IMG/VR virus record: IMGVR_UViG_3300017963_000188
Location: 1-64,000 of that record
Reading direction: 5' to 3' (one strand)
Length of the DNA stretch: 64,000 nucleotides
Shown: in pieces, positions 1 through 64,000 of the stretch
How positions within the stretch are numbered: position 1 is the first letter of the stretch
How the letters are laid out: every line of letters starts with the position of its first letter
Made by a program: the position numbers and the translations under genes
The notes under the pieces: model-generated
What the model saw: only the letters and a program-made list of their open reading frames with translations
Databases searched by the model: none
Told to the model about the DNA's origin: nothing

Positions 1-45
1 AAAGATTGAGGCTATGATTAGTGTTTGTAAGTCTTTGAGTCCAGA

Positions 46-519
46 ATGAAGTGGTATGTGAACAAAGATGTGTCTGGTTCTGGTCCTTGTCAGCTCATTA
101 CAGCTCTTAATGCTCTTGTGTATCTTGAATCCCCATTACCTTCAAGACATGTTATTGAAATCCTCATTGATGCAGTAGCATGTCGGTATGGTTCGGCACT
201 TCGCATTGAAGCAGGATGGGAAGCTCTTGGATTACACGTAGAATGGTTACCTAGAGATTCTATACCGTTGATTTGGATTAAGGAGCAATTGAAACTTGGA
301 AGACCAGTAGAAATAGGTGGGTTTAGTCCTGATTGGGGATATCATAGCTCTCTTTGTATTGAAGCGAAGGGGAAAAGTTTGAGACTTGTAAACTGGGAAA
401 AAACTAAAGATACCTCTATGGTAAGATGGGATCAGATTAAAATACCAGAGTGTAACAAAGGTCCTGTAGCATTTTATATGGATGACCGAAAACGAGAATT
501 GGATCTTTACCCGTTATGA
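46..519 (+). CDS. hypothetical protein, possible C39-like cysteine peptidase fold
   Basis: GPCQLITALNAL (Cys), GYHSSL (His) and VNW spaced like a papain/C39 triad; by eye only. Confidence 0.35.
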   Translation: MKWYVNKDVSGSGPCQLITALNALVYLESPLPSRHVIEILIDAVACRYGSALRIEAGWEALGLHVEWLPRDSIPLIWIKEQLKLGRPVEIGGFSPDWGYHSSLCIEAKGKSLRLVNWEKTKDTSMVRWDQIKIPECNKGPVAFYMDDRKRELDLYPL

Positions 520-1109
520 AAATATATCTTTCCATAGACTATGATTATTGGGGATTTACCTATCACCAAAGAGACATTCAGTTCTTGTATCAAGCCTTAG
601 CACTTAAAGTTCCAAAGATTGCTATGGTGAACCATGATTTGATGGTGGATCATATAGATTCGATATCACATGATCTGTTGATTAACATTGACTATCATTC
701 TGACCTTCCATTTTCATATGACTGTCGATCTTGTTTGAGTATTGGTAATTGGCCTTGTTATCTTGATTATCATAATGATCGGGATTATGAATGGAGACAT
801 CCATTTTTCAGATATCGAAACGGTCTTTGTCGGGATTCTAAGTGGTATCGTACCCATGATAATTTCAGAAAGGTTTTTAGGAAACAAGGAGTTTCAGATA
901 TCAATCTTGATGATGTGGTGGGGGTAGGTTTTTGTTTAAGTCCAGAATATATTGAGGAGGAATCTATACCTCAACTCCTTAAAGTTGAATCCACTAAGTT
1001 TTTGAGATTTATCAATAGACAGATAAAGCGTTGGAAACGGGATGGAGGTGGGTGGAGGACATTTTGGGATTATGTTGGGGAAACCATTGAGGAAACCGTT
1101 AAATTTTAG
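516..1109 (+). CDS. UPF0489/arginase-like putative metallohydrolase
   Basis: LSIDYDYW, NHD, NIDYHSDL and IGNW motifs. Confidence 0.45.
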   Translation: MKIYLSIDYDYWGFTYHQRDIQFLYQALALKVPKIAMVNHDLMVDHIDSISHDLLINIDYHSDLPFSYDCRSCLSIGNWPCYLDYHNDRDYEWRHPFFRYRNGLCRDSKWYRTHDNFRKVFRKQGVSDINLDDVVGVGFCLSPEYIEEESIPQLLKVESTKFLRFINRQIKRWKRDGGGWRTFWDYVGETIEETVKF

Positions 1110-1117
1110 GAGCTGAC

Positions 1118-1438
1118 ATGAAATATCGAGTCTGGTCTAATAATGAATTTCAGTATCATGAAGAAGATTTCCAGCTCTATGCTGATGTGAAGGATTCAAA
1201 AGGAAACCCTATTTATGAAGGGGATATTGTCAAAGGAATTTGGAATGGTATATTTCCAAAGGATAAAGTGGGTTTTATAGGTGTTGTAGAGTGGAGCACA
1301 CTCATGCTCAGATTCATGATTTATTTACCATCTGAAGGTGGGTGGGTCATATTGAACCATGATGACATAGAATATCTAGAAGTAATTGGTAATGAGAAAG
1401 AGAATCCAAATCTTTTGGAGGGTGTATGTGCCATATGA
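1118..1438 (+). CDS. YopX family protein
   Basis: KYRVW...KDSKGNPIYEGDIV...LEVIGNEKENPNLL, the typical YopX signature. Confidence 0.9.
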   Translation: MKYRVWSNNEFQYHEEDFQLYADVKDSKGNPIYEGDIVKGIWNGIFPKDKVGFIGVVEWSTLMLRFMIYLPSEGGWVILNHDDIEYLEVIGNEKENPNLLEGVCAI

Positions 1439-2127
1439 TAATAAATATCAATGATAAGATACATTTTTATCATTGCCCAAATAGAATACATGAAAAGAAG
1501 ATCCAAGATCCAGATGGTACCGCACCGGAATATTTCTCTCATAAACATGCTGAAAAGGAAGGATGGTCTTTCACTATGGATGAGAAGTGGAGTAGTGATG
1601 GTGAACTCGTTGCTGTATGTCCTCAGTGTAATCATACCACAGCTCTTTTGAATCGTCTTGACACAGTGTATGCTACTCACTGTGAGCAACTTCCAAAAGA
1701 ACCAGATAAGTTCAAGAATTGGGCCGAGAAGGAAGACCTCAAGGGGATGGAGGTTATATTTGTCCCCGATCAACCTTTTTACAAGAAAGTTCTGGATCTT
1801 ATAGATCCAAATGATGTGGTATTTGATGCTGGTGCTGGGGATTTCAGACTTTCTTACCTCATGGCTCAGGTGTGTCAAAAAGTCTATGCTGTGGAAGTCA
1901 ACCCTTTGACAGTATCTCATGCATTGGAGACTTTTGGATATGATATGCCTCCAAATCTGATTACGATACGAGGTAATTTCCGTCAAATACCTATGTTTTG
2001 GGATGTCACCACAATCGTAATGTTGATGCGTCATTACCAGCACGAACTTCCAGGTGAATGGAAGAACAAAAGGCTCATCACAAATGCCTTTGGGAACGAT
2101 AAAGAATTGCTCGTCCAGAATATTTAG
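1426..2127 (+). CDS. class I SAM-dependent methyltransferase with N-terminal Cys/His segment
   Basis: VVFDAGAGDFRLS (motif I) followed by VYAVEVNP. Confidence 0.8.
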   Translation: MCHMIININDKIHFYHCPNRIHEKKIQDPDGTAPEYFSHKHAEKEGWSFTMDEKWSSDGELVAVCPQCNHTTALLNRLDTVYATHCEQLPKEPDKFKNWAEKEDLKGMEVIFVPDQPFYKKVLDLIDPNDVVFDAGAGDFRLSYLMAQVCQKVYAVEVNPLTVSHALETFGYDMPPNLITIRGNFRQIPMFWDVTTIVMLMRHYQHELPGEWKNKRLITNAFGNDKELLVQNI

Positions 2128-2128
2128 C

Positions 2129-2157
2129 TTTAAAATCTACCATCTCCCCAGTATATA
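2129..2157 (+). promoter_or_regulatory. phage promoter TTTAAA-N17-TATATA
   Basis: exact match to the window-wide consensus. Confidence 0.7.
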
Positions 2158-2187
2158 TTTATGGTAATTTTTTAATATGTTCTGTTT

Positions 2188-2475
2188 TTGACAGGACGTA
2201 TGAAGATATTTATAGAAAATAGGGGATTGAACATGAGTTCTATAGAACTTAGAAAACTTTCATTCAAAATAGCACAGGATGAAATTCAAGCTCCAGACCC
2301 AAAAGTCAAGAAAGAAGTGAATAAATACTACAAAGAATGTCGTGCCGATGGTGGTTCACAAGAGTATTGTGCCCGTGTTGCATGGCAAATCTATTGTGAA
2401 AATGTCAATCCCGACTATGAGGGTTGCACTGAATTTGGTGAAACTGAAAAGACCGTTGGTCCTCTCAACAAATGA
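2188..2475 (+). CDS. hypothetical protein carrying the ELRKLSFKIA motif (start probably MSSIE at 2233)
   Basis: ORF with a Cys-rich C-terminus; AGGGG RBS before 2233. Confidence 0.6.
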   Translation: MTGRMKIFIENRGLNMSSIELRKLSFKIAQDEIQAPDPKVKKEVNKYYKECRADGGSQEYCARVAWQIYCENVNPDYEGCTEFGETEKTVGPLNK

Positions 2476-3110
2476 CGGAGTTTGTAATGCCCAGTTCAAA
2501 TCTATGTGAGTTAGGTAGGAAAATTAGTATATCGGTGGGAGATACATCACAAGGTGGTTTGAAACTTACCAAAACATTGGCTATTCGATTTGGTAAAGAA
2601 GCTCAGAATTCAATGGAGACTCATTTCACATTAAATGGGCCTGATGACTCTAATTTTCATGTTGAGAAAAAAGGAAATAGTTATTCTGTAGGTGCTTTTG
2701 CTGAAGGTGTCCCAGGAGAAATGTGGATTGGTGGGGAAGATAATGCTCTGGTGGAAAGAGAAACTCAACAAGAAGCTAGTTGGCAGGGAATTGAAGAAGG
2801 CACTGAGGAATGGAATGATTTATATGAAGAGATTGAACGACGTATTTATCGTCCAGCCAATGAAGCTGAAATCAACATAGAAATGACCCTTGAACAAGGG
2901 GAATACACAGAACATATCGAAGATGATGAGTCCAATATTGTTGGTGAGGAAAAAATCCCATATGTACACCTGACATACGAACTCTTCTCTAAATATGGTT
3001 ATGATGATGGGAAGTCTCGGGGGTGGTATGAGGAATGGCTTTGGACAGAACAAGAAGTCAAAAATGCCATCTCAGATATGAAACGTCATATTGAATACAT
3101 GACAATATAG
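2472..3110 (+). CDS. hypothetical acidic protein
   Basis: 212-aa ORF overlapping the upstream stop. Confidence 0.7.
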   Translation: MTEFVMPSSNLCELGRKISISVGDTSQGGLKLTKTLAIRFGKEAQNSMETHFTLNGPDDSNFHVEKKGNSYSVGAFAEGVPGEMWIGGEDNALVERETQQEASWQGIEEGTEEWNDLYEEIERRIYRPANEAEINIEMTLEQGEYTEHIEDDESNIVGEEKIPYVHLTYELFSKYGYDDGKSRGWYEEWLWTEQEVKNAISDMKRHIEYMTI

Positions 3111-3148
3111 AAATAGCAGTAAAACTCGTCACAAAAAGGAAGAAACCC

Positions 3149-4021
3149 ATGGATCTCAATGAAATTTCAGGATATGAATCGGGCTCAACAGAGATTTGGT
3201 ATTATAAACCAGGACAGAGCCGTGACTTAGGGATGGGTTCAGAATGGATGCTGAAGAAAATGCCCAAAGCCATGCCTGACCCCAACAATTTGAAGAAGAC
3301 ACATACTCTTCTGGGTACTCTCAAGGAAACCAATCTCAACAAGATCTATGAGATGTTGCAGGGTATGTTTTGGAGTCCAAACGGTGAGGCTCGTGAACTT
3401 ATCAATGACTTAGACCTTGATCACACATCAATGAGTGTGGGAGATATCATCAAGACTCCATCAAGAACGGTGATGGTTGATGGTTATGGTGACCATGGTT
3501 TCTATGACCTTACCAACAAAAAAGGTGTAGAGAGCACACTAATCCAGACCATAGATAGGATAGCTAAAAAAGCAAACAAAGCTGAATTTGAACGGCACTT
3601 GGAACAGAACCCTGTGGTAGGTCAAGAATTTGCTGATTCAGTTATGGTTTACAGTGAGAAAGATCTCGATGATCCTATTTGGGTATCTTTTGCCTGGTAT
3701 GGTCATGGGCATCAATCGGTACATTGTATCGGAATCAGTGAGTATGGTCCTGATTCAGCTATTGAAGCTGCATTTGATACGGCTGAACAAGAGACTTTTG
3801 CAGACATGATCCGGGAAGCTGAAGAAGAGTATTATCAGGACTTCATTGAAGAAGGTATGTCTGAAGAAGATGCTCGTGAAAAAGCATATGAATGGTCACA
3901 GGAACCATTAGATGGCATGGTCTATGAGCTAACCAAAGGTGAGTTTGGAGAAGTAGCTGAAAAGTCCAAGAGCATGCAAGGTAATGACCTCTCAAAACTC
4001 TACGATGAAGATATCGACTAA
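3149..4021 (+). CDS. YodL-like domain plus acidic domain joined by an IDRIAKKANKA linker
   Basis: HTSMSVGDII...VMVDGYG resembles the YodL HSLSVSDVV..YVDSFGF motif; C-terminal half is very D/E-rich. Confidence 0.55.
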   Translation: MDLNEISGYESGSTEIWYYKPGQSRDLGMGSEWMLKKMPKAMPDPNNLKKTHTLLGTLKETNLNKIYEMLQGMFWSPNGEARELINDLDLDHTSMSVGDIIKTPSRTVMVDGYGDHGFYDLTNKKGVESTLIQTIDRIAKKANKAEFERHLEQNPVVGQEFADSVMVYSEKDLDDPIWVSFAWYGHGHQSVHCIGISEYGPDSAIEAAFDTAEQETFADMIREAEEEYYQDFIEEGMSEEDAREKAYEWSQEPLDGMVYELTKGEFGEVAEKSKSMQGNDLSKLYDEDID

Positions 4022-4032
4022 TCCCTACCAAC

Positions 4033-4061
4033 TTTAAAAAATCGATTATCTCCGGTATAGA
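4033..4061 (+). promoter_or_regulatory. phage promoter TTTAAA-N17-TATAGA
   Basis: exact consensus upstream of the RNA ligase gene. Confidence 0.8.
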
Positions 4062-4120
4062 TCTTTAGGAGGAGGTGGAGATCCACCAAGTCCAGTAGGA
4101 TCTGAAATTGGAGGTAGTAG

Positions 4121-5242
4121 ATGAATCCATATAACATTCCATTTAATGAATTGTATCAAGGATTACTTGCTGAGGTTGAAAAGGGGTGGATTCGTAAAGT
4201 AGATGACCCTGAAGGTCCATTAGAGCTATATAACTACACAGAAGACTGTCAAGAACAACGAGTATGGAATCCCTCAACAATCGTTGCAAGGGGTCTTGTA
4301 CTTGATCCAATCAAGAAGAAGGTTGTAGCTCACCCCTTCCCAAAATTCTTCAATCTGGGGGAACCTGAGGCTGCTGAGATACACCACCCCATCAAGGTAA
4401 CAGAGAAGATGGATGGGTCTTTGGTAATAGCTTTCTGGGATGAATATCAAAATAAGTTCAGAACCGTGACCAGAGGTTCATTCACAAGTCCAGCAGCTCT
4501 ATCAGCTCAAGATATGTTACCTCAGAACCTGAACAAAGATTACACATATCTGCTTGAGTTGATTGGTCCTGATAATTGGGTTGTGGTGAAATATCCTGAT
4601 GATCGTCTCATTCTTCTCACTATCTACGATCAAATAGGTCATGAGTTGAATTGGCCTGATGTTCTTTTATGGGGTAGGAGGATGGGTGTTGATGTCGTTC
4701 AGACTCATGTTTTCGATACTGTTGGGGAGACATTGCAATATGCTCAAACTCTCCCAAATGACCGTGAAGGATTTGTAATACGTGATAGATATGGAAGTAG
4801 GGTAAAAGTAAAGGGTCCAGAGTATCTGAAGCTCCATAAATTCTTGTCTAGAATCACACCTAAGAATGTGTGGAGGTGGATGAGGCATGGTGAGGGGGTA
4901 GATCCAGAACGAATCCCTGACGAATTTTTGCCTGACTTCAAAGAACTCCAACGAATGTTTGAAGAGAAGTTTGAAGAAGTGTTGGGGCAGGTGGGTTTGT
5001 TGAAGGGAAAGGTATATCAGTTCTCTCGAAAAGAACTAGCACTGACTCTTAATGGAGGGAAATGGCCTCGTGGTTCAGAAGTTACGAGGTTTGAGAAGAA
5101 GTTTGCCTTCCACTGTTTTGATCTAGATTTCCCAGAGAAGGCTCGTACCATAGGGTCCAAACAACGTCGTAACGTGTTTGATGAGTTTGAGCCAAAAGGG
5201 AAACATCTCGATGGATTTGAACCACTCAATTCAATGATCTAA
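4121..5242 (+). CDS. T4 Rnl1-like RNA ligase
   Basis: ARGLV, PFPKFFN, TEKMDGSL (motif I, adenylated Lys), EGFVI (motif IV), RVKVKGPEY (motif V). Confidence 0.9.
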   Translation: MNPYNIPFNELYQGLLAEVEKGWIRKVDDPEGPLELYNYTEDCQEQRVWNPSTIVARGLVLDPIKKKVVAHPFPKFFNLGEPEAAEIHHPIKVTEKMDGSLVIAFWDEYQNKFRTVTRGSFTSPAALSAQDMLPQNLNKDYTYLLELIGPDNWVVVKYPDDRLILLTIYDQIGHELNWPDVLLWGRRMGVDVVQTHVFDTVGETLQYAQTLPNDREGFVIRDRYGSRVKVKGPEYLKLHKFLSRITPKNVWRWMRHGEGVDPERIPDEFLPDFKELQRMFEEKFEEVLGQVGLLKGKVYQFSRKELALTLNGGKWPRGSEVTRFEKKFAFHCFDLDFPEKARTIGSKQRRNVFDEFEPKGKHLDGFEPLNSMI

Positions 5243-5284
5243 TAATATACCATTTCCGGTAAAATATTAAATCGGAGATGGTAT

Positions 5285-6007
5285 ATGAGAAGAAAGTGGA
5301 CTCCTAAAGAGATAGCAGACCTTAGACTGCTTGCAGAATTAAAATCAATACAAGAATTGTCCCGATTATTTGACCGTAGCTCGGACTCTATAAGAGCACA
5401 ATGCCGATTACATAACATTAGTTACAAGAGGGTTGTGAATCGTAAAGAATGGTCTAGTAGGGAATTGGAACGACTCAAAGGTCTATTAGAGCATTATACG
5501 ATAAGTGAAGCTGCTGAACGATTGGGTCGCAACCCAAAAGCTGTTTGGGCTAAGATGAAACAGGAAGGTATAAAGCATAAGGTCACAAAGGCTAGTCCTT
5601 TCCATACCAAGGATCGGAATAGGGTATGGACCCAGGAAGATGATGATTTACTCTACCAGATGGCTGAGACAAGTTCGGTACGGAACATAGCTAAAAGGAT
5701 GGATCGAAGCCCTGGAGCTATCAGAACCAGAGCTATGGAGCTTGGTATTACATGGCATCGATACCGATGGACAATAGGGAAAATAGCTGAACTTTTAGGG
5801 GTAGGTAAGACTACTGTTGCTAAATATAGAAAAAAACTCAAACAGAAGTGGAGATATAAGAGCACTTTCAAAGAACCCACAGAAGAAGAGATACAAGCTA
5901 TAGCTCAAGCCATACTTGATAATCCTCGTTCTCAGGTCAAAGATGCAAAAAGACTCAGACAAATAGCTGAAGGAAATTGGGATGCTTGGGAGTGGAGATT
6001 AAAATAA
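5285..6007 (+). CDS. tandem Myb/SANT-like HTH repeat DNA-binding protein
   Basis: repeats WTPKE..L, WSSRE..L and WTQEDDDLL plus an HTH; paralog of 37370-38233. Confidence 0.7.
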   Translation: MRRKWTPKEIADLRLLAELKSIQELSRLFDRSSDSIRAQCRLHNISYKRVVNRKEWSSRELERLKGLLEHYTISEAAERLGRNPKAVWAKMKQEGIKHKVTKASPFHTKDRNRVWTQEDDDLLYQMAETSSVRNIAKRMDRSPGAIRTRAMELGITWHRYRWTIGKIAELLGVGKTTVAKYRKKLKQKWRYKSTFKEPTEEEIQAIAQAILDNPRSQVKDAKRLRQIAEGNWDAWEWRLK

Positions 6008-6020
6008 TCCTTTTTTCCTC

Positions 6021-6049
6021 TTTAAAAAAATAAATCTCTTCAGTATAGA
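6021..6049 (+). promoter_or_regulatory. phage promoter TTTAAA-N17-TATAGA
   Basis: exact consensus followed by AGGAGG and the ORF at 6060. Confidence 0.8.
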
Positions 6050-6059
6050 TCTATAGGAG

Positions 6060-6266
6060 GTGTTCATGTCCCCTCAACTCAAAAAAACCTACGATGCCAT
6101 CGCTGCTAAATATGGATTTCAGTGGCTTGACATGGATCAGCTTGATAGAGAATTCAACTCTCATCATCTTCTCGACCTTCTCCAAATCGGTATGGCTACT
6201 TGTAAGACTCTCCCTCGTCAATTGGGAGTTCCTCACCCTGTGACCCGATATCGTATCTTTGCTTAG
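6060..6266 (+). CDS. hypothetical protein
   Basis: promoter and RBS upstream. Confidence 0.65.
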   Translation: MFMSPQLKKTYDAIAAKYGFQWLDMDQLDREFNSHHLLDLLQIGMATCKTLPRQLGVPHPVTRYRIFA

Positions 6267-6382
6267 GAGACGATATGAAGCTCTATGAAGTGAAAGTCGA
6301 GATGACTACGTGCCGATATTGCTTGGGTTGAACCGGGACGGGAAGGATCTGGTACATGGAAAAATCTGGATAGGAGGAAGTA

Positions 6383-6679
6383 ATGTCAATGAATCTACAC
6401 CTTAAGGTCGATGATCAAGAAATCGACCTTTGGCAGACACCAACGAGCATCACGCATATGTGTTTGGTTAATCACAATTTTGAGATTCAATTTGAGGTTG
6501 AAGGAGAAGCCGCTCTCAGAGCGATAGCTATCTATACTACCTGGGTCCGAAGCACATTAAACGGTATATGGGATGATGAAGAAGACCTCAGAACCCATCA
6601 GGTGTTTGTCTCGGATCATATCTCGGATATAAAAAACGCTGTCACAAAAGGACACAAAGTAAATGTGTATCAGCTTTAG
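6383..6679 (+). CDS. hypothetical protein
   Basis: AGGAGG RBS, operon position. Confidence 0.7.
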   Translation: MSMNLHLKVDDQEIDLWQTPTSITHMCLVNHNFEIQFEVEGEAALRAIAIYTTWVRSTLNGIWDDEEDLRTHQVFVSDHISDIKNAVTKGHKVNVYQL

Positions 6680-6688
6680 GAGGGAGCA

Positions 6689-6940
6689 ATGACCATTGAT
6701 ATTTCCATGTGGCAAGAATGTCCGGCCAAGGGCTGTGACTGCCCACCCCGATTCTGGGGAAAGCCTGTAAAATTCCTGATTGAAGACCCACATATCCCAG
6801 CAGGGTATGTGGTTTTGATGGGCTGGGAGTGTGATGGTCTCATTTATGGGACCGTGACCAGAGCTGGTGGGGAGAACATGGAAAGCCATGGTCATACCTA
6901 TCTCCGTAACCTTCCTGGACGTACTGTAACTGTGACCTGA
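6689..6940 (+). CDS. hypothetical protein
   Basis: GGAG RBS, operon position. Confidence 0.65.
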   Translation: MTIDISMWQECPAKGCDCPPRFWGKPVKFLIEDPHIPAGYVVLMGWECDGLIYGTVTRAGGENMESHGHTYLRNLPGRTVTVT

Positions 6941-6948
6941 GGTTAGAC

Positions 6949-7215
6949 ATGAATCATACCAGGCACTCAAAGCACAGGAAGTTGCGTAAATGGTGGATGC
7001 GTAATGAATCCCATAGTGGTCCTATCCGTGTGAAACGTCCCGGTCGAAGTCGATACCGTCGATGTCCTTTATGTAAAAAACGTCGTAAATGGTGGATGCG
7101 AGCTAATGAATGGCATGAAGATAGAACTCGATGGGGGTATGTGAATGGGGTAAAGGCTTGTTGGTTGTGTGTGAAACGTGCTCAGGAGAATGGGGATGTC
7201 ACTGGTCAAGACTGA
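6949..7215 (+). CDS. basic CxxC-pair (zinc-ribbon-like) hypothetical protein
   Basis: CPLC and CWLC motifs; internal RKWWMR duplication. Confidence 0.6.
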   Translation: MNHTRHSKHRKLRKWWMRNESHSGPIRVKRPGRSRYRRCPLCKKRRKWWMRANEWHEDRTRWGYVNGVKACWLCVKRAQENGDVTGQD

Positions 7216-7801
7216 GATTCAACGAGCTATTATCGAGATGTCTTGCATGATTAATAATGATGAGGTGATTTACCATTTCATCTCACAGGATTCTTTGGAG
7301 AAGGTACTTCCAAAACTCAAGGGACGTTTCAATGACCCTCATATAAGATGTGTCAGGCCAGTGTTCAAAGAGGAGATTCAGCAAGGGTTGGACCCAACAA
7401 AGAACTGGACCACTGACGATATCTTTGCCTATATTGACAAGCATGAAGAGAATCCATTTCCTAAAATCACTCGTGCCTTAGATGCTCTTTACATTCTTCA
7501 TCGAAGGATTGAAATCAGTGTGGGTAAGCTTCAGAGAGATCCCAAAGAAGCTATTGTGCAGTTCATAGCCTATGAATATTATGATTGTATGTCAGGAGGG
7601 TGTTCACCATACTCATTGGCCATGTGTCGGTATCTGTATGAGAAGTACGGATTCGATCTTGATGAGGAAGTGTACCCAGCTTCAGAAGGGAAGGGGAATG
7701 ATAATGGGTGGTACACAATGAAGATGTTTCTAGAACACATCGAACATATCCCAAGATATGAAACTTTGTTCCCTGAAATATTAGCCCTTCCTGAACCATA
7801 A
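7196..7801 (+). CDS. hypothetical protein
   Basis: long ORF in operon; start uncertain (7178-7196). Confidence 0.65.
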   Translation: MSLVKTEIQRAIIEMSCMINNDEVIYHFISQDSLEKVLPKLKGRFNDPHIRCVRPVFKEEIQQGLDPTKNWTTDDIFAYIDKHEENPFPKITRALDALYILHRRIEISVGKLQRDPKEAIVQFIAYEYYDCMSGGCSPYSLAMCRYLYEKYGFDLDEEVYPASEGKGNDNGWYTMKMFLEHIEHIPRYETLFPEILALPEP

Positions 7802-7887
7802 TTAAACCCCATTAGTATAGTTATATAGCTCTATACAAAAGAGTTGGTATAGAGCAGAATGTTCAATAAATTATTGAAGGCGGCCAA

Positions 7888-8118
7888 ATGCCACACCAAT
7901 TTAAACCTGCAAAAATTGCTAAGGAAACTTGTAGTTGTGGTGTTCAATTTGACCTGATGATCGAACCTGGAATGTGTCCAGGTTGTAATGGGGATGGTCT
8001 TGGGGATGGTCCAGATGGGAGTTGTGGTGCTTGCAACGGTGCAGGATACGACTGGTCAGAACAATGGTTGTGTGACGACTGCATAAGGGAATATGATGAG
8101 CCAGTACACGAAATGTAA
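7888..8118 (+). CDS. CxxCxGxG zinc-finger protein
   Basis: CPGCNGDG and CGACNGAG, DnaJ-type zinc repeats. Confidence 0.65.
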   Translation: MPHQFKPAKIAKETCSCGVQFDLMIEPGMCPGCNGDGLGDGPDGSCGACNGAGYDWSEQWLCDDCIREYDEPVHEM

Positions 8119-8326
8119 CTATTGCATCTATCAACGGATCAAGAAACATGCTGAGTCTAAAGGAATGTCCATATCAGTAACTACTGGTGATTATGGATTC
8201 CAAGAGGTGCATGTCTACCCACCTGAAGTACCTATTGAAAAAGCTACGAAAAGGAAACCAGATGGAGAACCCAATGAATATTGGGTGGCTGGATTTATGG
8301 CTCTTTCTGATCATTGTTGCTGTTAG
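8093..8326 (+). CDS. hypothetical protein
   Basis: ORF in operon. Confidence 0.6.
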   Translation: MMSQYTKCNYCIYQRIKKHAESKGMSISVTTGDYGFQEVHVYPPEVPIEKATKRKPDGEPNEYWVAGFMALSDHCCC

Positions 8327-8334
8327 GAGATGGT

Positions 8335-8991
8335 ATGGCTTTTAATAACATAGTCCCACCATACGTTTTTGCTATTGATACCGATCAATATGCAGGCAAT
8401 TTTGAACGTCAGATGGTGGGGTATATCACTGGTCAGTTTGGTGAATGTGGTGTGGGAAAATCTGAATCTGATGTATTCTGGGATGATTTTGCAGGAGACC
8501 CTATTCTTATCAGTGATGATGAAACCATATTTGATGATGTGGTTTCCTTGCCAGATCATAATGGATGTTGTAGACCAGCAACAATATGGCCTACCCCAGG
8601 ATGGTTCAATGATGGAATGGGTGGGCATTATCAAGATGGTCAGGAGGAAGAAGCCCAAAAAGAATGGGTGCGGAAATGCATCAGAGAAGCTAATGATCCT
8701 GGAAGTCTTCATCCAGCAAATCATCAGGAACATAAGGAAAGATGGTTGGAACAATCAAAAAAATCTATGACTAAATATCCTGCATATCAAAGTGTGGCTG
8801 TGCTTTGGGGTGATAAACCTTGTGAGACAGCTATCGAAATCATGATAAAACGGTCCCATCGATTCTGCTCAAGTTACGTCAAGACTACCAGTAGTGGTGT
8901 AATTTCTTTACTCAGACCTTACATCAAAATTCTAGGCTTTAGGTTGATCTATCAACAAATAACTTCAGAAGTTATCAATACATATCCATAG
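8335..8991 (+). CDS. hypothetical protein
   Basis: AGGAG RBS before MAFNN. Confidence 0.7.
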   Translation: MAFNNIVPPYVFAIDTDQYAGNFERQMVGYITGQFGECGVGKSESDVFWDDFAGDPILISDDETIFDDVVSLPDHNGCCRPATIWPTPGWFNDGMGGHYQDGQEEEAQKEWVRKCIREANDPGSLHPANHQEHKERWLEQSKKSMTKYPAYQSVAVLWGDKPCETAIEIMIKRSHRFCSSYVKTTSSGVISLLRPYIKILGFRLIYQQITSEVINTYP

Positions 8992-8999
8992 GAGATACT

Positions 9000-9446
9000 A
9001 TGTATTACCTACACATCAAATGCATTGAAAGCCAAGAATTGTATATTTGCAATGCTGAAACCGAATCAGAAGTGAAACATAAAATCCAACATCTTAATCC
9101 TACTGAAGTGCTTACTGAAGTGCTTATTGATGTCGTTGAAGGTGTTTCGGTAAAGGATCAATTCAAAACAGATCTGAAAGTCCACACAGGGAAAGAACCT
9201 CCAAAACCTGGAGATGTGATTTACATAAAGTCATCTTATTACATTGGCCATGGTGAGGATGATGTATGTGGTGGCAAGGCTATTGTAGAAGAAGTTTCAG
9301 AAGGAATCAGTGCAGGGAATCCAACTCCATTTGTAACGGTACATGGGGTTGATGTGAGTTACAATTGGGAAATACTAGCTGAACAACAGGAGAAGTTGAA
9401 AGAACAATTTGGGGATGAATGGGCTCATCCATGTCCTGACAGATAA
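9000..9446 (+). CDS. hypothetical protein
   Basis: AGGAG RBS. Confidence 0.7.
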   Translation: MYYLHIKCIESQELYICNAETESEVKHKIQHLNPTEVLTEVLIDVVEGVSVKDQFKTDLKVHTGKEPPKPGDVIYIKSSYYIGHGEDDVCGGKAIVEEVSEGISAGNPTPFVTVHGVDVSYNWEILAEQQEKLKEQFGDEWAHPCPDR

Positions 9447-9457
9447 GGAGATTTTCA

Positions 9458-9994
9458 ATGCATATCAATCTTAAAAAACATGCGGGAGTCTATTTCTCGG
9501 ACTCAAGAATTCTTGAGCTACACATCACTGTGGATAGTCATGGAGAGGGTAGCTCTATACGAGGTTCAATCTTATTTGATTCTCCAGATATCGTTGGTAA
9601 ACCTGTAGATATTACAGTGTCCTGTTATGACCCAGTAGCTAGGGCAAGTCTCCAACTAGAACTCTATGGGGTAGAAATTGAAGGAGATGTATTTAAGGCT
9701 AAAGCTCTCAAGAATTGGACTCCTATGAGGGACACAGTGAGGACAGTATGCTTGGCTTGTGACGGCACGGGTCTTTATCGGGGCATGGCTGAACCCGAAG
9801 GTATTGCTGTGGTGTGTCTTATATGTGATGGTACGGGGTTTAAGGAACGTAAACTGTTTGTAAGACGTATGCCTCGAAAGGGAATCAATACAGTGAGGAG
9901 AAGTAAAGGGTCTTTTATTGCTACAGGGGTAGGTCCTACAGGCTCTTCAATCACATACCAAGAATTCACAGAAGGGAAATATCCTGAACAGTAG
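9458..9994 (+). CDS. hypothetical protein with C-terminal CxxCxGxG zinc finger
   Basis: CLACDGTG and CLICDGTG. Confidence 0.7.
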   Translation: MHINLKKHAGVYFSDSRILELHITVDSHGEGSSIRGSILFDSPDIVGKPVDITVSCYDPVARASLQLELYGVEIEGDVFKAKALKNWTPMRDTVRTVCLACDGTGLYRGMAEPEGIAVVCLICDGTGFKERKLFVRRMPRKGINTVRRSKGSFIATGVGPTGSSITYQEFTEGKYPEQ

Positions 9995-10092
9995 TGATAA
10001 CATTCATAACATTTCAGTATCATTACATAATCTAGAAACCAAAAAAATTAAAAGCCCAGTATAGTATCCGTAACTTTTTACGGAGGTGGGCT

Positions 10093-10851
10093 ATGAGCAC
10101 ATTGCCAGAACGAAAAGAAGTAGAAGATCAGTTTAGTGAAGTGGTGGATTTCCACAAAGGTCAAGGACGAGGGAAATGGCAGTTACGGATACGACCAGAT
10201 ACTCCCTATGCTTGGTTTATCGCTGAGGATGTTTGCAAAATCCTTGGAATCAAGAACCAGGCTCAAGCTCTGAGAGCTTTAGATGAAGATGAAAAAGCCA
10301 TCATATCTATTGTAGATGATGGGGTTCCTCACAAACTCTCGATTATTTCAGAACCAGGGCTCTATAGCTTGATTCTTAGATCTAGAAAACCAGAAGCAAA
10401 ACCGTTTCGACGGTGGGTAACTCATGATGTTTTACCTACGATTCGAGCCACTGGTAGCTATGGGGCTTTGGAAAACCATCACAAAAAACTTCTTGAAGAG
10501 ATAGATAGGGCTCAGAATCAACTTAGAGCCCTCAAGGAGCACACCATTGAGCTTAAAGAAGCTCTCCCATCCCTAAAGGTTAGTTACGGTAGAAATGTCT
10601 TATACGCCCTTCTGAGGCATGTAGGAGTGCTTCAGTGGGATAACAAACCCAAGCCTGAATATCTTGAAAAAGGTTATTTTGTCATGGAGCCTCAGTCTCG
10701 ATATTCAAAGAAGAAAGACAGGTACAATTGGACCATGAAGTTGAAGGTAACGAAGAAGGGGCTCAGTTTTTTGAAAGAATTGGTACAGGAATGGGAAGTT
10801 GTCAAGGTTCCTCAGAATCAACTGCCAATGCAGAGTCGGAATAAAAAGTAA
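10093..10851 (+). CDS. Bro-N / KilA-C (ANT) phage antirepressor
   Basis: WFIAEDVCKILG, ISEPGLYSLILRSRKPEAKPFRRWVTHDVLPTIR; C-terminal GRNVLYALLR..P..EY.EKGYF..KVTKKG. Confidence 0.92.
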   Translation: MSTLPERKEVEDQFSEVVDFHKGQGRGKWQLRIRPDTPYAWFIAEDVCKILGIKNQAQALRALDEDEKAIISIVDDGVPHKLSIISEPGLYSLILRSRKPEAKPFRRWVTHDVLPTIRATGSYGALENHHKKLLEEIDRAQNQLRALKEHTIELKEALPSLKVSYGRNVLYALLRHVGVLQWDNKPKPEYLEKGYFVMEPQSRYSKKKDRYNWTMKLKVTKKGLSFLKELVQEWEVVKVPQNQLPMQSRNKK

Positions 10852-10940
10852 CATTTACACACTTATGTCTATGGGACAATTCCCCTATATATAAAATAGA
10901 TAAATAAAATACATATAGAAATATAGAATTGCCCTCGTCC

Positions 10941-10980
10941 ACAAAACCCCATGAAACTCCACGAAACTCCACGAAACTCC
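10941..10980 (+). repeat. 10-bp tandem repeat (A(C/T)GAAACTCC x3 plus one degenerate copy)
   Basis: acaaaacccc atgaaactcc acgaaactcc acgaaactcc in an intergenic region. Confidence 0.8.
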
Positions 10981-11049
10981 AAATCTTTATAAAAAATAAA
11001 GAGAAGTATAGTCTTAGAGTGTTGATTATTTTTCACCAAGGAGGTTCAA

Positions 11050-12078
11050 ATGTCAATCAATGTGAAGTTTGGGGAACTTGAAATCAGTAACCTTACAATG
11101 CCACAACTAAATGAAATAATACCACAATTTAAAGATATGATGGGGAGTTCACCATCGGTAGATAAATCAAAACTCAAACCTAAGCCTGTTATACCTGAGC
11201 CTGAGCCTGAGCTTGAGCTTGAGCCTAAATCTGATCCCATCATAGTAAAACCTGCTGGTCGTAAGAGAGGGAGGAAACCAAAATTGAAAAAAAATGAACC
11301 AATACTCCCTGGGATGGGGTGTCAGATATGTGGTGAGGAAACCAAGGGACGACGATTATGTGCGGTGCATCATCAAGAGTATGAACGATCTATTGTGAGG
11401 ATGGATCTTAGAGGATGGGCTAAAGCTAACAATATTACCAACCTTTCTAATCTTGATACTCGTTCTCGTACATGTTCAATATCTCTTAGTGAAGAATTGA
11501 TACAAATCAATGGTCGATTCTATGACCTTAGAATGATTGGAGACCCAAGTTTCATAGAAAGACTCCATGAAGTTACCAAGGGGTGGAAAAAACATATGTT
11601 TTATACCACTAAAGAAATTAGACCATATATACCAAAAATCATGAAACGCTTTGCAGTGAAGATTGGGAAACTACCATCTATTGATATACATAGAGAAGGA
11701 ATTGTGGTGAAAAATATGATGGTAGATGAGAATACAGGGAAAGTTAAAGGGGGAAAAGTCATCCCATTTATTTCGGATTCAGTGATTGATAAAACACATA
11801 TTTTGCACAAAGGAGTTAAAAGACAAGTTGATAATGCATTCCGTCTCACTCCAGAAGCATTGGTTTCAGATCAATTTGAAAAAATGAGTTATATTCCTAA
11901 ACGATTCAAAACAAAACCTATTTTGACAAGAGATATTACAGGAAAAGTTTTGCCAAAAGAGTCCACTGGAGCAAGAAAGATCATTGTTGAAGGTCTATAC
12001 GGTATCTACAAAGAATATGCAGTGTGGAAAGTAGAAAATCGTTACGCTTGTCTTTATATTGAAGATCCCAAGCTATAA
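11050..12078 (+). CDS. hypothetical basic protein with PEPE linker and C2-CH zinc finger
   Basis: AGGAGG RBS; CQICG..LCAVHH; AT-hook-like GRKRGRKPK. Confidence 0.7.
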   Translation: MSINVKFGELEISNLTMPQLNEIIPQFKDMMGSSPSVDKSKLKPKPVIPEPEPELELEPKSDPIIVKPAGRKRGRKPKLKKNEPILPGMGCQICGEETKGRRLCAVHHQEYERSIVRMDLRGWAKANNITNLSNLDTRSRTCSISLSEELIQINGRFYDLRMIGDPSFIERLHEVTKGWKKHMFYTTKEIRPYIPKIMKRFAVKIGKLPSIDIHREGIVVKNMMVDENTGKVKGGKVIPFISDSVIDKTHILHKGVKRQVDNAFRLTPEALVSDQFEKMSYIPKRFKTKPILTRDITGKVLPKESTGARKIIVEGLYGIYKEYAVWKVENRYACLYIEDPKL

Positions 12079-12182
12079 ACAGAAAGTGGGGGTACAGTAA
12101 AGAGGTGATGGTAGGGTAACTCCTGTATCGGTTAAAGTGACTAACCGTCTAATTGCTAGCAAAGTAAAAAAGGAATGGAGTC

Positions 12183-12389
12183 GTGACACCTAGAATCCAG
12201 TTCATATTGAATCTATTTGAGTATCAGGTCATTGACCAATATTGTTCTCTTGAAGACTATGCTAAGCAACTTCAAGAATGGTTGATTGGTTTTGGTGGGG
12301 TGCTTGATGCTCATGTAATACCTGAAACCCCCAACTATCTTAAAATCCTTGTGAGAACAGAACCATTTGGAGGATGGATACAGCTATGA
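12183..12389 (+). CDS. hypothetical protein
   Basis: GTG start with GGAG RBS. Confidence 0.55.
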   Translation: MTPRIQFILNLFEYQVIDQYCSLEDYAKQLQEWLIGFGGVLDAHVIPETPNYLKILVRTEPFGGWIQL

Positions 12390-12691
12390 AATACCTACAA
12401 GTAGAAATGGAAGATGGGTCAAAATGGGCAGTCCCAGTATATGTCATTGCTCGAAACAGAGCTATAGCCTACAAATCAGAATTTGATGACAACATAGAAT
12501 TGTCACTCGAATCTGATACCATGCCTCTGTTCGATTCTGATCCATTTGAAATTGAGGATTGGGCTGTCAATAACATGGATTGGAAAGATGTTGAGGAATT
12601 TGCTGTGTGTATCTCACAGCCAGAACCTGATTATGAAGAGGGGTGGACAAACGGACCTAAAACCATAATTGATGAAAGTGAAGTACCATGA
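12386..12691 (+). CDS. hypothetical protein
   Basis: GGAGG RBS, ATGA overlap. Confidence 0.7.
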   Translation: MKYLQVEMEDGSKWAVPVYVIARNRAIAYKSEFDDNIELSLESDTMPLFDSDPFEIEDWAVNNMDWKDVEEFAVCISQPEPDYEEGWTNGPKTIIDESEVP

Positions 12692-12984
12692 AGATATTTG
12701 ATAGGGTACATTTCAGAATTCTTGCTGCTTTTGTTCTTGGTTTTGCTGCTGCTATTGCCGTAACAACAATAGTCAGAAACCAATATGGGTTAGAGGCATG
12801 GGTACAATTTTTGAGAGAGAATTGGGAGTCATGGGAGACATGGAAGAGTATTGTTTCTTTAGGATTCATCTCATATTTCATGGTATATCTTCTCAAAGTG
12901 AAGACTATTCCTGTGACTCTTCATAGAATCAAAAAAGAAGATTGGGATAAGATGCAAGAGGATCTTCATGAGTGGGAAAGATAA
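12688..12984 (+). CDS. small membrane protein
   Basis: two hydrophobic segments. Confidence 0.65.
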   Translation: MKIFDRVHFRILAAFVLGFAAAIAVTTIVRNQYGLEAWVQFLRENWESWETWKSIVSLGFISYFMVYLLKVKTIPVTLHRIKKEDWDKMQEDLHEWER

Positions 12985-13252
12985 AGTAGTCTACATGATC
13001 CAAAAGGAGTTGAACAAGTATGCAGAATATTCTTGTTCTCTACCCACTGGTCAATCTTTAGGGAAGAAATGGGTTCGTAACCAAAGCTTCCTTCTCCCTG
13101 CTGACCATCCAAAAAAACATATCGGTGACTGGTGGCTGGGTGAATATGTTCCTGACCCAGACCCAAAGATGATTGGTGTTCGATGGGTTCCAATTGAAGT
13201 GGTCGATGTTTGGGGAAAGGTTGATTATAAACCAGGAAAGGTACTTGTATGA
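12968..13252 (+). CDS. hypothetical protein
   Basis: ORF in operon. Confidence 0.65.
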   Translation: MSGKDKVVYMIQKELNKYAEYSCSLPTGQSLGKKWVRNQSFLLPADHPKKHIGDWWLGEYVPDPDPKMIGVRWVPIEVVDVWGKVDYKPGKVLV

Positions 13253-13467
13253 TCAAGACAAGAGAAATAAAAACATCAATTGGAAAACCATTGGTTAGGG
13301 ATAATGACAAAATTGTACTGTCTATCCTAGAGTCTTGGGATTTATCAAACCTAGATGAAAAGGATAGTGGTAGAATATTACGTTTGTTGAACCGACTAGA
13401 TCTGGTTTATAAAGATAGAGTTCGGAAACTTCAATACAAAATCTATACTTCCCAGGAAAGGGTTTGA
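13249..13467 (+). CDS. hypothetical protein
   Basis: ORF in operon. Confidence 0.6.
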   Translation: MIKTREIKTSIGKPLVRDNDKIVLSILESWDLSNLDEKDSGRILRLLNRLDLVYKDRVRKLQYKIYTSQERV

Positions 13468-13468
13468 T

Positions 13469-14494
13469 ATGATAGAAAAGATATTCACATTGGAAACTAC
13501 TCAATATTCAACAGCACCTTCAATTTATTTGGCAGGACCTACATATAGAATTATTGATGGTGCAGAACCACCTATAGGGTGGAGAAATAAAGCATCACAG
13601 ATTCTTGAGTCGTGGGAAGGAGCTGTTTATATCCCTGAATGGAGAGGTGGGGTGAAGCCAGAGGGGTGGACTTATAGCAGGCAGGTGGATTGGGAAATGC
13701 AGGCTATGGAGAATGCCACAGTAATTTTGTTTTGGATACCAAGGGAACTTCCAGTTCTCCCAGCCTTTACCACCAATATAGAGTTTGGAGAATTTCTACA
13801 GACTGGAAAGATTGTGGTGGGAGCCCCTAAGGACGCTCCAAACAATCGTTATATATTTGAACGTTGTTCTAGAAGTAATGTCCCTACCAGCCATGACCTC
13901 GAAACTTGTGTGTTGCAAGCCATCAACTTGGTCAAGAGATTACGGGGAGAGATTGATACGGTACATTTCACTGCTGATACTCATTTCAATCATAAAAGAA
14001 CTCTAGAACTATCAAGACGACCATTTTCCAGTGTTCTAGAGATGAATTCTATGATGATTTACTACTGGAACGGGGTAGTATCTAGAAATGGTACTGTGTA
14101 TCATCTTGGTGATTTTGGTGACCCTTCATATATTGAACATCTGAATGGGAAAAAGATCTATATAGTTCCTGGAAACTATGACAAACCAGAGATCCTTGAA
14201 ACTTTGACCAAAGACCCAAGGGTAGAGATTCTTGGTCCACGTAGTTCTTACCATATCGATAACAACTACTTTACCTTGATTCATGCCCCTGAAGATGGGA
14301 AAGATGTGAATATGTTCTATCTCTATGGGCATATCCATAAGCTACAAATGGTGAAAATGAATGGACTCAACGTGGGGGTAGATTGTCACAACTTCACACC
14401 AATAGATGAAAATGAGGTGATGTTCTATCGAAGTGCTGTGATGCAACATTATGATGACAACGTGTTCACGCTAGGTATGGGGATGAACACTTAA
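13469..14494 (+). CDS. nucleoside 2-deoxyribosyltransferase-like domain fused to a calcineurin-like metallophosphoesterase
   Basis: N-terminal IYLAGP..WR..QVDWE..ATVILFWIP..TTNIEFG; C-terminal ADTHFNH, HLGDF, GNYD, YGHIH, NVGVD. Confidence 0.85.
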   Translation: MIEKIFTLETTQYSTAPSIYLAGPTYRIIDGAEPPIGWRNKASQILESWEGAVYIPEWRGGVKPEGWTYSRQVDWEMQAMENATVILFWIPRELPVLPAFTTNIEFGEFLQTGKIVVGAPKDAPNNRYIFERCSRSNVPTSHDLETCVLQAINLVKRLRGEIDTVHFTADTHFNHKRTLELSRRPFSSVLEMNSMMIYYWNGVVSRNGTVYHLGDFGDPSYIEHLNGKKIYIVPGNYDKPEILETLTKDPRVEILGPRSSYHIDNNYFTLIHAPEDGKDVNMFYLYGHIHKLQMVKMNGLNVGVDCHNFTPIDENEVMFYRSAVMQHYDDNVFTLGMGMNT

Positions 14495-14504
14495 AGGAAA
14501 AAGA

Positions 14505-14729
14505 ATGGAAAGACAATATGTAGACACACCAGAAGGGATGCTAGAACTCCTTGAGAAATTTGAAGGTGAGGAGTGCTATAAAGTTCAACATTCAATGTTG
14601 TATGGTTTTATTGTAGGTGATACCGAATATGTTATTCGTTATATACATTTAGCTGGATCTGGTAGAAGTAGAGGAGAGAAGTTCATGATCGTTTTTCAAA
14701 AATTACCAGAAAGAGAAAGTGATGATTGA
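14505..14729 (+). CDS. hypothetical protein
   Basis: ORF in operon. Confidence 0.6.
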   Translation: MERQYVDTPEGMLELLEKFEGEECYKVQHSMLYGFIVGDTEYVIRYIHLAGSGRSRGEKFMIVFQKLPERESDD

Positions 14730-15129
14730 ACAATTTCCGGTACGTCTCATTTGTTGTGGTGATGGGAACATTTCAAAAATCTATGTAGAAGAGAGGGGAA
14801 AAGTATCTGATCCTGAGACTCTAAAGGCACATGTTGAGAGATGGAAAGTGCTCTGGGAATGGGGAGAAGGGACTGAAGAAGAACAGCAACTAGCTTCAGG
14901 GAATTATGATCCAGAAAAGGTTTATGAGTGTTTTCGTAAACATTCAAGAACAACTCATTGTGGATGTACCACACCTTCCTGTCATGCCATGCACATTGTA
15001 CTTCCATTGATTTTTGTACCTTCATTCAATTTGAGTCAAAAATATGGGGTATGTTTTGACATAGCTTTTTTCAGAGTTCTAGAAGTTAAGGGGGCTATCA
15101 CAGATGATGACCGAGCAAACTTCTATTAA
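14719..15129 (+). CDS. hypothetical protein
   Basis: ORF in operon. Confidence 0.65.
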   Translation: MMIEQFPVRLICCGDGNISKIYVEERGKVSDPETLKAHVERWKVLWEWGEGTEEEQQLASGNYDPEKVYECFRKHSRTTHCGCTTPSCHAMHIVLPLIFVPSFNLSQKYGVCFDIAFFRVLEVKGAITDDDRANFY

Positions 15130-15156
15130 AAATCAAAACCAGTATAGTTCTATAGG
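15127..15156 (+). promoter_or_regulatory. probable promoter of the AAAAAT..AGTATAGTTCTAT class
   Basis: AGTATAGTTCTAT also occurs before the ORFs at 15443 and 20194. Confidence 0.55.
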
Positions 15157-15177
15157 GGGGAAATAAAGGAGTGGCTA

Positions 15178-15318
15178 ATGAAATTTTCGACCTATTCTTA
15201 CGGTGCTAGAGAACCAACAAATAAACCTATTGTTGAAGAGCAACTTTCTTTAGCCCATAAATATTACAATACACTGGTAGAGATTGAACTAGGAGGCTTA
15301 GTATTCATGACGCTATAG
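15178..15318 (+). pseudogene. truncated N-terminal fragment of a type V-M (Cas12m / V-U1) or TnpB-derived effector, fused to a CRISPR repeat
   Basis: AAGGAG RBS; translates MKFSTYSYGAREPTNKPIVEEQLSLAHKYYNTLVEIELGGLVFMTL*, matching my recollection of the Y.YG...P...EQL.LAH.Y.N.LVEIE start of V-U1 effectors; reading continues into repeat sequence. Confidence 0.6.
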
Positions 15319-15383
15319 AACACGGTATCAAGACCGTAGACGAAACTGTTGAAATGCCAGCATGGAGGCTTAGTATCCATGAC
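15292..15383 (+). CRISPR. minimal CRISPR array: partial repeat, 36-nt spacer, full 36-nt repeat
   Basis: full repeat GTTGAAATGCCAGCATGGAGGCTTAGTATCCATGAC (15348-15383) with CATGGA/TCCATG stem; 15292-15311 matches its last 20 nt at 19/20; spacer 15312-15347. Confidence 0.65.
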
Positions 15384-15442
15384 GTGGGCCTTGTGTAGTT
15401 ATGATTATGGACAACATAAAAATATAGAGTTAGTATAGTTCT

Positions 15443-15667
15443 ATGGGAGAAAATAAAAATGGGATATGCTGGGGAAAGACTTTGTTCATAATGGACTACA
15501 CAGTTTCAGTTCTGATTGTACCTGACTCTAGAGTAGACTCGTCTCAACTTGTAGAGACAATAAGATCTATAGCTGACGAACTTGGGTATGATGAATCATT
15601 GAAAAGTGACCCATTGTATTTGGCACGGCACATTCGAGGTAGATGTCTATACGAACTAGGAGAATGA
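15443..15667 (+). CDS. hypothetical protein (start uncertain)
   Basis: ORF downstream of an AGTATAGTTCTAT motif. Confidence 0.5.
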   Translation: MGENKNGICWGKTLFIMDYTVSVLIVPDSRVDSSQLVETIRSIADELGYDESLKSDPLYLARHIRGRCLYELGE

Positions 15668-15668
15668 G

Positions 15669-16046
15669 ATGCACAAAGTTGAAGTGACGGTACACAAAGA
15701 CATTCTGGTAATCACAACCAATGATGAAGTGGAGTGTGAAGGTTGGGTCCCAGCAGGTGACGGGAAGATTGGATGTGTACTGATCGACACTAAGGGGAAG
15801 CTAGGTATCAGTGAAGAAGCTCTGGCTTGGCTCAAGAGTGTGGAAAAGAGCTGTGATGCTATCGGAGATGTAGATGCATGGAAATCTGATGATGGACCAT
15901 GCTTCTCATGGCTGGGAGGCCCAAATTCGTTAAAGCAAAGAGGCTGCACTGGAAGTAGGGGGTATAATACATCCTGTCTCGAATATGACATCATCCCCAA
16001 TCAAGTTCCTGAAGAGGCTGTGAAAGTTATTGAGGAGAATACATGA
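15669..16046 (+). CDS. hypothetical protein
   Basis: AGGAG RBS. Confidence 0.7.
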   Translation: MHKVEVTVHKDILVITTNDEVECEGWVPAGDGKIGCVLIDTKGKLGISEEALAWLKSVEKSCDAIGDVDAWKSDDGPCFSWLGGPNSLKQRGCTGSRGYNTSCLEYDIIPNQVPEEAVKVIEENT

Positions 16047-16693
16047 AAATAGTTAAGGAGGGTAGGCCCCAGAAGGGATGGGCAAAAGAATTCAAATGTA
16101 CCGGGAAGGGAAATGGTGATGGTGGATGTGGAGCTGTCCTTCTGGTAGAGAAGGGAGACTTATTCCATACCTATCGGAGCTTTATGGGTCGGGAAGAGGA
16201 ATGGTATACCACATTTGAATGTCCTTGCTGTAAGGTTCTCACCGATATCCAAACACCATTCCAATCTAGTGAACTTCCACATTACAAGGAATGGAAATCT
16301 AAACTTCCAGAATCAAACTACAGACCTGTGGCTAAGGGAAATATCCAAGGGGATCTGTTACGAAGTATGAATCATATCCTAGAAATCTATGAAGATAAAG
16401 ATAATGCAATGGTCAGGATTATCACTGATGGTTCTGACATTAATTTAGAAGAAATCAGGAAAATCATACCTCTAACGGTAGGTATTGAAATAGCAAATAG
16501 TCATGAATTTATGATTCTTTACAATGATGATCGTATGGGTCGTTGTAATACCAACTGTGAGCATAATCATCATTGTGCTTTGAATCGATCTTCCTACAGT
16601 TCAGAGCAACGGCATATCCCTAAATTAGGAATAGATGTTAGTCCTGATGGTGAAATACGGTTGGTCTGTCAAGACAAAATAGAAAGGCTTTGA
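16043..16693 (+). CDS. hypothetical protein with N-terminal zinc ribbon
   Basis: CTGKGNGDGGCGA...CPCC. Confidence 0.7.
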   Translation: MKIVKEGRPQKGWAKEFKCTGKGNGDGGCGAVLLVEKGDLFHTYRSFMGREEEWYTTFECPCCKVLTDIQTPFQSSELPHYKEWKSKLPESNYRPVAKGNIQGDLLRSMNHILEIYEDKDNAMVRIITDGSDINLEEIRKIIPLTVGIEIANSHEFMILYNDDRMGRCNTNCEHNHHCALNRSSYSSEQRHIPKLGIDVSPDGEIRLVCQDKIERL

Positions 16694-16694
16694 T

Positions 16695-16904
16695 ATGTTG
16701 GATTTATTGCAAAATATGAGTTTTGGGAGGAAGATTGAAACTGGAGATGGGGAAAAGGTGATTGTGGTTCAAGATGGAGTGGGCTACAATTTTGAAGCTG
16801 GAGTCAAATTCAATCTGGTTGTCAAAGAAACAGACATGAACAATGAGAAGTATATGGTTCCTGTCTTTATGGTTATGGAATATCTACCCAAGAAGGAGGG
16901 ATGA
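16695..16904 (+). CDS. hypothetical protein
   Basis: ORF in operon. Confidence 0.6.
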   Translation: MLDLLQNMSFGRKIETGDGEKVIVVQDGVGYNFEAGVKFNLVVKETDMNNEKYMVPVFMVMEYLPKKEG

Positions 16905-17350
16905 TGGGAACAAGCACTGATGCATATCTCTACTATGGTTTCAGCCTCGATGAAGGTGAACTAGAAGAGATTTGTGAAAAAGATACAGGTAAAGATTATT
17001 TTGAAGATGATTTTGAAGAATGGCTCTGTGGGAAGATAGGAGGCCCTTCAAGACTTGACGTTGAATATGAAGGCAACGAAGCTGTTTACGAGAAGTATTT
17101 GGATGAGAAACGGGAATTTATGGAAGCTTTAGATGTGGAGATCAAATCTCACTGTAGCTGTGATTACCCTATCTATTTTGTTCATATCAAAGAATCATAC
17201 TCATGGGCATGGAGGGGTGAGCCACATCGTTTCGGTACTCAACTTCCAGTCACAAATCCTGGATGGGATGAAAAGATAAAAGAATTCTGTAAGAAACTTT
17301 ACATTCCGTTTCGAGAACCGGGATGGGAACTAGCCTCAATGTGGTGTTGA
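16901..17350 (+). CDS. hypothetical protein
   Basis: AGGAGG RBS. Confidence 0.7.
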   Translation: MMGTSTDAYLYYGFSLDEGELEEICEKDTGKDYFEDDFEEWLCGKIGGPSRLDVEYEGNEAVYEKYLDEKREFMEALDVEIKSHCSCDYPIYFVHIKESYSWAWRGEPHRFGTQLPVTNPGWDEKIKEFCKKLYIPFREPGWELASMWC

Positions 17351-17542
17351 AAATGGAGTCACAAGATTTAATCACAAGGGTGGTGCTCAAAAAATGGGGC
17401 AGTACCTACACCAATAGTGTCTATTGGGTCAAAGGTATCAGGATACTACAGACAATGTACCGACGAAAAGAAGGAAAGTTGTAGATATTCCTTTTTTATT
17501 TCCCTTGATATAGATGTGTTTCTGAAATTCTAGAAAAGGGAA

Positions 17543-18547
17543 ATGACAATGTATAGATATTCAAGATCATGGTTTGAGGTTGGTGATTATATAAAGCAAG
17601 AGCTACGTGACATGACAACTTGGGCTCTTGTCATTGGTAAGCTAAAGAATGGTGCAGAGAAGGTCATAGCCGTTGATTCTGATCGAGGAATACCTGCTAT
17701 CAGATCTACCAGTGGGTGGTATCCAAGTCCTGTTAGGATCGATGAATCTGAAATCCCTGAAAAGTTCCTAAAGAAGATTTTGAAGAAAAAGAATCAGGTT
17801 GGTGCTTCCAAACAAGCTAAAGATGTGACCTTCCCTGAGATGTGGAACAAGGTCAAGAAGGTATATGATCAGACCCAGAAGCAGATAGAAATGCTTCCTT
17901 GGCTTGGTGATGTGGAACTTATGGCAGCAGGTAGAGATGAATACTATACTGAGGATGTTAAAGAAATATATGATGAGATGATTAAGTATGAGGAAATACT
18001 AGAAGATTTCCTTGCAAGATATAAGGGATATCGTCCCGCTCACAAACAAAGCTCTGCCCTCAGAAAAATTGCTCAGGACATTGTAGTTAAAGAAGGTCTT
18101 TTCTTTGGTCCAAAGTTCAAAGAGAAAGGTATTAATCAAGTAGCTGGTGTATATAAAAAAGACCTCAAGAATTTCATTGAGAAGGAAATCCCTAAGAAAT
18201 ACCACCTCCCAGACCTAGCTGCTAATGTCTCTATTGATATAACCCCACATCCAGAATTCCTCATGTTCACTGTCAATGCAGAGGTATGGGATGAAGTGGG
18301 GAACAATAAGATCAGTGACATCACCATCAAAGCTGAAGGGGAAATAGACATTAGTGGGAAAGGTGAACTCGATATTTCCATGGTGGGTGCATACAGGCAT
18401 GAAACGATAGACACCAAAACAAAGAAAGAAGAGTTCAGCTTTGTGCCTGGAAAAGATGCTACTGATGCTGCACTGAAGGCTCTGGTAAAGAAAATAAAGA
18501 ATGTCCTTACCTGGGAAGGTGAGGGACTCTTTGCTATGTTTGACTAG
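17543..18547 (+). CDS. MYRY-leader multi-segment protein with internal KQA and LRKIA linkers
   Basis: MTMYRYSRSW; VGASKQA; KQSSALRKIAQD. Confidence 0.75.
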   Translation: MTMYRYSRSWFEVGDYIKQELRDMTTWALVIGKLKNGAEKVIAVDSDRGIPAIRSTSGWYPSPVRIDESEIPEKFLKKILKKKNQVGASKQAKDVTFPEMWNKVKKVYDQTQKQIEMLPWLGDVELMAAGRDEYYTEDVKEIYDEMIKYEEILEDFLARYKGYRPAHKQSSALRKIAQDIVVKEGLFFGPKFKEKGINQVAGVYKKDLKNFIEKEIPKKYHLPDLAANVSIDITPHPEFLMFTVNAEVWDEVGNNKISDITIKAEGEIDISGKGELDISMVGAYRHETIDTKTKKEEFSFVPGKDATDAALKALVKKIKNVLTWEGEGLFAMFD

Positions 18548-18807
18548 TGATAAAAGAACTCGTCCCAATATTCACAGAATACATCCCTGAAAATCTAGAA
18601 GAGGGAAATCTCTATATTTCAGATAAATATCAGACCTCAATCCATCTTTGTTGTTGTGGCTGTGGGAATCAGGTGGTAGTTACAGACCAATGGAAGATTC
18701 TTGTAGACGATGACAAGAAGGTGACTATCTCACCATCAATTGGTAATTGGAACTTTCCATGTAAGTCTCACTATTTTATCTGCAAAAACAAGGTAGTTTG
18801 GTTATAG
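18547..18807 (+). CDS. DUF6527-like protein
   Basis: HLCCCGCG..W..TISPSIGNW..PCKSHYFI. Confidence 0.75.
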   Translation: MIKELVPIFTEYIPENLEEGNLYISDKYQTSIHLCCCGCGNQVVVTDQWKILVDDDKKVTISPSIGNWNFPCKSHYFICKNKVVWL

Positions 18808-18889
18808 TCCAAATGGAACTTTGAAATCTGTTTCAATTTCCTGAAAAAATCCTTGTATATTCCAGTTATCCCAGAATATTCTAGAATAA

Positions 18890-18981
18890 CCAGCTTGCGC
18901 TGGGCTCATTAGAGCAGACCACTTGTACGGCTCGATTTGAGTCTTCCCCCCCAAGGGTCGGAGTCGGCAAGTGGTCTGCTC
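18890..18981 (+). ncRNA. candidate structured small RNA
   Basis: GC-rich intergenic; perfect 14-bp stem GAGCAGACCACTTG/CAAGTGGTCTGCTC extended by G-U-containing helices; 5' CCAGC/GCTGG hairpin. Confidence 0.45.
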
Positions 18982-19004
18982 ACCTTATTTTCCCAATTTA
19001 AAAA

Positions 19005-19033
19005 TTTAAAAATCTGAAAAGTTTCGGTATAGA
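19005..19033 (+). promoter_or_regulatory. phage promoter TTTAAA-N17-TATAGA
   Basis: exact consensus, then AGGAGGT and the ORF at 19052. Confidence 0.85.
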
Positions 19034-19051
19034 GTTGTAGGAGGTGACGAG

Positions 19052-19429
19052 ATGAAATTCAGAGTCGAACTCGAAGTCACTGAGCGTGGTATCCTGGCCA
19101 ATGGTCAAGTCCTGACTCATGTCCGTACCATGCACATGCCTGACCGTCGATTCTACACAGGTGGTATCACCAGCAATGACAAGCGGCTGGTCTACCGTCG
19201 TGATCTGGTCCGTAAAGAACTCAAAGAGTGCTATCAGGTCAATCTCCCCAGGGGTGCCGAGATCGGGACAAAATGGACCATCGAGGTCGAAGTCGAAAAG
19301 TTCTGGGGATGGTATCATGGTGATGCTGATGACGTGACCAGCTTCGAGGATGAAGACTACGATGCCTATAGCATCGATATGGCCGATGATGATGTCCCAG
19401 TCACCCCCAACCATTTGGTAGGAGAGTGA
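19052..19429 (+). CDS. hypothetical protein
   Basis: promoter, RBS, GC-richer codon usage. Confidence 0.75.
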   Translation: MKFRVELEVTERGILANGQVLTHVRTMHMPDRRFYTGGITSNDKRLVYRRDLVRKELKECYQVNLPRGAEIGTKWTIEVEVEKFWGWYHGDADDVTSFEDEDYDAYSIDMADDDVPVTPNHLVGE

Positions 19430-19432
19430 GGA

Positions 19433-19771
19433 ATGAGGATTGGAATCAACTTTATGGACAACGATTTTGGTAACACCTTCCATGGTTTTGCCAAGGTGTT
19501 TCTAACAGCGGTGGACTGGAACGAGACGGTGGAGGGAAATTTCACCAAAGAAAAGCTGGCCAAGATAATCAATGACATGATGCTGCCCATGTATCTTCTG
19601 TTCCAAAGTAATGGTCAATGGGAACATACCCCAAGCATCAACATGCAGGTGTATCCAGAACATATCTACTTGAATGAAGAGATTGATGAAAAGCTCAAGA
19701 ACTTTGAGTCCTGGGCCAACTACTCATTTCTCTACATTGACACAGATAACCAGCAGTCTGAGATTTGGTGA
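19433..19771 (+). CDS. hypothetical protein
   Basis: ORF in operon. Confidence 0.7.
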   Translation: MRIGINFMDNDFGNTFHGFAKVFLTAVDWNETVEGNFTKEKLAKIINDMMLPMYLLFQSNGQWEHTPSINMQVYPEHIYLNEEIDEKLKNFESWANYSFLYIDTDNQQSEIW

Positions 19772-19783
19772 AAGGAGAACATT

Positions 19784-20137
19784 ATGGATTTTGACAGGTA
19801 CAAGAATGGTATGCCCTGGCCACAGAAGAAGGAGTATGTGAACCCAAAGGTGGAAGAGGTGGAGGAACACTTTGTTGGAACCATCCGTCAGATTGAAGCG
19901 GCTCGTGCCGATGCTATTGAAAGGGGTGAGGCTGAGTACAAAGAAGCTCGTCGAGCCTATGGTGCTGAGACTGCCAGGCTCGAAGCCCAGTTCAAAGCTG
20001 ACCTCGAAGAAGAGACGGGTCTTCAGAACCATCCAAAGAAAGACAAGCTCTATGCAAAGGCATGGGAGCGTGGTCATTCTGGTGGGCTCTCTGAGGTTTA
20101 CAACGAATACCTGGACCTTTCCGATCTTCTAGAGTAA
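19784..20137 (+). CDS. hypothetical coiled-coil protein
   Basis: AGGAG RBS; C-terminal KLYAKAWERGHSGG. Confidence 0.75.
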   Translation: MDFDRYKNGMPWPQKKEYVNPKVEEVEEHFVGTIRQIEAARADAIERGEAEYKEARRAYGAETARLEAQFKADLEEETGLQNHPKKDKLYAKAWERGHSGGLSEVYNEYLDLSDLLE

Positions 20138-20193
20138 TTACCAATACCCACCAATAAATATCATACCTAGTATAGTTCTATAGGAGGCTCAAG

Positions 20194-20328
20194 ATGGGAG
20201 ATAAAGAGTATAAGGAGATTTGTAAGAGAGTCCCTTGGTACGTTAGGATCACATTTCCCGATGTGGTACTGCCAACTGTAGCTTTGGGAATCGTAGCTTA
20301 CATGATTTACCGAGCCTTCTTCAGATGA
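20194..20328 (+). CDS. 44-aa membrane protein (absent from the ORF track)
   Basis: AGTATAGTTCTATAGGAGG upstream; MGDKEYKEICKRVPWYVRITFPDVVLPTVALGIVAYMIYRAFFR. Confidence 0.6.
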   Translation: MGDKEYKEICKRVPWYVRITFPDVVLPTVALGIVAYMIYRAFFR

Positions 20329-20453
20329 GCCTCTATACTGTCCAGAGAGCCAGTAGAGACGATTCTCTCTATGGACCCATACATGGAACAGATGATGATC
20401 AAAAGACTCTCTGTGGGCAATCTATAGACGAGAACTGTTGAAGGAGCAAAGCA

Positions 20454-20648
20454 ATGATGGTGAGCCTGAAGGGTCTGGTTAAAAACATTTCTGAAGTCCT
20501 CAACGACCCAGAAGTGAAAGAAATGTACCCTCATAGTGGTGGTTTTGCTTACACCCTTGAAGAGATGGCTAAGAACATGGAAGAACTCAAGGCAAGGAAA
20601 AAGGAGGGAGAGAAGGTCATTGATGAATTCTTCTCTTTATATGTATGA
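20454..20648 (+). CDS. hypothetical protein
   Basis: AGGAG RBS. Confidence 0.55.
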   Translation: MMVSLKGLVKNISEVLNDPEVKEMYPHSGGFAYTLEEMAKNMEELKARKKEGEKVIDEFFSLYV

Positions 20649-20869
20649 AGGTACAATTTGACAAGATAGGATTTCATAGCAAGAAGTCTGGGAAATGTCC
20701 GGGATGTGGTAAGAGAGCTACCAGGTCAAAGGAATTTTATCAAACCCACAATCCATGGAATAAAGATAGTGAGGGGAATATAAAGACCCCTCAGGACATC
20801 ATGGAAGAACTGAAGGTTAGATGTAAGGAATGGGAAGAAGAACCTACTTACCATGCTCGTTGTGAATGA
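20645..20869 (+). CDS. hypothetical zinc-ribbon protein
   Basis: CPGCG. Confidence 0.65.
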   Translation: MKVQFDKIGFHSKKSGKCPGCGKRATRSKEFYQTHNPWNKDSEGNIKTPQDIMEELKVRCKEWEEEPTYHARCE

Positions 20870-20914
20870 TCTATTTGTATGTCTCTCTATATGAAACTAT
20901 TGAGGGAGACATAA

Positions 20915-21319
20915 ATGGAATTCATTCAAGAAAATCTAGACCTCATTCTCAAAATCGTCAGTCCTATCCTACTAGCTCTGTTGTCATGGGGTTCAGTGAA
21001 GCTAACACAGCTCATCAAAAATAAGGTCAAGGATGAAGAGACAAAGCAAGTATTGCTGAAGCTCAATGATGCTTTGTTCACAGCCGTTAAAGATGTCCAG
21101 CAGACCATTGTGTCTGATCTCAAAGCAGCCAATGTTGATGGAAAATTGACTGGAGAAGAGATCCAAGACGTGAAGTCTAAGGCTATTGAAAAAGCAAAAT
21201 CATTCCTGGGCTCTAGCATCTCAGATATGCCTGGAACATTAGGGATGACCCAAGAAGAGTTTGAAAAATATATATCTTCAAAACTCGAAGCCATTGTTCT
21301 AGATCTTAAAAAGGAGTGA
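20915..21319 (+). CDS. holin-like (LL-H type) membrane protein
   Basis: N-terminal TM, then AVKDVQQ..GKLTGEE..KAIEKAK..IEA-like tail. Confidence 0.5.
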   Translation: MEFIQENLDLILKIVSPILLALLSWGSVKLTQLIKNKVKDEETKQVLLKLNDALFTAVKDVQQTIVSDLKAANVDGKLTGEEIQDVKSKAIEKAKSFLGSSISDMPGTLGMTQEEFEKYISSKLEAIVLDLKKE

Positions 21320-21322
21320 TCA

Positions 21323-21511
21323 ATGCCTATACCATTTGATCGTTTCAGATTATTGAATGAACCTACAAAGAGGTTACGAAATGAGTCTCGATATATGGGG
21401 CATGTCAAAGTAGATGAAGAAGATCCGGGTATAGAACTAGCTCCAGGACAAGAAGTAGAATTACCCCCTAGTCCTGAAGTTATTCTAGATATAGAAATCC
21501 CGGAGAAGTAG
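21323..21511 (+). CDS. hypothetical protein
   Basis: AGGAG RBS. Confidence 0.55.
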   Translation: MPIPFDRFRLLNEPTKRLRNESRYMGHVKVDEEDPGIELAPGQEVELPPSPEVILDIEIPEK

Positions 21512-21512
21512 G

Positions 21513-21776
21513 ATGCTTTCAAAACAACTCTATGATATATCAAGAAAAATAGCAGCAAAAGATGTATATGTATGGACCTTCTATGAATGTGAGCATGGAG
21601 GGGATATGGATATGTATGCTGCTGATGTAACTAGTTCAGGTGGTGAGATCTTAGACCAGAAGCTCAATGATGATGAATGTGTCATGAAAGTAAAAGTGAA
21701 AGACTGGGATTCATTTATAGAAAGATTCAAAAACACAGAGACATTTGAATTCTGTAGTCTTTCAGATTTTGTTTAG
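21513..21776 (+). CDS. hypothetical acidic protein with an LYDISRKIAA leader
   Basis: ORF in operon. Confidence 0.65.
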   Translation: MLSKQLYDISRKIAAKDVYVWTFYECEHGGDMDMYAADVTSSGGEILDQKLNDDECVMKVKVKDWDSFIERFKNTETFEFCSLSDFV

Positions 21777-21799
21777 ATGTAACATAAAGGATAAAGATA

Positions 21800-22237
21800 A
21801 TGCTATCTATATCCCCTTGGAACGTAAAACCTCCTCACATCCCATCTAATCAAATAAAGCTCAACAAGCTCATTTCAAAAATGACGAGTGAAGGGTGGAA
21901 GGGACGACCCATTCTTGCTTTGAAGTATTCAGATACGGTTAGAGCCTTAACGGGAAGCCACAGGATAGAAGCTGCTAGAGCTTCAGGGCTCAAAACTATC
22001 CCTGTCCTTACCCTAGACGGTCCCTGGTTTGAAAATGTCCTCAAAGCTGATTATGGGCTCAGTGCAGACCTGGACCTAGACGATGTGTTATGGCATGTTC
22101 AACTTACCTATTGGGGAAGACATAGAATAGCCATGCTTGCAAAAAAACATGGACACAAGAAATTCCATGATGTGATGATGAGAGAGGGAAAACAATCTCG
22201 ATCTCCAGTTATGAAGCCAGTGCTCAATCCTGCCTGA
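21800..22237 (+). CDS. ParB/Srx N-terminal domain protein
   Basis: GWKGRPILAL..ALTGSHRIEAARASGLKTIPV. Confidence 0.8.
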   Translation: MLSISPWNVKPPHIPSNQIKLNKLISKMTSEGWKGRPILALKYSDTVRALTGSHRIEAARASGLKTIPVLTLDGPWFENVLKADYGLSADLDLDDVLWHVQLTYWGRHRIAMLAKKHGHKKFHDVMMREGKQSRSPVMKPVLNPA

Positions 22238-22339
22238 TTCAACTAGATTCAATTTCTGTAGAAAAAATTTACAGATTCTGACTTCCAAAACTAAATCTTG
22301 ATGGTATAGTATATAGAACATTTTACCTGGAGGCTTACT

Positions 22340-23274
22340 ATGACCAAAAAGACAGAAGAGAAAAGATGGGATGCAATGATACCTTCTTATGAAGACACTG
22401 AAGGTGGAGGACAAAAATCTGATATACAAATTGTTAATCAGTCTGATGGTTCAAAACTTTACCCCTTGGATATCCGTGTTAGACCAGCTTTTTCTTTAGA
22501 TGAATTAGCTGCTGGCAAAGTAAACAAAGCTAAATATACACATTATTGTTTGTTTGATGGTGTTGAGTTTCTACATAAAAACAAAGAGAGTGATAAAGGT
22601 ACTGATGAAGACATTGGGAGACTTTTAAATTTTGAAATTGGAAATACTATAGAATATATGCTTTTATCTACGATAGAATTCATAGAAGATTCTTGTCAAA
22701 GAGAATTAAACCAAGTGCTGTCATTTAAAGATTCTGAAGTGGGAAAAGGAGTAGCTTCATATCTGGAGGGGGTGGAAATCTTAGTGAGAAGCCATTTTGA
22801 TAATTCCCCACAGCTTGTAGATCTTATGGATATGACGAAAGCTGTCTTACATAATCCGGCATTATCACAAATAGTTAAGCTCATTCATTTTGCTGGGTTT
22901 CAACCAAATATCTTGGTGAGGTAGAAGAACTATTTGATGTCAATGTGAAGAGACTCAAGGCACGGATCAGTAAAAGTCATGGTACAAAAAAAGTGAAGCT
23001 CCAAAAGAAGCTGGAGCAAATGAACCCTGAACAAATCTTATTGTTGGGTCGTTCAATTCAGGTGATGAAAACCATAGGGTCTTCAGAAGAAGGGGATGAT
23101 TCGGGACCCAAGCTCAAATATCGTTTATTAGTGGCAGGTCATTGGAAGAATCAAGTCTGTGGACCACAAAGGTCGGAAAGAAAACGTATCTTCATAGAAC
23201 CCTATTGGAAAGGTCCAGGGGAGGCTATTGAAGTGAATAAAGACCATAGTATAGAATTAGGAGAAATGAAATGA
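22340..23274 (+). pseudogene. frameshift-split homolog of the VxGHW...PYWKGP protein at 62328-63581
   Basis: ORFs 22340-22924 and 22945-23274 join by a -1 shift at the T4 run 22888-22891; C-terminal LVAGHWKNQVCGP..RIFIEPYWKGP. Confidence 0.5.
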
Positions 23275-24083
23275 TAGAAGTAGGGCAATGGTGGGAAGTA
23301 TGTAAAGACTTCAGAGTAATTGTAGATATTAATGAGGATGGTGTTATTTACGATTGGGCTAATAGAAATAAAAAAATACAGTCTAGGCACAAGTGTCAAA
23401 AGAGGACTTTCATTCGATGGGTAAAGGATAATAATGCATCCCTTGCTGAACCACCCAAGAAACATGTCACTTCAGAGCTGAATTTGAAATTAGATGGAGT
23501 GGATGTCTTATCTGTTGACCCGGAAGCATGGGAAGACCTGTTTATGACTTGGAAGTATAATGGATTTGAATGTCCTATTGTCCATACTGAAATCATATAC
23601 ACACCTAAATATGAATCATCATTGCATAAAGAGGTTTTTGAGTTTTGTCCCAAGCAACATGTGAAATTCTATGTAGAGCAAACAGTTGAACCTGACATAG
23701 CAAGTTATGAACACAAAGGGAGAAAACAGTATCAAGACTTATCGGCATGGTTATATGGGAAAGATGAAGAAACCCAAGCTGCTATTTGTATCTTCTCGTA
23801 TCTCCATAAGTTGAATTTTGATGATGTAGGGAAGAGATATATTTATAATATATTGAGAGGAAAGTTTGGGGATGATTTTATTTCACGACATAAATGGCAT
23901 CACACTCAACAACCTATACCGGTAAGGATTGAAGATATTTTTGATATGGAGTTTGAAAAGGGGGATTGGAAAGCTCATGCAAAACTTCTTGTGAAATGTG
24001 CTGCTGTCTCAATGGCTCTCAGTTTATATGAGTATGAAATGGTGAGAGTAAAGATCGAACCACCAAATTTAATACACACATGA
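23271..24083 (+). CDS. hypothetical protein
   Basis: AGGAG RBS, 270 aa. Confidence 0.7.
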   Translation: MIEVGQWWEVCKDFRVIVDINEDGVIYDWANRNKKIQSRHKCQKRTFIRWVKDNNASLAEPPKKHVTSELNLKLDGVDVLSVDPEAWEDLFMTWKYNGFECPIVHTEIIYTPKYESSLHKEVFEFCPKQHVKFYVEQTVEPDIASYEHKGRKQYQDLSAWLYGKDEETQAAICIFSYLHKLNFDDVGKRYIYNILRGKFGDDFISRHKWHHTQQPIPVRIEDIFDMEFEKGDWKAHAKLLVKCAAVSMALSLYEYEMVRVKIEPPNLIHT

Positions 24084-24313
24084 AAAAAATAGATATGAAA
24101 TGTAAATGTGGCTCAGAGATGATCCCATTCAATGGGAAGGTCGGTGTGGAAGGATTCGGTCTGGTATGTACCTCCATGAATTGTAGAAGACAAGTACCAC
24201 CAGGAGCTATGGGGGAAGATATGATCTGTGTAAGACCAGCCACGAGTCAAGACTACTTAGACCCTGAAGTCATGGTCAGAGTGGGGTGGGTCGTAACATG
24301 GGGAGAACTATGA
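24080..24313 (+). CDS. small Cys-rich protein
   Basis: CKCG and CTSMNC. Confidence 0.6.
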   Translation: MKKIDMKCKCGSEMIPFNGKVGVEGFGLVCTSMNCRRQVPPGAMGEDMICVRPATSQDYLDPEVMVRVGWVVTWGEL

Positions 24314-24318
24314 TATAG

Positions 24319-24855
24319 ATGAGTAACTTTAAAGACCTGAAAACAGGAACTGTGTTCTGGTATGAAGACTGCTGCTATAAAAAAATTGATGAAGCTTTCG
24401 GTGAGTATATTTCCACTGGATGGGTCTACTACATGAAACCTGACACCCCCATAACTACTTTGGAAAGAAATATGACCTTTGAAGAACTAGAAGTGGTGGC
24501 TCAACAATATAAGATTCAATTGCTACGACCAGAACCAGGATACCTTGATGAAGGTGGGATGAGTTCCATCGACACTATATGGCTACATGAATCCGAAGAA
24601 TGGAAACAAGAACTCAGCTTCTGGCATGAGTTAGGTCATGTACTACTGAATCAAGAAACAGGACAAGCCATGAGTACCATCTCAAGGGAAGGGGCTGCTT
24701 GGGAATTAGGACTCATCGAAGCTGCAAAATATAGTCGTCACTGGGAATACCATTCCAAAGAACTGGGGTGGGCTAGACAATGCCTGGCTAGCTACATACA
24801 CGGTCAATATGATGACCTACCGTATAAAAAAAATCCCAGAGAAAATAATATTTGA
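24319..24855 (+). CDS. HExxH metallopeptidase-like (ImmA/IrrE-like) protein
   Basis: SFWHELGHVLL followed by REGAAW. Confidence 0.6.
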   Translation: MSNFKDLKTGTVFWYEDCCYKKIDEAFGEYISTGWVYYMKPDTPITTLERNMTFEELEVVAQQYKIQLLRPEPGYLDEGGMSSIDTIWLHESEEWKQELSFWHELGHVLLNQETGQAMSTISREGAAWELGLIEAAKYSRHWEYHSKELGWARQCLASYIHGQYDDLPYKKNPRENNI

Positions 24856-24889
24856 GAATATGAAAAAAAATCCCAGAGAAAATAATATT
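24826..24889 (+). repeat. 27-bp direct duplication (period 37)
   Basis: AAAAAAAATCCCAGAGAAAATAATATT at 24826 and 24863. Confidence 0.85.
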
Positions 24890-24901
24890 GGGGAGGTGGA
24901 T

Positions 24902-25084
24902 ATGAAGGTGAAAGAACTAAGACAGATACTTCGTACCCTCAGGGATGATATCAATGTTATAGTCAGTATAAAGGATACGAAAAGAAACCTCTCAGATGTT
25001 ATCCCTATCCACCATGAAGGAGGTATTGCCTTAGTCATGAAAGGGGAAGATACACCTATACCCACACCACCTCATTCTTCGTGA
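24902..25084 (+). CDS. hypothetical protein
   Basis: GGAGGT RBS before MKVKE. Confidence 0.6.
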   Translation: MKVKELRQILRTLRDDINVIVSIKDTKRNLSDVIPIHHEGGIALVMKGEDTPIPTPPHSS

Positions 25085-25170
25085 TGAAGTAATGGGACAC
25101 ACACCATCTGGTTGAGGATAGAAGTCGAAACTGTATCAGCTATAGGAACCTTACAGTCTGGGAGGGAATT

Positions 25171-25533
25171 GTGAAAATATTTGTAAAAGGATATGTATCT
25201 GAAGACTTCTCTGAAGGGGCCTATCAAACCGATGGACTCACTGCTCTAGGGATATTCTATTACCATCTACAAGGGGCTGATGTCTTCCTTGAAGATGAAA
25301 GTGGAGAATGGTTCCTGTTCTTAGAGAACATTGATGATGGTCCTGCTATGGGATTTATTAACCCTGAACAACCACTGAAACAATACTTAGAAGCCCTACC
25401 CCAAGGGAAGGTGGATGAAGAACTACTCAATGAATGTAGAAACATCATAAAAGATATGTTCGGATTCAAATCTGTGCAGTCAAATGACCTCTACAGAGAG
25501 ATAAGGCAATTTGTTATCGGGGGGATGAACTAG
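25171..25533 (+). CDS. hypothetical protein
   Basis: GTG start with GGAGG RBS. Confidence 0.65.
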   Translation: MKIFVKGYVSEDFSEGAYQTDGLTALGIFYYHLQGADVFLEDESGEWFLFLENIDDGPAMGFINPEQPLKQYLEALPQGKVDEELLNECRNIIKDMFGFKSVQSNDLYREIRQFVIGGMN

Positions 25534-25625
25534 AAAGAGAAACTGCTCAGAGAGGGGTATAGTGAACCTCTCTTGTAGAATATTCCCAAAAATCAAACCA
25601 CGACGCAGCGCATCAAAAAAATCCG

Positions 25626-25769
25626 AAAATGGGGTGTTCACATGAAGTCGATTTTTCAGTCATCACATGCAAAATGTCTGACTTAAATGTATGTATGAAA
25701 GACCACCCCCGATCAAATACCCATAATGAATCCTTGACGATCTGAGATTTTTAGACACTTCACATGAAG
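25626..25769. promoter_or_regulatory. operator-like TTCACATGAA motif pair
   Basis: AAAATGGGGTGTTCACATGAAG at 25626 and CTTCACATGAAG at 25758. Confidence 0.45.
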
Positions 25770-25814
25770 CTCATAAAAATGAATTCTATGTATAGTTGAA
25801 TAGGAGGTGTCAAT

Positions 25815-26855
25815 ATGAAAACTATAGAATTTGGTATCCCCCTGAATATCAGGGATGGAATGATTAGCTTGAATGACCTAGTGTCTTGTCTCGGACTCAG
25901 CCCCAAATCAAGAAGTAGTGTGAAGAAACGAATCGGTGACCCCCACCTGAGCTATGAAGTAGTAGATGGGAATCGAACCCTCATGGTAACGAAGCAAGGG
26001 GTAAAAGAATTGTCTGGTACGCTTCGTAAAGAGGAGGCTCAGACCAGAATCAAACAATTGCTGACTCTGCTGAGTGATGATGTTTATGAGCCCCCTGTCA
26101 CATCCTTGGCTGTGGTGGAAGCAGAAGTATTTGAAGCCAAGGTAATCAATCTTGATGAAGACCCAGATAGTTTCAACCCCCATGAGTTCCCTAACTCAAA
26201 TCCGATGGAAGGTCTTGATGACCTGATGGTGTATCAAAGACAGTTTCAGGGACTCCCTGTCGAGTTCAGAACCAATGGTCAGATACCGGTGCTGACCAGA
26301 GAGCAGTTGGGGGAGAAGCTGGGATATAAACACCCACGTCTATCAATAGGGAAGATCCACAGAAATATTGAAGGGGGTCTAATAGGGCATAGCTGGGAAA
26401 CCGATTTGGTTTCTGGGGACCCTCAAAAGGGAGGGGGTCGAAGAAAGACTTGGATATATGACCTGGCAGGTATCTTGAAAATATGTGCTCGGTCCAATCA
26501 ACCTCTGGCAAAAGACTTCTCTGATTTCTGTTGTGACACAATCCTGAAAATCATGACCCACCCCTCAAGAGAAGAAAAGGTCATTGACCAGTTCTGTGAT
26601 CGAATCATGGCAGTGGGGGGCAGGTTGGAGATTTATCGTAACAGAGCAATCAGAGCTGAAACGACCAGTCAGATTCAGGTACGTGAAACATCCAAGCTCA
26701 GACTGAAGGTGTCAGAACTAGAAGAAGAGAATGAAGAACTCAAGAAGATAGTGAGACACCAGGGGAGGAAGATTAATTTCTTGGAGGGGGAGGTGGAGAG
26801 ATTAGAGGACGAGCTGGATATAAGAAGTACCATTTCTGTTGTCAGGACTTCCTAG
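25815..26855 (+). CDS. Bro-N-like DNA-binding protein with C-terminal coiled coil
   Basis: VLTREQLGEKLGYKHPRLSIGKIH..YDLAGILKICARSNQPLAKDF; paralog of 38281-39207. Confidence 0.6.
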   Translation: MKTIEFGIPLNIRDGMISLNDLVSCLGLSPKSRSSVKKRIGDPHLSYEVVDGNRTLMVTKQGVKELSGTLRKEEAQTRIKQLLTLLSDDVYEPPVTSLAVVEAEVFEAKVINLDEDPDSFNPHEFPNSNPMEGLDDLMVYQRQFQGLPVEFRTNGQIPVLTREQLGEKLGYKHPRLSIGKIHRNIEGGLIGHSWETDLVSGDPQKGGGRRKTWIYDLAGILKICARSNQPLAKDFSDFCCDTILKIMTHPSREEKVIDQFCDRIMAVGGRLEIYRNRAIRAETTSQIQVRETSKLRLKVSELEEENEELKKIVRHQGRKINFLEGEVERLEDELDIRSTISVVRTS

Positions 26856-26880
26856 TTTCAAAAAATAAAAAAATAAAAAC

Positions 26881-27106
26881 TACAAAATCCCAGAAAGTTT
26901 CAGTATAGAATAGTAGCTGGGGGTAACGGTTACACGACCTAACCCCTCCAGGAGAAGGAACGCTTCGGGGGGATCTGTCCTGGGGAATATGGGACAGGTC
27001 GGTCCTCCCCATCCCCCTAGCCTTTCGACCGGGGGTATCTGTTCTCGAAACCCCTTAGGAGCATCAAGCTCTATATTTATATACTGAGACTTTTCTGATT
27101 TTTAAA
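26881..27106. other. non-coding cassette A between convergent promoters (core on the minus strand)
   Basis: TACAAA-N17-TATAGA (+, 26881-26909), TTTAAA-N17-TATATA (-, 27106-27078); core 26956-27012. Confidence 0.75.
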
Positions 27107-27147
27107 GTATTAATTAACATTCTATATAGAAACTTTGGAGGTAAACT

Positions 27148-27474
27148 ATGTACCGATATTCCAAGAGAGCTGACTATTTAACTCAAAAACATCCTGAACT
27201 AAGAAAGGGAAACACCATGTACCGTTATAGACAAGCCCGTAGAGTTAGAGCTGCCTCCTTATTAGAGATGCAGCGTGAATACAATCGTGGATTGTCTGAC
27301 CTCGAAAATGGGTATGCTGTCATGATGAAGTTGGCAGATACCTATGCTGCTGAATCTCAATATGTGAATCACCAAGCCCTCGATACTCTCAGAGAAGTGC
27401 TGGCTGACCTCCATGACCTGGTAAATGTCAACCTGAGAACTATTCAGACTCAACTTTGGGAGGATGCAAATTAA
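27148..27474 (+). CDS. MYRY-leader protein with two tandem leaders
   Basis: MYRYSKRA at 27148 and MYRYRQARRVRA at 27217. Confidence 0.75.
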   Translation: MYRYSKRADYLTQKHPELRKGNTMYRYRQARRVRAASLLEMQREYNRGLSDLENGYAVMMKLADTYAAESQYVNHQALDTLREVLADLHDLVNVNLRTIQTQLWEDAN

Positions 27475-27607
27475 GCCATGGATACCCAAGAGCCATAAGA
27501 AAGCATCCCTAGAACGTATGAAAGGTTATGGTTCATATTCTCGTAGAAGTCGTAGAACCAGAATGGTGAGAGCTACAGTAGAATGGGGTGTAGACGAAGA
27601 GGAATGA
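27464..27607 (+). CDS. 47-aa ORF with an RRSRRTRMVRA motif (absent from the track)
   Basis: MQIKPWIPKSHKKASLERMKGYGSYSRRSRRTRMVRATVEWGVDEEE. Confidence 0.4.
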   Translation: MQIKPWIPKSHKKASLERMKGYGSYSRRSRRTRMVRATVEWGVDEEE

Positions 27608-27668
27608 AACAAAATCTATGTTTCGTCACTATTGTTAGCTAATGATGCTAACACGATAGGAGATACAC

Positions 27669-27911
27669 ATGTACCGATACCGTAAAGCCCGAAGGGTGAG
27701 AGCCATGGGTATATTGCCTGATGAGATACTTGTTCGTTTGGATCAGCTAGAGAAAGATGCCAAGACGTTACAGAAGCAATACCAAGTCTTGGCAAATGAC
27801 ATGGCAATGAACCCACAGGTTGACCCTGAAGATGTTGATGACTTTATAGATGTAGTCAATGCTGTGAACGACCTCGTATATGATATCCAGAAGTATCGGA
27901 GAGGTTACTAA
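27669..27911 (+). CDS. MYRY-leader small acidic protein
   Basis: AGGAG RBS; MYRYRKARRVRA. Confidence 0.75.
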   Translation: MYRYRKARRVRAMGILPDEILVRLDQLEKDAKTLQKQYQVLANDMAMNPQVDPEDVDDFIDVVNAVNDLVYDIQKYRRGY

Positions 27912-27981
27912 CCCCCTGCAATAATTTATTTATAAATGTTACAAAAGACAGAATTTGTAACGTTTCATTGGAGATCTGAAG

Positions 27982-28368
27982 ATGAGACTAACAGCCAAAG
28001 ATTTGAGTCCTGAGACAGTGGACCTCATCCAAACAGCTAATGGTGATCCAGAGGTGGTGAAGTTACGTAAGGAACTGACCCTCTACAAAAAGAATGATCC
28101 AGGTCTGGCTATGATGAGAAGTAAGGTCACTACTTCCATTATGAAGTTCAATGAAGATTTGGGGAGAGCTTTGGATAAGTATAAAAGATTCCCTTCAGAC
28201 TCTGTTCTTGAAAAGTTAATTGACAAGAACTGGAAAAGAGCTGGGGTGGTTGATGACTTTGAAGGGATGTTCAAGGATTACTGCTTAGGTGTTATAGCTA
28301 AGGTGAAGAGTCTCAAGTCTACAGTGTCTGGTAAACTCAGAGCCCTTGCATCACAAATCTGTAAATGA
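27982..28368 (+). CDS. hypothetical protein ending in KLRALASQI
   Basis: GGAG RBS. Confidence 0.65.
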   Translation: MRLTAKDLSPETVDLIQTANGDPEVVKLRKELTLYKKNDPGLAMMRSKVTTSIMKFNEDLGRALDKYKRFPSDSVLEKLIDKNWKRAGVVDDFEGMFKDYCLGVIAKVKSLKSTVSGKLRALASQICK

Positions 28369-28811
28369 ACTCCAGAGTAAAGCACATCATTGACACGATG
28401 GATCATTCAGATCCATTTGCCCCCAATCTGAATGAATGGCCCCTGGTGATAGTGACCTACCCCAAAGTATCCAGGCAGGTACTTATCGAGCATTTAAAAA
28501 ATGGAACTGACCTCACCCCCTTTGATAAGGTAGGGGAGTATTATGGTCTAGTGCTTGATAGTAGGAATGATGAACAGGCAACGGCTATGGAACGTAGAGC
28601 AGGGGCAGACTCTTTAGCTCAGATACAAAAACGTCTCGATAGGGGTGAGTGCAATCTTACATGTATAGCCATAGTGAACAATGCAGGTCCCTTCCTAAAG
28701 ACTGTACTCAACATCGTACTCATGCTCCAGAACATATCAATCCCAGTCAAGATGTTCAGTCATTTGCTTGAAGCAAAGTCCTGGGCTCTGAATGAAATTT
28801 ATAGAAAATAG
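28365..28811 (+). CDS. hypothetical protein, possibly STAS/SEC14-like
   Basis: EWPLVIVTYP..LVLDSR..CIAIVNN..PVKMFSHLLEAKSWA pattern. Confidence 0.4.
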   Translation: MNSRVKHIIDTMDHSDPFAPNLNEWPLVIVTYPKVSRQVLIEHLKNGTDLTPFDKVGEYYGLVLDSRNDEQATAMERRAGADSLAQIQKRLDRGECNLTCIAIVNNAGPFLKTVLNIVLMLQNISIPVKMFSHLLEAKSWALNEIYRK

Positions 28812-28814
28812 TTC

Positions 28815-29010
28815 TACAAAATCTCAGAAAGTTTCAGTATAGAATAATAGGGAGAGGGGACTTCAAAAGACCCCTGGACCCATGGGGAGGTCTGGTCTGT
28901 AGACAGTCCCTTGATAGATCTCCCCGAAGCCATGCTCCCTCAACCGGCCCCAGGTCTCGATACCCTTTTGCCTGTCATTATTATATACTGAAGAAAATCT
29001 AGATTTTAAA
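28815..29010. other. non-coding cassette B between convergent promoters
   Basis: TACAAA-N17-TATAGA (+, 28815-28843), TTTAAA-N17-TATATA (-, 29010-28982); core 28881-28935. Confidence 0.75.
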
Positions 29011-29020
29011 TAAAAAGTTC

Positions 29021-29215
29021 TACAAAATTCGAGAAAGTTTCAGTATAGAATAATAGAGGGAGGAACCGAAAAGGACCTGGGCTCATGGGGAGGTCTGTCT
29101 TAAGGGATACTCCCCTGGACAGATCCCCCCGGAGCGTTCCTACTTCGACTGGCTCCGAGTCTCAGTACCCTTTAACCAATCACTATTATATACCGAAGCC
29201 AGATCAGATTTTAAA
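29021..29215. other. non-coding cassette C between convergent promoters
   Basis: TACAAA-N17-TATAGA (+, 29021-29049), TTTAAA-N17-TATATA (-, 29215-29187); core 29085-29141. Confidence 0.75.
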
Positions 29216-29237
29216 GTGACTTTTTGAAATTTTTTAA

Positions 29238-29266
29238 TTTAAAATCTCGTCTCGGTTCAGTATATA
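29238..29266 (+). promoter_or_regulatory. phage promoter TTTAAA-N17-TATATA
   Basis: consensus followed by AGGAGGT and ATG at 29283. Confidence 0.8.
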
Positions 29267-29282
29267 GTAGTAGGAGGTGCCA

Positions 29283-29460
29283 CATGGCTAAGACCCACAA
29301 GGACCACAACTACTGGAACCCCAAGAAGGAGAAGAAGCCTGCCAGGAAGAGGACCAACCGTAAGGCCCGTCACCTGGCCAAGGCTGCCCTCACCGATGGT
29401 TGCTTCGATGCCCACCCCCTCACCTATAGCCCCAAGACCTCTGGCTGGGAGACCAACTAA
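29283..29460 (+). CDS. small basic protein MAKTHKD
   Basis: promoter, RBS, high GC3. Confidence 0.7.
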
Positions 29461-29461
29461 T

Positions 29462-29944
29462 ATGCCCAAGCGTAAGGAGCTGAAGGTCTATGTGCAGGGA
29501 ACGGTAACCCCCTCCAGGAAACTGGAGGTCGAGACCATGACCCGTGAGCTAGTAGCCAAGCTCTTCTCCACCCGTATGAGCAACACCCTCAGGATCACGG
29601 TCAAGCTCAGAGCATCCACTCTCAAGAAGAGTACCAACGGGGTGGCTTGCTTCAAGTCTCTCCAAGCTCATACCTCCCACAAGTCCAAGCACTACACCAT
29701 CACCATCCAACGTGACAGATGTGACAACTTCAAACGGACCCTGGCTCATGAGCTGGTACACGTCAGGCAGTTTGCTACGGGTCAACTCAGGTTCGGACCC
29801 AAGCCCTACACCAACAAGCGTGTCTGGGGGTGGTTCTGGAGGTCAGGACCAGGGGCTGCTCAGTATTATGAACAAGACTACCCCTACGTGGACCAGCCCT
29901 GGGAGATAGAGGCCAGGCAGGTCGCTCAGGGGGTGGTCTCTTAA
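29462..29944 (+). CDS. zinc metallopeptidase-like (HExxH) protein
   Basis: TLAHELVHVRQF..QPWEIEAR. Confidence 0.7.
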   Translation: MPKRKELKVYVQGTVTPSRKLEVETMTRELVAKLFSTRMSNTLRITVKLRASTLKKSTNGVACFKSLQAHTSHKSKHYTITIQRDRCDNFKRTLAHELVHVRQFATGQLRFGPKPYTNKRVWGWFWRSGPGAAQYYEQDYPYVDQPWEIEARQVAQGVVS

Positions 29945-29965
29945 CCACCCAGGGAGGTGACAGGC

Positions 29966-30157
29966 ATGGATAAGCCAGAATGCAAGCTCACAGGAACCGA
30001 TGGGAACGTGTTTGCCATCATGGGGAAGGTCACATCAGCCCTCAAGAGGGCAGGGCAGCGTGAAAAGGCCGAAGAATTCAGGACCAAGGCCATGTCGGGG
30101 GACTATGACTATGATGGAGTGCTTCAGCTCTGCTTCGACTATGTGGATGTCTGCTAG
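29966..30157 (+). CDS. small conserved phage protein
   Basis: KLTGTDGNVFAIMGKV..ALKRAG..SGDYD. Confidence 0.7.
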   Translation: MDKPECKLTGTDGNVFAIMGKVTSALKRAGQREKAEEFRTKAMSGDYDYDGVLQLCFDYVDVC

Positions 30158-30287
30158 CCCTACCCCTCATACCCCTCAGTCATAACATTTTCAGCAAAAA
30201 ATAGCTCACATTTATAACCGCTTCATTAATTGCCATATATGGCTATATATGGCAAAATTCGCTCGTTTGACCAATACGAATTTTGAT

Positions 30288-30420
30288 AAAATGGAGTGTT
30301 CACATGGACTCCATATGAACTTATTTCATAATCTGTAGTAAATATAAAGAGATTCTGAATTTCAGATTTTGACTTAGAGCTAGATCTGGATTTTTTAGAA
30401 AATGGACTGTTCACATGAAG
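30288..30420. promoter_or_regulatory. operator-like AAAATGGnnTGTTCACATG motif pair
   Basis: copies at 30288-30308 and 30399-30420 match 25626-25647. Confidence 0.45.
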
Positions 30421-30492
30421 ATATATTCAATAGATTACTTATATATCTATAAGATTGGAACGTATTTCTGTTAATGACATAGGAGTCTTCAA

Positions 30493-31359
30493 ATGCATGT
30501 CAATGAGTTGATACCAGATATTGAGAGTGCTATTCGGTCCATATGGCCTGATGCCTTCTTAGATGTGAATTTCACCGTTGGGATATATCCCACAATTAAC
30601 ATCTATTTTGCCATTGGTTCTGACAAGTCTCAGTGGAGCAATGGTATCATTCACAATGATCCTGGACATCACAGGCTCACTATTGGTGGGGTGGATAGGT
30701 ATGGGATAACAGAAGGTGGTGAGATTGAGGGTGATGTTGAGCTTATACGACAATTGGGTGGTGGTATTTCAGATAAGAGCTTCTCAACTCAGAAGGTGCC
30801 GTTCCGTAAGAAGAAGGTAAGTCCTGACAAGGTAAAGACATTGGTTCCTGCCATCAAGACTTACTTTGAAAGATTGAAGAAGAAGTATGATGAGATGGTA
30901 GCTGCTGGAACAGTGAAGGTTCCAGGAACACAGGCATCAATACTCAGAACTCTAGCAGCTAAGATTGCTAATGAGCCTATGGGGTGGGAACCAGAAGATG
31001 ATCCTGATGTGCAGTGGATGGCTCAGGACGATATTGGTCAAATAGAGCAAGACAAAAAGGCTATAAAGAAAGATATGCTCAAGATAAATGGTGCTTTGAG
31101 ACGGTTGATTATCTCTTTACCTTTTGTAGAGATGAAGGGAAGGGATTTATATCTAACCAATGAAGCTGATATCGATGATTTGTATGACCTGACTGAACAA
31201 GTAGCCAAAACCATTGATGACACGACTGAGACGGGGGTGTGGGGTTATTGGTCTTGGGATGAGGGGCATACATCAGAGATGGACCACTTTGATATGTCTC
31301 GTTCGGATGCTGAAGCCATGATGAAGGCTGATGGGTTTAGATGGGTTTTAATGGCATAG
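30493..31359 (+). CDS. two-segment protein with an internal ILRTLAAKIANE linker
   Basis: AGGAG RBS; acidic C-terminal half. Confidence 0.75.
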   Translation: MHVNELIPDIESAIRSIWPDAFLDVNFTVGIYPTINIYFAIGSDKSQWSNGIIHNDPGHHRLTIGGVDRYGITEGGEIEGDVELIRQLGGGISDKSFSTQKVPFRKKKVSPDKVKTLVPAIKTYFERLKKKYDEMVAAGTVKVPGTQASILRTLAAKIANEPMGWEPEDDPDVQWMAQDDIGQIEQDKKAIKKDMLKINGALRRLIISLPFVEMKGRDLYLTNEADIDDLYDLTEQVAKTIDDTTETGVWGYWSWDEGHTSEMDHFDMSRSDAEAMMKADGFRWVLMA

Positions 31360-31368
31360 GAGAATAAA

Positions 31369-31659
31369 ATGCTATCACAACACTTGAGAAGATTGGCTAG
31401 GAAAATTACTAGGTTACATGACCATGATGCTAAGTTCCAAGACCGTAGAGTCTGGGATATGGTCAATAGAGCTGTAGATGAAGCACAGAGAAAGGACCAG
31501 GAGCTAGATGCTTGGATAGGTCCTAGCTGGTCAGGGGAGGACATGATTTATCTGGTTCCGACTGGTCAGCATTCACCAGGTACACAGCCATTGAATGTGA
31601 CTTTGACTCCTGATATGACTCGTGAACAGATGAAGACACAACTCTTCTCAGTTGTTTAG
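31369..31659 (+). CDS. protein with an LRRLARKI leader
   Basis: AGGAG RBS. Confidence 0.7.
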   Translation: MLSQHLRRLARKITRLHDHDAKFQDRRVWDMVNRAVDEAQRKDQELDAWIGPSWSGEDMIYLVPTGQHSPGTQPLNVTLTPDMTREQMKTQLFSVV

Positions 31660-31689
31660 GGGGTGTTATGATATCACAAGGACTTAGAC

Positions 31690-31968
31690 GTGGTGATGTT
31701 TATATCTTTCCCTCCAGAAGAACTCCCTGAATTATCTGAACAATTGAAACATGGTTATATCTTCACCACTCGGGTCATGGAAGAGATTGGAAAGTATCGA
31801 CCCGGAATGGTGGTAGATTCTCCTATGGGGACCCTTCAGGTTATAACAGTATCATTGCTCCCACACATCACTTTCCATCCCTTCTATGAAGAGCTTACAG
31901 TGTCACAACGGGATTTGATAGGTGATGGGGAGATGGAACTGATTAGACTTGTCTCTTATAGATCCTGA
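31690..31968 (+). CDS. hypothetical protein
   Basis: ORF in operon. Confidence 0.6.
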   Translation: MVMFISFPPEELPELSEQLKHGYIFTTRVMEEIGKYRPGMVVDSPMGTLQVITVSLLPHITFHPFYEELTVSQRDLIGDGEMELIRLVSYRS

Positions 31969-32506
31969 AGTAATCATGAATCCCCATATGTTGTGGGATA
32001 TGAATGGTTTTTAAGACTTCCCATTGTGATTCAAGAAGGTGGGAAAAAGCATCATTAGCGGTGCATCCACCCCAGCCCTCACCGACAAAGATGAAGTATT
32101 GACCTGTATATTTCTTGAGAGCATAGAATGCCCATGGCTTATCGTAATCAGGCCAGATCATCATAAGGGTATGGTCAAGATACTTTTCAATAGCATCTTC
32201 AGCACAGATGATTTCAGGACTGAGCCAGAGGTGACCACCCTTTACTTGTGGGAAGTAGTTGTGGTGTTTATCCACAATATCTGTGGGGATTATATCAACT
32301 CCCCTTTCTCGTAGCTCATATGCCCAGTATCCGTTACCAGCACCAACTTCAAGGATGGGACTATGTTCAGCAATGGCAGTGAAACATTCTTCTGTAGGGA
32401 TAGCAAATGAGAAGAGACTTCTCATTGAATCCATAGCTTTCCAGTCTTTAGCAGTGATTCTTTGTCCGAGTCCCAGATTGATGTATGCGGTATGGTATCG
32501 AGACAT
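31943..32506 (-). CDS. class I SAM-dependent methyltransferase-like protein
   Basis: ILEVGAGNGYWAYEL..DIIPTD..LMMIWP..FVGE. Confidence 0.75.
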   Translation of the reverse strand: MSRYHTAYINLGLGQRITAKDWKAMDSMRSLFSFAIPTEECFTAIAEHSPILEVGAGNGYWAYELRERGVDIIPTDIVDKHHNYFPQVKGGHLWLSPEIICAEDAIEKYLDHTLMMIWPDYDKPWAFYALKKYTGQYFIFVGEGWGGCTANDAFSHLLESQWEVLKTIHIPQHMGIHDYFRIYKRQV

Positions 32507-32766
32507 TACCCTACCTGTGTGATGAGTTTGGTCTTTGGGTCGAACCACCCATGAACCCTTTTGACACCCTCAGAGCCCAGGAGAGTGATATCGTAATGCC
32601 TCCACTCCTCAGGGGGTACATCAGCATTGGTCATGTAGGGTTTGACGTACCTAGACCGTTCTCCGGTGTAGCAGGAGCCGTGGATGGTCCCACACCCTGA
32701 GCAGCGGTACATTTGGGTTCCGATTTCTTCTTGAGCTTTGTAGTTGGCATTACAGAGTGGGCACAT
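32506..32766 (-). CDS. zinc-ribbon protein
   Basis: CPLC and CSGC; promoter and GGAG RBS upstream. Confidence 0.7.
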   Translation of the reverse strand: MCPLCNANYKAQEEIGTQMYRCSGCGTIHGSCYTGERSRYVKPYMTNADVPPEEWRHYDITLLGSEGVKRVHGWFDPKTKLITQVG

Positions 32767-32800
32767 ATCGTCTCCTCTCTTGGAGGGTTAGTGTTACTAC

Positions 32801-32829
32801 TCTATACCGAGACTTTTCAGATTTTTAAA
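32801..32829 (-). promoter_or_regulatory. phage promoter TTTAAA-N17-TATAGA
   Basis: exact consensus on the minus strand. Confidence 0.8.
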
Positions 32830-33010
32830 TATTAAAAGGTGGGGGAGGTGAAAAAAAAGTTTCAGAAAAATAATATATATACTGGTTGATAGGTGTTGAT
32901 AGGTGAAAAAAAGTTCCAAGAAAATAATATATCTAGGGACCTGATTAGAATCAAAAAATAATCTCTACGGTATAATATAATGGGGTTATGGAGCTGAAAG
33001 GAGTCATTGA

Positions 33011-33140
33011 ATTTCACGAGAAATAGTCTAGAGTGTTCTAGATAATTTCCCGTGAAATTAAGAAGGGTCATAGACAATTCCACGGGAAATAAAGTATAGT
33101 GTCTTAACCCATTTCCCGTGAAATACATTTCCCGTGAAAT
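33011..33140. repeat. five copies of the quasi-palindrome ATTTCCCGTGAAAT
   Basis: 33011, 33045, 33077, 33111 and 33127 (two in inverted orientation). Confidence 0.8.
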
Positions 33141-33151
33141 AGGGAGGAGCA

Positions 33152-33406
33152 ATGTGGAAAACAGGATCAATAATCTTGAAGCCAAGATATGCAAATGACC
33201 ATACTCTGTTGGTGGATGAGCTTTCAGAACTGGCTAGCTATGCTTCAAAGCAATCGTACAGTTCTGAACTGAGTCCTGAGCAAAGGGAGTGGTGGAGAGG
33301 TAGGAGTGGGGGTATCAATAGTGCAATCAAACTCCTGATTGATCCGAATCATGACCTAGAAGAGCTGAAGACAGCAAGCTGGCCTTCAGATATAGTGCTG
33401 AAATGA
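33152..33406 (+). CDS. hypothetical protein
   Basis: GGAGG RBS. Confidence 0.65.
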   Translation: MWKTGSIILKPRYANDHTLLVDELSELASYASKQSYSSELSPEQREWWRGRSGGINSAIKLLIDPNHDLEELKTASWPSDIVLK

Positions 33407-33618
33407 AGCTGAATCTTGTAGGAGACTGGACTTTATGTCCCCCTGCCTGTCAGGAAAAGGTGGTGAGGATACATTTGGGTATGATAGAGCTGTTGAGACA
33501 AGCCCAGCCCAGGATGAGTAAGAGATGGGGTAGGGAGGCTGAAGAACTGATAAAAGAAGGAGAAGAGCTATGTTTGACGGGAAAACATACGAACCTGAAC
33601 ATGACAGAGCCCGGTTAA
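33403..33618 (+). CDS. hypothetical protein
   Basis: ATGA overlap. Confidence 0.5.
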   Translation: MKLNLVGDWTLCPPACQEKVVRIHLGMIELLRQAQPRMSKRWGREAEELIKEGEELCLTGKHTNLNMTEPG

Positions 33619-33989
33619 GTACCCAGCTTGATCGTGTGAAGGACTACATGAAGGACCAGGAGTGGCATGACATAGAAGAGATACGGAACATAGCAGGGGG
33701 TACAAGTCAGAGCATTAGTGCTAGGATACGTGACCTTCGTAAGCCTAAGTTTGGGGGGTGGGTCATTGACCGTAGGAGGGTAGGGAACAAGAAGAGGGGT
33801 TTGTTCCAGTATCGTATGACGGGGGAGCAAATCAAGACTCAGGTGATGATAGGGACCAAGAAGGTGAGGGAGGGGGTGGATAAGGGACGTGTCAGAAACT
33901 TGGAGAAGTTGATACGAGAAGCAGCTCCATACATGGATGAGAAGTGGAATCAAAGAGCTTGTAGAGCCTTGGGAGTGTTGTTTTTATGA
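33570..33989 (+). CDS. winged-HTH DNA-binding protein
   Basis: QLDRVKDYMKDQEWHDIEEI..SQSISARIRDLRKPKFGG. Confidence 0.7.
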   Translation: MFDGKTYEPEHDRARLSTQLDRVKDYMKDQEWHDIEEIRNIAGGTSQSISARIRDLRKPKFGGWVIDRRRVGNKKRGLFQYRMTGEQIKTQVMIGTKKVREGVDKGRVRNLEKLIREAAPYMDEKWNQRACRALGVLFL

Positions 33990-34207
33990 AACTATACTTG
34001 GCAAAATGGATAGGAGAGAGGGGGTGGAGACAAGAAAGCCATTGGACCACATCTTTGAGGGAGGCTGAACGTGCCTTGGAGCTTCATGAAGATGTATCTC
34101 AGGCAAGTATTGACGTTATAGAATTCCATCCTGATCCTAGAACGGTATGTGAACTTTTGAATGGGTATACAGGAAATGTAGAGGTAGAACATACCAAGTA
34201 TAAGTAG
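33986..34207 (+). CDS. hypothetical protein
   Basis: ORF in operon. Confidence 0.6.
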   Translation: MKLYLAKWIGERGWRQESHWTTSLREAERALELHEDVSQASIDVIEFHPDPRTVCELLNGYTGNVEVEHTKYK

Positions 34208-34216
34208 AGTTAGATC

Positions 34217-34540
34217 ATGTCTATTATAGTTGAGGGAGAGAAAGATATTTTCACGATACGATCTGAACCCAAGGTGATAGTGGAACGTGCAGTTTCATTT
34301 ACCTGCTGCGGTATTCCTGTGGGATCTATTGATGCTACCTATGACTTCTCTGATCTTCCTCCTGAGCTTCATTCCATGGCTATTCAAACTGTTCTTCAAC
34401 GGTCTATGAACATCTGTTTACCCTATGATTTCTTACCTCCCAGTCATGAGGTGAGGCAAAGGATGGAAGCTAAGATTAATAGGGAAAGGGATGAGGCAAG
34501 AAAGAAACTGAAACAAAGGAAATGGTGGAGGTTTTGGTAA
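34217..34540 (+). CDS. hypothetical protein
   Basis: ORF in operon. Confidence 0.6.
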   Translation: MSIIVEGEKDIFTIRSEPKVIVERAVSFTCCGIPVGSIDATYDFSDLPPELHSMAIQTVLQRSMNICLPYDFLPPSHEVRQRMEAKINRERDEARKKLKQRKWWRFW

Positions 34541-34809
34541 TGGACCCTAAGATGCCAAAGATAGATGAGCATCCCCTCAGGGATATTGAAGAGTTGAGTT
34601 GGGAGTGGGATATCTTGGAGACCAAGATCAAGGTTCTGAAAATCAGGATAGAGACAGCTACAAATCCTGCCTTTAACCGATATGATGAGATACCTGAACT
34701 CCTAGAGGTGCTGAGAGAAATCAACAATGTTTTGCACCCAGTTGTGCCAGACATTCCTTTTATGCTTCAGGGCTATGTGAAGAAATATAGGAGGTTTAGG
34801 AAGCTATGA
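34540..34809 (+). CDS. hypothetical coiled-coil protein
   Basis: GGAGG RBS, TAATG overlap. Confidence 0.6.
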   Translation: MDPKMPKIDEHPLRDIEELSWEWDILETKIKVLKIRIETATNPAFNRYDEIPELLEVLREINNVLHPVVPDIPFMLQGYVKKYRRFRKL

Positions 34810-35006
34810 GTTATATGAATGAACATGATCTAAAGCAGGCAAGGGAGCATTACTTTGCAGCGGGTGGTCTGGAGTCTGATATAGGTCCCAGGAATGACCC
34901 GACCTGGTATTGGAGAAGAGCAGCAAAACTCTGGAGAGAAAGAGCTGAACAAACCGAGAAGGAATGTACTTCAGCCTTTACCCCTCTGAGTGGGGAAAAG
35001 GAATGA
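34806..35006 (+). CDS. hypothetical protein
   Basis: ORF in operon. Confidence 0.55.
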   Translation: MSYMNEHDLKQAREHYFAAGGLESDIGPRNDPTWYWRRAAKLWRERAEQTEKECTSAFTPLSGEKE

Positions 35007-35182
35007 CTGAGCAAGAATTCATCGAGCAGTATAAGGATTCTCTTTATGACCTTCGAGAACTCACCGACCTGCTTTTAAAGCAAGTCGATGAGGGACCATT
35101 GAGATATCTGGCTGAACGGTATGAGCAAGCAGAAGAGGACATGTTCATGGCTCTGAAAGCTGAAGGATTCTTTGAGGATTAA
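35003..35182 (+). CDS. hypothetical protein
   Basis: ATGA overlap. Confidence 0.55.
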   Translation: MTEQEFIEQYKDSLYDLRELTDLLLKQVDEGPLRYLAERYEQAEEDMFMALKAEGFFED

Positions 35183-35423
35183 TATGGTTGTCACTACCAT
35201 TGTTTGTGATGGGTGTGGGAATGAGGTTCAAGAAACAGGACCCTACACTACAAAAATCATGTATCGTAACAGACCTACCCCAGCCCATGTGATGCGTAAT
35301 TTTTTGCATACACAATATGGATGGGTTCAGAGGGGGCGTTATGATTACTGTAATGAATGTAAGGAGCATAAAGATGGACATAAGAGAGCTACAAAAGACG
35401 TTTATAGGGGCTGTCATTCTTGA
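35172..35423 (+). CDS. zinc-finger protein
   Basis: CDGCG..CNEC. Confidence 0.55.
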   Translation: MRINMVVTTIVCDGCGNEVQETGPYTTKIMYRNRPTPAHVMRNFLHTQYGWVQRGRYDYCNECKEHKDGHKRATKDVYRGCHS

Positions 35424-35868
35424 TGTTACGAGGTCTGAAAGGGACGAGTCGTTATGTGAATTCAAGATACTCCCTTCTGGAAGAGATGAGGGGGCAGTAG
35501 AATATGTGACTATACATGTTAGTGACATCATGGATTGTTGGTTGAGTAAAAGGAATTTTCTGGGACACTATTATGATGTTCAAGAGATGTTTAAGGCTGC
35601 ATGGGAACATACCGATAGATGTGAGGAGTGGCATGACGATGAAGGTGAAGGTGATGATTTTTACAATGAATTTACAATAGAGACTGACCCCTTAGCATTA
35701 GCTATAGAATTCAAATGTCCTTGTGGTCAAAAGTTTGGGGTAGCTTTAGCAGCAATCAAGCAAAGTGAGTATCGTGACTACTTCAAGCCTGAAAATCGTT
35801 GGAAGATAGCCAAGCATCTTTCTGGTTATATATCCTGCCCTGAAGATTTGGAGCGTTACAATGATTGA
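35317..35868 (+). CDS. hypothetical protein (start uncertain)
   Basis: long ORF in operon. Confidence 0.6.
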   Translation: MDGFRGGVMITVMNVRSIKMDIRELQKTFIGAVILDVTRSERDESLCEFKILPSGRDEGAVEYVTIHVSDIMDCWLSKRNFLGHYYDVQEMFKAAWEHTDRCEEWHDDEGEGDDFYNEFTIETDPLALAIEFKCPCGQKFGVALAAIKQSEYRDYFKPENRWKIAKHLSGYISCPEDLERYND

Positions 35869-36133
35869 TCCTCTAAAGGTACTAGGGCATCTCATAGATG
35901 GGAACTATGTAAGACTCAGAAATGGTGATGAGTATGGAATGACTAAGGATCATGATGTGGTGGTTAAGGCAGAGAAGGTGTGGTTAGCCCCACACCCTAA
36001 GGGAAAGAAACCTGGTTACAAAGAATGGGTATGGCTCCCTACCGACTACACGGTTGGTCAGTTCTTGAAGCTGTGTAAGGAAGGGGGTCAGTATTTAGAT
36101 CATAAACATGGACCATGGCAAGAGATAGAATGA
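35861..36133 (+). CDS. hypothetical protein
   Basis: GGAG RBS. Confidence 0.6.
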   Translation: MIDPLKVLGHLIDGNYVRLRNGDEYGMTKDHDVVVKAEKVWLAPHPKGKKPGYKEWVWLPTDYTVGQFLKLCKEGGQYLDHKHGPWQEIE

Positions 36134-36495
36134 AGATACAATTTTATACATGTGAATCAGATCTGGCTTTTCGTGACTGGCCTGTGCCTCCTAGAGTAGG
36201 TGATGGTATAAGGCTTGAAAAGGTAGATTACAGTGTGGTTGAGGTAAACTGGGGAGATCATGTAACAGGAACTGGTCAACCTATCAAGGATAGTCCCTGT
36301 GTTTCTGTTCAGGTTGAGCCATTGGTCCAGGAGCTAGAAGACAGGGATGGTCTTATTCTTCATCTATATGAAGCCTTGGAAGGTACCACCCCGGAACGTT
36401 GCATATGTGGGTGTGAACCGTGTTGTTGTGGCTATAAGTTGGGTCTTGACACTCTTGAGATGGCTAAGCCCTACTATCACAGACTGATAAGGTGA
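36130..36495 (+). CDS. hypothetical protein
   Basis: ATGA overlap; Cys-rich tail. Confidence 0.6.
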   Translation: MKIQFYTCESDLAFRDWPVPPRVGDGIRLEKVDYSVVEVNWGDHVTGTGQPIKDSPCVSVQVEPLVQELEDRDGLILHLYEALEGTTPERCICGCEPCCCGYKLGLDTLEMAKPYYHRLIR

Positions 36496-36499
36496 TTTT

Positions 36500-36703
36500 A
36501 TGATATACGGATTATGCCCTAATTGTAAGAAGAGAGCTATTGAATATAGTCGTATGCCTGTAAAGGGTGAGTTGATAAGTAGTGAGTTGGTACTCAGAGC
36601 TGTGGGTGGGCCGAGACTTCAACCAAAGGAAAGATACCCCAAATGTCCTGAATGTGGGCATCAGTTTGAGAGCAATGATTTTCGGTTAGAATTAGTTGAT
36701 TAG
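36500..36703 (+). CDS. zinc-ribbon protein
   Basis: CPNC..CPECG. Confidence 0.65.
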   Translation: MIYGLCPNCKKRAIEYSRMPVKGELISSELVLRAVGGPRLQPKERYPKCPECGHQFESNDFRLELVD

Positions 36704-36903
36704 CTCCAGATATTGATATGGATTATTTCAGTGAATGGTGGGAAGAGACAAAAGCTGAACTAACTGTTCTTGTAATAGTGATGGTTCCTATCTTGATGTT
36801 CATAGGACTCAAAGCTATACAGGCTCAGTTCATTGAACGTAGACGGTACAAAAAGGAACTGAAACGTATCAGGAAAGAGCCCTAATTTTTTTTGCATATA
36901 TAT

Positions 36904-37320
36904 TTAGAGTGAAGACCCGTTTTTATCCAACCACTTGTTGAACGCTTCATCGAAGATGCCCCAGGCTCGTACCTCGTCCCAGTGTTTTGATTGTCCATGA
37001 ATCATTCCTATGATCCAATATTTGAAGTTACCCTGGGATTGTATGGCACGACGAACCTTCAAACACATTTGACGTGCCGTTTCAGGATAGACCTGTGGTG
37101 ATAAGGTTTGAGCTATCTTTCTAAAGGTCCACCCCTGCATTCTCAGCTTAAAGGCTTCCCAATGTCTAGGATTTAACCCCCTCACCACTCCATAGTAGCA
37201 AACTATCTCTACGAAGTATTCCCACTCTGCTGTTACAACAATAGGATCTGATTGATGTTTTGATGGATGGTGCTTGATTGGTTTGAGTCGTTTAGCTAAT
37301 CTTTCGTATCGGTATTTCAT
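36904..37320 (-). CDS. sigma70 region-4-like HTH protein
   Basis: LNPRHWEAFKLRMQGWTFRKIAQTL..ETARQMCLKVRRAI. Confidence 0.55.
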   Translation of the reverse strand: MKYRYERLAKRLKPIKHHPSKHQSDPIVVTAEWEYFVEIVCYYGVVRGLNPRHWEAFKLRMQGWTFRKIAQTLSPQVYPETARQMCLKVRRAIQSQGNFKYWIIGMIHGQSKHWDEVRAWGIFDEAFNKWLDKNGSSL

Positions 37321-37369
37321 ATTTTATTTGTACCATGTCAAACCTCTTAAATCTCCTGCAATTTTTTGC

Positions 37370-38233
37370 TCATTTTCTTGCACCACGAGTCAGTTTGTAG
37401 TACCGACACTGTACCGAGTTTAGGCTACGTCCCAATTTTTTTGCCACAGCAACTAGATTAGGAAGACCCGTTTCGAGTCTTGACTCTATAGCCATGTCAA
37501 TTATGATTCTATCCTCTTCTGGAGTGTATTTACGTTTCCTATCCTTCTTTACTTCCACCCCATCCCAGATCCCATTGGCTACGTCTCGTATCCGTTTCGA
37601 GTCTTTGAGGTTCGTGTGTGGATTGTCCAATATGGCTTGGGCTATCTCCTTTACCCCCTTCTCTGTCAATCTGCGGTCACGGTAAGAGATTCGTTTCCAA
37701 TACCTGTGTACGGTCTGGTAGCTCACCCCCAGGACCTGAGCAGCTCTGGTGAAGTTCCATCTCTGGTCTTTCCAACGACGACCCAATTTAGAGGCACGTT
37801 GACATATCGCTGCTTTGGACCGATTGAATTCATCTGCTATATCATCCAGCTCTTTCCACTCCAACCTATCCAGCATCATCCAATCATCTTGTTTTTTCCA
37901 TTTCCTATTTGGAGCTTCGACCCACCCATTTTTTTCGCATACACTTTGTATTGCCTTAGGTGTCCGGTCCAGTTTCTCTGCTATCTCTTTATTGCTGTAG
38001 CCTTGGAGTCTATAAATAAGTACCAGTTCCAGTTCATTATCGGTCCATCTTCTACCAGCTTTCTGGACCCATCTTTTTTTTCTGCATCTGGTAAGTATGG
38101 CTGCCTTGGTTCGATTCAGTTTTTTAGCAATCTTCTCACGATCCACCCCACGTTCAATTAGTGACTTGAGTAGTCTATCTTCAGTTTCGGTCCAAGGTCT
38201 TCTGAGACTCTCTTTGAACTTTCGTTTCGTCAT
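37370..38233 (-). CDS. tandem Myb/SANT-like HTH repeat protein
   Basis: WTETEDRLL, WTDNELEL, WKKQDD and YTPEEDRII repeats; paralog of 5285-6007. Confidence 0.7.
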   Translation of the reverse strand: MTKRKFKESLRRPWTETEDRLLKSLIERGVDREKIAKKLNRTKAAILTRCRKKRWVQKAGRRWTDNELELVLIYRLQGYSNKEIAEKLDRTPKAIQSVCEKNGWVEAPNRKWKKQDDWMMLDRLEWKELDDIADEFNRSKAAICQRASKLGRRWKDQRWNFTRAAQVLGVSYQTVHRYWKRISYRDRRLTEKGVKEIAQAILDNPHTNLKDSKRIRDVANGIWDGVEVKKDRKRKYTPEEDRIIIDMAIESRLETGLPNLVAVAKKLGRSLNSVQCRYYKLTRGARK

Positions 38234-38280
38234 GGTCTATAATACCATGATTGGAAATGTTTGGGGAATGTCTGGAAAGT

Positions 38281-39207
38281 TTAGACACGATTCTTAGGCT
38301 GGGAAGTCTGGTAGATGTTAGACATCATATACATGTCACGGTTCTGCTTCTTCAGACGCTCGATTTCAGCATCCTTTTCTTTGATGATCTGGTCTTTCTC
38401 TTTTGATTCCTTACCCATCTCGTAGACTTGATTCAGAACAGCAGCCATATCACAACCCTGGCTTTTCTCTGACATTTCAGCTTTGACCAGACCAACCTGG
38501 ATCTCGACCATTGCCTGGGTCAGCCAACGACGGAACATTGGAGCCCTCTTCATGGTGGAAGTGCTGCAAATTTCAATGGCACCGACCAGGTTGAATCCGA
38601 CCACGTTACGTTCTTTACCATCCTTTGTGATGGTAGGGACCAGACAACTGTAACCTTCCAGTTTCTGACGAGTCACGATATTTGAAATACTCCGCTTCGG
38701 GTCTTTGTATCCCAACGCTTTCCCGAGCTGTTCACGAGTCACGATGGGATTTTGATTCTCAGCATACATACAGATGCTGTGATTGCCATACATCTTGGTG
38801 CCTGCCAGAGAATATCCGTTGGTAGGGACCAGATCGGTAACCACTTCTGCCTCAACAACCTCAGGCTCAACAACCTCAGGCTCAACAACCTCAGGCTCAA
38901 CAACCTCAGGTTTGGGCATAGGTTCGGGTTTGGATTCAGGTTTGGGCTCAGGTTTGGACAGATAGTTCTCCTCGAACACCATCATATCATCAGCGATGGA
39001 TTCGGTTTTGTGAGCCAGCTTCTTTCCGAACTTATCCACCATCTCACAGACCCCTTCCATGGACACAACCCTCTCCCCTGCATCTTTCCAGACACATTCA
39101 GGAGAGAGCTTCTGAGCTACTGTGGTCGGTGAATAGGTGGAACCGATAGCTTTGATGAGATTCTTCAGGTTGACTACCACGAATCCTCTTGAGACTTGAA
39201 ATTTCAT
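38281..39207 (-). CDS. Bro-N-like DNA-binding protein with a PEVVE repeat linker
   Basis: IVTREQLGKALGYKDPKRSISNI..FNLVGAIEICSTS..APMFRRWL. Confidence 0.6.
   Translation of the reverse strand: MKFQVSRGFVVVNLKNLIKAIGSTYSPTTVAQKLSPECVWKDAGERVVSMEGVCEMVDKFGKKLAHKTESIADDMMVFEENYLSKPEPKPESKPEPMPKPEVVEPEVVEPEVVEPEVVEAEVVTDLVPTNGYSLAGTKMYGNHSICMYAENQNPIVTREQLGKALGYKDPKRSISNIVTRQKLEGYSCLVPTITKDGKERNVVGFNLVGAIEICSTSTMKRAPMFRRWLTQAMVEIQVGLVKAEMSEKSQGCDMAAVLNQVYEMGKESKEKDQIIKEKDAEIERLKKQNRDMYMMSNIYQTSQPKNRV
38851..38910. repeat. 15-bp exact tandem repeat x4 (in-frame PEVVE)
   Basis: ctcaacaacctcagg x4. Confidence 0.9.
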
Positions 39208-39225
39208 ATCGTCACCTCCTATGAC

Positions 39226-39254
39226 TCTATACTGAAACTTTTCGGATTTTTAAA
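39226..39254 (-). promoter_or_regulatory. phage promoter TTTAAA-N17-TATAGA
   Basis: exact consensus, then AGGAGGT and the ORF at 39207. Confidence 0.85.
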
Positions 39255-39339
39255 TTTTTATATCTTGGAAGGTTAAATTTTTTTGCCGTGTAATATTAGA
39301 TGTTTAACCCACTTTTTATATTTTTTACCTCATAATCGG

Positions 39340-39467
39340 TCAAGGGGGGATCACAGTGATCCCCCCTTGAACCTGTGTCATATAATAATTTTTCTGCATA
39401 TTATCAGTAGGTTAAGCCCACTTTTTTATCCCTTTATATTTAGGGGGGATCATGGTGATCCCCCCTA
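39340..39467. repeat. two GGGGGGATCA-centred palindromes
   Basis: TCAAGGGGGGATCAC-A-GTGATCCCCCCTTGA (39340-39370) and TAGGGGGGATCA-TGG-TGATCCCCCCTA (39441-39467). Confidence 0.9.
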
Positions 39468-39505
39468 TAATTTTTGACCACCTGTAGAATGATTAGGAGG
39501 AAACG

Positions 39506-40096
39506 ATGCGATTAAGACCAGGCATGGTTTGGGTACATTGTGGTGGCACTGCTGAAGCTAAGACTATCAGTTCTTTACTACTCACCCAAAGATTTGAACG
39601 ATACTACTGTGGCTTTGATGGTTCTGATCCCCTAAAGCTCATGGCAAAGTTTAATATTGGTGGGAAGGTTGTGGTGAGTAGAACTGAAATAGATGATCAA
39701 GATCAAACATTCCCTTTCTCTTTCCATATTCTCCCTCCCACCGAAGCTAAGAAGAAGCTCGTCATCATAGATTCTATAGAAATGATAACGAGTCGATACA
39801 CCATGTTGTATCATCACAGAAACCATTTGATTAGACAGGCACGAGAATGGAAAAGTCCTGTAATGATGATAAGTCAAGTATCTCGTGAAACTATGCAAAA
39901 AGCTAAGAAGGAACAGATACGTAATGAGACTAGTGGGTATTTGATCGGAAATAATCTGGGATTTGATGCTGCTCTCCCTGATATCATAACCACTTCTCTA
40001 CGACGGAGAGACAATTCTGTTTTGATTCAGTGTCTGAAAGGTTATAAGTGGGCCTCAAAGATTTGGTATTGGTCAGGTCCTCTCAGGAAGGCATAA
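39506..40096 (+). CDS. degenerate RecA/DnaB-type ATPase-fold protein
   Basis: GGTAEAKT at the Walker A position, LVIIDSI (Walker B), PVMMISQVSR. Confidence 0.5.
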   Translation: MRLRPGMVWVHCGGTAEAKTISSLLLTQRFERYYCGFDGSDPLKLMAKFNIGGKVVVSRTEIDDQDQTFPFSFHILPPTEAKKKLVIIDSIEMITSRYTMLYHHRNHLIRQAREWKSPVMMISQVSRETMQKAKKEQIRNETSGYLIGNNLGFDAALPDIITTSLRRRDNSVLIQCLKGYKWASKIWYWSGPLRKA

Positions 40097-40119
40097 ATTT
40101 TTTTGCAACGAGGATATAG

Positions 40120-40653
40120 ATGAAATCCGATCTCACCGACCCAAAGCAGCTTGATGAGCATATTCAAATGCTTCGAGAAAGATTAAGGTGTGACCAATTG
40201 GATCTACAAGATGCTTTGGATCTCAAGGCTAGATTGGCATGCCCCTTCTCTATTGGAGATCATGTCACTGGAGGTGCTGTTGGGGAATCCATTGGCAAAG
40301 TTTCTGGAGTATCCTTTGATGATTCCAATGACGAACAGGTTCTGAGAATCATCATAGCTGAAGGTCTACCTGGTGAATACCCAATACTGGTCAGAGAACG
40401 TTGGTTCTCACAACTAGAAAAGGTAGAAGAGAAAGTAGATCCCACTAAACTCTATGTGGTCAGACTCTATGATGGTTTCGATAATCAGTGGATTGATGTA
40501 AGTGGTCCTGTGTCAAGACCTGAGGCTGAAGAGATTTGGAAACAGAAAACTGATAATGGAAGCCACAATACCAAGTTTGAAGATATAGATTACTACAATA
40601 TTTTCCCTGCCAATACTAAGATGCTCTACTCAAACGGATTCGGTGAAAGATAA
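40120..40653 (+). CDS. hypothetical protein
   Basis: GAGG RBS. Confidence 0.7.
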   Translation: MKSDLTDPKQLDEHIQMLRERLRCDQLDLQDALDLKARLACPFSIGDHVTGGAVGESIGKVSGVSFDDSNDEQVLRIIIAEGLPGEYPILVRERWFSQLEKVEEKVDPTKLYVVRLYDGFDNQWIDVSGPVSRPEAEEIWKQKTDNGSHNTKFEDIDYYNIFPANTKMLYSNGFGER

Positions 40654-40713
40654 TTATCCATTTATAGATCTTTAAATATAGGTTATGTTGTTATTCTATA
40701 TTGGAGATTTACC

Positions 40714-41877
40714 ATGAGCTTCGAATCTATAGTTTCAAGAGTAGTACACAGATCCAGTGATAAGTATGAGTTCTTAGAAGGCAATCCTGAACTCACTTTC
40801 AAAGTTGGTACAGATTGGATTCCTGATTTAGAATATCCAATGGATGACCAAGACCTGGCAGACCTAATACAAGACATGATTTACGAAGATTGTAAAGCTA
40901 TGGGTGGGGACATCTCAAAGAGTGAAGTGGATGTAGATAAGGTAGGTTTTGGTGGTGGTGACAAGACATGGAAAAGCACTACCTTTACAGCCATTGTCAC
41001 AGTAGGACCCTTCGAAGGAAAAGTCTATGGGAAAGGTACTGGACTAGTTGAAGAGTATGATGCTTGGATTCGTCCAGAGAGTTTCAGCATTATGTTTGGT
41101 GGAAGAGGAGAAAAGGAAAGCTCCAATAAAGAAGGTTCCAAAGAAAGCTCGAATAAAGAAGGTTGGCTCAAGAAATTCATCGTATTACTCAAGAACATCA
41201 ATCTTGGTGACTATAGAACCATGACCGATGAAGATTGGGATTGGATCATTGATGCCTATCGTCCCGAAGCTGATCATTTTGAGTATTTTCTCAGATTAAA
41301 TGAAAATCGCACCTTTGACAAAGAGAATGATCTCAATTCCCTGGTCATTGAGGCTAACAACATCTTATCAGAACTTGAAGCTCAACTCTTGAAGATGCAA
41401 CGAGATGTGGATACCCCTGAACTGAATCAAACCTTGGATCTGATTCATGAGCTTCAGAAGACAAAAACATCAGCTCTTGAAGGACTCAAGGTCACAGACT
41501 ATGGTTTCTTTGAAGCTCCCCCAGATGATCTAGATCCTGACTTTGCTATGACTGCTGAAGTTACATTTTCAGTATCTGGACCTCTGCTAGCAAAACTTCT
41601 GGGTCGTCAACAGAGAATGGTTGAGAGAGTCTTGAAGGAACTCAAACCTGACAAGGCTATTAGACAACTCCATGATGGGCCTGCCTCTGATACTATCCTG
41701 AAGGCTTTGAAACGCTATGTTGACCGATCTGTCTATGATATGGGTCAGGAAGAATATGATCGAGACGCATACATGGAACGATATGATTGGGGCAATACTG
41801 AATATTGGGAAGCTAGGATTGGCCCCAATTCAATTACCTACCGAGTCGAGTTGGATGTGTTGGGTGAGTGGGACTAA
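40714..41877 (+). CDS. acidic multi-segment protein with a duplicated KESSNKEG linker
   Basis: leader SFESIVSRVVHRSS; 24-bp near-duplication around 41113-41165. Confidence 0.75.
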   Translation: MSFESIVSRVVHRSSDKYEFLEGNPELTFKVGTDWIPDLEYPMDDQDLADLIQDMIYEDCKAMGGDISKSEVDVDKVGFGGGDKTWKSTTFTAIVTVGPFEGKVYGKGTGLVEEYDAWIRPESFSIMFGGRGEKESSNKEGSKESSNKEGWLKKFIVLLKNINLGDYRTMTDEDWDWIIDAYRPEADHFEYFLRLNENRTFDKENDLNSLVIEANNILSELEAQLLKMQRDVDTPELNQTLDLIHELQKTKTSALEGLKVTDYGFFEAPPDDLDPDFAMTAEVTFSVSGPLLAKLLGRQQRMVERVLKELKPDKAIRQLHDGPASDTILKALKRYVDRSVYDMGQEEYDRDAYMERYDWGNTEYWEARIGPNSITYRVELDVLGEWD

Positions 41878-42125
41878 ATAGGGTACATATCACTGTACCA
41901 GCGATCAATCTCATCAAAGAGTTCTTTGTCAGCTTTATCATATTCTTTTTTGATCTTCAGAAATGCTTCAGCCAAGGTACGTAATTTGGAGCTTGGATCA
42001 AGTTCTTTTACAGCTATTTCTGCAATCCCTGCAATAGTGGTATCCACTTTATTATCATGGATCATTTCCATAAGCTCTGTTTCAGTCATTGCTCTGACTT
42101 TACGTGCTCTTTTATATCTATACAT
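41874..42125 (-). CDS. MYRY-leader small protein
   Basis: MYRYKRARKVRA. Confidence 0.75.
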   Translation of the reverse strand: MYRYKRARKVRAMTETELMEMIHDNKVDTTIAGIAEIAVKELDPSSKLRTLAEAFLKIKKEYDKADKELFDEIDRWYSDMYPI

Positions 42126-42127
42126 GC

Positions 42128-42670
42128 CTACACCCTCTCTTGAAGGTCCTTGATTACTTCTTCCAGAATATATTGAGCTTTGTAGGGCATTTCTGATTCA
42201 ATACCAGGGGCAACTTTGTTGATCTCTTTAGCCACACTATCAGCAATCCTTATTGCTACTTCATCAAGCTCTGGGTATTCACCAGCTCTCACCTTCCTGG
42301 ATCTCCGTGATCTTTTCCCTACATACTTCTGTAGATCTTTGTATCGTTGCTCAGTTCCTGCTTCACCACCACTCTCTTCCCACTCTTCAGGAGTTCCACC
42401 CCACCTTGGATCAAGACCTGGGTGAGTCACTACTCCATTAGCCAGTTCCATTTTCTCCATCTTACCAAACTGGTCAGAATCGAGATCATAGATACGTTTG
42501 ATTTTAGTGGGCTTATTATTATACATCACTTCATCACCCACATAGTAGGTTTTGTCACCCACTTGCATTTTATCCTTATTCACTTCTTCTCTGGCTGTCT
42601 TCTGGGATCTTGCCACAACCCTATCTGCCATTTTTCTATACATGCTTGAAGACATCACTGATTTTTCCAT
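42128..42670 (-). CDS. two-segment protein with KTA and RSRKVRA linkers
   Basis: MYRKMADRVVARSQKTA; KRSRRSRKVRA. Confidence 0.75.
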   Translation of the reverse strand: MEKSVMSSSMYRKMADRVVARSQKTAREEVNKDKMQVGDKTYYVGDEVMYNNKPTKIKRIYDLDSDQFGKMEKMELANGVVTHPGLDPRWGGTPEEWEESGGEAGTEQRYKDLQKYVGKRSRRSRKVRAGEYPELDEVAIRIADSVAKEINKVAPGIESEMPYKAQYILEEVIKDLQERV

Positions 42671-42679
42671 GTCAATCTC

Positions 42680-43009
42680 CTACAATCTGATTGTACTATC
42701 TGCAATTGGTTTGTTATTGATAAGAGCCGTGACTTCTGGGACGTTTACTTCTAGAACAATCTCACTTGGATCTATATCATGATCATCTAGATAATCAAAG
42801 ATGATAGGTTCAAGATTATCTATAGCAAACAGGAATCTGCCCAAAGAGAAGTCATATCCTGCATCCATAAGTTCTTCGTGAATTTCTATGAGCACATCAT
42901 CTTGGAACATGCCATATTCGTCCATGATACCATCGAATTCTGGCATTATTTTTTTTGCTAATCTCCTCAAATAAGAAACTGTTTTGAAGTTTGCTGCTAA
43001 TCGAAACAT
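42680..43009 (-). CDS. acidic protein with an LRRLAKKI leader
   Basis: GAGG RBS. Confidence 0.7.
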   Translation of the reverse strand: MFRLAANFKTVSYLRRLAKKIMPEFDGIMDEYGMFQDDVLIEIHEELMDAGYDFSLGRFLFAIDNLEPIIFDYLDDHDIDPSEIVLEVNVPEVTALINNKPIADSTIRL

Positions 43010-43020
43010 GATTTTGACCT

Positions 43021-43293
43021 CTACAAACCACTGTCTTTGATTTCTTGGTTTGTTTCCTGTAATCTTTTATTTAGAAAGGTCATTACCTCAAGGAACCGAT
43101 TAAGTTGTTTGACCCTTGATGGATCGTCAAAGGAAAATCGATCAGGTTTAGAATCAACAATCTCATCAATAAGACGTTTTGTTTCTTGGCTTAGTTCTAG
43201 ATGTTTTTCAGTCTGATTTCTGAGTTTTCTGAGAGGTGTTACTTCGTCTACATGTCTCTCAAGTAAACCAGCTCTTTTTGGATATCGGTACAT
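43021..43293 (-). CDS. MYRY-leader small protein
   Basis: MYRYPKRA. Confidence 0.75.
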   Translation of the reverse strand: MYRYPKRAGLLERHVDEVTPLRKLRNQTEKHLELSQETKRLIDEIVDSKPDRFSFDDPSRVKQLNRFLEVMTFLNKRLQETNQEIKDSGL

Positions 43294-43296
43294 ATC

Positions 43297-43488
43297 TTAC
43301 CTCTTTCGTTCCAGCTTAGCATGGAGTTCTTCAATCTTTAACCATAGTCTCCAAATCACATACCCTTCAATGACCATGATTGCGTATGGACCTCCAACCT
43401 TCAGAAATTCAAGCACCTTTTGTGCTGTTGTCAATGTGGCATCGATCATATCTGACCTTTTACAGATAAACTTTCCCGTCATCCCCAA
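43297..43488 (-). CDS. small single-TM protein (holin-like)
   Basis: GGPYAIMVIEGYVIW followed by a charged tail; start probably MIDAT. Confidence 0.45.
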   Translation of the reverse strand: MGMTGKFICKRSDMIDATLTTAQKVLEFLKVGGPYAIMVIEGYVIWRLWLKIEELHAKLERKR

Positions 43489-44950
43489 TATATGGGTCTA
43501 CCCCACCAAAGGTGTGACTGATATCGGTGAGAACTTTCCCTACTTCTTCAGTGTAATCTGAGCTATCCCAGAATCCTGCCCCATGACCATTTCTAGTAAG
43601 CCAGAAATTATGTCCAAGGCTCACACTATCCATTTCATCTACAGCTTCTTTCCCAAGCTTTTCCTCAGCCAAAGAAATGAAACCTTCAATGTCTTCACGG
43701 CTTTCTTTCAGAGCTTCATCTGAGAAATCACTAATATCAACCAGGTCATCCATTGGAGTCCCTGAATTATCATCTTCATCTTCAAAATGGACACTGGACC
43801 ACAGAGCTGTCTCTAGATATGAATCGAGAAGGTCATCTTCCCAGTTTGCTTGTTTTGCACCCATAGAAGATTCTTTCATATCTTCTTTTATTTCTTGCTT
43901 TCTTTCATAGACATGTTCTGCAATCTCATGCCAATTGATTTCTCTCAGGCTTGCATTGAGGATATCAGAGTAAGGTCCACTTGGAAGATCTGGAGCATTC
44001 TCTTCAGCATCGTTTTGAAGCATCCTAGCAATGTCTCCCTCACTCATATCTTCATCAAGAGCTGTTTCTGCATAGCCATTGATCTCATCACCCTGGTCCA
44101 TCCACAGAGCCCAGTTCCAAGTCTCATAGTTGGTCCATCCATTGTACTCTGCTGTTTTTGAACTCTTAACTACCTTGTCTGAATATTCTTTTTCAAGACT
44201 TTCAGTATCCCACTGATCATCAACTAATGCTTGGGCTTGAGGAGAATCCTCTACAACCTCTGCATCAATAGAGTAGTCTGGCCATTGTCCTCCCTGTAAA
44301 GGAGAATCTACAACCACTCTCCCACCATCTTCCATGATAATTTCAAATACTTCATGTAATTCAAACTGATCTTCATAATAACCACGTTCATCGAAATCAT
44401 CACGATCCCATTCACTGATAGGATGTCCAATTTCATCACCGTGATCTTCAAGTATTTCCCAATCACTACGAGTTACATACCAATTTCTCATCTTATTGAA
44501 GAGTTCTTCACTGATGTCTTCATAGTTACCAGCGATGTTAAGTTCATGATATGTTTCAATTTTCTTGATTGGATGGTTTGCTGCTTTCTTATTTGCTGCT
44601 ATATCAAACATAGTGCTCACCTCGAAAAGTGTTATTTCAACTTCTTTCCCCATATCTATAATAGAGATATCTTTCCCCAAACCTTGTTTACCAATATCCA
44701 TACCAGCTCTTTCGGCTTGCTTTTTAGCTACCTCTTCAAACTTAGCTGAAAGAACTTTGTTGGGGAATTTATATTTGAGTTCAAAGTCATCGAAAATCTC
44801 AAACTCTGAAGGCTGACCAGATGTTCTCACACCCTTATACTTTTTAGCTATTCGATCAAGTTCAGAAATGAAAGTGTCCATTTCCATAGCTTTTTTGCTA
44901 TTAGCACTTTTTCTGCCAGACCACTTATTTGACCAATTGTATCTATACAT
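43460..44950 (-). CDS. MYRY-leader acidic polyprotein-like protein (about 4 segments)
   Basis: linkers KSANSKKA, IAANKKAA, KSSKTA and GAKQA; segments YNGWTNYETWNWALW and GHNFWLTRNGHGAGFWD. Confidence 0.8.
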   Translation of the reverse strand: MYRYNWSNKWSGRKSANSKKAMEMDTFISELDRIAKKYKGVRTSGQPSEFEIFDDFELKYKFPNKVLSAKFEEVAKKQAERAGMDIGKQGLGKDISIIDMGKEVEITLFEVSTMFDIAANKKAANHPIKKIETYHELNIAGNYEDISEELFNKMRNWYVTRSDWEILEDHGDEIGHPISEWDRDDFDERGYYEDQFELHEVFEIIMEDGGRVVVDSPLQGGQWPDYSIDAEVVEDSPQAQALVDDQWDTESLEKEYSDKVVKSSKTAEYNGWTNYETWNWALWMDQGDEINGYAETALDEDMSEGDIARMLQNDAEENAPDLPSGPYSDILNASLREINWHEIAEHVYERKQEIKEDMKESSMGAKQANWEDDLLDSYLETALWSSVHFEDEDDNSGTPMDDLVDISDFSDEALKESREDIEGFISLAEEKLGKEAVDEMDSVSLGHNFWLTRNGHGAGFWDSSDYTEEVGKVLTDISHTFGGVDPYIGDDGKVYL

Positions 44951-45042
44951 GGGTTTCCTCCATTACAAATTGTTCTATATCTAAAATCTACAAATAAACT
45001 ATTTATCTATATGTTTAAGTAGAAACTTTTTAGGAGCAGGTC

Positions 45043-45339
45043 ATGGACATTATTGATAAGGTAGCAGAACGAGTCACGGCAGACGATGGTGAAGCAGCGG
45101 TTGAAGATGCATTTTTCTATGAGATGTATCAGAAATTCATTCGACAAGAACTCGATAAATTCTTTAAGAATCTAGATCAAACTCTCCTTAAGATCCAACA
45201 TGGTGAGTGGCCACCTAAGATGGAATATAAGGTGATGAGATACAAACCTATGGGTATGACCGACCAAGAGTTCAGAGAACATCTTGTCGATGAATATCTG
45301 AGTTGGAAGCATGAAGTTCAGGGATTGATAAGGGAATAA
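45043..45339 (+). CDS. protein with an IIDKVAERVTA leader
   Basis: AGGAG RBS. Confidence 0.7.
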   Translation: MDIIDKVAERVTADDGEAAVEDAFFYEMYQKFIRQELDKFFKNLDQTLLKIQHGEWPPKMEYKVMRYKPMGMTDQEFREHLVDEYLSWKHEVQGLIRE

Positions 45340-45340
45340 A

Positions 45341-45568
45341 ATGATACGTGATATGATTCGGTTCTATTCTCGAACTTCTTTTGTCTTGAACCAGGATTAT
45401 AGCCCTGAGCAAAGACTTAACAACCAGAGTCCCCTTCCTACCTATGAAGAGGGAACACAGTTCATGCTTGTGGAACATCTCGGTAATGATGGTGACCTTT
45501 TGCTCAGAGATAGTGAAGGTCGTGAATTTATCGTAGATGGAGATGTTGCTTTAGAACTATTCCAATAA
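45341..45568 (+). CDS. hypothetical protein
   Basis: ORF in operon. Confidence 0.6.
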   Translation: MIRDMIRFYSRTSFVLNQDYSPEQRLNNQSPLPTYEEGTQFMLVEHLGNDGDLLLRDSEGREFIVDGDVALELFQ

Positions 45569-45624
45569 ACTCAAGATCTAGAACAATAAAAAATAGATTG
45601 GGTAGAGTCATCTGGAGGTGAGGC

Positions 45625-45837
45625 ATGACTCGTCATAAAGATCTCCAAGAACTCTATGATTTGGCTACCAGTGTCTCATGGGGCATGAGCCACAGTTCTG
45701 CTAGTGTAGGTCAGGTTTGTGTCAGATGTCATAAACCAAAAGGTGAGTTCACCACTGAGAAGGCTCATAGAGAATATGGTATTTCAGGTCTCTGCGAGTC
45801 TTGTCAAAACGAAGTATTCAAACCACCAGAGGAATGA
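45625..45837 (+). CDS. zinc-finger protein
   Basis: CVRC..EYGISGLCESCQ. Confidence 0.7.
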   Translation: MTRHKDLQELYDLATSVSWGMSHSSASVGQVCVRCHKPKGEFTTEKAHREYGISGLCESCQNEVFKPPEE

Positions 45838-45838
45838 G

Positions 45839-46018
45839 ATGGAAGACAAAGACAAGCAGGAGCAGAGAGCTGAAGAAAGTGAGTACAAAGGCAATCCTAT
45901 GATTACTCTCCACCCCTATGGGAATCATGGTTTCAGCTTTGGGTACAAGAAGGCATGTCTTATCGTAGATTTAATAGATGACATCAAGGCTTTTGTGGAT
46001 CGTCACAAGGAACAGTGA
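45839..46018 (+). CDS. small conserved protein (possibly PC4-like fold)
   Basis: SEYKGNPMITL..FSFGYKKACLIVDLIDDIKAFV. Confidence 0.55.
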   Translation: MEDKDKQEQRAEESEYKGNPMITLHPYGNHGFSFGYKKACLIVDLIDDIKAFVDRHKEQ

Positions 46019-46541
46019 TTCCAAACTCAGCTAGTTTGGCTTCTTCTTCAGTTTGTTGTTCAGCCCAACCTTTTCGAATCTCTTCATGTCTTTCCTCTTC
46101 TGTCATATCGAGAAGAGTCTTTTTTTCAACCTTCCTTATCCCTTGCTTATACTCATCTTTTTGTAACGGACCACGTTCTCTGAACCTGGCAGCAAACAAC
46201 CCAAATTGAGGTGTCTCATAATCATACTGTGATGCTTTGTAGAATAGTTCTGAGATTTGCTTGAGTACCACGGGATGTGGATGGAACTGGATCGTAGAAG
46301 TTTGCCCCATGTTACTGAGACTGAACCGAACAATAGGATGTCCGTGTTTGTTCTTGAAAATCTTGATGCCAACACCACCATTGTTGATGTGGTAATGATC
46401 TTCAATTACATCAGTCCAAACTTCTACATCACTTTCCATTCGGTGGATTTTCTCATCACCAAGTTCTGTGTCAAACCATTTGCTACTGATACTAACGGTG
46501 GTGTCTGGACGAGGGACTACTCTAATCTCTTTGGCTTCCAT
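45984..46541 (-). CDS. hypothetical protein
   Basis: AGGAGG RBS before MEAKE. Confidence 0.7.
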   Translation of the reverse strand: MEAKEIRVVPRPDTTVSISSKWFDTELGDEKIHRMESDVEVWTDVIEDHYHINNGGVGIKIFKNKHGHPIVRFSLSNMGQTSTIQFHPHPVVLKQISELFYKASQYDYETPQFGLFAARFRERGPLQKDEYKQGIRKVEKKTLLDMTEEERHEEIRKGWAEQQTEEEAKLAEFGITVPCDDPQKP

Positions 46542-46616
46542 TGCTGACCTCCTGGTCGGTATGGGGTTTATGTGCTGCGCTACTGCGCTATTTATAGGGG
46601 GGTACAAAAAGACTAT

Positions 46617-46865
46617 TCAGATTATCTCATAGTACAAAGGCTCAGGGGCATGGCTTGGGGCTTTATCATCATGCCAGCCTTCGATTTGAGATGCCCAATC
46701 TATGAATTTTTGAGCTTCATATTCAGTAAGCTTCACGTAGTTTGCATTGCCATGAGTCAATGGTTTGGTCTCATCACTGAAAGGTTCCATATCTCGGACA
46801 TTTTCCCACCATGTCTCAGCATTGTTTTCAGGGTCTACACTGATTTCCCAATATTCATTTCCCAT
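46617..46865 (-). CDS. hypothetical protein
   Basis: ORF in operon. Confidence 0.65.
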   Translation of the reverse strand: MGNEYWEISVDPENNAETWWENVRDMEPFSDETKPLTHGNANYVKLTEYEAQKFIDWASQIEGWHDDKAPSHAPEPLYYEII

Positions 46866-46873
46866 AACTTTTA

Positions 46874-47578
46874 TTATTCCTCCTCAGCTTCAAGCAAAGG
46901 TTCAATCAATTCCCGGTGCTTGGAGATCTCAGTATGGTGTTCACTGAAAATGGTTTGTTCTCCCTCAGTGGTTTTAACGATAAGGGTGCCATATTTCCAT
47001 TTGTTATCTAACTTAACCCATGGTTCATGCCCTTCATCTACAACCATCTTCTTGAGTTCAGCACAGCTCTTGTTTTGCATCTGCTTTTGGCTAAAATGCA
47101 TCTGTGCTAACATCTGCACAGAGTTAGTGATCCAATCTCTTTGCCTCCAGACAAAGTAGTTAGTCACATCATGCCTGGGGATGTTGAATGCACGACCATC
47201 GAAGTAAGCCAGTCGGTTCGAGGTATTCTTGATGTAGTAATTGAAATGAGTCGCAGCCATAGCAGCACTGACTGAACAAATCTTTTGAATGTTGTTGTCA
47301 AACCAGGCATCGGTCACAAAACGCTTGTAATCGACCAGCAGGACCGATATCTCATCAGACTGGACAAAGGCACACTGAGCCCCCTGGATTCGTTTCAGGA
47401 GCTGTTCTGAGGTCCTCACCATAGCCCAATTAAGGTCCTCACTGAACTTTGGGTATTTACGAGTGAAGGTATGGAAAGCCACCCCGTCTACCCTTACGAT
47501 GACAGGAGTTCTACGTACCAGGTAGAATCGTTGCCGGTCCTCATAGTTCTTTTTCATTCTGTCACCAAGGCTCTTCAT
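46874..47578 (-). CDS. thg1: tRNA(His) guanylyltransferase Thg1-like protein
   Basis: VRVDGVAFHTFT, QSDEIS, WFDNNIQKICS, FDGRAF, YFVWRQRD, KYGT. Confidence 0.93.
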   Translation of the reverse strand: MKSLGDRMKKNYEDRQRFYLVRRTPVIVRVDGVAFHTFTRKYPKFSEDLNWAMVRTSEQLLKRIQGAQCAFVQSDEISVLLVDYKRFVTDAWFDNNIQKICSVSAAMAATHFNYYIKNTSNRLAYFDGRAFNIPRHDVTNYFVWRQRDWITNSVQMLAQMHFSQKQMQNKSCAELKKMVVDEGHEPWVKLDNKWKYGTLIVKTTEGEQTIFSEHHTEISKHRELIEPLLEAEEE

Positions 47579-47775
47579 TTCTCGACCTCCCATTCCTCGT
47601 ATTGATGGTGAATTCCAGTCTCTTCTTTGAGTTGAGCACATCTTTTTTCTGCTAGCTCTTCAGTAGCACAGACTGTTACAACACAAGATATATCACAACC
47701 ATAGTCTTGTTTGTATTCTATTCGTTCAATGACATAGACGATAAAATCATCCCTATCATCCATGAGACTCTCCAT
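47575..47775 (-). CDS. hypothetical protein
   Basis: ORF in operon. Confidence 0.6.
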   Translation of the reverse strand: MESLMDDRDDFIVYVIERIEYKQDYGCDISCVVTVCATEELAEKRCAQLKEETGIHHQYEEWEVEK

Positions 47776-48565
47776 TTTTCTTCATCCATTCTGGTAATTC
47801 AACTTCCCTAGAACTATACCAATCAAAAAGCATATCTCGTTGACGTTGGTTTATTTTGTCCAGATAATATACCTCACCACCACTGATTTTGACCCATCCT
47901 CTTTTTTCTAACTTGATATCCTGGAACCCTAATCGGTCAGCCATATCAGTGTGTCCTCGTAACGGACATCTATAGTATTTACCATCTGGACTGAGCCACC
48001 CATCAATGGTCGTTATTTTGTATTCTGGTGGGGGTGGATCTTCAGGTTCAGTTGGATCTGGTTCAGGATATGATTCAAGTGATTCAAGTTCAGAATCGAA
48101 TCGTGAGTGTCGATACCATGAACCAAACATCGTTTGTCGATATGGTATATCTTCTAGACCAACTTCACCTTTCTCCCATTGTTTTTTTCTTCTCTTTGGT
48201 ATCTCGATACGACCCTTGACCGACCCTACCGCATGAGTTTCACCGATAGCTAATTGGAAGTAGTCTTGTTTTGTCTCGTACTTGTCACGGATAGTTTTGA
48301 TCGTGTGTTCGATACTGAGAGGATTACCAAGTTTGGACTCAGTAGTATCATCATCTTCTAAGGTCATACCATGGCTGTCACCAACCAGCTTGTACGACCC
48401 ACATAGGATTAGATACATCGTTCCTTCGACCATTTCAGGGAAAGCTGACCGAAGGATGTTTATGGCTTTCTCTGGCTGCTGGTCATCAGCCCAGAGTGTC
48501 CGTACTATGTCCGTGAGTCTTTCACCTGTAATGTTGAATGCTATAGCAGTCATATTTTCTCCCAT
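47756..48565 (-). CDS. hypothetical protein
   Basis: C-terminal GWLSPDGKYY.C...H..A..LG..LEKRGWVKI domain. Confidence 0.7.
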   Translation of the reverse strand: MGENMTAIAFNITGERLTDIVRTLWADDQQPEKAINILRSAFPEMVEGTMYLILCGSYKLVGDSHGMTLEDDDTTESKLGNPLSIEHTIKTIRDKYETKQDYFQLAIGETHAVGSVKGRIEIPKRRKKQWEKGEVGLEDIPYRQTMFGSWYRHSRFDSELESLESYPEPDPTEPEDPPPPEYKITTIDGWLSPDGKYYRCPLRGHTDMADRLGFQDIKLEKRGWVKISGGEVYYLDKINQRQRDMLFDWYSSREVELPEWMKKNGESHG

Positions 48566-48951
48566 GCTTCTATTGGTCCTTTGACAACTTTGAAGATTGG
48601 GTGTGATTTCTCAGATACTTTCTGAATGTATTTTGGATTTCTTGTTTCTAATTTTCTGATCAAGTGTTCTGTTTCGTACTTTATTTGCTGGTCAGACACT
48701 GGGATTTGACCCACAGAAGGATTTGTTACTTTGGATATATCAAACCTGTACCCACAAATTTGATTAGCGTATGAAGCGATATAGTGTAGATAAGCATCGA
48801 TAGTTTGTTGATCAAACCTTTGCAGTTGGGGGTGATGCTTGTACCCTTTTGTCATCCCTTGAAGAACTCGACGTGCAAGAAGACCTTCTCGCCAAACAGC
48901 GACCAATCCTTTTGGGTCAAGACACTGGGGATGTAAAGACCAAAGTCTCAT
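48550..48951 (-). CDS. pyrimidine dimer DNA glycosylase / endonuclease V family
   Basis: MRLWSLHP..LD.KGLVAVWREGLLA..VL.G.TKGY.HHPQL.RF. Confidence 0.92.
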   Translation of the reverse strand: MRLWSLHPQCLDPKGLVAVWREGLLARRVLQGMTKGYKHHPQLQRFDQQTIDAYLHYIASYANQICGYRFDISKVTNPSVGQIPVSDQQIKYETEHLIRKLETRNPKYIQKVSEKSHPIFKVVKGPIEAWEKI

Positions 48952-49730
48952 AGACTATCTCTGATGGTTTGTAGATATTCGTCAAACTTCTCTTTCCCCC
49001 AGGCATGGATCTCGATAGCACTGGCTTGGGTTTTGTCGAAGTTGTGCCAATCTTCATCTGCCCAAAATGAAGTGTCATCTCTCTCTGCCAGCTTGGCAAT
49101 TGCAGATATCATGAATGGTGATTCTCTCTCCACCTTGATCGAGATGACTCTCTTTCGAGGACCGTAGGTAATCTTGGCTCCCTTCTCCACAAAGGTATAC
49201 CACGGCTCATTGTTCTTACGGTCATTGTAATACTGATTTGGGATTTCAGTTGCCTCTGTAGTTTCAACAGTATCTTTCCAGAATTCTCGGTGCTTCACAC
49301 CAATAGGGTCTACAGGCATTGAAAGGTCTTTGGTGGACTCAGAATCAATTAAGACCCAATCCCTTGACTTGTCACTGGGGGTATATTCTTTTTCCCCTTT
49401 ACCTAAAGACATGGTGACACCATCATCTGAGTCATCCCTGATACGTAGAAAGACATTCATGCACTCTGGGATCTGTGGTGGTGTGAGAAGGGTCTTTTCT
49501 TCACGCATAACTCGAAGTAATGGCATGATCACGTCATTGACATAATCTTCTAAGGTCTTCTCATTTTTAGATTCAAGTGAATAGAATACCCAGGGGTGTA
49601 TTTCCATCACATAACGACCGCAGTTGCAACACGAGAAACTTGTGTAAGATAGTCCTGGCCCACAATATCCACCACCACCGGAATAGTCATGGGAACCACA
49701 AATGCAATTGGGGAGGTCTTCTTTTAGCAT
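48948..49730 (-). CDS. hypothetical protein with N-terminal zinc ribbon
   Basis: CICG..CCNCG. Confidence 0.7.
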   Translation of the reverse strand: MLKEDLPNCICGSHDYSGGGGYCGPGLSYTSFSCCNCGRYVMEIHPWVFYSLESKNEKTLEDYVNDVIMPLLRVMREEKTLLTPPQIPECMNVFLRIRDDSDDGVTMSLGKGEKEYTPSDKSRDWVLIDSESTKDLSMPVDPIGVKHREFWKDTVETTEATEIPNQYYNDRKNNEPWYTFVEKGAKITYGPRKRVISIKVERESPFMISAIAKLAERDDTSFWADEDWHNFDKTQASAIEIHAWGKEKFDEYLQTIRDSL

Positions 49731-49739
49731 GGCTTTCTC

Positions 49740-50573
49740 CTAGAAAAGTATTGTTGCTTTTGAGTTCCAACTTGTATAGACGTGTCCGTCCTGATTGAAG
49801 ATCAGAGAGCGTACATCTTCATTGTTGCTTCGTTCCTGAATGCAGTAATCAGAATGCAAGAATCCAATTCCCTTGTAGTCGTAGATAGCATTGTCCCAGG
49901 CCAGTGTCCTGACCAGTCTTGCTTGTTCAATGATTGACTGGTATTGATGTTGGAACTCCTGGTACTGTGAAGTTGCATAGAATGGGTACACCTTTTCATG
50001 AATGTATTGAGCGGTTCTATTCGTACAGTTCTCCGCAACCATGATTTTCCTGAATGTGACCTGGGAGATATTGTGCTTATGAGCATAAGAGATAATTCCA
50101 GCAATCCCATCTACCAATACTTCATGGACGAGATGAGGGAGTAAATTGATCGTGAGTCTGATATGCAGGCTCTTTTTGTAGCATTCGTCAAAGCTGTCAG
50201 CAAATGATTCAAGCTGTTTAAGAGAGTTGATCGATACGGCAATGGTATCGAACCCAAAAGCATAGAGCTTTTCAATATTATTTCTTCCTTTTGGTTGTTG
50301 GAAAAGATACCCGTTGGTCTGAAGTTCCATAGGGAAATCCTCAAACTCTTGTGAGAGACGGTAAAGGTCTTCATTCATTGTTGGCTCACCCTTGCTTGTG
50401 AACAAGACATGAGAGACATGTGCAGCTCGTGCCAGCGTCTTTACCTTTTCAATGTTTCGGTACATCCGACCAAAATTTGGTTCTACTTCTGGAGTCATCT
50501 TCGAGATACAGAAAGGACAGTTTTGATCGCATCCGTTGTTTGGAACACAAATGGTTAGGATCTCAGCTTTCAT
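49740..50573 (-). CDS. radical SAM protein
   Basis: CDQNCPFC (CxxxCxxC), FTSKGEP, LQTNG. Confidence 0.88.
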   Translation of the reverse strand: MKAEILTICVPNNGCDQNCPFCISKMTPEVEPNFGRMYRNIEKVKTLARAAHVSHVLFTSKGEPTMNEDLYRLSQEFEDFPMELQTNGYLFQQPKGRNNIEKLYAFGFDTIAVSINSLKQLESFADSFDECYKKSLHIRLTINLLPHLVHEVLVDGIAGIISYAHKHNISQVTFRKIMVAENCTNRTAQYIHEKVYPFYATSQYQEFQHQYQSIIEQARLVRTLAWDNAIYDYKGIGFLHSDYCIQERSNNEDVRSLIFNQDGHVYTSWNSKATILF

Positions 50574-50854
50574 CACTCTTCTCCGATACATCGTTCAATC
50601 AACTCTACCCAATAATGGTCAAAGTCATGGTCGTCCCAGCCCTCACACTCTTTCTGACCACGCATGAAGTTTCGGATCTGCATACCTTCTCGGAAATGAA
50701 CTGGATGAGGAAGCCCACTTTCATTCCAGACAGCATTGACACAACCATAGTCTTTTTTCACACCTATGAAGAAAGCTATTCCGATAGGACCCAAAAACTG
50801 TTTGGTCTTCTCAACCAGACTATCCGGTATTACCTTTCGATTTTCCATCCCCAA
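50573..50854 (-). CDS. hypothetical protein
   Basis: HPVHFREGMQIRNFMR. Confidence 0.65.
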   Translation of the reverse strand: MGMENRKVIPDSLVEKTKQFLGPIGIAFFIGVKKDYGCVNAVWNESGLPHPVHFREGMQIRNFMRGQKECEGWDDHDFDHYWVELIERCIGEE

Positions 50855-51105
50855 GTCTTTCCTCTCGTATATTCACGGATCATAGATTTGATATCATAAC
50901 TGGTTCTTTTTTGAAACAATGTGAAGGTCTCCGTCTTTACATCATAGGAGACAGATCCGATAAAGAAGCTTGGGCCTTTGGGGAATTTGATTCCTATTCC
51001 AGGCACTGGTACAAATGGTAATGCAGCTTCTTTCACCAGCGTACAATCCTCTGGTGTCCTGACGTTTGGGTGTTCAATCCTCACCCTCAGTGTCACTTTC
51101 CACAT
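50830..51105 (-). CDS. hypothetical protein
   Basis: AGGAG RBS. Confidence 0.6.
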   Translation of the reverse strand: MWKVTLRVRIEHPNVRTPEDCTLVKEAALPFVPVPGIGIKFPKGPSFFIGSVSYDVKTETFTLFQKRTSYDIKSMIREYTRGKTWGWKIER

Positions 51106-51781
51106 TCCCAGCTCCTAAAGCTAGTTGTTTAAGTTTGCCCAAGCCAGTCTTCATAGCCACTGTGGTAACGAATGAATCTACCTCGGCCTTAGCTTGCTCT
51201 ACGATAGTCTCTGTTGATTCTCGGAACAGTCGGATCATGTAGGGAGTATTGCTGGCCACCTCCCGCATTACCATATCCAAAAGACTTTTGATCTCTTGTC
51301 GATCAGATTTCTTGATGGTTTTCTGCTCAAGGATCTCTAACACTCGTTGTCTACCAGCATCAAGATCCTGAGTGAATTTGCTCAGTCTCTGTCGGAAGTG
51401 TTCTTCGACTCTCTCAATTTCTTTTTTCTGAACCGGGGGTGCTTCAACTCCTTGATACTTCCCATCCTTCCAAACACGCTCAATAGTACAAGGAACCCCA
51501 TCTCCCATGTTCATGGTAGTAAGAAGCTGAGCAAACTGGGAAGCTGTCATCCTGATACGAATCAGATGTTTCCTTCCCATGTAATAATCTTTGCCGTCGT
51601 GGTGTCGCTCACCTTCTTTGATCTCTAGTGAGATGTATGTTCCTTGACCTTGAACCTCTGAACCAAAGAAGAATCGAGGAGAACCTTGAACTCGATGGAA
51701 AACTACCATCCCATAGCTGGGATGTGATTCAATGGTTCCGTCATCATTTTCCTCAATGATGGGTTCAGTCTTAGTAGTCAT
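51074..51781 (-). CDS. conserved phage hypothetical protein
   Basis: SHPSYGMVVFHRVQG..FFGS..MTASQFAQLLT.MN.GDGVPCTI. Confidence 0.75.
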   Translation of the reverse strand: MTTKTEPIIEENDDGTIESHPSYGMVVFHRVQGSPRFFFGSEVQGQGTYISLEIKEGERHHDGKDYYMGRKHLIRIRMTASQFAQLLTTMNMGDGVPCTIERVWKDGKYQGVEAPPVQKKEIERVEEHFRQRLSKFTQDLDAGRQRVLEILEQKTIKKSDRQEIKSLLDMVMREVASNTPYMIRLFRESTETIVEQAKAEVDSFVTTVAMKTGLGKLKQLALGAGNVESDTEGED

Positions 51782-52100
51782 CTTCAAACTCCATCGCTTC
51801 TCGTGCCAGAGCATAGGGCTCGTACCCCAAAGCTCTGATCAAGTTATTAATCAATGCATGGAAGGTCCGAGCCTCTTCCTTATGGAAAAGTGTGTAGGAC
51901 CATGCCTGCGAACCAAAGAATGGGGCTTCTTCAATATCCGGTTCGATCTGTTTCAACAGTTCTTTAAGATGGAGATGTGCTGAAGCACCTCCTTCTGGAA
52001 CCCATGTCAAAAGCCTGAGCAATGCTTTTTTGACATCAGCATTGCAGTCATGGGTCAGAATGCTATTGCATTTCGTGCATTTGATCTCGTAGCTCATCAC
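51771..52100 (-). CDS. hypothetical protein
   Basis: ORF in operon. Confidence 0.6.
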   Translation of the reverse strand: MMSYEIKCTKCNSILTHDCNADVKKALLRLLTWVPEGGASAHLHLKELLKQIEPDIEEAPFFGSQAWSYTLFHKEEARTFHALINNLIRALGYEPYALAREAMEFEDDY

Positions 52101-52270
52101 ACTTTCTCCGTTCTGACCAATTCTTTGATCTCAAAACTCTTGAGGAGTTGCTTGAAGACGATATCCTTATCATACATCAGGTCACGTACCTCAACAGTCT
52201 TCTCCCACCAATCCTCATCCTTCCCCTTGGTCTTGACAAGCCATGTAACATTCCATCGGCGTTTCTTCAT
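52097..52270 (-). CDS. 57-aa hypothetical protein (absent from the track)
   Basis: MKKRRWNVTWLVKT...; GGAG RBS; fills the operon gap. Confidence 0.55.
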   Translation of the reverse strand: MKKRRWNVTWLVKTKGKDEDWWEKTVEVRDLMYDKDIVFKQLLKSFEIKELVRTEKV

Positions 52271-52273
52271 GAC

Positions 52274-52441
52274 CTACTCCGAGTCGTCAAAGTTCATGAA
52301 CCGCTGGAGTTTTATGAGAAGTTCCATTGAGAGTTTGTCAGTGTATGGTCCAAGCTCACCCCATATCTCTTCAAGCAGTTCTTCGGCTTCCTTGAGATGG
52401 TTTATCTCCATCAGCAAATTTTCTATGGTATCGAGTTCCAT
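52274..52441 (-). CDS. 55-aa acidic hypothetical protein (absent from the track)
   Basis: MELDTIENLL...; promoter and AGGAGG upstream. Confidence 0.65.
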   Translation of the reverse strand: MELDTIENLLMEINHLKEAEELLEEIWGELGPYTDKLSMELLIKLQRFMNFDDSE

Positions 52442-52459
52442 TTACAAACCTCCTAGATC

Positions 52460-52488
52460 TATATACTGAGACAAGCTCAGATTTTAAA
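52460..52488 (-). promoter_or_regulatory. phage promoter TTTAAA-N17-TATATA
   Basis: exact consensus. Confidence 0.8.
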
Positions 52489-52557
52489 CCTCTATATTAT
52501 ACCAGCCAATTTTCTATTATTATTTTTCTCTATATAAATGTGTGGGAAATGGAGACT

Positions 52558-52860
52558 ATGATGAAAAAGTTCTACAAAGACGCAATCAAGATGCTCCGAG
52601 AAGTTGAAGATGGGGAATGGAAGATAAAACAAGTCTTTGATACGTTAGAGAAATCTTCTTGGACCAAAGATAGAGATGACTCTGATGACATTCCTGGTCT
52701 ATCAGAAGTCATGGAAGATTTTGAATCCACTCTCAAAGAACTCAAACCATTGATACAAGAAGTCTCTGGGATATGGGACAAGCTATCCTCATATGTAGAT
52801 GAAATTGAAGAAATGGGTCTTGAAGATGGTTGGCTAGAACAATCAGACCTGGAAGATTAA
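52558..52860 (+). CDS. acidic coiled-coil protein
   Basis: GGAG RBS. Confidence 0.65.
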   Translation: MMKKFYKDAIKMLREVEDGEWKIKQVFDTLEKSSWTKDRDDSDDIPGLSEVMEDFESTLKELKPLIQEVSGIWDKLSSYVDEIEEMGLEDGWLEQSDLED

Positions 52861-52869
52861 GGAGAACCA

Positions 52870-53496
52870 ATGCGAGTTTACACTGGACCAGCAATCGAGA
52901 AGGGTGATACATGCATTAAAGCTGAAGTAACACCAGGAGTGAAATACCTTTATGAAAAAGGTTTTTTCAAAAGTCCTGTTGTAGATTGGGGCTGTGGTAA
53001 ACATGTCAGAAATGCCAATTGGCTAAGAGCTAAAGGATTAAAAGTCTATGCTTATGATCCAAATTATGATACTGGCAGTGGCTATGGTGGTATCTCAAAT
53101 GTTGAGCCTACAGATAGATTCGAAACAGGTTTTTCTAGTTATGTTCTGAATGTAGTTAGGTTGGAAGATGAAGAATATATCATCCACAAGCTCTTAGAGC
53201 TATGTGCCGAATCCTACCATATAATCAGAACCGATGTTTTGGCTCAGGTCAAGAAGTGGCTTGAAAAGAACAATGTCACTGCTACAAAGTGGTTCAAAAC
53301 TGAGTTTGCTACTAAGAAAGAAATCAAGCTTCTCGACAAGGGTGAACTCCCTGATGAATTGATTGAAGAGTTTGCTCGATACGGTGTGAAGACTTCAAGA
53401 GGTAGAGGTCGATACGGATTCCAACGCCATTGTAAACTTGATCTTCCTTTAATCCTCAAAACAAATAACTTCAGTATCTTCAAGGGTGCTCAATAA
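52870..53496 (+). CDS. class I SAM-dependent methyltransferase
   Basis: VVDWGCGK, YAYDPNY, SYVLNVV. Confidence 0.78.
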   Translation: MRVYTGPAIEKGDTCIKAEVTPGVKYLYEKGFFKSPVVDWGCGKHVRNANWLRAKGLKVYAYDPNYDTGSGYGGISNVEPTDRFETGFSSYVLNVVRLEDEEYIIHKLLELCAESYHIIRTDVLAQVKKWLEKNNVTATKWFKTEFATKKEIKLLDKGELPDELIEEFARYGVKTSRGRGRYGFQRHCKLDLPLILKTNNFSIFKGAQ

Positions 53497-53816
53497 TCAG
53501 ATTCAAAAGGTCCTTGGATTCGATCACCACAATGGCAGTAGTGGAATTCTCGTTTCGTAGAGTCATCATAGAAAGCAAGGTCCAACTTTTTCCACTCTAC
53601 TACAGTATATGAAAGACCACATTCACATTTGAGTTTAATTGACGGGTCTTCTTCTCTCGAATGTTCTTCACAAACATATCTAGGATGCTTTGTGACCTTG
53701 GGTTTTGTAGCCCATCCCTCAACGTCTTCAGGGTGACGGTCTCTACAGCTACATTCATAGCTTGCTGGTTTTTTACAACCAGGATACCCACATCGTTTGA
53801 TCTTAAAGTCAATCAT
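53490..53816 (-). CDS. Cys-rich zinc-binding protein
   Basis: CGYPGC, CSC, CECG, CHCG. Confidence 0.6.
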   Translation of the reverse strand: MIDFKIKRCGYPGCKKPASYECSCRDRHPEDVEGWATKPKVTKHPRYVCEEHSREEDPSIKLKCECGLSYTVVEWKKLDLAFYDDSTKREFHYCHCGDRIQGPFESDY

Positions 53817-54376
53817 GAGTATTCCCTCAGAGCATGGATAGTTAGCACCCACTCAAGGTTGTCTTCGTCGTTGAACTTGAACTTCCCATTTTCAAACCGG
53901 AAATTGTGGATACCATCAACGTAATCATACAGCTCTTCCCGGACATACTTCTCGACCTGTTCTGTCGAGGTAAAGTAATAGTTGGGATTGATCCCATCCC
54001 TGGTACCACTCTCATCTCCAACCAAAAACTTGGCTGGGAGATTCGGCTCGTCAGAGAGGTTGTTTCTCTGCATATAGAATTTCCGAGCCCTCTCATAAAT
54101 CTCTTTTCGGTTTTTAAGATCTTTGTATGTTTCCCTGATGATGATCTCTTCTTCTTGATTAATTGGTGGCACATCATCCCAGGGGTGGGCCAGATCCATC
54201 ATGGTCTTAGCTTCTCGGAGCCCAAGACCAGTCCTGTACCGATACATCTTGAGGGATTCGATCCGCATGGTTTGGGCAACAGCCTTTTCAAAAATGCTAT
54301 ATTTTGGCAAGTCTTCAATGTTCATTTCTGGTATCCTCTCTCTTCTAAGATCACCCAACGATTTTGTATAAGTCAT
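53813..54376 (-). CDS. hypothetical protein with a ribosomal L7/L12 C-terminal-like motif
   Basis: IESLKMYRYRTGLGLREAKTMMD resembles the KI.AIK..R..TGLGLKEAK..VE motif. Confidence 0.45.
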   Translation of the reverse strand: MTYTKSLGDLRRERIPEMNIEDLPKYSIFEKAVAQTMRIESLKMYRYRTGLGLREAKTMMDLAHPWDDVPPINQEEEIIIRETYKDLKNRKEIYERARKFYMQRNNLSDEPNLPAKFLVGDESGTRDGINPNYYFTSTEQVEKYVREELYDYVDGIHNFRFENGKFKFNDEDNLEWVLTIHALREYS

Positions 54377-54576
54377 TCCCCATTCCGTTCTCTGAGTTCG
54401 AGGGCTTTGACACGAGCAGCCCATTTACAACATGCCTGAACATCAACGATCTTCTTCGTGTCGTTGTAGTGGACGTGATACCAGTCACCAACTGACTTTG
54501 TGACTGACATCTTCACCTGACCAACATCTTTGCAAGTGTCCTTGAGCAGCATTTGACAGAAACGATGGTTGTTCAT
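54373..54576 (-). CDS. hypothetical protein
   Basis: ORF in operon. Confidence 0.55.
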   Translation of the reverse strand: MNNHRFCQMLLKDTCKDVGQVKMSVTKSVGDWYHVHYNDTKKIVDVQACCKWAARVKALELRERNGE

Positions 54577-54938
54577 TTTTCTACCACCTTTCTGAGATAA
54601 TCAGCAGCATCGTAGAGTCCCAGCTTATTGGCTGCTCCGATGAGCTGAGTAAGCTGTGTCGTGAGATCATACTGCACCTGGGGGCACTGCCTCATCTGAC
54701 CAATAACATACTCTGTGGAGTCTGTCTCGACCCTCTGAGACATTTTCTCTGCCACATCCTTGCCATCCCATCCACAGGTACAATGGTAGCAACGTACATC
54801 ATCATCTTCATGGAGCTGGAGACAGTCATCGTTGACAGAACTTTCGATCACGAACTCATCAGGACCAGCCCCACAAGCAGGACACTTCCACTCATGACGA
54901 TGAGGTTGAAACTTGGTATGAGCATGATTACAAAACAT
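54573..54938 (-). CDS. zinc-ribbon protein
   Basis: CPACG..CYHC; AGGAG RBS. Confidence 0.65.
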   Translation of the reverse strand: MFCNHAHTKFQPHRHEWKCPACGAGPDEFVIESSVNDDCLQLHEDDDVRCYHCTCGWDGKDVAEKMSQRVETDSTEYVIGQMRQCPQVQYDLTTQLTQLIGAANKLGLYDAADYLRKVVEK

Positions 54939-54992
54939 GTCTTTCTCCTAGTTCTAGAGATTTCTAAGCTTCGTCTCAAAACCTCCTATTGA

Positions 54993-55021
54993 TCTATACC
55001 GATCCAAATTCATTTTTTAAA
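54993..55021 (-). promoter_or_regulatory. phage promoter TTTAAA-N17-TATAGA
   Basis: exact consensus followed by AGGAGG. Confidence 0.8.
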
Positions 55022-55052
55022 GTGGTATAATGAGAAAAGGAGGTATTATGTA

Positions 55053-55490
55053 ATGATCTGCAAAGAAATCAATTTTTTAGACAAGCTGTTTAATGTAGAT
55101 AGAGTCCTAGTTGAAACAGACAGATTGTTGACCTGGACCTTCATGCAAAAGAATACTTTGATGTTGGCCCATCGTATCGAAGAAGGTATCCTGATTGTCT
55201 GCACCACTCCAGATGAAATAAAGGATATTTGTAGTGGTGGATCATTTCGAAATCTATTTTTCCGACCACCACTTTATTGGGTCAAAACAGATGGTGTGAA
55301 GATCTTAGGGATTGCTGTGACAAATCCTATAGAAACTCCTGTGAACGTCCCAGAACGATTATATCCGGTAAGCCAGTACATACAGGTGCAATACCCAATG
55401 TCTTCAATAGAGGGAAATCTGAGAACCATATATCTATCTGAATTCAAGAATCGACAATTCAATATAAGGGACTCTGACCAAAAATCCTAA
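55053..55490 (+). CDS. hypothetical protein
   Basis: TATAAT and AGGAGG upstream. Confidence 0.65.
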   Translation: MICKEINFLDKLFNVDRVLVETDRLLTWTFMQKNTLMLAHRIEEGILIVCTTPDEIKDICSGGSFRNLFFRPPLYWVKTDGVKILGIAVTNPIETPVNVPERLYPVSQYIQVQYPMSSIEGNLRTIYLSEFKNRQFNIRDSDQKS

Positions 55491-55549
55491 ATTCCCTTTT
55501 GATTTTTAATATAATTTATGCCATTCTGTCTTTAAGGTAGGAGGGTATT

Positions 55550-55888
55550 ATGGAAATAGAATTTCTCAATTCTGCTGATTTAGCACATTCAGCATGCCTT
55601 GTCATTGCACGTAACATCTCATTTGACGGTATATGTTCTACTAGACCTCTGAAGTATCGAGCAAAAACTGCTAGAATAGAATTGAATGCCAAGAATGTTG
55701 ATGAGCTTGTGCCTGAATATGATAGAATTGAAGGGCCTTATTTCCATGAGGGTCTTTTCACAGGGATGTCAAAAGAAGAAATGATACCTCCACCACCCCC
55801 TACTAATGAAAGGTCTTCATTTGAAATTGAAGGGGTATTATATAGCAAAGATGGCCCCACGGATTTCTTCGGGACTTTTAATTATTGA
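55550..55888 (+). CDS. hypothetical protein
   Basis: AGGAGG RBS. Confidence 0.65.
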   Translation: MEIEFLNSADLAHSACLVIARNISFDGICSTRPLKYRAKTARIELNAKNVDELVPEYDRIEGPYFHEGLFTGMSKEEMIPPPPPTNERSSFEIEGVLYSKDGPTDFFGTFNY

Positions 55889-56508
55889 GGATTGCTATGA
55901 AAGAACTATATTTTTACTGTATCACATTCAACAAAGAAGCCAAGGTCCAACCAAAGACTAACAACAATAATTTTAGGAAGGAACCAAGGCTTGGTGTTAG
56001 TATCTTGGAGAGGTATTTCAAAGATAAAAGAATTGGTTATTTCCGTACCATTGTGGAACCTGACAACACTTTGATTCTTGCTGTGAAAAGTCCTCAAGAA
56101 TTGTACCATACTCTAGCTATTTATGATGATGGCTCCATTACAGGTATTCAGTTTCTTAGCCTAGAAACTGCTAAGACATTTGATTCATTTGAAGTTGTTG
56201 AAGGTAAGGAATATAAAAAAGGAGTGGTGCGGAATATTTCCTTTTACCCATATAAAGATTATGTACTCGTAGCTGACAGGACCCTACAAAAAACAGAAAT
56301 GAGGACTTCAATAAGAGGTGAGACTGTAGACACCCTAGTACCTGAAGATGAACGTATAGAAGAGATATCTTATTTCCACCCAGCTCTTTTTGATGGAGGT
56401 ACAGAAGAGGATATGACCCCTTCTAGAAAAGAAACTGAAGACCAGTATAAGGAATTCATTTCTTCTATTGCCCCTCCAATCGAGAATGTAGAGAAACGTC
56501 TACAATAA
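55885..56508 (+). CDS. hypothetical protein
   Basis: ORF in operon. Confidence 0.65.
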   Translation: MRIAMKELYFYCITFNKEAKVQPKTNNNNFRKEPRLGVSILERYFKDKRIGYFRTIVEPDNTLILAVKSPQELYHTLAIYDDGSITGIQFLSLETAKTFDSFEVVEGKEYKKGVVRNISFYPYKDYVLVADRTLQKTEMRTSIRGETVDTLVPEDERIEEISYFHPALFDGGTEEDMTPSRKETEDQYKEFISSIAPPIENVEKRLQ

Positions 56509-56547
56509 TCTCAACAGATCCAGTATATATTACTGAAGGTGGTTGAG

Positions 56548-56814
56548 ATGAAATGTTTGAGATGTGGATACTGCTGTACCAAATATGCTGTCATAATTGT
56601 AGATGATCCTGAGAAAGGTCCAGTAGAAGATAATCTCAAACCTCATCTTGGGGATGGTCCTTGCCAACATCTTGAAGGGGAAAAGCCAGGGAAGTATCAT
56701 TGCAGGATACATCATTACCCGTGGTACAAAGAGACTCCCTGTTTTGAACATACTCAAATTGGTAAGGATGATGAACCTTGTCGTATCGGCCAATGGGTAT
56801 TAAGTCGTCCCTAG
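56548..56814 (+). CDS. YkgJ-like CxxCxxCC Fe-S/Zn cluster protein
   Basis: CLRCGYCC..CQHL..CRIH..PC..C. Confidence 0.7.
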   Translation: MKCLRCGYCCTKYAVIIVDDPEKGPVEDNLKPHLGDGPCQHLEGEKPGKYHCRIHHYPWYKETPCFEHTQIGKDDEPCRIGQWVLSRP

Positions 56815-56899
56815 CTAATCTGATCTATATGTTCTTGCCATATCAAGACCTCCTGTCTATAATACTAATTGTTTTGTTTTTTCTATATCTTGAGGATTA

Positions 56900-57283
56900 G
56901 TGATGAGAATAGATATAGCAAAAGTGTTTATTTTGTTTGGGGTGGATATCCGGGTCGAAATGAGCCGGTGCAAATCCTTCCCTGAAGCTGTGAAGATGCT
57001 TGAAAATTGTAAAAAGAAAGCCAAGGTTGGCTATAAGAAACTTGCCTTTGAGCATCATCCTGACCGAGGTGGTGACGAAGATAAGATAAAAGAACTGAAT
57101 GCACTATTTGATTTAATAGAGAAGATTCAGGTACAACCTCCACGACCAAGACCAATTGTCATTCATTTTGGTAATTTTGGTGGATGGTCAAGTTCATCTA
57201 CTACCACAACATCTACATTCACTGGTGGTGGTACAAATATCCACTATACAAACTCTGGGACAGGAACTACTGGTGGTTTTTAA
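56900..57283 (+). CDS. J-domain (DnaJ-like) protein
   Basis: KVGYKKLAFEHHPDRGGDEDKIKELN (HPD motif); S/T/G-rich tail. Confidence 0.88.
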   Translation: MMRIDIAKVFILFGVDIRVEMSRCKSFPEAVKMLENCKKKAKVGYKKLAFEHHPDRGGDEDKIKELNALFDLIEKIQVQPPRPRPIVIHFGNFGGWSSSSTTTTSTFTGGGTNIHYTNSGTGTTGGF

Positions 57284-57285
57284 TA

Positions 57286-57753
57286 ATGGTTTATTTTTAT
57301 TATGAAAAGGAAGATAGAGGTCAAGACTTCAAAGGTCTAGATCAAGATTATTTTGATGATGATGACAAGAAGATGGAAGTAGGCCCAATGGTGGAGCCAT
57401 CATCAGAATTTGATCTCAATGAAATCATCAATGACCTACCACCTCTATATTTTTGGAGATCAGGGAGAATTGCTATGAAACCGGAAGAATTGTTAATCTG
57501 GGCAAAAGGATTTGATGCAACTATTAAGATGGGTCCCTCTCCTCGTTCTGATGCTGATTTTTTCATGGACTTCAGAGAAGGTGAGGAAGAGTTGGGTGCT
57601 ATCGTAAGTCAAATAAAAGATAAGGCTAAAAGAGAAGGGTATCGACTAGTCGATTCCTATTCCTCTAAATCTCTAGGTCTTAACCGAGTGGTGTTAGTGT
57701 ATCGAGATGAAAGAAGAGAACGGGCAGCAGTCCAAGAAGTTCTCAATAAGTAA
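57286..57753 (+). CDS. hypothetical protein
   Basis: probable start MVYFY immediately after the J-domain gene. Confidence 0.6.
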   Translation: MVYFYYEKEDRGQDFKGLDQDYFDDDDKKMEVGPMVEPSSEFDLNEIINDLPPLYFWRSGRIAMKPEELLIWAKGFDATIKMGPSPRSDADFFMDFREGEEELGAIVSQIKDKAKREGYRLVDSYSSKSLGLNRVVLVYRDERRERAAVQEVLNK

Positions 57754-57796
57754 TTTATATATCTAAAAGTATAGAACTTAACCTTTGGAGGATAAA

Positions 57797-58054
57797 ATGG
57801 TTTCCAACGAATTAAGGAAGATTGCAGAGAATATGACCAAAGAAGCAGTGAGCTGGACTAAAGGGCATTTCCAAGCCGTGGCTGATATTATAGAAAAAGT
57901 AGAAGCTACTAAAACAGTGAAGTCTGCTTTGGCTTTGATGTTTGTAAGTTACTTTGAAGCTTCAAATAAGAGCTTCAGACCTGAACAGTTTATTCGAGCC
58001 TGTGGTCTCCCTGTCTCAATTCTAAAAGACAAGGGAGAAGCTGTAGAAGAATAA
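57797..58054 (+). CDS. protein with an ELRKIAENMTKEA leader
   Basis: GGAGG RBS. Confidence 0.7.
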   Translation: MVSNELRKIAENMTKEAVSWTKGHFQAVADIIEKVEATKTVKSALALMFVSYFEASNKSFRPEQFIRACGLPVSILKDKGEAVEE

Positions 58055-58123
58055 TCCTAGATTTCTTCGCTAGACAATTTTTGTTTTATCCCTGCCTATA
58101 TTAGTAGGTAGGAGGATACATCT

Positions 58124-58777
58124 ATGCTTGAAACGATCATAATTTTGCTTGTGCTTATAGTATTGATTCTAGGATCAATAGCAACGTTATGGTACCTTAC
58201 ATATCGAGCCAGTAAAAATCTAGAAGACCCTGAACATGACTTGGATGAGTTGGGAGCCCTTACCGAAACTCTGTATAAGACTCAGCAAGATTTCCTAAAG
58301 AAAGAAGCATTATATGAGGAAAGGTATCGTACCGTAATAACACTTATCCCTCATATATTTTATGTCTTAGATACTGATGGAAATTTCACATTTTGTCGTA
58401 ATGCAGAAGAGTTACAATGGAGTTGTAAGGAGTTGCAAGGTAAACATTTTAGTGTTTTATTTCATCCAGATTGTCTTGATAATATTAGCTTGACCCATCT
58501 ATTGAAAAAGTTAAAAGACCCAGATTATCGAGAGAAGTTGATACAGAGTGGGAATCCTCCTGGTCTCGCTGATGAGCGTAGATCAGGGAAGAGAATGACC
58601 AGACGAGAACCTGTGACCCTAATCTGTAAAGATTGGAACGGAGAACCTGATAAAGTTGTCAATGGACGTATCACAGTCTCTGGACTCTTATCTTCTGCTG
58701 GTTTTTATGATCAACCTGTACGGTCTGAAGAAAAGGAATTTCTGGGTTCTATGGGCATTATAGAGTTGGAGAAATAG
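58124..58777 (+). CDS. membrane-anchored PAS-domain protein
   Basis: N-terminal TM, coiled coil, YRTVITLIPHIFYVLDTDGNFTF..ELQGKHFSVLFHPD; no kinase domain. Confidence 0.75.
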   Translation: MLETIIILLVLIVLILGSIATLWYLTYRASKNLEDPEHDLDELGALTETLYKTQQDFLKKEALYEERYRTVITLIPHIFYVLDTDGNFTFCRNAEELQWSCKELQGKHFSVLFHPDCLDNISLTHLLKKLKDPDYREKLIQSGNPPGLADERRSGKRMTRREPVTLICKDWNGEPDKVVNGRITVSGLLSSAGFYDQPVRSEEKEFLGSMGIIELEK

Positions 58778-58778
58778 C

Positions 58779-59033
58779 ATGCCAAATGGAACTCCTCCTA
58801 ATCTGGGAACACCAACTGAAAATGATTGGCCTAAATGGTCTATGTATGTTTTAGAGGAATTGAAACGACAGAACACATGCATGGAAGCTATAAAGAAACG
58901 ACAGAATGACCACAGTGTTGATCTAGCCATGCTCAAGGTGAGAGCCAGCGTGTGGGGACTTCTTGGGGGTGCTATCCCAGCAGCTCTGATGTTAATTTAT
59001 TGGCTTCTTAAAGGAGTTGTTGGGGGTCAGTAG
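58779..59033 (+). CDS. small coiled-coil plus C-terminal TM protein (XhlA/holin-like)
   Basis: DLAMLKVRASVWGLLGGAIPAALMLIYWLL. Confidence 0.45.
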   Translation: MPNGTPPNLGTPTENDWPKWSMYVLEELKRQNTCMEAIKKRQNDHSVDLAMLKVRASVWGLLGGAIPAALMLIYWLLKGVVGGQ

Positions 59034-59319
59034 AGCAGATGTCTATCCATTGTTCAACTTCTTCCCCACCATGAATCATCTCGATCTTTTTTAGAGAATG
59101 TTCCCATCTTTCAGAGCCATTTCCAAGAGTATTTAAAGTCCAAGGCTTGTAATCTTTCAATCCTGCCTCTACTTTCTTTTCAGCGTCACGTCTCCCCAGC
59201 TCTTCAAAACAGACTTCAAATGCTTCTTCTTTAGTGAGATTGACATGAGTGAAATTGTCTACCACATCACTGAATCGAGCCAGCAGACCATTTGGTTGTA
59301 GGATCATTCTCCAAGCCAT
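59008..59319 (-). CDS. conserved hypothetical protein
   Basis: QPNGLLARFSDVVDNFTH; AGGAGGT RBS and GTATAG upstream. Confidence 0.75.
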   Translation of the reverse strand: MAWRMILQPNGLLARFSDVVDNFTHVNLTKEEAFEVCFEELGRRDAEKKVEAGLKDYKPWTLNTLGNGSERWEHSLKKIEMIHGGEEVEQWIDICSTDPQQLL

Positions 59320-59377
59320 TTGTCACCTCCTAACTACTATACTCTGTTTATATTTTTTATTCTAGAGTGAGGTATTC

Positions 59378-59563
59378 ATGAATGATTTAGAGAATATCAA
59401 AGAATCTCTTATTGAGATTAAAGAAAAAGCTGGTGAGGCACAGGATCGACATCTTCGTGGGATGGATGTGCTTTCACTGCTATCAGAAATATATAGAGAA
59501 GCAACTGGAAGTCTAGAAAGAATACGGGAGATAGAAAATGAAGAAGCAAGCAGGAACATATGA
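59378..59563 (+). CDS. hypothetical coiled-coil protein
   Basis: GAGGT RBS. Confidence 0.55.
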   Translation: MNDLENIKESLIEIKEKAGEAQDRHLRGMDVLSLLSEIYREATGSLERIREIENEEASRNI

Positions 59564-59795
59564 ACCTAGCCATTTCAAAGGTCAAGGTTGGTACTTGACA
59601 TTTTGTGATGAACTCATAGGTGGACCATATGCAGACTGGTCTGATGTAACTACTGAGATGATTAATCAATGTGATTGGGGTGTGTTAGGTCGTGTGTATC
59701 TTGACAAACATGGTAAAGTCATGGACAAGGCACCAGATGTGATGTCTACAGCAGCTTCAGGTCTGAGGGAATTAGCACAGTACCTCAAAGATTGA
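59538..59795 (+). CDS. hypothetical protein (MKKQA leader)
   Basis: ORF in operon. Confidence 0.55.
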   Translation: MKKQAGTYEPSHFKGQGWYLTFCDELIGGPYADWSDVTTEMINQCDWGVLGRVYLDKHGKVMDKAPDVMSTAASGLRELAQYLKD

Positions 59796-60042
59796 GATCC
59801 TTTAACATCTCTTGTTGTAACACATCCACCTCATGTTCTGCTTGTTCTATAGCTCTATAAATATTGGAAATGTATGTTGAGTGCTGATCAGAATCTTCTA
59901 GACTATTCTCTAGAATTTCCATGACTTGTCTGATGTCACCAATTCTTTCTTTGAGATACGGGAAACCCTCTTTGGCTACAGCAACCAACTCCTGCCGTAA
60001 TATCTTGGCAGAAATAATACGAAGCTGATCTGAATCTTTCAT
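59785..60042 (-). CDS. hypothetical protein
   Basis: AGGAGG RBS. Confidence 0.65.
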   Translation of the reverse strand: MKDSDQLRIISAKILRQELVAVAKEGFPYLKERIGDIRQVMEILENSLEDSDQHSTYISNIYRAIEQAEHEVDVLQQEMLKDLNL

Positions 60043-60100
60043 TATAACCTCCTCTATATACTATACCAGGATCTTTAAATATATAAAGGAGATTTTAGGA

Positions 60101-61117
60101 TTACTTACACATCCAGTCGTAGAAGATCTCATCTCCATCTGAGTCGAAACTCTTTCTTTGATCCTGATCATACTTCTCCTTCGATTCTTTGCACTTCTGG
60201 AGAGCCTTTTCGATCTTCTTAATCCTCTTCTTGGCCCATCCATCTTCCTGCAACATCTTGAGCAATTCCCTGTGCTGATGATCATACTGATACCGACGAT
60301 CAGACAGTTCTAGAGTGGTGAGGATTCGGCACATATCATATGCTCTCTTTTTCCCCTTCTTCTTATACTGAACACGAGCCTTAACAATTCTGAGATGAAT
60401 CCGTACCAAATCCTTCATGGGGAACCGATATGGTTCAGACATGGGTAGAGAAATGTCATGATGCATGTTCTGCTTCTTAAACCACTTCTTCACCACATCT
60501 TCATCCTGTTGGAATCTGATGTAGACAGCTTCAGCAATCTTGTTCAACAGATAAGCCTTACCATAAATATCCTCAGAGGTGAACATAGCAAAACATTCAC
60601 CCTGGATTCTTGCTACAAGATCACTGAGTCCTGAAAGGTTCTTTGCAAATTGATCTTTGTACCTTCTCAGGTAGTAGATCAACTGCTCAATCCACCCATA
60701 GATGTCATAAACCTTATTGTGTGGTGCTGGGAGCAGACCTCCAATACTCAAGAACCCATCAAACGGATCAAATTCTTTATCCCTATCTGGGTCGAAAAAG
60801 TCATCACCATCTCGACTGAGTTCACGAGCCCCAGCTTCAATGTGAGATTTGATAGCAACACCCCAAGGAGTATTGGTTTCCCATGACACCGTATTTGAAG
60901 CACTGGACCCCATGATCCAATGCATGCCATTTGACTCTGAGCCAACAGCAGCAGGCCATAGCCTCTTGATGAGACGGCACAGTTCTTCATAGTCATGAAA
61001 TCCATAAGACCTAGACTGTTGTTCCTCAAGTTCCTTCCCGAGCTTTGTGATAGCACGGATGGAATAACAGATGCCTTCGATTCTTTCTTCGTCACTGAGT
61101 CCCATAATGTCCTCCAC
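60101..61117 (-). CDS. hypothetical protein
   Basis: 338-aa ORF with GGAGG RBS. Confidence 0.75.
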   Translation of the reverse strand: MEDIMGLSDEERIEGICYSIRAITKLGKELEEQQSRSYGFHDYEELCRLIKRLWPAAVGSESNGMHWIMGSSASNTVSWETNTPWGVAIKSHIEAGARELSRDGDDFFDPDRDKEFDPFDGFLSIGGLLPAPHNKVYDIYGWIEQLIYYLRRYKDQFAKNLSGLSDLVARIQGECFAMFTSEDIYGKAYLLNKIAEAVYIRFQQDEDVVKKWFKKQNMHHDISLPMSEPYRFPMKDLVRIHLRIVKARVQYKKKGKKRAYDMCRILTTLELSDRRYQYDHQHRELLKMLQEDGWAKKRIKKIEKALQKCKESKEKYDQDQRKSFDSDGDEIFYDWMCK

Positions 61118-61352
61118 CCTTCAAATATTCCAGGAGATCCACAAGACCTCCAAAGTCGATAAACTCTGCCAATCGATCTAGAAGGATTGTATCAAAACTC
61201 AAAATTGCACATAGTATCATCACCGCAAGTATTGTCCCCACTACAGGTGGGAAAGCTATGATAAAATACTCAAGCAGTTTTTGTTCCCAAGGCAACTGTT
61301 TGAACTGTTCCTTTAGGTTTTCTTCAGTGATTCGTCTGAATGATTCATTCAT
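61092..61352 (-). CDS. small membrane protein
   Basis: single TM segment. Confidence 0.6.
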   Translation of the reverse strand: MNESFRRITEENLKEQFKQLPWEQKLLEYFIIAFPPVVGTILAVMILCAILSFDTILLDRLAEFIDFGGLVDLLEYLKGGGHYGTQ

Positions 61353-61735
61353 CTTCTACTTACCTCAACAGTCACCTCAATTTCATGGTCAAGATAACCC
61401 ATCTGTTTGGCTTCTAACAATACACACCGAGCACAACCCCTATCAGTATTCATCAGGTTGTCATCACTGCATGAGGTACGGTCATGGTTTGGTGTGAGAG
61501 CCAGAAGAGAATCAATGTGTGAGATCACAAGTTCAGCTCTCATGATTTTCATTTGAGTTCTGACTTCATTAATCTGATCATCAATCTGTCGGATCTGTGC
61601 TTCTAATTCACCTTTATCTTTGTTCAGTGGTTCTTTCTGACCTTGCAACTCTTGCAATTTTTGTTGCAGATCTTCAGTGGTAGGCTTTTCAGGATCTTTT
61701 CTTTTTACCACCATCTTTTTTTGTCTGGGCATCAT
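61349..61735 (-). CDS. coiled-coil protein with a Cys/His tail
   Basis: AGGAG RBS before MMPRQ. Confidence 0.7.
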   Translation of the reverse strand: MMPRQKKMVVKRKDPEKPTTEDLQQKLQELQGQKEPLNKDKGELEAQIRQIDDQINEVRTQMKIMRAELVISHIDSLLALTPNHDRTSCSDDNLMNTDRGCARCVLLEAKQMGYLDHEIEVTVEVSRR

Positions 61736-62013
61736 ACACTCCTTTTTTTTCTTTCTCGTCTGCCCTTCTTTGCTTCTCTCATGGTCTTGAATGGTCCTAT
61801 GGTGTCTCCTCCAAACAAACCTCCAAGAGGAGATACACGGATTGATGCACATGCCAAACGGAGAGTTTCACAGGGGAGAACTGTTCTCCACCACTCTCTG
61901 CCTTCTTTCCAGATCCAAGTATCTCGACACCGGTATACAGAGGTGCCTACACACTCCCATCTATTAGGAGGTCCACTAAGACCATCAGTGCTCCATTTCT
62001 TTGGTTCTGTCAT
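61732..62013 (-). CDS. hypothetical protein
   Basis: ORF in operon. Confidence 0.6.
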   Translation of the reverse strand: MTEPKKWSTDGLSGPPNRWECVGTSVYRCRDTWIWKEGREWWRTVLPCETLRLACASIRVSPLGGLFGGDTIGPFKTMREAKKGRRERKKRSV

Positions 62014-62324
62014 AACACACAGTCTCCACAGTTGCCTTTACGTTCACAGCTTTCGCAGATCATCCGTCTCACAACCGGAATCTCATGAAGAACCCCTGAT
62101 AAAAGCTCTCTACCACGTTCCAAGTTACGAAACTCCAAAGCATACTTTGTGACCATGCTCATTGCTAGATCAAAAGCTTTTTTCAGCTCTTCATTTTCTT
62201 CATTGACTCGATCTACCTCTCGAAATGCAATGGCCATTTCGTTATGAGTATAAACTCGTTGCACCTTTTGCTTGCAAGCTTTTATGTGGGCTCTCTTGAG
62301 AGTTTCATACTGGTTCATTATCAA
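62010..62324 (-). CDS. hypothetical coiled-coil protein
   Basis: ORF in operon. Confidence 0.6.
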   Translation of the reverse strand: MIMNQYETLKRAHIKACKQKVQRVYTHNEMAIAFREVDRVNEENEELKKAFDLAMSMVTKYALEFRNLERGRELLSGVLHEIPVVRRMICESCERKGNCGDCVL

Positions 62325-62327
62325 TCC

Positions 62328-63581
62328 TTACTTGAGTACATGTTTCTTTGTTGAGAACACACCGTCTTCTGGACCTTTCCAATAGGGCTGTATCCACTTC
62401 CATTTACGAAGAGAAGATTGAGGTCCATAAGCAACCCTTCTCCAGTGACCAGCTACTTTTACTCGTACCATCAAGCTGTTCCCAACACCCGATTCGTCTC
62501 TTTGTTCATCTTCACTACGGTCTACAACAATTCTTTCTCCAAGCAAAAATCTCTTACGGAGATCCATGCCTCGGAGTCTATTTTGAAGGTTCTTACGTTT
62601 CTTGTTGTTCCTGCCTTTTATCTTGTCAATACGCTTCATGAGATTAGCCGCTTCACGATTCATTATGATTTCACGACCTTTTTCTACATTGGTAGCGTAC
62701 AGTATAGCATTCATAGCCCAACGGAATGGGACAGTCCAATACTCAGCCATTTCCCCAAAAGCATTGAAGTTCTTGTTGTCAAGTTTCATCTCAGAATTCA
62801 AAGTCTCAATGATGTCATCAAGACTTTGGCCTGGTACAAGAGAGAGCCTGAAGAATGATAAGGCATCATCTTCTACTTCACCATCACCAATTTTTATTGC
62901 TCCTTTTTTTGAACCTACAAGCATGAACCTCCAGGTACGGCAAGTAGGTAAATCAGGTTCATCAAGACGTTCTATAGGATCATTGTGTCGAAGCGTGTAA
63001 TGATATTTTGGGTCTTCTACAATATAGAACCCTTCAAGGTCATGCCAACCAGATTCTTGATTCCATACCTTGAGGTCTGCATTTTTTGGTACTTCTATAT
63101 ATACAGCAGGGTATGGGAGATGGAGGTCATCTGAAGTAAGACCTCTCAGCTCGGTATCTTTAAGGGACTGAGCTAGACCAGGGCTGACTTGGTAGACACG
63201 TTTACCTGCCATGCCATGGCAGGCAAGGTGGTAAATGAGATTGCTTCTAAAATAAGTCTCCAGCATGGGTGTCTCTGGAATCCCAATAGTTGCAGTGAAG
63301 AGTCTGATGTAAGTCTCTACCCCAGCTTTTTTGGCAGCATCTGAAAAGCAGAATGGGTTAGGCTCCATCATTTCTTTTGCTACCAATGTACCCATGTAAT
63401 GTAAGGTTTTGTTGAAGATACCCAAATCATAAGGCTTTACTTCAAGCATAGCAGCCGCAGCAGCTTGGCTAGAAGCATACTCTCGACCCTCAAACTCTTT
63501 TTTCCATTTCTTGTAGGAGTTCAAGAGACGGCTCTTAACAGAGCTTGGGATAGAGCCCATGATTTTTTCGGGGTGGATCAT
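62328..63581 (-). CDS. conserved phage protein with a C-terminal VxGHW..GP..WIQPYWKGP motif
   Basis: 417 aa; promoter and AGGAGGT upstream. Confidence 0.8.
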   Translation of the reverse strand: MIHPEKIMGSIPSSVKSRLLNSYKKWKKEFEGREYASSQAAAAAMLEVKPYDLGIFNKTLHYMGTLVAKEMMEPNPFCFSDAAKKAGVETYIRLFTATIGIPETPMLETYFRSNLIYHLACHGMAGKRVYQVSPGLAQSLKDTELRGLTSDDLHLPYPAVYIEVPKNADLKVWNQESGWHDLEGFYIVEDPKYHYTLRHNDPIERLDEPDLPTCRTWRFMLVGSKKGAIKIGDGEVEDDALSFFRLSLVPGQSLDDIIETLNSEMKLDNKNFNAFGEMAEYWTVPFRWAMNAILYATNVEKGREIIMNREAANLMKRIDKIKGRNNKKRKNLQNRLRGMDLRKRFLLGERIVVDRSEDEQRDESGVGNSLMVRVKVAGHWRRVAYGPQSSLRKWKWIQPYWKGPEDGVFSTKKHVLK

Positions 63582-63597
63582 TCGTACCTCCTACAAT

Positions 63598-63626
63598 TCT
63601 ATACCGAGAAATTTGATTTTTTTGTA
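63598..63626 (-). promoter_or_regulatory. phage promoter TACAAA-N17-TATAGA
   Basis: same -35 variant as the left promoters of cassettes A-C. Confidence 0.75.
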
Positions 63627-63660
63627 GAAAAAATATATAAATCTGTAATGTCAGTAGGAG

Positions 63661-63912
63661 GTGACTATGTGGGGCAAGCCAGTAGTGAAACAAATAAAGA
63701 CTGAAGGTTGTGAAATTTCAGTCACTTTCATGATCCAACCACATGACCATGACATTGTGATACCAAAAGGTACTGAGCTACAATCCACCCAATATGACAT
63801 GGCCTATGTACTACCTGAAGATATCGTGATACGATGTGAGCCAGAAACTTTACCTTGGTACAAACGTATTTGGTATCACCTCAAAAAGATATGGAGCTGG
63901 ATATGGGACTAG
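63661..63912 (+). CDS. hypothetical protein
   Basis: AGGAGG RBS. Confidence 0.6.
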   Translation: MTMWGKPVVKQIKTEGCEISVTFMIQPHDHDIVIPKGTELQSTQYDMAYVLPEDIVIRCEPETLPWYKRIWYHLKKIWSWIWD

Positions 63913-64000
63913 AGCCTGGTAAAGAACTCAACATAATGATCGCAAAAGAAGTGCTAAAACAAACTCCATGTGATCAATGGTATGTCCAGCATCATTACCC

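What the first reader, a model, noticed from the sequence alone, without database searches (positions are those of the whole stretch)
2233..58054. LR(K/R)(I/L)A..KxA linkers suggest protease-processed cargo polyproteins
Seen: an amphipathic basic motif occurs N-terminally (2233 ELRKLSFKIA, 21513 LYDISRKIAA, 31369 HLRRLARKI, 43009 YLRRLAKKI, 45043 IIDKVAERVTA, 57797 ELRKIAENMTKEA, 40714 IVSRVVHRSS). It also occurs internally between acidic segments (3149 IDRIAKKANKA, 17543 SKQA and ALRKIAQD, 30493 ILRTLAAKIA, 44950 LDRIAKK/KKAA/KTA/KQA, 40714 KESSNKEG duplicated) and C-terminally (27982 KLRALASQI). In 43460-44950 the KxA sites separate segments that I recall as stand-alone phage proteins (GWTNYETW; GHxFWLTRNGHGAGFWD). 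Inference: modular polyproteins that load several effectors into the head and release them by cleavage after KxA/G.
Basis: partly seen in the sequence, partly recalled or inferred. Interest (0 to 1): 0.7.

Follow-up and report, generated by a model that had tools for sequence, protein, structure and literature searches.

The report
Shared peptide tags on huge-phage proteins
A 358-kb uncultured phage puts the same short basic helix ("address tag") on the ends, or between the modules, of dozens of otherwise unrelated small proteins; this most likely marks them for loading into the phage head and possibly for cutting, but neither step is shown.

Summary
The window is the first 64 kb of a complete 358,038-bp metagenomic jumbo phage.

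**The tag.** L[RK][RK][IL]A occurs 9 times against 1.0 expected. The full consensus, S-x-x-L-R-K-[IL]-A-x-x-I, sits at residues 3-20 in 10 of 14 carriers (p = 5e-8). It is encoded by varied codons and attached to proteins that are otherwise unrelated.

**A wider system.** This tag is one of several families, together with MYRY and an RVAxRYL-like type. A 398-kb relative (G003) carries about 45 tagged proteins. One tag domain has 670 cluster representatives in public metagenomes and no Pfam family.

**The KxA claim.** Generic KxA is near chance (z = 2.2). A specific linker, [NSAG][SKAN]K.A, occurs 6 times in the 496-aa ORF against 0.18 expected. Two of these sites sit exactly where modules begin that are stand-alone genes in other phages (DUF7249, phrog_1915).

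**Head loading and cleavage.** The evidence is circumstantial. The tag core recurs in four consecutive head-assembly proteins, including the prohead protease, scaffold and capsid N-arm. In G003, KTA[AS] marks the capsid N-arm, the scaffold and the junctions before internal tags. The complex prediction gave no answer, and no virion data exist.

**Verdict.** This looks like a new variant of capsid-targeting and polyvalent-protein systems.

The parts
2239..2280 (+). N-terminal tag A (SIELRKLSFKIAQD, residues 3-16) of the 80-aa ORF 2233-2475. The true start is the ATG at 2233.
   Evidence: PSSM score 28-30. Ribosome-binding site and ATG. Coordinates.
3548..3583 (+). Internal tag (TIDRIAKKANKA, residues 134-145) at the start of the C-terminal module of ORF 3149-4021.
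   Evidence: Residues 131-272 match the stand-alone tagged paralogue 344320-344844 from its residue 3 (E = 5e-23). Coordinates.
17549..18547 (+). 332-aa ORF with an N-terminal MYRY tag (17549-17572), an ASKQAK linker (17804-17821) and an internal tag A (SSALRKIAQDIVVK, 18050-18091).
   Evidence: (the Atlas gene call starts at MYRY).
21519..21560 (+). Weaker N-terminal tag A variant (SKQLYDISRKIAAK) of the 87-aa ORF 21513-21776.
   Evidence: PSSM score 16.6, the first hit after the 12 seeds.
27148..27252 (+). Two MYRY tags in tandem (residues 1-8 and 24-35; the second keeps its Met) in ORF 27148-27474.
27669..27704 (+). MYRY tag (MYRYRKARRVRA) of the 80-aa ORF 27669-27911.
28330..28365 (+). C-terminal tag-like peptide (GKLRALASQICK) of ORF 27982-28368. 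This is a weak member.
   Evidence: Seen. It is below the PSSM listing threshold.
30934..30975 (+). Internal tag A (ASILRTLAAKIANE, residues 148-161) of the 288-aa ORF 30493-31359.
   Evidence: PSSM score 16.2 as a non-seed hit; it was then added to the seeds of the matrix.
31375..31416 (+). N-terminal tag A (SQHLRRLARKITRL) of the 96-aa ORFan 31369-31659.
   Evidence: The only database match among 5.8 billion sequences is the protein itself.
37285..37317 (-). Hybrid MYRY/tag N-terminus (KYRYERLAKRL) of ORF 36904-37320.
40726..40758 (+). N-terminal RVAxRYL-type (F1-like) tag (SIVSRVVHRSS) of the 387-aa ORF 40714-41877. Its linker at 41113-41163 is a 27-bp tandem duplication.
   Evidence: (F1 family).
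41874..43293 (-). Four consecutive tagged genes. ORF 41874-42125 has MYRY at 42090-42125 and SSKLRTLAEAFLKI at 41952-41993. ORF 42128-42670 has the F1-like tag MADRVVARSQKTAR at 42590-42631. ORF 42680-43009 has tag A at 42938-42979. ORF 43021-43293 has MYRY at 43261-43293 and TPLRKLRNQ at 43213-43239.
43460..44950 (-). 496-aa multi-module protein. It has MYRY (44921-44950) and the tag ISELDRIAKKYKGV (44828-44869). Its K-x-A linkers lie at residues 17, 75, 119/120 (44573-44596), 263 (44144-44164) and 364 (43841-43861). DUF7249 covers residues 267-359 (43874-44152) and the phrog_1915 module covers residues 373-495 (43466-43834).
45046..45081 (+). N-terminal F1-like tag (DIIDKVAERVTA) of the 98-aa ORF 45043-45339.
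   Evidence: It clusters with the tag A N-termini in the unbiased all-against-all comparison.
45746..45787 (+). Weak tag A variant (SSPLRRLIENMVFQ, residues 10-23) of ORF 45719-46018.
   Evidence: PSSM score 12.6.
57803..57844 (+). N-terminal tag A (SNELRKIAENMTKE) of the 85-aa ORF 57797-58054.
59992..60033 (-). Weaker N-terminal tag A variant (SDQLRIISAKILRQ) of the 85-aa ORF 59785-60042.
   Evidence: PSSM score 14.1.

Best explanation
The motif is a short, basic, amphipathic helix that serves as a transferable 'address tag'. It is fused to the N-terminus of many otherwise unrelated accessory proteins of this huge phage. Less often it sits at the C-terminus or between modules. It belongs to a set of tag families (tag A/F3, RVAxRYL-type F1, MYRY/F4 and others) shared across a clade of 300-450-kb environmental phages.

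Most likely mechanism (inferred, not shown): the tags dock their carriers onto the head-assembly machinery, that is the scaffold, the inner capsid surface or the prohead protease. The carriers are thereby enclosed in the prohead. This resembles the T4 capsid-targeting sequence on internal proteins, or cargo fused to the basic C-terminal helix of the P22 scaffold. The prohead protease (211503-213008) then trims the carriers at [KR]-x-A-type sites, including the repeated [S/N/A]-K-x-A linkers between modules. The separate, mostly acidic modules would then enter the host with the DNA as early host-takeover or anti-defence factors.

Shown: the tags and linkers exist, they are selected at the peptide level, they mark module starts, and they are clade-wide. 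Inferred: what they bind, whether they are cut, and whether the carriers are packaged.
For: 1. Unrelated ORFan bodies share a conserved N-terminal peptide. This is the signature of the T4 internal-protein locus (my own knowledge; reviews found).
2. The system is clade-wide and combinatorial. G003 has tag families of 17-24, 9, 8, 7 and 5 proteins, with 102 similar pairs of N-termini against 17-29 in controls. The F3 domain has 670 cluster representatives, nearly all at residues 1-45, with unrelated bodies and no Pfam family. Tandem and mixed tags occur.
3. Tags and linkers mark module boundaries.
4. Carriers include a polyvalent-type LPD1 + topoisomerase-IB protein and a CCA-adding/HD enzyme in G003. 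Polyvalent proteins are predicted to be packaged and processed (PMC5512222).
5. There is a link to the head. The tight tag core hits four consecutive head-module proteins: 210394-210903, the protease at residue 288, the scaffold at residue 119 and the capsid N-arm at residue 25. That is 4 hits in 5,029 aa against 14 in 110,187 aa overall, with none in the 105-205 kb block.
6. The protease carries a conserved hydrophobic-x-[KR]-[AVI]-A-[RS]-x-hydrophobic peptide just after its catalytic domain in 36 relatives. In the window's lineage it reads LRRVASRI, close to the window's tags.
7. In G003, KTA is enriched (62 against 33, z = 5.8). KTA[AS] lies in the capsid N-arm, in a conserved scaffold site and directly before internal tags.
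Against: - There is no direct evidence of packaging or cleavage.
- Carrier genes lie in the accessory arms (2-102 kb and 318-357 kb), not in the structural module. Three of them sit behind a bipartite promoter type that is almost absent from 205-317 kb.
- No late promoter could be defined, so timing is unknown.
- No conserved cleavage residue follows the N-terminal tags.
- The head-protein matches rest on a regular expression chosen after seeing the data. With the PSSM, the capsid N-arm ranks 16th and the protease 51st of 103,310 positions, which is suggestive only.
- G003's capsid N-terminus does not score with G003's F1 PSSM.
- KTA is not enriched in the window's own genome.
- About 10% of a proteome being head cargo is a large share.
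- The complex prediction of a tag peptide with protease, capsid protein and scaffold gave no answer.
Confidence: 0.4

Rival explanations
1. The tags are docking peptides for a hub that has nothing to do with the capsid. Candidates are a phage or host protein that gathers early effectors, a chaperone (the phage encodes a GroEL-like protein), a replication or transcription factory, or an unfoldase/protease for which terminal tags act as timed degrons.
For: - Carriers lie in accessory arms next to RNA-repair, Bro-N and HTH genes. Some sit behind the promoter type missing from the structural module.
- The tags are mostly at protein termini, as degrons and short docking motifs are.
- Tag flavour is lineage-specific, as expected if it co-evolves with a variable partner.
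- Tandem tags suggest avidity.
Against: - No candidate hub was identified.
- This reading does not explain why the tag core and KTA[AS] recur in the capsid protein, scaffold and protease.
- It does not explain the repeated K-x-A linkers at module starts.
- Internal tags would be useless as terminal degrons unless the protein is processed.
Confidence: 0.3
2. The tags are membrane- or nucleic-acid-binding amphipathic basic helices. They would act like the MinD/FtsA membrane-targeting sequences or arginine-rich RNA-binding peptides, localising carriers to the membrane or to DNA/RNA rather than to a protein partner.
For: - The hydrophobic moment is high (0.68 against 0.29) and the helix has a basic face.
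- The tags are terminal.
- The MYRY tags are arginine-rich.
Against: The conservation is sequence-specific (invariant small Ala, a Ser N-cap, fixed spacing). Several distinct families are each tightly conserved across lineages. Compositional membrane anchors do not usually look like this. No carrier has other membrane features.
Confidence: 0.1
3. The tags have no biochemical role of their own. They would be inherited joints left by module shuffling and gene fusion among accessory genes, and the linker motif would be a by-product of local K/A/S-rich composition.
For: - Internal copies sometimes keep a Met (27217 in the window; P0053, P0059 and P0103). This is the trace expected of gene fusion.
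- The accessory arms turn over fast. Carriers have no homologues even in relatives with 82% identical capsid proteins.
Against: - Codons are scrambled while the residues are kept, so there is purifying selection on the peptide.
- The tag is better conserved than the body between paralogues.
- 670 clusters keep the F3 tag while the mean column identity of the full alignment is 8%.
- The linker count beats shuffles of the protein's own composition.
Confidence: 0.12

Closest known systems
T4 capsid-targeting sequence (CTS) on internal proteins IPI-III and the hypervariable internal-protein locus of T-even phages
   Same: A short conserved N-terminal peptide is shared by otherwise unrelated small proteins. 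In T4 it directs them into the prohead core, and the prohead protease then removes it. The cargo includes anti-restriction factors.
   Different: - Here there are at least three to five distinct tag families per clade.
- Tags also occur internally, in tandem and at C-termini.
- Dozens of carriers are scattered over the accessory arms rather than three in one locus.
- The tag is basic and amphipathic, with no L/I-x-E site.
- Packaging and cleavage are unproven.
Polyvalent proteins of phages and conjugative elements (Iyer, Burroughs, Anand, de Souza, Aravind 2017; PMC5512222) and the P1 Dar system
   Same: Several effector modules lie in one polypeptide. They are predicted or known to travel with the DNA and to be proteolytically processed. 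A tagged LPD1 + topoisomerase-IB protein occurs in relative G003.
   Different: - The window's proteins carry no LPD or embedded peptidase domain.
- Most are single-module.
- The defining feature here, a shared tag plus a K-x-A linker, is not part of the polyvalent-protein description.
Cargo-loading peptides of encapsulins, encapsulation peptides of bacterial microcompartments, and the C-terminal helix-turn-helix of the P22 scaffold used to load cargo
   Same: Short terminal amphipathic helices, joined by loose linkers and sometimes duplicated, are enough to load unrelated cargo into a protein shell. Encapsulin shells have the HK97 capsid fold.
   Different: These systems are not known in infectious tailed-phage heads in this form. 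The sequences are unrelated, and there are multiple tag families.
Herpesvirus assemblin cleavage sites ((V/L/I)-x-A|S and Y-V/L-K/Q-A|S)
   Same: They have Ala at P1, Ser or Ala at P1' and a nearby Lys. This resembles SKTA|S, KVA|S and KLA|AS in the scaffold, capsid N-arm and cargo linkers. Many phage prohead proteases are thought to share the assemblin fold (my own knowledge).
   Different: The fold of this phage's protease could not be verified: the catalytic-domain model has pLDDT below 50 and there is no PDB or Pfam hit. The cleavage specificity is purely inferred.

Membership tests
T4-type capsid-targeting sequence / internal head proteins | A short conserved N-terminal peptide shared by otherwise unrelated proteins | tested here: met
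   10 of 14 tag A sites lie in the first 20 residues (p = 5e-8). The bodies are unrelated by BLASTP.
T4-type capsid-targeting sequence / internal head proteins | A defined prohead-protease cleavage site at the end of the tag | tested here: inconclusive
   No conserved residue follows the N-terminal tags. All tag families do contain [KR]-x-A. That tripeptide is 1.5-fold enriched in the first 20 residues (62/373 against about 41/373).
T4-type capsid-targeting sequence / internal head proteins | Carriers are present in virions and are ejected | not testable with these tools
   The phage is an uncultured metagenomic record. No RNA or proteome data exist. The cultured relatives phage G and Tunturi_5 lack the F1 tag.
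T4-type capsid-targeting sequence / internal head proteins | Co-expression with head genes (late transcription) | tested here: inconclusive
   Carriers lie outside the structural module. Three sit behind a promoter type nearly absent from 205-317 kb. No late promoter could be defined.
Polyvalent proteins (PMC5512222) | Two or more independent effector-type domains in one polypeptide | tested here: met
   The 496-aa ORF has DUF7249 (267-359) and phrog_1915 (373-495). Each is stand-alone in other phages.
Polyvalent proteins (PMC5512222) | Signature LPD domains or an embedded processing peptidase | tested here: not met
   No LPD or peptidase domain appeared in the 30 window proteins scanned with Pfam. 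LPD1 occurs only in a tagged protein of relative G003.
Protease-processed polyprotein | A repeated short motif at the boundaries between modules | tested here: met
   [NSAG][SKAN]K.A occurs 6 times in the 496-aa ORF against 0.18 expected (p = 4e-8). The sites at residues 263 and 364 abut the two boundaries that could be mapped.
Protease-processed polyprotein | Cleavage products observed | not testable with these tools
   No proteomic data exist. The structure and complex predictions were uninformative.
Pfam DUF7249 | A match above the curated gathering score | tested here: met
   30.7 bits against a cut-off of 27, over residues 267-359.
Membrane-targeting amphipathic helix (MinD/FtsA type) | A terminal amphipathic helix defined by composition rather than by sequence | tested here: not met
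   The amphipathic character is met (hydrophobic moment 0.68). However, the conservation is position-specific (Ser, Leu, Arg, Ala and Ile columns).

The most novel reading that the evidence does not exclude
Huge environmental phages may use a combinatorial peptide 'postcode'. Several families of 10-45-residue tags, alone, in tandem or between modules, would route about 5-10% of the proteome into the prohead or another phage-built compartment. The prohead protease would release modules at [KR]-x-A sites. If so, the repertoire of injected effectors of an uncultured phage could be read directly from its sequence.
Probability: 0.3. Interest if true: 0.85.

Novelty: new variant of a known kind. Interest (0 to 1): 0.68.

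Why it matters
Which proteins a phage injects with its DNA is known for only a handful of model phages, and it has to be found by virion proteomics. If these tags are loading signals, they would mark the ejected effector set of a whole clade of uncultured 300-450-kb phages. The window's genome has about 25-30 such proteins and a relative has about 45. One tag domain alone has 670 protein clusters in public data.

That would point directly at candidate anti-defence and host-takeover proteins among ORFans. It would also offer small natural tags for loading foreign cargo into large capsids.

Even if the partner is not the capsid, the result stands on its own: a set of conserved, transferable peptides on a tenth of a proteome is an undescribed layer of organisation in phage accessory genes. 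No Pfam family covers it, and the literature searches found nothing.

Tried and rejected
- **DNA-level repeat or promoter artefact: rejected.** Codons vary and every start has its own ribosome-binding site.
- **Hidden paralogy of carriers:** BLASTP finds no similarity beyond the tag, apart from 3149/344320.
- **Homologues of carriers:** the 31369 ORF matches only itself among 5.8 billion proteins. The 17543 and 43460 ORFs are absent from five relatives and from IMG/VR. A strict back-translated MLSxxL++[IL]A+xI pattern found only the same phage in another sample.
- **Capsid N-terminus as a mimic of the F1 tag:** not supported by the PSSM.
- **Late-promoter discovery:** no clear motif emerged, so temporal class is unresolved.
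- **Complex prediction:** protease 1-275 + capsid protein + scaffold + tag peptide gave score 0.00, 'no answer'. The job ran once that row was dropped.
- **AlphaFold2:** the 496-aa protein gave pLDDT 38.7. The protease gave pLDDT 45.7, with only the C-terminal helical domain confident. Neither is usable for domain or fold calls.
- **Other searches with no result:** the ESM Atlas look-up of the 17543 ORF gave no lead. PDB and Pfam searches of the protease gave nothing. No RNA sequencing runs hold the phage.
- **Papain-like peptidase:** one sits next to tagged genes in an unrelated contig, but it is not conserved in this clade.
- **Plasmid context of the DUF7249/phrog_1915 modules:** only 8 weak hits.
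- **Literature:** nothing on LRKIA-type tags or N-terminal targeting in jumbo phages.

Full report
**Setting.** The window is bases 1-64,000 of a single 358,038-bp IMG/VR virus record rated 100% complete. It carries no tRNA genes and is about 41% G+C.
- The genome has a structural block at about 205-317 kb. It holds a prohead protease (211503-213008; phrog_18299, E = 6e-11), an acidic low-complexity scaffold-like protein (213019-214116), a decoration protein and an HK97-type major capsid protein (214801-215676; phrog_2522, E = 5e-51).
- The capsid protein is 81-93% identical to those of hundreds of environmental contigs, including complete 380-450-kb genomes. It is 46% identical to that of Tunturiibacter phage Tunturi_5 and 38% to that of Bacillus phage G.
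- The same DNA is held by sediment and seawater metagenomes. No RNA run holds it.
- The window itself is an accessory arm of mostly small ORFan genes. It also holds an Rnl1-like RNA ligase, a deoxyribosyltransferase-like/phosphoesterase fusion, two Bro-N proteins, a multi-HTH protein and a radical-SAM enzyme.

**The motif is real.**
- On a crude 529-ORF proteome of the whole genome, L[RK][RK][IL]A occurs 9 times against 1.03 in within-protein shuffles (z = 8.1). A longer form occurs 12 times against 1.65. One strict match is the universal GroEL peptide in the phage chaperonin and is irrelevant.
- A PSSM recovers 12 strong sites with consensus S-x-x-L-R-[KR]-[IL]-A-x-x-I, plus a few weaker ones.
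- Ten of the 14 best start within residues 3-14 (binomial p = 4.6e-8). Three or four are internal and one is at the C-terminus of a small HAD-like phosphatase.
- The conserved residues are written with all six Leu codons and five Ser codons. Identical residues share a codon in only 33% of pairs. Each N-terminal copy has its own ribosome-binding site. Selection therefore acts on the peptide.
- The peptide is strongly amphipathic as a helix: hydrophobic moment 0.68, against 0.29 for the proteome and 0.50 for its 90th percentile.
- Outside the tag the carriers are unrelated. Where tested, they are ORFans.

**It is one of several tags, and the system is clade-wide.**
- A second N-terminal peptide, MYRY followed by basic residues and Ala, heads about ten proteins. 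YRY occurs in the first 8 residues 10 times against 0.17 expected, again with varied codons. It co-occurs with tag A in several proteins, and five consecutive genes at 41874-44950 are all tagged.
- I fetched a complete relative, G003 (398 kb; capsid protein 83% identical), and compared all N-terminal 24-mers without any prior pattern. G003 has 102 high-scoring pairs against 17-29 in interior or shuffled controls.
- These pairs fall into families:
  - F1, R[VI][AV]xR[YF]L: 19 seed proteins plus about 5 further PSSM hits.
  - F2, MNPRKAFEEAL: 9 proteins.
  - F3, a roughly 45-residue two-helix domain ending in L-A-S-x-L-[RK]-x-L-A-x-R-V: 8 proteins. Its second helix is the window's tag A.
  - F4, MYSYDHR: 7 proteins. 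This is the counterpart of MYRY.
  - F5, MDHxRWKxA: 5 proteins.
The G003 F1 matrix also finds further F1 tags in the window's genome, including 42128-42670.
- Tag usage is lineage-specific. The strict F1 pattern occurs 14 times in G003, 5 in G002, 4 in G004, once in this genome and never in phage G or Tunturi_5. Controls give 0-2. The tag A pattern occurs 8 times here against 0-3 in relatives. G002 has few tags overall.
- A profile of the F3 domain finds 670 cluster representatives (321 at E ≤ 1e-10) among 1.84 billion proteins. The match is almost always at residues 1-45 of proteins 45-280 aa long. Their bodies do not align (mean column identity 8%). No Pfam family covers the tag.
- In an unrelated metagenomic contig, two adjacent genes start with F3, one gene combines half an F3 with an F4 tag, and another ends in a C-terminal F1 tag.

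**Modules and linkers.**
- The 496-aa ORF contains DUF7249 at residues 267-359 and a phrog_1915 module at 373-495. In about 170 other phages the matching segments are separate small genes.
- The 128-aa ESCO13 protein aligns from its residue 7 to residue 372 of the ORF. The module therefore starts at about residue 366, inside the GAKQA linker. The ESCO13 protein itself has no such peptide. DUF7249 starts right after SSKTA.
- The linker pattern [NSAG][SKAN]K.A occurs six times in this one protein (residues 17, 75, 119/120, 263, 364). The proteome rate predicts 0.18 (p = 4e-8) and shuffles of its own composition give 0.14.
- By contrast, bare KxA is near chance genome-wide (z = 2.2).
- ORF 3149-4021 is an N-terminal domain joined to a tag-plus-module unit that also exists as a stand-alone tagged paralogue (E = 5e-23). 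The tag is better conserved than the body.
- In G003, a 955-aa LPD1 + topoisomerase-IB protein has F1 tags at residue 4 and at residue 690, between LPD1 (620-685) and the topoisomerase domain (729-930). Other multi-module proteins repeat the pattern, with KTA[AS] directly before the internal tag.

**Is there a link to the head?** The evidence is circumstantial.
1. The tight tag core [KR][ILV]A[KRSA].[IM] has 14 hits in the proteome. Seven are in tag-bearing proteins. Four lie in four consecutive head-morphogenesis proteins: 210394-210903, the protease at residue 288, the scaffold at 119 and the capsid N-arm at 25. None lies in the 105-205 kb block. The density in the head module is 8 per 10,000 residues, against 1.3 overall. 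I chose this expression after seeing the data. With the unbiased PSSM, the capsid N-arm ranks 16th and the protease 51st of 103,310 positions.
2. In 36 relatives the protease carries a conserved hydrophobic-x-[KR]-[AVI]-A-[RS]-x-hydrophobic peptide just after its catalytic domain. A low-complexity linker and a confidently folded helical C-terminal domain follow. In the window's lineage this peptide reads LRRVASRI.
3. In G003, KTA is enriched (62 against 33, z = 5.8). KTA[AS] occurs in the invariant capsid N-arm, in a scaffold site conserved across most relatives and before internal tags. It is not enriched in the window's genome, where the corresponding scaffold stretch reads RKSKAD-IRKKA.
4. 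Capsid N-arms and scaffolds are classic substrates of prohead proteases. Ala at P1 with Ser or Ala at P1' recalls assemblin sites. Both statements are my own knowledge.

**Evidence against, or missing.**
- Carrier genes sit in the accessory arms. A bipartite promoter-like motif, TTTAAAAA-N17-(c)AGTATAGA, heads many operons there, including three tagged genes. It is nearly absent from the structural block: 15 of 17 full sites lie in the arms.
- I could not define a late promoter, so timing is open.
- The complex prediction gave no answer, and the single-sequence models were unusable.
- No cultured relative with these tags was found.
- The literature describes T4 capsid-targeting sequences and polyvalent proteins. 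The library held nothing resembling this tag system.

**Conclusion.**
Modularity and linker/boundary coincidence hold. Head loading and cleavage remain a reasoned hypothesis, which I put at about 0.4.
- The rivals are a non-capsid docking hub (about 0.3), a generic membrane or nucleic-acid anchor (about 0.1) and a functionless shuffling scar (about 0.1).
- I classify it as a new variant of capsid-targeting and polyvalent-protein systems, pending experiment.

Noticed in passing
window 17549, 27148 (twice), 27669, 37317(-), 42125(-), 43293(-), 44950(-); also genome 65200, 97224(-), 102143(-): A second conserved N-terminal peptide, MYRY followed by basic residues and Ala, heads about ten unrelated proteins (10 against 0.17 expected). 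In ORF 27148-27474 it occurs twice in tandem, and the second copy keeps its Met.
   Followed up: partly
window 2120-2157, 4024-4061, 6012-6049, 32808(-), 39233(-), 55000(-), 63605(-) and others: A bipartite promoter-like motif, TTTAAAAA-N~17-(c)AGTATAGA(at), lies about 25 nt upstream of many start codons in 1-105 kb and 317-358 kb. It is almost absent from the structural block at 205-317 kb.
   Followed up: partly
window 41113-41163: An imperfect 27-bp tandem duplication (24 of 27 nt identical) encodes KESSNKEGS twice in a linker of ORF 40714-41877. It was too short for Tandem Repeats Finder to report.
   Followed up: yes
window 4121-5242, 13469-14494, 25815-26855, 38281-39207(-), 37370-38233(-), 49740-50591(-): Recognisable genes among the ORFans: a T4 Rnl1-like RNA ligase, a nucleoside 2-deoxyribosyltransferase-like + metallophosphoesterase fusion, two Bro-N proteins, a protein with several sigma-r4/Myb-like HTH units, and a radical-SAM enzyme.
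   Followed up: no
L141 1639-6816 (ENA metagenome contig): An unrelated high-GC contig has two adjacent F3-tagged genes, a gene with half an F3 tag followed by an F4 tag, and a gene ending in a C-terminal F1 tag. A papain-like peptidase gene lies directly upstream and a Lar restriction-alleviation gene is nearby. The peptidase is not conserved in the window's clade.
   Followed up: partly
genome 210394-211493, against G003 311503-314202: The portal-adjacent head gene is one 899-aa ORF in relative G003. In this genome only a 163-aa ORF (210394-210903) resembles its N-terminus, and an unrelated-looking 196-aa ORF follows (210903-211493).
   Followed up: no
genome 176183-177751(-), 327441-329123, 345495-347507: The phage encodes a GroEL-like chaperonin, a Ro60/TROVE-like RNA-binding protein (phrog_850) and an NAD-dependent DNA ligase.
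   Followed up: no
genome 213019-214116 (scaffold-like protein): The acidic middle part of the protein holds a peptide beginning GEAAPA three times in a row. The C-terminal peptide LS.LW.S.PDV.DVF is conserved across the clade and may be the capsid-binding end.
   Followed up: no

What the first reader, a model, noticed from the sequence alone, without database searches (positions are those of the whole stretch)
15127..15420. Collapsed type V-M (Cas12m-like) CRISPR locus: effector 5' end fused directly to a mini-array
Seen: promoter motif and AAGGAG RBS, then MKFSTYSYGAREPTNKPIVEEQLSLAHKYYNTLVEIE. The frame then runs into the last 20 nt of a repeat, followed by a 36-nt spacer and a full 36-nt repeat, GTTGAAATGCCAG-CATGGA-GGCTTAGTA-TCCATG-AC. 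From memory: V-U1/Cas12m effectors begin Y.YG...P...EQL.LAH...N.LV.(I/L)E, and the Mycolicibacterium Cas12m repeat has the same 36-nt layout (..CCAG, 6-bp stem, AC 3' end). Inference: a phage-borne Cas12m-like silencing system lost nearly its whole effector gene through one deletion, possibly at GGAGG microhomology, while keeping the promoter and array. The ORF track misses it because it has only 46 codons.
Basis: partly seen in the sequence, partly recalled or inferred. Interest (0 to 1): 0.9.

Follow-up and report, generated by a model that had tools for sequence, protein, structure and literature searches.

The report
Decayed phage Cas12m CRISPR locus remnant
A 358-kb phage carries the leftover of a Cas12m (type V-M) CRISPR system: the first 38 codons of the effector gene joined to a broken repeat, one spacer and one intact repeat, which most likely can no longer target anything.

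Summary
The 46-codon ORF (15178-15318) starts with 37-38 residues that match the N-terminus of a Cas12m family. It scores 67 bits (E 1e-18) against an N-terminal profile built without it, whereas the best of 20,000 shuffles scores 12 bits. That family matches solved Cas12m structures over its full length (E 4e-159). The ORF runs into the last 20 nt of a repeat, then a 36-nt spacer, then a complete 36-nt repeat. A covariance model built from 26 repeats next to Cas12m genes elsewhere finds exactly one hit in the 64-kb window, this repeat (42 bits, E 1e-7). Intact relatives have cas12m followed by the array on the same strand, so one internal deletion explains the structure. The remnant is probably dead as a targeting device. 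The only spacer has lost the pseudoknot strand and half the stem of its 5' scaffold. Two motif scans found no second family-type cas12m on the 358-kb contig. No identical repeat or spacer target was found anywhere searched. The junction is identical in at least four assemblies, all 100% identical, so there is no evolutionary depth. A decoy-RNA (Racr-like) role for the intact repeat is not excluded. Interest is moderate.

The parts
15141..15156 (+). Phage promoter-like motif AGTATAGTTCTATAGG, the regulatory cassette this phage uses upstream of several genes
   Evidence: There are 9 matches with up to 3 mismatches in the window against 1.05 expected. Exact copies lie at 15141, 15432 and 20169. 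Each is followed by a purine-rich RBS-like stretch and a start codon.
15166..15171 (+). Ribosome-binding site AAGGAG, 6 nt before the ATG
   Evidence: Read directly from the sequence.
15178..15291 (+). cas12m 5' stub: codons 1-38, the N-terminal WED-domain segment of a Cas12m-family effector
   Evidence: The stub scores 67 bits (E 1e-18) against the family N-terminal HMM, and the best of 20,000 shuffles scores 12 bits. The full-family HMM aligns residues 1-38 to profile positions 1-39. It is 45-67% identical to residues 1-40 of more than 50 homologues. The family matches Cas12m structures in the PDB at E 4e-159.
15178..15318 (+). 46-codon fusion ORF. The last 8 codons plus the stop are read from the repeat remnant and the spacer. 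There is no evidence of a function of its own.
   Evidence: no Pfam hit; no other short protein like it among 5.8 billion sequences.
15289..15297 (.). Deletion junction interval
   Evidence: Family position 38 is R in 55 and L in 9 of 71 members. Position 39 is most often G. Position 40 is R in 66 of 71. The window has L38, G39, G40, and repeat identity starts at 15292.
15292..15311 (+). Truncated repeat: positions -20 to -1 only, with one substitution (T15305). It lacks the GCC pseudoknot strand, the G of the G:A pair and 3 nt of the 5' stem arm.
   Evidence: The covariance model does not detect it even at E 10. The scaffold requirements come from PMC10442227.
15312..15347 (+). Single 36-nt spacer, orphaned because its 5' scaffold is broken. 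No target was found.
   Evidence: No match in the window with up to 3 mismatches. No match in IMG/VR for the first 24 nt. Only chance-level hits in GenBank phages. None in plasmids or in the 121 fetched loci.
15348..15383 (+). Intact 36-nt type V-M repeat: GCC/GGC helix, 6-bp helix CATGGA/TCCATG, G...A pair and AC 3' end
   Evidence: This is the only hit in the 64-kb window of covariance model R1, which was built from 26 foreign Cas12m-associated repeats (42.3 bits, E 1.2e-7). Covariation supports both helices: 9 of 9 pairs show double changes, 90% of cells are paired, and 0 of 500 shuffles reach this.

Best explanation

**Ancestral state (inferred).** The phage had the canonical arrangement: its own promoter and RBS, a cas12m gene of about 1.7-1.9 kb, a short gap, and a CRISPR array of 36-nt repeats on the same strand.

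**The event (inferred).** A single deletion of at least about 1.7 kb joined codon 38/39 of cas12m to position -20 of an internal repeat.

**What remains (shown).** A promoter-like motif, an RBS, a 38-codon effector stub, a 20-nt repeat tail, one spacer and one complete terminal repeat.

**Present activity (inferred).** The region is probably still transcribed from the retained phage promoter, reading through into the next gene, but it cannot carry out RNA-guided silencing by itself. There is no effector. In type V systems the scaffold lies 5' of the guide, and the only spacer's scaffold has lost the pseudoknot strand and half the stem. The stub and the repeat are undecayed, so the deletion is probably recent.
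For: **Identity of the stub:**

**Identity of the repeat:**, plus the published Cas12m2 crRNA structure (PMC10442227). That structure has a 36-nt scaffold, a pseudoknot plus stem, a G:A pair and a base-specifically read C(-1). Its 5' 7 nt are disordered.

**Canonical gene order.** cas12m is followed by an array on the same strand in about 25 viral loci, and in GenBank virus Rctr197k.

**No other Cas12m sequence nearby.**
- There is no other Cas12m fragment anywhere in the window.
- Neither an N-terminal nor a C-terminal motif scan of IMG/VR hits the 358-kb contig except at the stub.

**The junction is not an assembly error.** It is identical in contigs from at least four assemblies: JGI 3300017963 and 3300028840, ENA ERZ27256798 and Logan SRR6963591.

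**Long residence in the phage lineage.** The stub has 33% GC and carries the phage's own promoter-like motif. Most family loci sampled here sit in 55-70% GC DNA.

**A similar case elsewhere.** Viral contig L043 also carries an N-terminal Cas12m stub with a solitary repeat, so such decay recurs.
Against: - No intact allele was found, because this phage has no relatives in the collections. The upstream neighbour gene is an ORFan among 5.8 billion proteins. The deletion is therefore inferred, not observed.
- The retained repeat scores higher against the family model (42 bits) than the real array repeats scored in five other loci (17-36 bits). The stub also keeps every near-invariant family residue. 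Both facts fit a very recent deletion, but they equally fit selection on the remnant.
- About 294 kb of the phage genome could not be read, and only motif scans cover it. A divergent Cas12 there is not excluded.
- All available copies are 100% identical, so neither conservation nor decay can be measured.
Confidence: 0.75

Rival explanations
1. Exapted RNA decoy (Racr-like solitary repeat unit). The intact repeat is transcribed from the retained phage promoter and binds Cas12m made by the host or by a co-infecting phage. It titrates the effector into unproductive complexes and so protects this phage from Cas12m silencing.
For: - The structure is a solitary, structurally perfect repeat with no cas gene, 207 nt downstream of a promoter-like motif. 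This matches the description of viral SRUs and Racrs (PMC10651486).
- Two other large viral contigs from the same sample carry intact Cas12m with arrays of 11 and 18 repeats: 3300017963_000003 (192 kb) and 3300017963_000200 (147 kb). Cas12m-armed competitors therefore co-occur with this phage.
- The repeat shows no decay.
- A second stub-plus-solitary-repeat locus exists in L043.
Against: - No CRISPR array with the same or a nearly identical repeat was found in 185,579 species genomes, JGI metagenome contigs or IMG/VR. The closest repeat is 28/36 identical.
- The same-sample phages use different stem sequences.
- No reproducible acr gene lies nearby. The precomputed weak AcrVA2-like hit was not reproduced.
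- A recent deletion explains the lack of decay equally well.
- Racrs have been validated for types I-C, I-E, I-F and V-A, not for V-M.
Confidence: 0.12
2. Working mini-array serviced in trans. The spacer is still used as a guide by a Cas12m encoded elsewhere, on the unread part of the phage genome, in the host or in a co-infecting phage. The target would be a competitor phage or a host gene.
For: - Virus-borne mini-arrays without cas genes are a known category. This rests on my own knowledge of the literature and was not checked here.
- Promoter, spacer and terminal repeat are all present.
Against: - In type V-M the scaffold lies 5' of the guide and needs roughly positions -29 to -1 (PMC10442227). 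The spacer's upstream repeat keeps only -20 to -1, and the model does not recognise it.
- No protospacer was found.
- No cognate effector or array was found.
Confidence: 0.05
3. Assembly artefact. A mis-join inside a metagenome assembly created the apparent fusion.
For: The window comes from a metagenome assembly, and CRISPR arrays are prone to mis-assembly. For example, L003 ends in four identical repeat-spacer units.
Against: The same junction, within 4-20 kb of 100% identical flanks, appears in contigs from independent assemblers and archives: JGI (two samples), ENA and Logan. The possible overlap at the junction is at most 3-5 nt, far below any assembler k-mer.
Confidence: 0.02

Closest known systems
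Type V-M CRISPR-Cas12m systems (MmCas12m, TtCas12m2, GoCas12m): RNA-guided DNA binders that silence rather than cut
   Same: - The stub is homologous to the Cas12m N-terminus.
- The repeat is 36 nt with the pseudoknot-plus-stem architecture, the G:A pair and the AC 3' end described for Cas12m2 crRNA.
- The array lies downstream of the effector on the same strand.
   Different: About 94% of the effector is missing: REC, RuvC and TNB are all gone. Only one spacer and 1.6 repeats remain, so the remnant cannot work as a V-M system.
Phage-borne Cas12m loci: myxophage MV-1 (bioRxiv 10.64898/2026.09.14.751636) and GenBank virus Rctr197k (KX853510.1, gene annotated 'similar to transposase' next to an annotated CRISPR)
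   Same: The effector family, the repeat family and the viral carrier are the same. Adaptation genes are reported absent in MV-1. The IMG/VR scans found 33-66 further viral contigs with such loci.
   Different: Those loci are intact, with a full effector and arrays of 8-20 or more repeats. The window holds a collapsed version in a much larger (358 kb), AT-richer phage.
Viral solitary repeat units and RNA anti-CRISPRs (Racrs; Camara-Wilpert et al. 2023, PMC10651486)
   Same: A single intact CRISPR-type repeat in a phage, downstream of a promoter-like element, with no cas gene alongside.
   Different: - The repeat's origin by collapse of the phage's own CRISPR locus is visible here, because the effector stub and a spacer are still attached.
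- No cognate host system was found.
- Racr activity has not been shown for type V-M.
CRISPR-Cas systems of huge phages (e.g. CasPhi/Cas12j) and virus-borne mini-arrays
   Same: A compact type V system without adaptation genes carried by a very large phage. The repeat has a hairpin close to its 3' end.
   Different: The effector family is Cas12m. CasPhi matches the family profile only weakly and only in the C-terminal RuvC/TNB region (E 1e-6 to 7.5e-5). The locus here is non-functional.

Membership tests
Type V-M CRISPR-Cas (Cas12m) | A full-length effector of about 550-650 aa with WED, REC, RuvC and TNB (zinc-finger) domains | tested here: not met
   Only codons 1-38 are present. tblastn with 93 family proteins and the full-family HMM find no other piece in the window.
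Type V-M CRISPR-Cas (Cas12m) | Sequence homology of the coding remnant to Cas12m | tested here: met
   The remnant scores 67 bits (E 1e-18) against the N-terminal profile. The family profile matches Cas12m structures at E 4e-159 (23vw), 1.5e-89 (Cas12m2 8hio), 1.8e-80 (8pm4, deposited as 'Transposase') and 1.9e-58 (UnCas12m4a). TnpB and Cas12f match only in the C-terminal region, at E 6e-14 or weaker.
Type V-M CRISPR-Cas (Cas12m) | A 36-nt repeat whose RNA forms a pseudoknot plus stem scaffold, with a G:A pair and a C at position -1 | tested here: met
   Covariance model R1 scores the repeat at 42.3 bits, E 1.2e-7. Both helices covary across 19 loci and the window repeat fits both. The architecture is as described in PMC10442227.
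Type V-M CRISPR-Cas (Cas12m) | An array adjacent to the effector on the same strand, downstream of it | tested here: met
   A remnant array (20-nt repeat tail, spacer, repeat) directly follows the stub on the + strand. About 25 intact loci show the same order.
Type V-M CRISPR-Cas (Cas12m) | PAM-dependent DNA binding and transcriptional silencing | not testable with these tools
   This needs biochemistry, and there is no effector here in any case.
Solitary repeat unit / RNA anti-CRISPR (Racr) | A CRISPR-type repeat in a mobile element that is not associated with cas genes | tested here: met
   There is one intact repeat. No intact cas12m is present in the window, and motif scans find none on the contig.
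Solitary repeat unit / RNA anti-CRISPR (Racr) | A promoter within about 250 bp upstream | tested here: inconclusive
   The recurrent phage motif at 15141 lies 207 nt upstream. The generic sigma-70 scan is no better than shuffles. No transcription data are available.
Solitary repeat unit / RNA anti-CRISPR (Racr) | Close mimicry of the repeat of a CRISPR-Cas system that the element encounters | tested here: not met
   No array with this repeat was found in genome, metagenome or viral collections. The best match is 28/36 (Schlesneria). The repeats of the same-sample phages have different stems.
Solitary repeat unit / RNA anti-CRISPR (Racr) | Inhibition of the cognate Cas effector | not testable with these tools
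   This needs an interference assay.
Functional virus-borne mini-CRISPR array | At least one spacer preceded by a complete repeat scaffold | tested here: not met
   The upstream repeat keeps only positions -20 to -1 and the model does not detect it.
Functional virus-borne mini-CRISPR array | The spacer matches a target, typically a related virus | tested here: not met
   No protospacer was found.

The most novel reading that the evidence does not exclude
The collapsed locus is not junk. It would be a newly born RNA anti-CRISPR: the intact V-M repeat, still driven by the former cas12m promoter, acts as a decoy for Cas12m effectors carried by competing huge phages in the same community. That would show a direct evolutionary route from a phage's own CRISPR locus to a Racr, and would be the first Racr against a DNA-binding (non-cutting) type V-M system.
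Probability: 0.12. Interest if true: 0.65.

Novelty: new member of a known kind. Interest (0 to 1): 0.35.

Why it matters
The locus is a clean molecular fossil. It shows that a very large phage once carried, and then lost, a Cas12m silencing system, so these systems are gained and lost in phage genomes.

It also shows how a solitary repeat under a promoter can arise by a single deletion. That is a plausible origin for the solitary repeat units that some phages use as RNA anti-CRISPRs.

The by-product may matter more than the relic. Cas12m genes with arrays were found on dozens of IMG/VR viral contigs, many longer than 100 kb. A motif scan of 185,579 species-representative genomes found only six loci. 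A 2026 preprint still describes a phage Cas12m as the first of its kind.

Tried and rejected
**Direct database hits for the 46-aa peptide.**
- Pfam, NCBIfam and the PDB gave nothing.
- tblastn against plasmids gave nothing.
- Of the whole-library phmmer hits, P0002, P0003 and P0005 are repetitive proteins and were discarded as spurious.

**Close relatives of the phage.**
- A megablast of 5 kb against GenBank phages found nothing.
- The upstream neighbour gene is an ORFan.
- The test for an intact allele in a relative therefore could not be done.

**Exact or degenerate scans for the window's own repeat.** IMG/VR, genomes and metagenomes returned only the source contig.

**Spacer targets.** None was found. 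The 17-18-nt matches between the fetched loci and the window, including one that overlaps the L030 array, are short matches I treated as chance.

**The sequence after the last repeat as a guide.** It has no second match in the window.

**Other checks that gave nothing.**
- Rfam has no match in 14900-15800.
- No other short stub-like proteins share words with the peptide.
- A solitary repeat upstream of intact cas12m genes is not a general feature.
- P0004 sits on a 714-bp contig and says nothing about context.
- L044 looked truncated but is simply cut by the end of its contig.
- Four single matches to the family repeat pattern (L009, L010, L011, L014) have no stem and were treated as chance.
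- The precomputed weak AcrVA2-like hit was not reproduced.

Full report
**What is there.** On the + strand the sequence reads as follows.
- A 16-nt motif, AGTATAGTTCTATAGG, lies at 15141-15156.
- AAGGAG lies at 15166-15171.
- An ATG at 15178 opens a 46-codon ORF that ends at 15318.
- From 15292 the ORF is made of the last 20 nt of a repeat (15292-15311).
- A 36-nt unique segment follows (15312-15347).
- A complete 36-nt repeat follows that (15348-15383).

The partial and complete copies agree at 19 of 20 positions and lie exactly 72 nt apart. Chance expectation for the pair is about 0.02. The complete repeat is unique in the 64-kb window.

**Where the window comes from.** The repeat retrieves IMGVR_UViG_3300017963_000188, a 358,038-bp viral contig identical to the window. 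It is also held as Ga0180437_10000024. The window encodes Ant/Bro-N antirepressors, D5-like regulators, a T4-type RNA ligase and many ORFans. It has no near relative among GenBank phages. GC content is 41%.

**The peptide is the N-terminus of a Cas12m.** Curated libraries and the PDB gave nothing for the 46-aa peptide itself.
- A phmmer search of 1.84 billion representatives gave one genuine relative, P0004 (67% identity over residues 5-37, E 9e-5). The other hits are repetitive proteins.
- An alignment of the peptide with P0004 retrieved viral contig L003. It holds a 627-aa ORF whose N-terminus is 62% identical to peptide residues 10-37.
- That protein matches solved Cas12m structures: 23vw at E 4e-51 and Cas12m2 8hio at E 2e-23.
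- It has 92 homologues in the large protein collection.
- The peptide aligns to residues 1-40 of more than 50 of those homologues at 45-67% identity.
- An HMM of the first 45 residues of 36 family members, built without the peptide, scores it at 67 bits (E 1e-18). The best of 20,000 shuffles reaches 12 bits, and no other ORF of the window matches.
- The family profile matches Cas12m structures end to end (E 4e-159, 1.5e-89, 1.8e-80, 1.9e-58). It matches TnpB and Cas12f only in the C-terminal RuvC/TNB part.

**The repeat is a type V-M repeat.**
- The array downstream of the L003 gene has a 36-nt repeat that is 26/36 identical to the window's. Its stem differences are compensatory: CATGGA/TCCATG becomes CGCGGA/TCTGCG.
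- The same holds for L008 and for about 25 further viral loci.
- In an alignment of 19 such repeats, two helices covary: a 6-bp helix (columns 14-19 with 30-35) and a 3-bp helix between GCC and the GGC inside the loop. All 9 pairs show changes on both sides, and 90% of cells are paired against 64% in shuffles. No shuffle out of 500 reaches the observed covariation score, and slid registers fall to 30-44% paired.
- This matches the Cas12m2 crRNA structure. It has a 36-nt repeat-derived scaffold, a pseudoknot plus stem, a G:A pair closing the helix and a base-specifically read C(-1). Its first 7 nt are disordered (PMC10442227). Bigelyte et al. likewise describe two stems in V-M repeats (PMC11013384).
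- A covariance model built from 26 foreign repeats finds one hit in the whole window, on either strand: 15348-15383, at 42.3 bits and E 1.2e-7. The truncated copy is not detected even at E 10.
- Rfam has no match.

**How the structure arose (inference).** In intact relatives the order is cas12m, then 50-300 nt, then the array, all on one strand. A single deletion from just after codon 38 to position -20 of an internal repeat gives exactly the observed structure. It would remove at least about 1.7 kb.

The junction can be bracketed. Family position 38 is R or L, position 39 is most often G, and position 40 is R in 66 of 71 members. The window has L, G, G, and repeat identity starts at 15292. 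The join therefore lies within 15289-15297, and shared bases can be at most GGA.

No other Cas12m fragment exists in the window. The stub has 33% GC and sits behind a motif that this phage uses upstream of at least six genes. Most family loci sampled here lie in 55-70% GC DNA. This suggests the gene had been resident in the phage lineage for a long time.

**Is it real?** The exact 46-aa product is called on 7 contigs from JGI (two samples), ENA and Logan assemblies. The three loci I fetched are 100% identical to the window over 4-20 kb. That rules out a mis-join. It also means there is no sequence divergence from which to judge selection.

**What it can still do.** In type V-M the scaffold precedes the guide and needs roughly positions -29 to -1. 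The only spacer (15312-15347) is preceded by positions -20 to -1 only. The GCC strand, the G of the G:A pair and three of the six 5' stem bases are gone, and a further stem pair has become G:U. The spacer is effectively orphaned.

No protospacer was found in any of these:
- the window;
- IMG/VR;
- GenBank phages;
- plasmids;
- the 121 fetched loci.

The intact terminal repeat is followed by flanking DNA that matches nothing else in the window.

No cas12m of this family lies elsewhere on the 358-kb contig. An N-terminal motif scan hits only the stub, and a C-terminal motif scan (66 viral loci) does not hit the contig. No array with this repeat exists in 185,579 species genomes, JGI metagenome contigs or IMG/VR. 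The closest repeat is 28/36 identical, in Schlesneria. No terminator is predicted between the stub and the next gene.

My best reading is a transcribed but functionless relic of a recent deletion (confidence 0.75).

**The rival worth keeping.** A solitary intact repeat behind a promoter, with no cas gene, is what viral solitary repeat units look like. Some of these act as RNA anti-CRISPRs (PMC10651486).

In favour:
- The retained repeat fits the family model better (42 bits) than the array repeats I scored in five other loci (17-36 bits).
- Two other large viral contigs from the same sample carry intact Cas12m with 11- and 18-repeat arrays.
- A second viral contig, L043, also has an N-terminal stub next to a solitary repeat.

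Against:
- No cognate array was found.
- The stems of the co-occurring phages' repeats differ from the window's.
- No acr gene nearby could be confirmed.
- Lack of decay is expected after a recent deletion.

I give this rival 0.12.

**Comparison with what is known.** The parts belong to type V-M by homology (stub) and by structure (repeat), but the locus fails the defining requirement of an effector. It is a pseudogenised member, not a working one.

Phage-borne Cas12m was called a first in a September 2026 preprint. GenBank virus Rctr197k already carries one, annotated 'similar to transposase', next to an annotated CRISPR. My scans found 33-66 IMG/VR contigs with such loci.

**Limits.**
- About 294 kb of the phage could not be read.
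- The host is unknown.
- No expression data exist.

Noticed in passing
L043:3858-4474 (IMGVR_UViG_3300021178_000012, 83.6 kb): A second collapsed Cas12m locus in an unrelated viral contig. An ORF keeps only about the first 145 residues of Cas12m. The only V-M repeat in the 8.4-kb locus (35 bits, E 7e-7) lies 107 nt upstream on the opposite strand. No other Cas12m piece lies within 4 kb on either side.
   Followed up: partly
L016:5758-7092 (IMGVR_UViG_3300024243_000005, 180 kb); the same in L015 and L019: An intact Cas12m is followed by at least 24 scaffold units at a period of about 47 nt instead of about 72 nt. Each unit has a core of about 28 nt (GCC...GAC) and about 19-20 variable nt. The units differ from one another by compensatory stem changes. 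This is a condensed, heterogeneous array unlike ordinary CRISPR arrays.
   Followed up: partly
Loci L015-L047 and L055-L120 (IMG/VR) compared with L049-L054 (genomes): Cas12m-family genes, most with arrays directly downstream, occur on 33 viral contigs by the N-terminal motif scan and on 66 by the C-terminal motif scan. Many of these contigs are 100-230 kb long. A near-identical N-terminal motif scan of 185,579 species genomes gave only 6 loci (Gemmatimonadales, Polyangiaceae, Sorangium, Schlesneria and a deltaproteobacterium). This clade seems to be mainly virus- or mobile-element-borne.
   Followed up: partly
L036 / L071 (IMGVR_UViG_3300017963_000003, 192 kb) and L089 (IMGVR_UViG_3300017963_000200, 147 kb): Two other large viral contigs from the same sample as the window carry intact Cas12m genes with 18- and 11-repeat arrays. 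Their repeat stems differ from the window's. None of their spacers matches the 64-kb window.
   Followed up: partly
L122:3414-6830 (GenBank KX853510.1, Virus Rctr197k): A deposited 197-kb virus genome has an unrecognised Cas12m-like gene, annotated 'similar to transposase', followed by an annotated 1.5-kb CRISPR whose repeats fit the V-M model weakly (17.9-19.4 bits).
   Followed up: partly
window 4054, 6042, 7814, 15141, 15432, 20169, 25789 (+ strand): A recurrent, partly palindromic motif RGTATAGWTCTATAGG is usually preceded by an A-rich stretch and followed by AGGAGG and a start codon. It is probably a phage-specific promoter or operator for this block of small genes.
   Followed up: partly
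window 13469-14494 (+): A 341-aa protein fuses a nucleoside 2-deoxyribosyltransferase-like domain (E 4e-12) to a calcineurin-like metallophosphoesterase domain (E 2e-7).
   Followed up: no
window 23020-23274 (+): An 84-aa gene carries a precomputed 'weak' AcrVA2-like Pfam hit in the contig index. My own Pfam scan at E up to 0.01 did not reproduce it.
   Followed up: yes
L003:7913-8185: The array at the end of this contig consists of four identical repeat-spacer units of 73 nt. This is probably an assembly collapse or loop at the contig end rather than true duplicate spacers.
   Followed up: no
window 38851-38910 (- strand ORF 38281-39207): A perfect 15-nt tandem repeat in 4 copies lies inside a Bro-N domain protein gene.
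   Followed up: no

Follow-up and report, generated by a model that had tools for sequence, protein, structure and literature searches.

The locus described here is located in the first 64 kb (the window, i.e., the whole stretch of 64,000 nt that was analysed) of a linear virus genome of 358,038 bp with a G+C content of approximately 40%. Completeness of this linear contig was estimated by CheckV at 100%, and the absence of an effector gene reported below covers the assembled DNA. In the vicinity of the locus, the genes are short, encoded on the plus strand, and nearly all without an assigned function; coordinates of all features are given in Table 1. A promoter-like motif is followed by an ORF of 46 codons, a partial repeat (R1'), a spacer (S1), a complete repeat (R2), and a second copy of the motif. 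No match was obtained for positions 14500-16100 in a similarity search against GenBank phages, an Rfam scan of the whole window returned nothing, and a search for phage relatives via the flanking proteins revealed none with synteny.

The 46-codon ORF is present in seven contigs, of which the three readable ones show 100% identity with the window along 4-12 kb. Neither a variant nor an alternative joint was observed for this region in contigs of two runs (X1 and X2). The X1 and X2 contigs are of equal lengths and nearly equal depths, and thus they probably represent one data set deposited twice rather than independent support. With three other assemblies identical and alternative joints lacking, the locus is real DNA and not an assembly artefact. 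With all available copies 100% identical, the locus shows no divergence that could inform on recency, constraint, or selection.

Table 1. Features of the locus, further copies of the promoter-like motif, and solitary repeats of the same family in viral contigs (positions refer to the window unless stated otherwise).
Feature	Position	Strand	Remarks
Anti-repressor homologue	10093-10851	+	
Phosphoesterase-like protein	13469-14494	+	
Promoter/operator-like motif, AGTATAGTTCTATAGG plus A-rich tail	15141-15167	+	upstream of the cas12m stub, which it presumably drives
Shine-Dalgarno sequence of the stub, AAGGAG	15166-15171	+	6 nt before the ATG at 15178; read from the sequence
Stub ORF, 46 codons	15178-15318	+	codons 1-38 (15178-15291) correspond to the Cas12m N-terminus
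Stub ORF, codons 39-46	up to 15318	+	read from repeat remnant and spacer 1
Stub ORF, stop codon TAG	15316-15318	+	
Truncated repeat R1' (family positions ~14/17 to 36)	15289-15311	+	9.8 bits, E = 2.5, model positions 14-36
Spacer S1, 36 nt	15312-15347	+	sole sequence bordered by repeat material at either end
Intact type V-M repeat R2, 36 nt	15348-15383	+	covariance model, 44.3 bits, E = 1.5e-7
Sequence after R2 ("spacer 2" of the initial annotation)	15384-15431	+	unique; probably array flank, 3' half in the next promoter
Second motif copy, starts AGTATAGTTCTAT	15432-15458	+	before the next gene
Next gene after R2, 74 aa as called	15443-15667	+	function unknown, no PHROG match
Other motif copies in the window	6042, 7814, 20169	+	13-mer core, at most 1 mismatch
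Motif copies beyond the window	genome 107683, 135157	-	
Solitary V-M repeat	L045:1536-1571	+	
Solitary V-M repeats	L011:11121-11156; L012:1551-1586		
Solitary V-M repeats	L063:429-464; L051:4633-4668	-	
Solitary V-M repeats	L046, start 1439; L050, start 1537	-	reverse-complement coordinates

The cas12m stub and the promoter-like motif

Neither Pfam nor NCBIfam contains a match to the 46-aa ORF, and a tblastn search of its 38-aa N-terminal part against phages gave weak matches only (E of at least 0.07). A phmmer search of the same 38 residues against 1.84 billion representative proteins returned the sequence itself and P0002 only. Residues 5-37 share 67% identity with the N-terminus of P0002, which is a fragment of 149 aa; no repeat was found on its 714-bp contig. 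The alignment of both sequences led to the IMG/VR contig L006 encoding P0003, an ORF of 627 aa with the same N-terminal motif and with a CRISPR array directly behind it. P0003 matches solved Cas12m structures, namely 23vw_A (E = 4e-51) and Cas12m2 8hio and 8hhl (E of about 1e-23). When an HMM of five viral Cas12m homologues was compared to the genome ORFs, the stub frame was recovered at E = 1.4e-7 (profile positions 27-61). Beyond this frame, the HMM found none better than E = 1 among all frames of at least 30 aa in the 358 kb, and the Pfam TnpB/Cas12 families gave nothing above threshold in the genome. Hence, the N-terminal WED/REC segment of Cas12m is present in the stub; the RuvC and zinc-ribbon (TNB) domains and the length of about 580-630 aa are not, and the ORF ends at 46 codons. 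Homologues continue past the ...LVEIEL of the stub with charged residues. In the stub, the codons beyond this point are derived from a repeat, starting at its position 17. A deletion is therefore placed with its left end at or just past codon 38 (15291) and its right end inside a repeat.

A 903-aa ORF with the only, weak zinc-ribbon match was considered as a hidden effector and rejected as a class II ribonucleotide reductase. This B12-dependent enzyme of the phage carries a TSCPD domain at its C-terminus and is encoded at genome positions 202411-205125 on the minus strand (L083:912-3620).

The motif upstream of the stub belongs to a small set of similar sites. Its 13-mer core occurs, with at most one mismatch, five times in the window compared to 0.11 expected occurrences, and the genome contains seven copies in total. 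Of these, five (15141, 15432, 20169, 6042, and 135157 on the minus strand) are situated 24-37 nt before a same-strand ATG with a Shine-Dalgarno sequence. The consensus AGTATAG(T/A)TCTATAGG is partly palindromic, and an A/T-rich element approximately 15-25 nt upstream is common to the motif copies. At the second copy, positions 15408-15436 fit a sigma-70-like pattern composed of TGGACA (15408-15413), 17 nt, and TAGTAT. Judged from these sequence features, the motif probably combines a phage promoter with an inverted repeat resembling an operator. Due to the -35-like TGGACA and the common A/T-rich element, at least the 3' half of the sequence initially annotated as a second spacer is assigned to this promoter (15405-15431).

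Between the motif at 15141 and the next gene no terminator-like site was found, and thus R2 is probably transcribed. A search among RNA runs returned none containing the region. R2 is located outside of any ORF, reported as 65 nt downstream of the stub stop codon, and is untranslated.

Regarding the gene behind R2, a 10-codon ORF at 15459-15493 begins 27 nt past the start of the 15432 motif, which is the usual spacing. Its stop codon overlaps a frame-shifted ATG (TAATG) at 15491 within the called 74-aa gene. The actual start of this gene may therefore be 15491, with a coupled leader peptide before it.

The two repeats, their spacers, and the repeat family

A 21-nt direct repeat (15292-15312 and 15364-15384, 20 of 21 positions identical) occurs with a period of 72 nt, corresponding to 36 + 36. 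When searched as a 20-mer with at most three mismatches, only these two sites were detected in the window (0 expected, 100 shuffles) as well as in the 358-kb genome. The second copy, R2, matches the covariance model of the family over its full length (model positions 1-36). Its stem of 6 bp (15361-15366 with 15376-15381) encloses a loop of 9 nt, and its 3' end is GAC. R2 preserves every invariant (11) and every nearly invariant (7) column of the family and agrees with a type V-M repeat in sequence and structure, including the covarying 3' helix (6 of 6 pairs) followed by A(-2) and C(-1). Considered on its own, the R2 hairpin is unremarkable (-7.5 kcal/mol, z = -0.78 compared to shuffles). Since this is near the shuffled level, the fold of the single sequence is insufficient for a claim and significance derives from the family comparison.

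In case of the first copy (15276-15311), a full V-M repeat was not found. R1' lacks positions 1-13 together with the 5' stem strand, cas12m codons occupy this place, and so the stem is broken. Its sole difference is a T at 15305, which falls on the family-invariant C30. The initial annotation had described the first repeat as devoid of its 5' stem strand and the second one as the only repeat with an intact stem. Both statements are confirmed by the cas12m coding sequence found in place of the missing strand and by the scores of the two copies (Table 1). Likewise supported is its view of the unit as what is left of a type V (Cas12m) array, with the repeat preceding the spacer.

No further repeat copy was detected with the covariance model in the remaining 295 kb, and neither the direct-repeat search nor the model revealed a third repeat after R2. 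Measured against an array of at least two full repeats with a regular period, the locus has one full and one partial repeat with a period of 72. Near-exact copies of the repeat (loop and 3' stem, two free positions) were searched in viral, genome, and metagenome collections, and no array was obtained; apart from the contig itself, the matches were restricted to one by chance within a Bacteroidetes gene and to solitary repeats on two further, unrelated contigs.

Arrays end in a repeat and none is present after R2; the simplest reading is thus that R2 is the terminal repeat and that the sequence from 15384 onwards is flank. As initially annotated, R2 is followed by unique sequence (15384-15431) and then by a promoter motif at 15432. 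Due to the missing repeat behind it and the overlap with this promoter, the assignment of the 36 nt after R2 as an acquired spacer is probably not correct. S1 in turn is located behind the broken R1', and since the guide of a Cas12m crRNA has to be preceded by the 36-nt scaffold, S1 cannot be presented.

In agreement with the initial annotation, which had noticed no spacer match in the window, neither the window nor the remaining genome contained a target for S1 or the sequence after R2, and matches did not exceed 12-13 nt. A wider target check for both of its spacers gave none in GenBank phages and PLSDB plasmids (best E = 4), in IMG/VR (22-nt seeds), or in 438 kb of related loci. A spacer matching a related virus or mobile element, as in viral mini-arrays, was thus not encountered in the collections searched.

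The 5' end of S1 (15313-15321) reads CTATAGAAC, the reverse complement of the promoter core GTTCTATAG. Such a 9-nt match within the first 10 nt was seen in 0.2-0.4% of control 36-mers. It may reflect chance, or S1 may be derived from the promoter region of a related phage.

The 36-nt repeat of L006, i.e., of the P0003 locus, is identical to R2 at 26 of 36 positions, and differences in the stem are compensatory. A degenerate repeat pattern recovered the family in further viral contigs, and a broader pattern extended it to approximately 25 viral contigs. A Cas12m homologue is encoded in all of the five IMG/VR records first found (G001-G005), with the array directly downstream of cas12m in both records inspected closely. 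The Cas12m gene of G003 is located at 43-1848 on the minus strand of this record, whose repeat is among those most similar to R2. The covariance model (R1) was built from an alignment of 30 distinct repeats of seven contigs, none of them from this phage. In the family helix (columns 14-19 with 29-34), 96.7% of the cells are paired, and 4 of the 6 pairs show compensatory substitutions. Its covariation score was reached by none of 500 shuffles and exceeds that of all slid registers.

At the contig end of G005, the cas12m array consists of four identical 73-nt repeat-spacer units (L006:6913-7185, equal to L008:2472-2744). This arrangement reflects either a single spacer duplicated in tandem or artefactual assembly near the end of the contig.

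Solitary repeats of the family are situated 11-42 nt upstream of start codons in Cas12m-encoding phages, often with a Shine-Dalgarno sequence within the would-be guide, and in G004 a solitary repeat precedes cas12m itself by 42 nt. The 50 nt after a solitary repeat contained a start codon together with a Shine-Dalgarno sequence in 8 of 29 cases, compared to 7% of random positions. This non-random placement before genes argues for a use of V-M repeats outside of arrays, and the arrangement suggests Cas12m-dependent control of phage mRNAs or autoregulation. A description of such regulatory use in phage leaders was not found in the literature consulted.

In a 123-kb phage fragment with 30% G+C (L078:2091-2170), a solitary V-M repeat, 16 nt, and a T-rich run resemble a stand-alone single-guide RNA gene; this record contains two TnpB/Cas12-like ORFs. 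Among five viral contigs with a solitary V-M repeat that were checked for cas12m, none was detectable in four. Due to the fact that these five contigs are fragments of 11-51% completeness, they are unusable as precedents for RNA anti-CRISPRs (Racrs).

Origin of the locus and alternative explanations

The searches identified the repeat and the gene stub and returned neither an effector nor targets. From the combination of both elements, the locus is very probably a relic of a phage-borne type V-M locus. The complete statement, according to which it is a recent, inert, function-less remnant in the form of a deletion scar, is favoured with moderate confidence. A deletion scar is indicated by the composition of the stub, in which the first 38 cas12m codons run directly into the 3'-terminal 20-23 nt of a repeat, and by the lack of other cas12m or repeat pieces in the genome. 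The phage ancestor would have carried cas12m followed by a short array, presumably expressed from the phage's own motif at 15141. One deletion would have extended from cas12m codon 39 to approximately position 14-17 of a repeat, leaving the promoter, the ribosome-binding site, and 38 cas12m codons, now part of the 46-codon ORF, along with the 3' 20-23 nt of the repeat, one spacer, and the terminal repeat. The intact R2 is probably still transcribed from the 15141 motif in a phage without Cas12m to bind it. Most likely the remnant has no function of its own and would owe its pristine appearance to the recency of the deletion.

Several observations speak against a mere relic. No decay is visible in the promoter motif, the Shine-Dalgarno sequence, the start codon, the 38 conserved codons, and the 18 of 18 conserved repeat positions. 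Selection would give the same result, and a recent deletion explains the undecayed state equally well. Furthermore, the setting consists of small genes of unknown function beside an anti-repressor homologue, and such a region would be a plausible location of counter-defence genes. The non-random placement of solitary repeats before genes in other phages also points away from a mere relic.

Alternatively, the transcript from the 15141 motif with its one perfect V-M scaffold could act as a Racr-like decoy that binds the Cas12m of a host or a rival element, loads it with a useless guide, and thereby titrates the effector from real crRNAs; this guide would be the phage's own flank, with GAC in the PAM position. 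Racrs are known for type V-A and other subtypes (PMC10651486), and Cas12m reads the repeat scaffold directly without a tracrRNA. R2 is intact at every conserved position with a complete stem, it is intergenic and untranslated as the stub ORF ends at 15318, and an intact promoter motif lies upstream of it, while terminators were not detected. However, a perfect, intergenic, and probably transcribed R2 is a precondition for a decoy and not evidence for it, since a recent deletion scar predicts the same anatomy. The 95% identical partial repeat 36 nt upstream turns the unit into a mini-array by the SRUFinder rule. Moreover, R2 has neither a promoter directly in front nor a terminator behind, lies 170 nt into a peptide-encoding transcript, and is present as a single copy, and the repeat scans of viral, genome, and metagenome collections revealed no Cas12m locus with a matching repeat. 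We consider a decoy unlikely. It is tempting to speculate that the stub is a nascent solitary-repeat RNA, in which a phage, after loss of its cas12m, keeps the terminal V-M repeat under an early promoter and sequesters or borrows Cas12m of a host or a rival phage, an idea that we regard as similarly doubtful.

Guidance in trans of a Cas12m supplied by the host or a co-infecting element, by R2 with the next 17-20 nt (15384-15403) or by S1, is quite improbable. It would be directed against a competing phage or plasmid, resulting in superinfection exclusion, or against a host gene. The layout of a 36-nt scaffold 5' of the guide is that of a type V crRNA, viral mini-arrays without cas genes have already been described (PMC10651486), and the 9-nt match of S1 to the promoter core could mean an origin in the promoter of a related phage. 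Against this, S1 follows a repeat without positions 1-13 and the 5' stem strand and cannot be presented, and the sequence after R2 lacks a following repeat and overlaps the next promoter. The phage genome encodes no Cas12m effector, and a protospacer was found neither in the genome nor in GenBank phages, plasmids, IMG/VR (22-mer seeds), and 438 kb of related loci. The occurrence of solitary repeats directly upstream of start codons in G003, G004, L063, and L051, including the one 42 nt before cas12m in G004, and the enrichment near starts (8 of 29 compared to 7% at random) would fit with R2 as a former or present site of Cas12m binding in the leader of the gene behind it. In case of R2, however, a promoter motif is situated between the repeat and the next start codon, which is 60-76 nt away according to the start considered, and thus R2 need not be part of that mRNA. 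The phage has no Cas12m, and the regular 72-nt distance to R1' identifies R2 as a repeat of an array, so that such a cis-regulatory site is very improbable here. A chance repeat next to an unrelated small ORF, with no CRISPR ancestry, could be suspected from a hairpin no better than shuffles (z = -0.78) and an ORF without a Pfam or NCBIfam match. This can hardly be reconciled with two adjoining independent signals, namely the Cas12m N-terminus with E = 1.4e-7 and the V-M repeat matched over its full length with E = 1.5e-7, in the order, strand, and 36 + 36 period of real V-M loci, and is considered extremely unlikely.

Comparison with known systems and significance

In Cas12m2, the crRNA consists of a 36-nt scaffold and a 20-nt guide, and the 3' strand of the helix spans nucleotides -8 to -3, with A(-2) and C(-1) behind it (PMC10442227), an architecture with which R2 agrees; the Cas12m crRNA needs no tracrRNA (PMC11013384). 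Characterised V-M loci (MmCas12m2 and GoCas12m; structures 8HHL/8HIO, 8PM4, and 23VW) share with R2 a 36-nt repeat ending in G-A-C and a helix of 6 bp. Also common to these and the phage locus are the position of the repeat 5' of the spacer and the order gene-then-array, and the N-terminal 38 residues align. In contrast to V-M loci, the phage stub lacks residue 39 to the end, including the RuvC and TNB domains, and the phage locus retains one full repeat and one spacer. The loop of R2 comprises 9 nt, compared to 8 nt as described for Cas12m2.

Intact phage-borne counterparts are given by the myxophage MV-1 and the IMG/VR records G001-G005, in which cas12m is accompanied by an adjacent array without adaptation genes, whereas a stub is left here. 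The arrays of G001-G005 belong to the same repeat family as R2. A preprint calls the Cas12m of myxophage MV-1 the first one from a bacteriophage (bioRxiv 10.64898/2026.09.14.751636); beside it stand the Cas12m homologues with arrays in the five IMG/VR records and the repeat family in approximately 25 viral contigs.

Racrs have been proven for type V-A (RacrVA1-3; Camara-Wilpert et al. 2023, PMC10651486). Similar to Racrs and solitary repeat units (SRUs), R2 is a phage-carried, intergenic repeat downstream of a promoter-like motif and without a matching cas gene. The published rule assigns a full repeat to the mini-arrays, and not to the SRUs, when a partial repeat of at least 90% identity lies within 100 bp of it (PMC10651486). 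R2 resembles an SRU in so far as it is an intergenic full repeat on an element without cas genes, but it is not solitary due to the partial repeat, identical at 20 of 21 positions, 36 nt upstream. Apart from this neighbour within 100 bp, R2 differs from Racrs and SRUs in its origin from the phage's own cas locus. Among the rows examined of the SRU table of the Racr paper (PMC10651486), there were no V-M entries; these rows include another contig of the same metagenome and not this one.

As in mini-arrays of viruses that lack cas genes (Faure et al. 2019, cited in PMC10651486), one spacer is situated between two repeat copies and an effector is absent. In contrast to these, the leader-side R1' is truncated and cannot form a scaffold, no target in a related virus was found, and the attached cas12m stub reveals the origin of the array. 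Orphan mini-arrays and CRISPR relics are known from viruses; the V-M subtype and the attached gene stub are new.

Phage-encoded V-M systems are barely described, and at present the locus is an annotated relic which shows that such systems are also lost in phages and what remains, namely a gene stub fused to a repeat and a perfect repeat downstream of a promoter motif. Such leftovers are plausible raw material for orphan mini-arrays and RNA anti-CRISPRs. If R2 bound Cas12m in trans, RNA anti-CRISPRs or guide borrowing would extend to a silencing, non-cutting effector, and R2 would be the first RNA anti-CRISPR or trans guide for the DNA-binding, non-cutting V-M effector. This would also be direct evidence that elements of this type can arise by decay of phage CRISPR-Cas loci instead of capture from host arrays. 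The comparison set of approximately 25 contigs, with many solitary repeats located just before start codons, may be of greater value than the relic itself.
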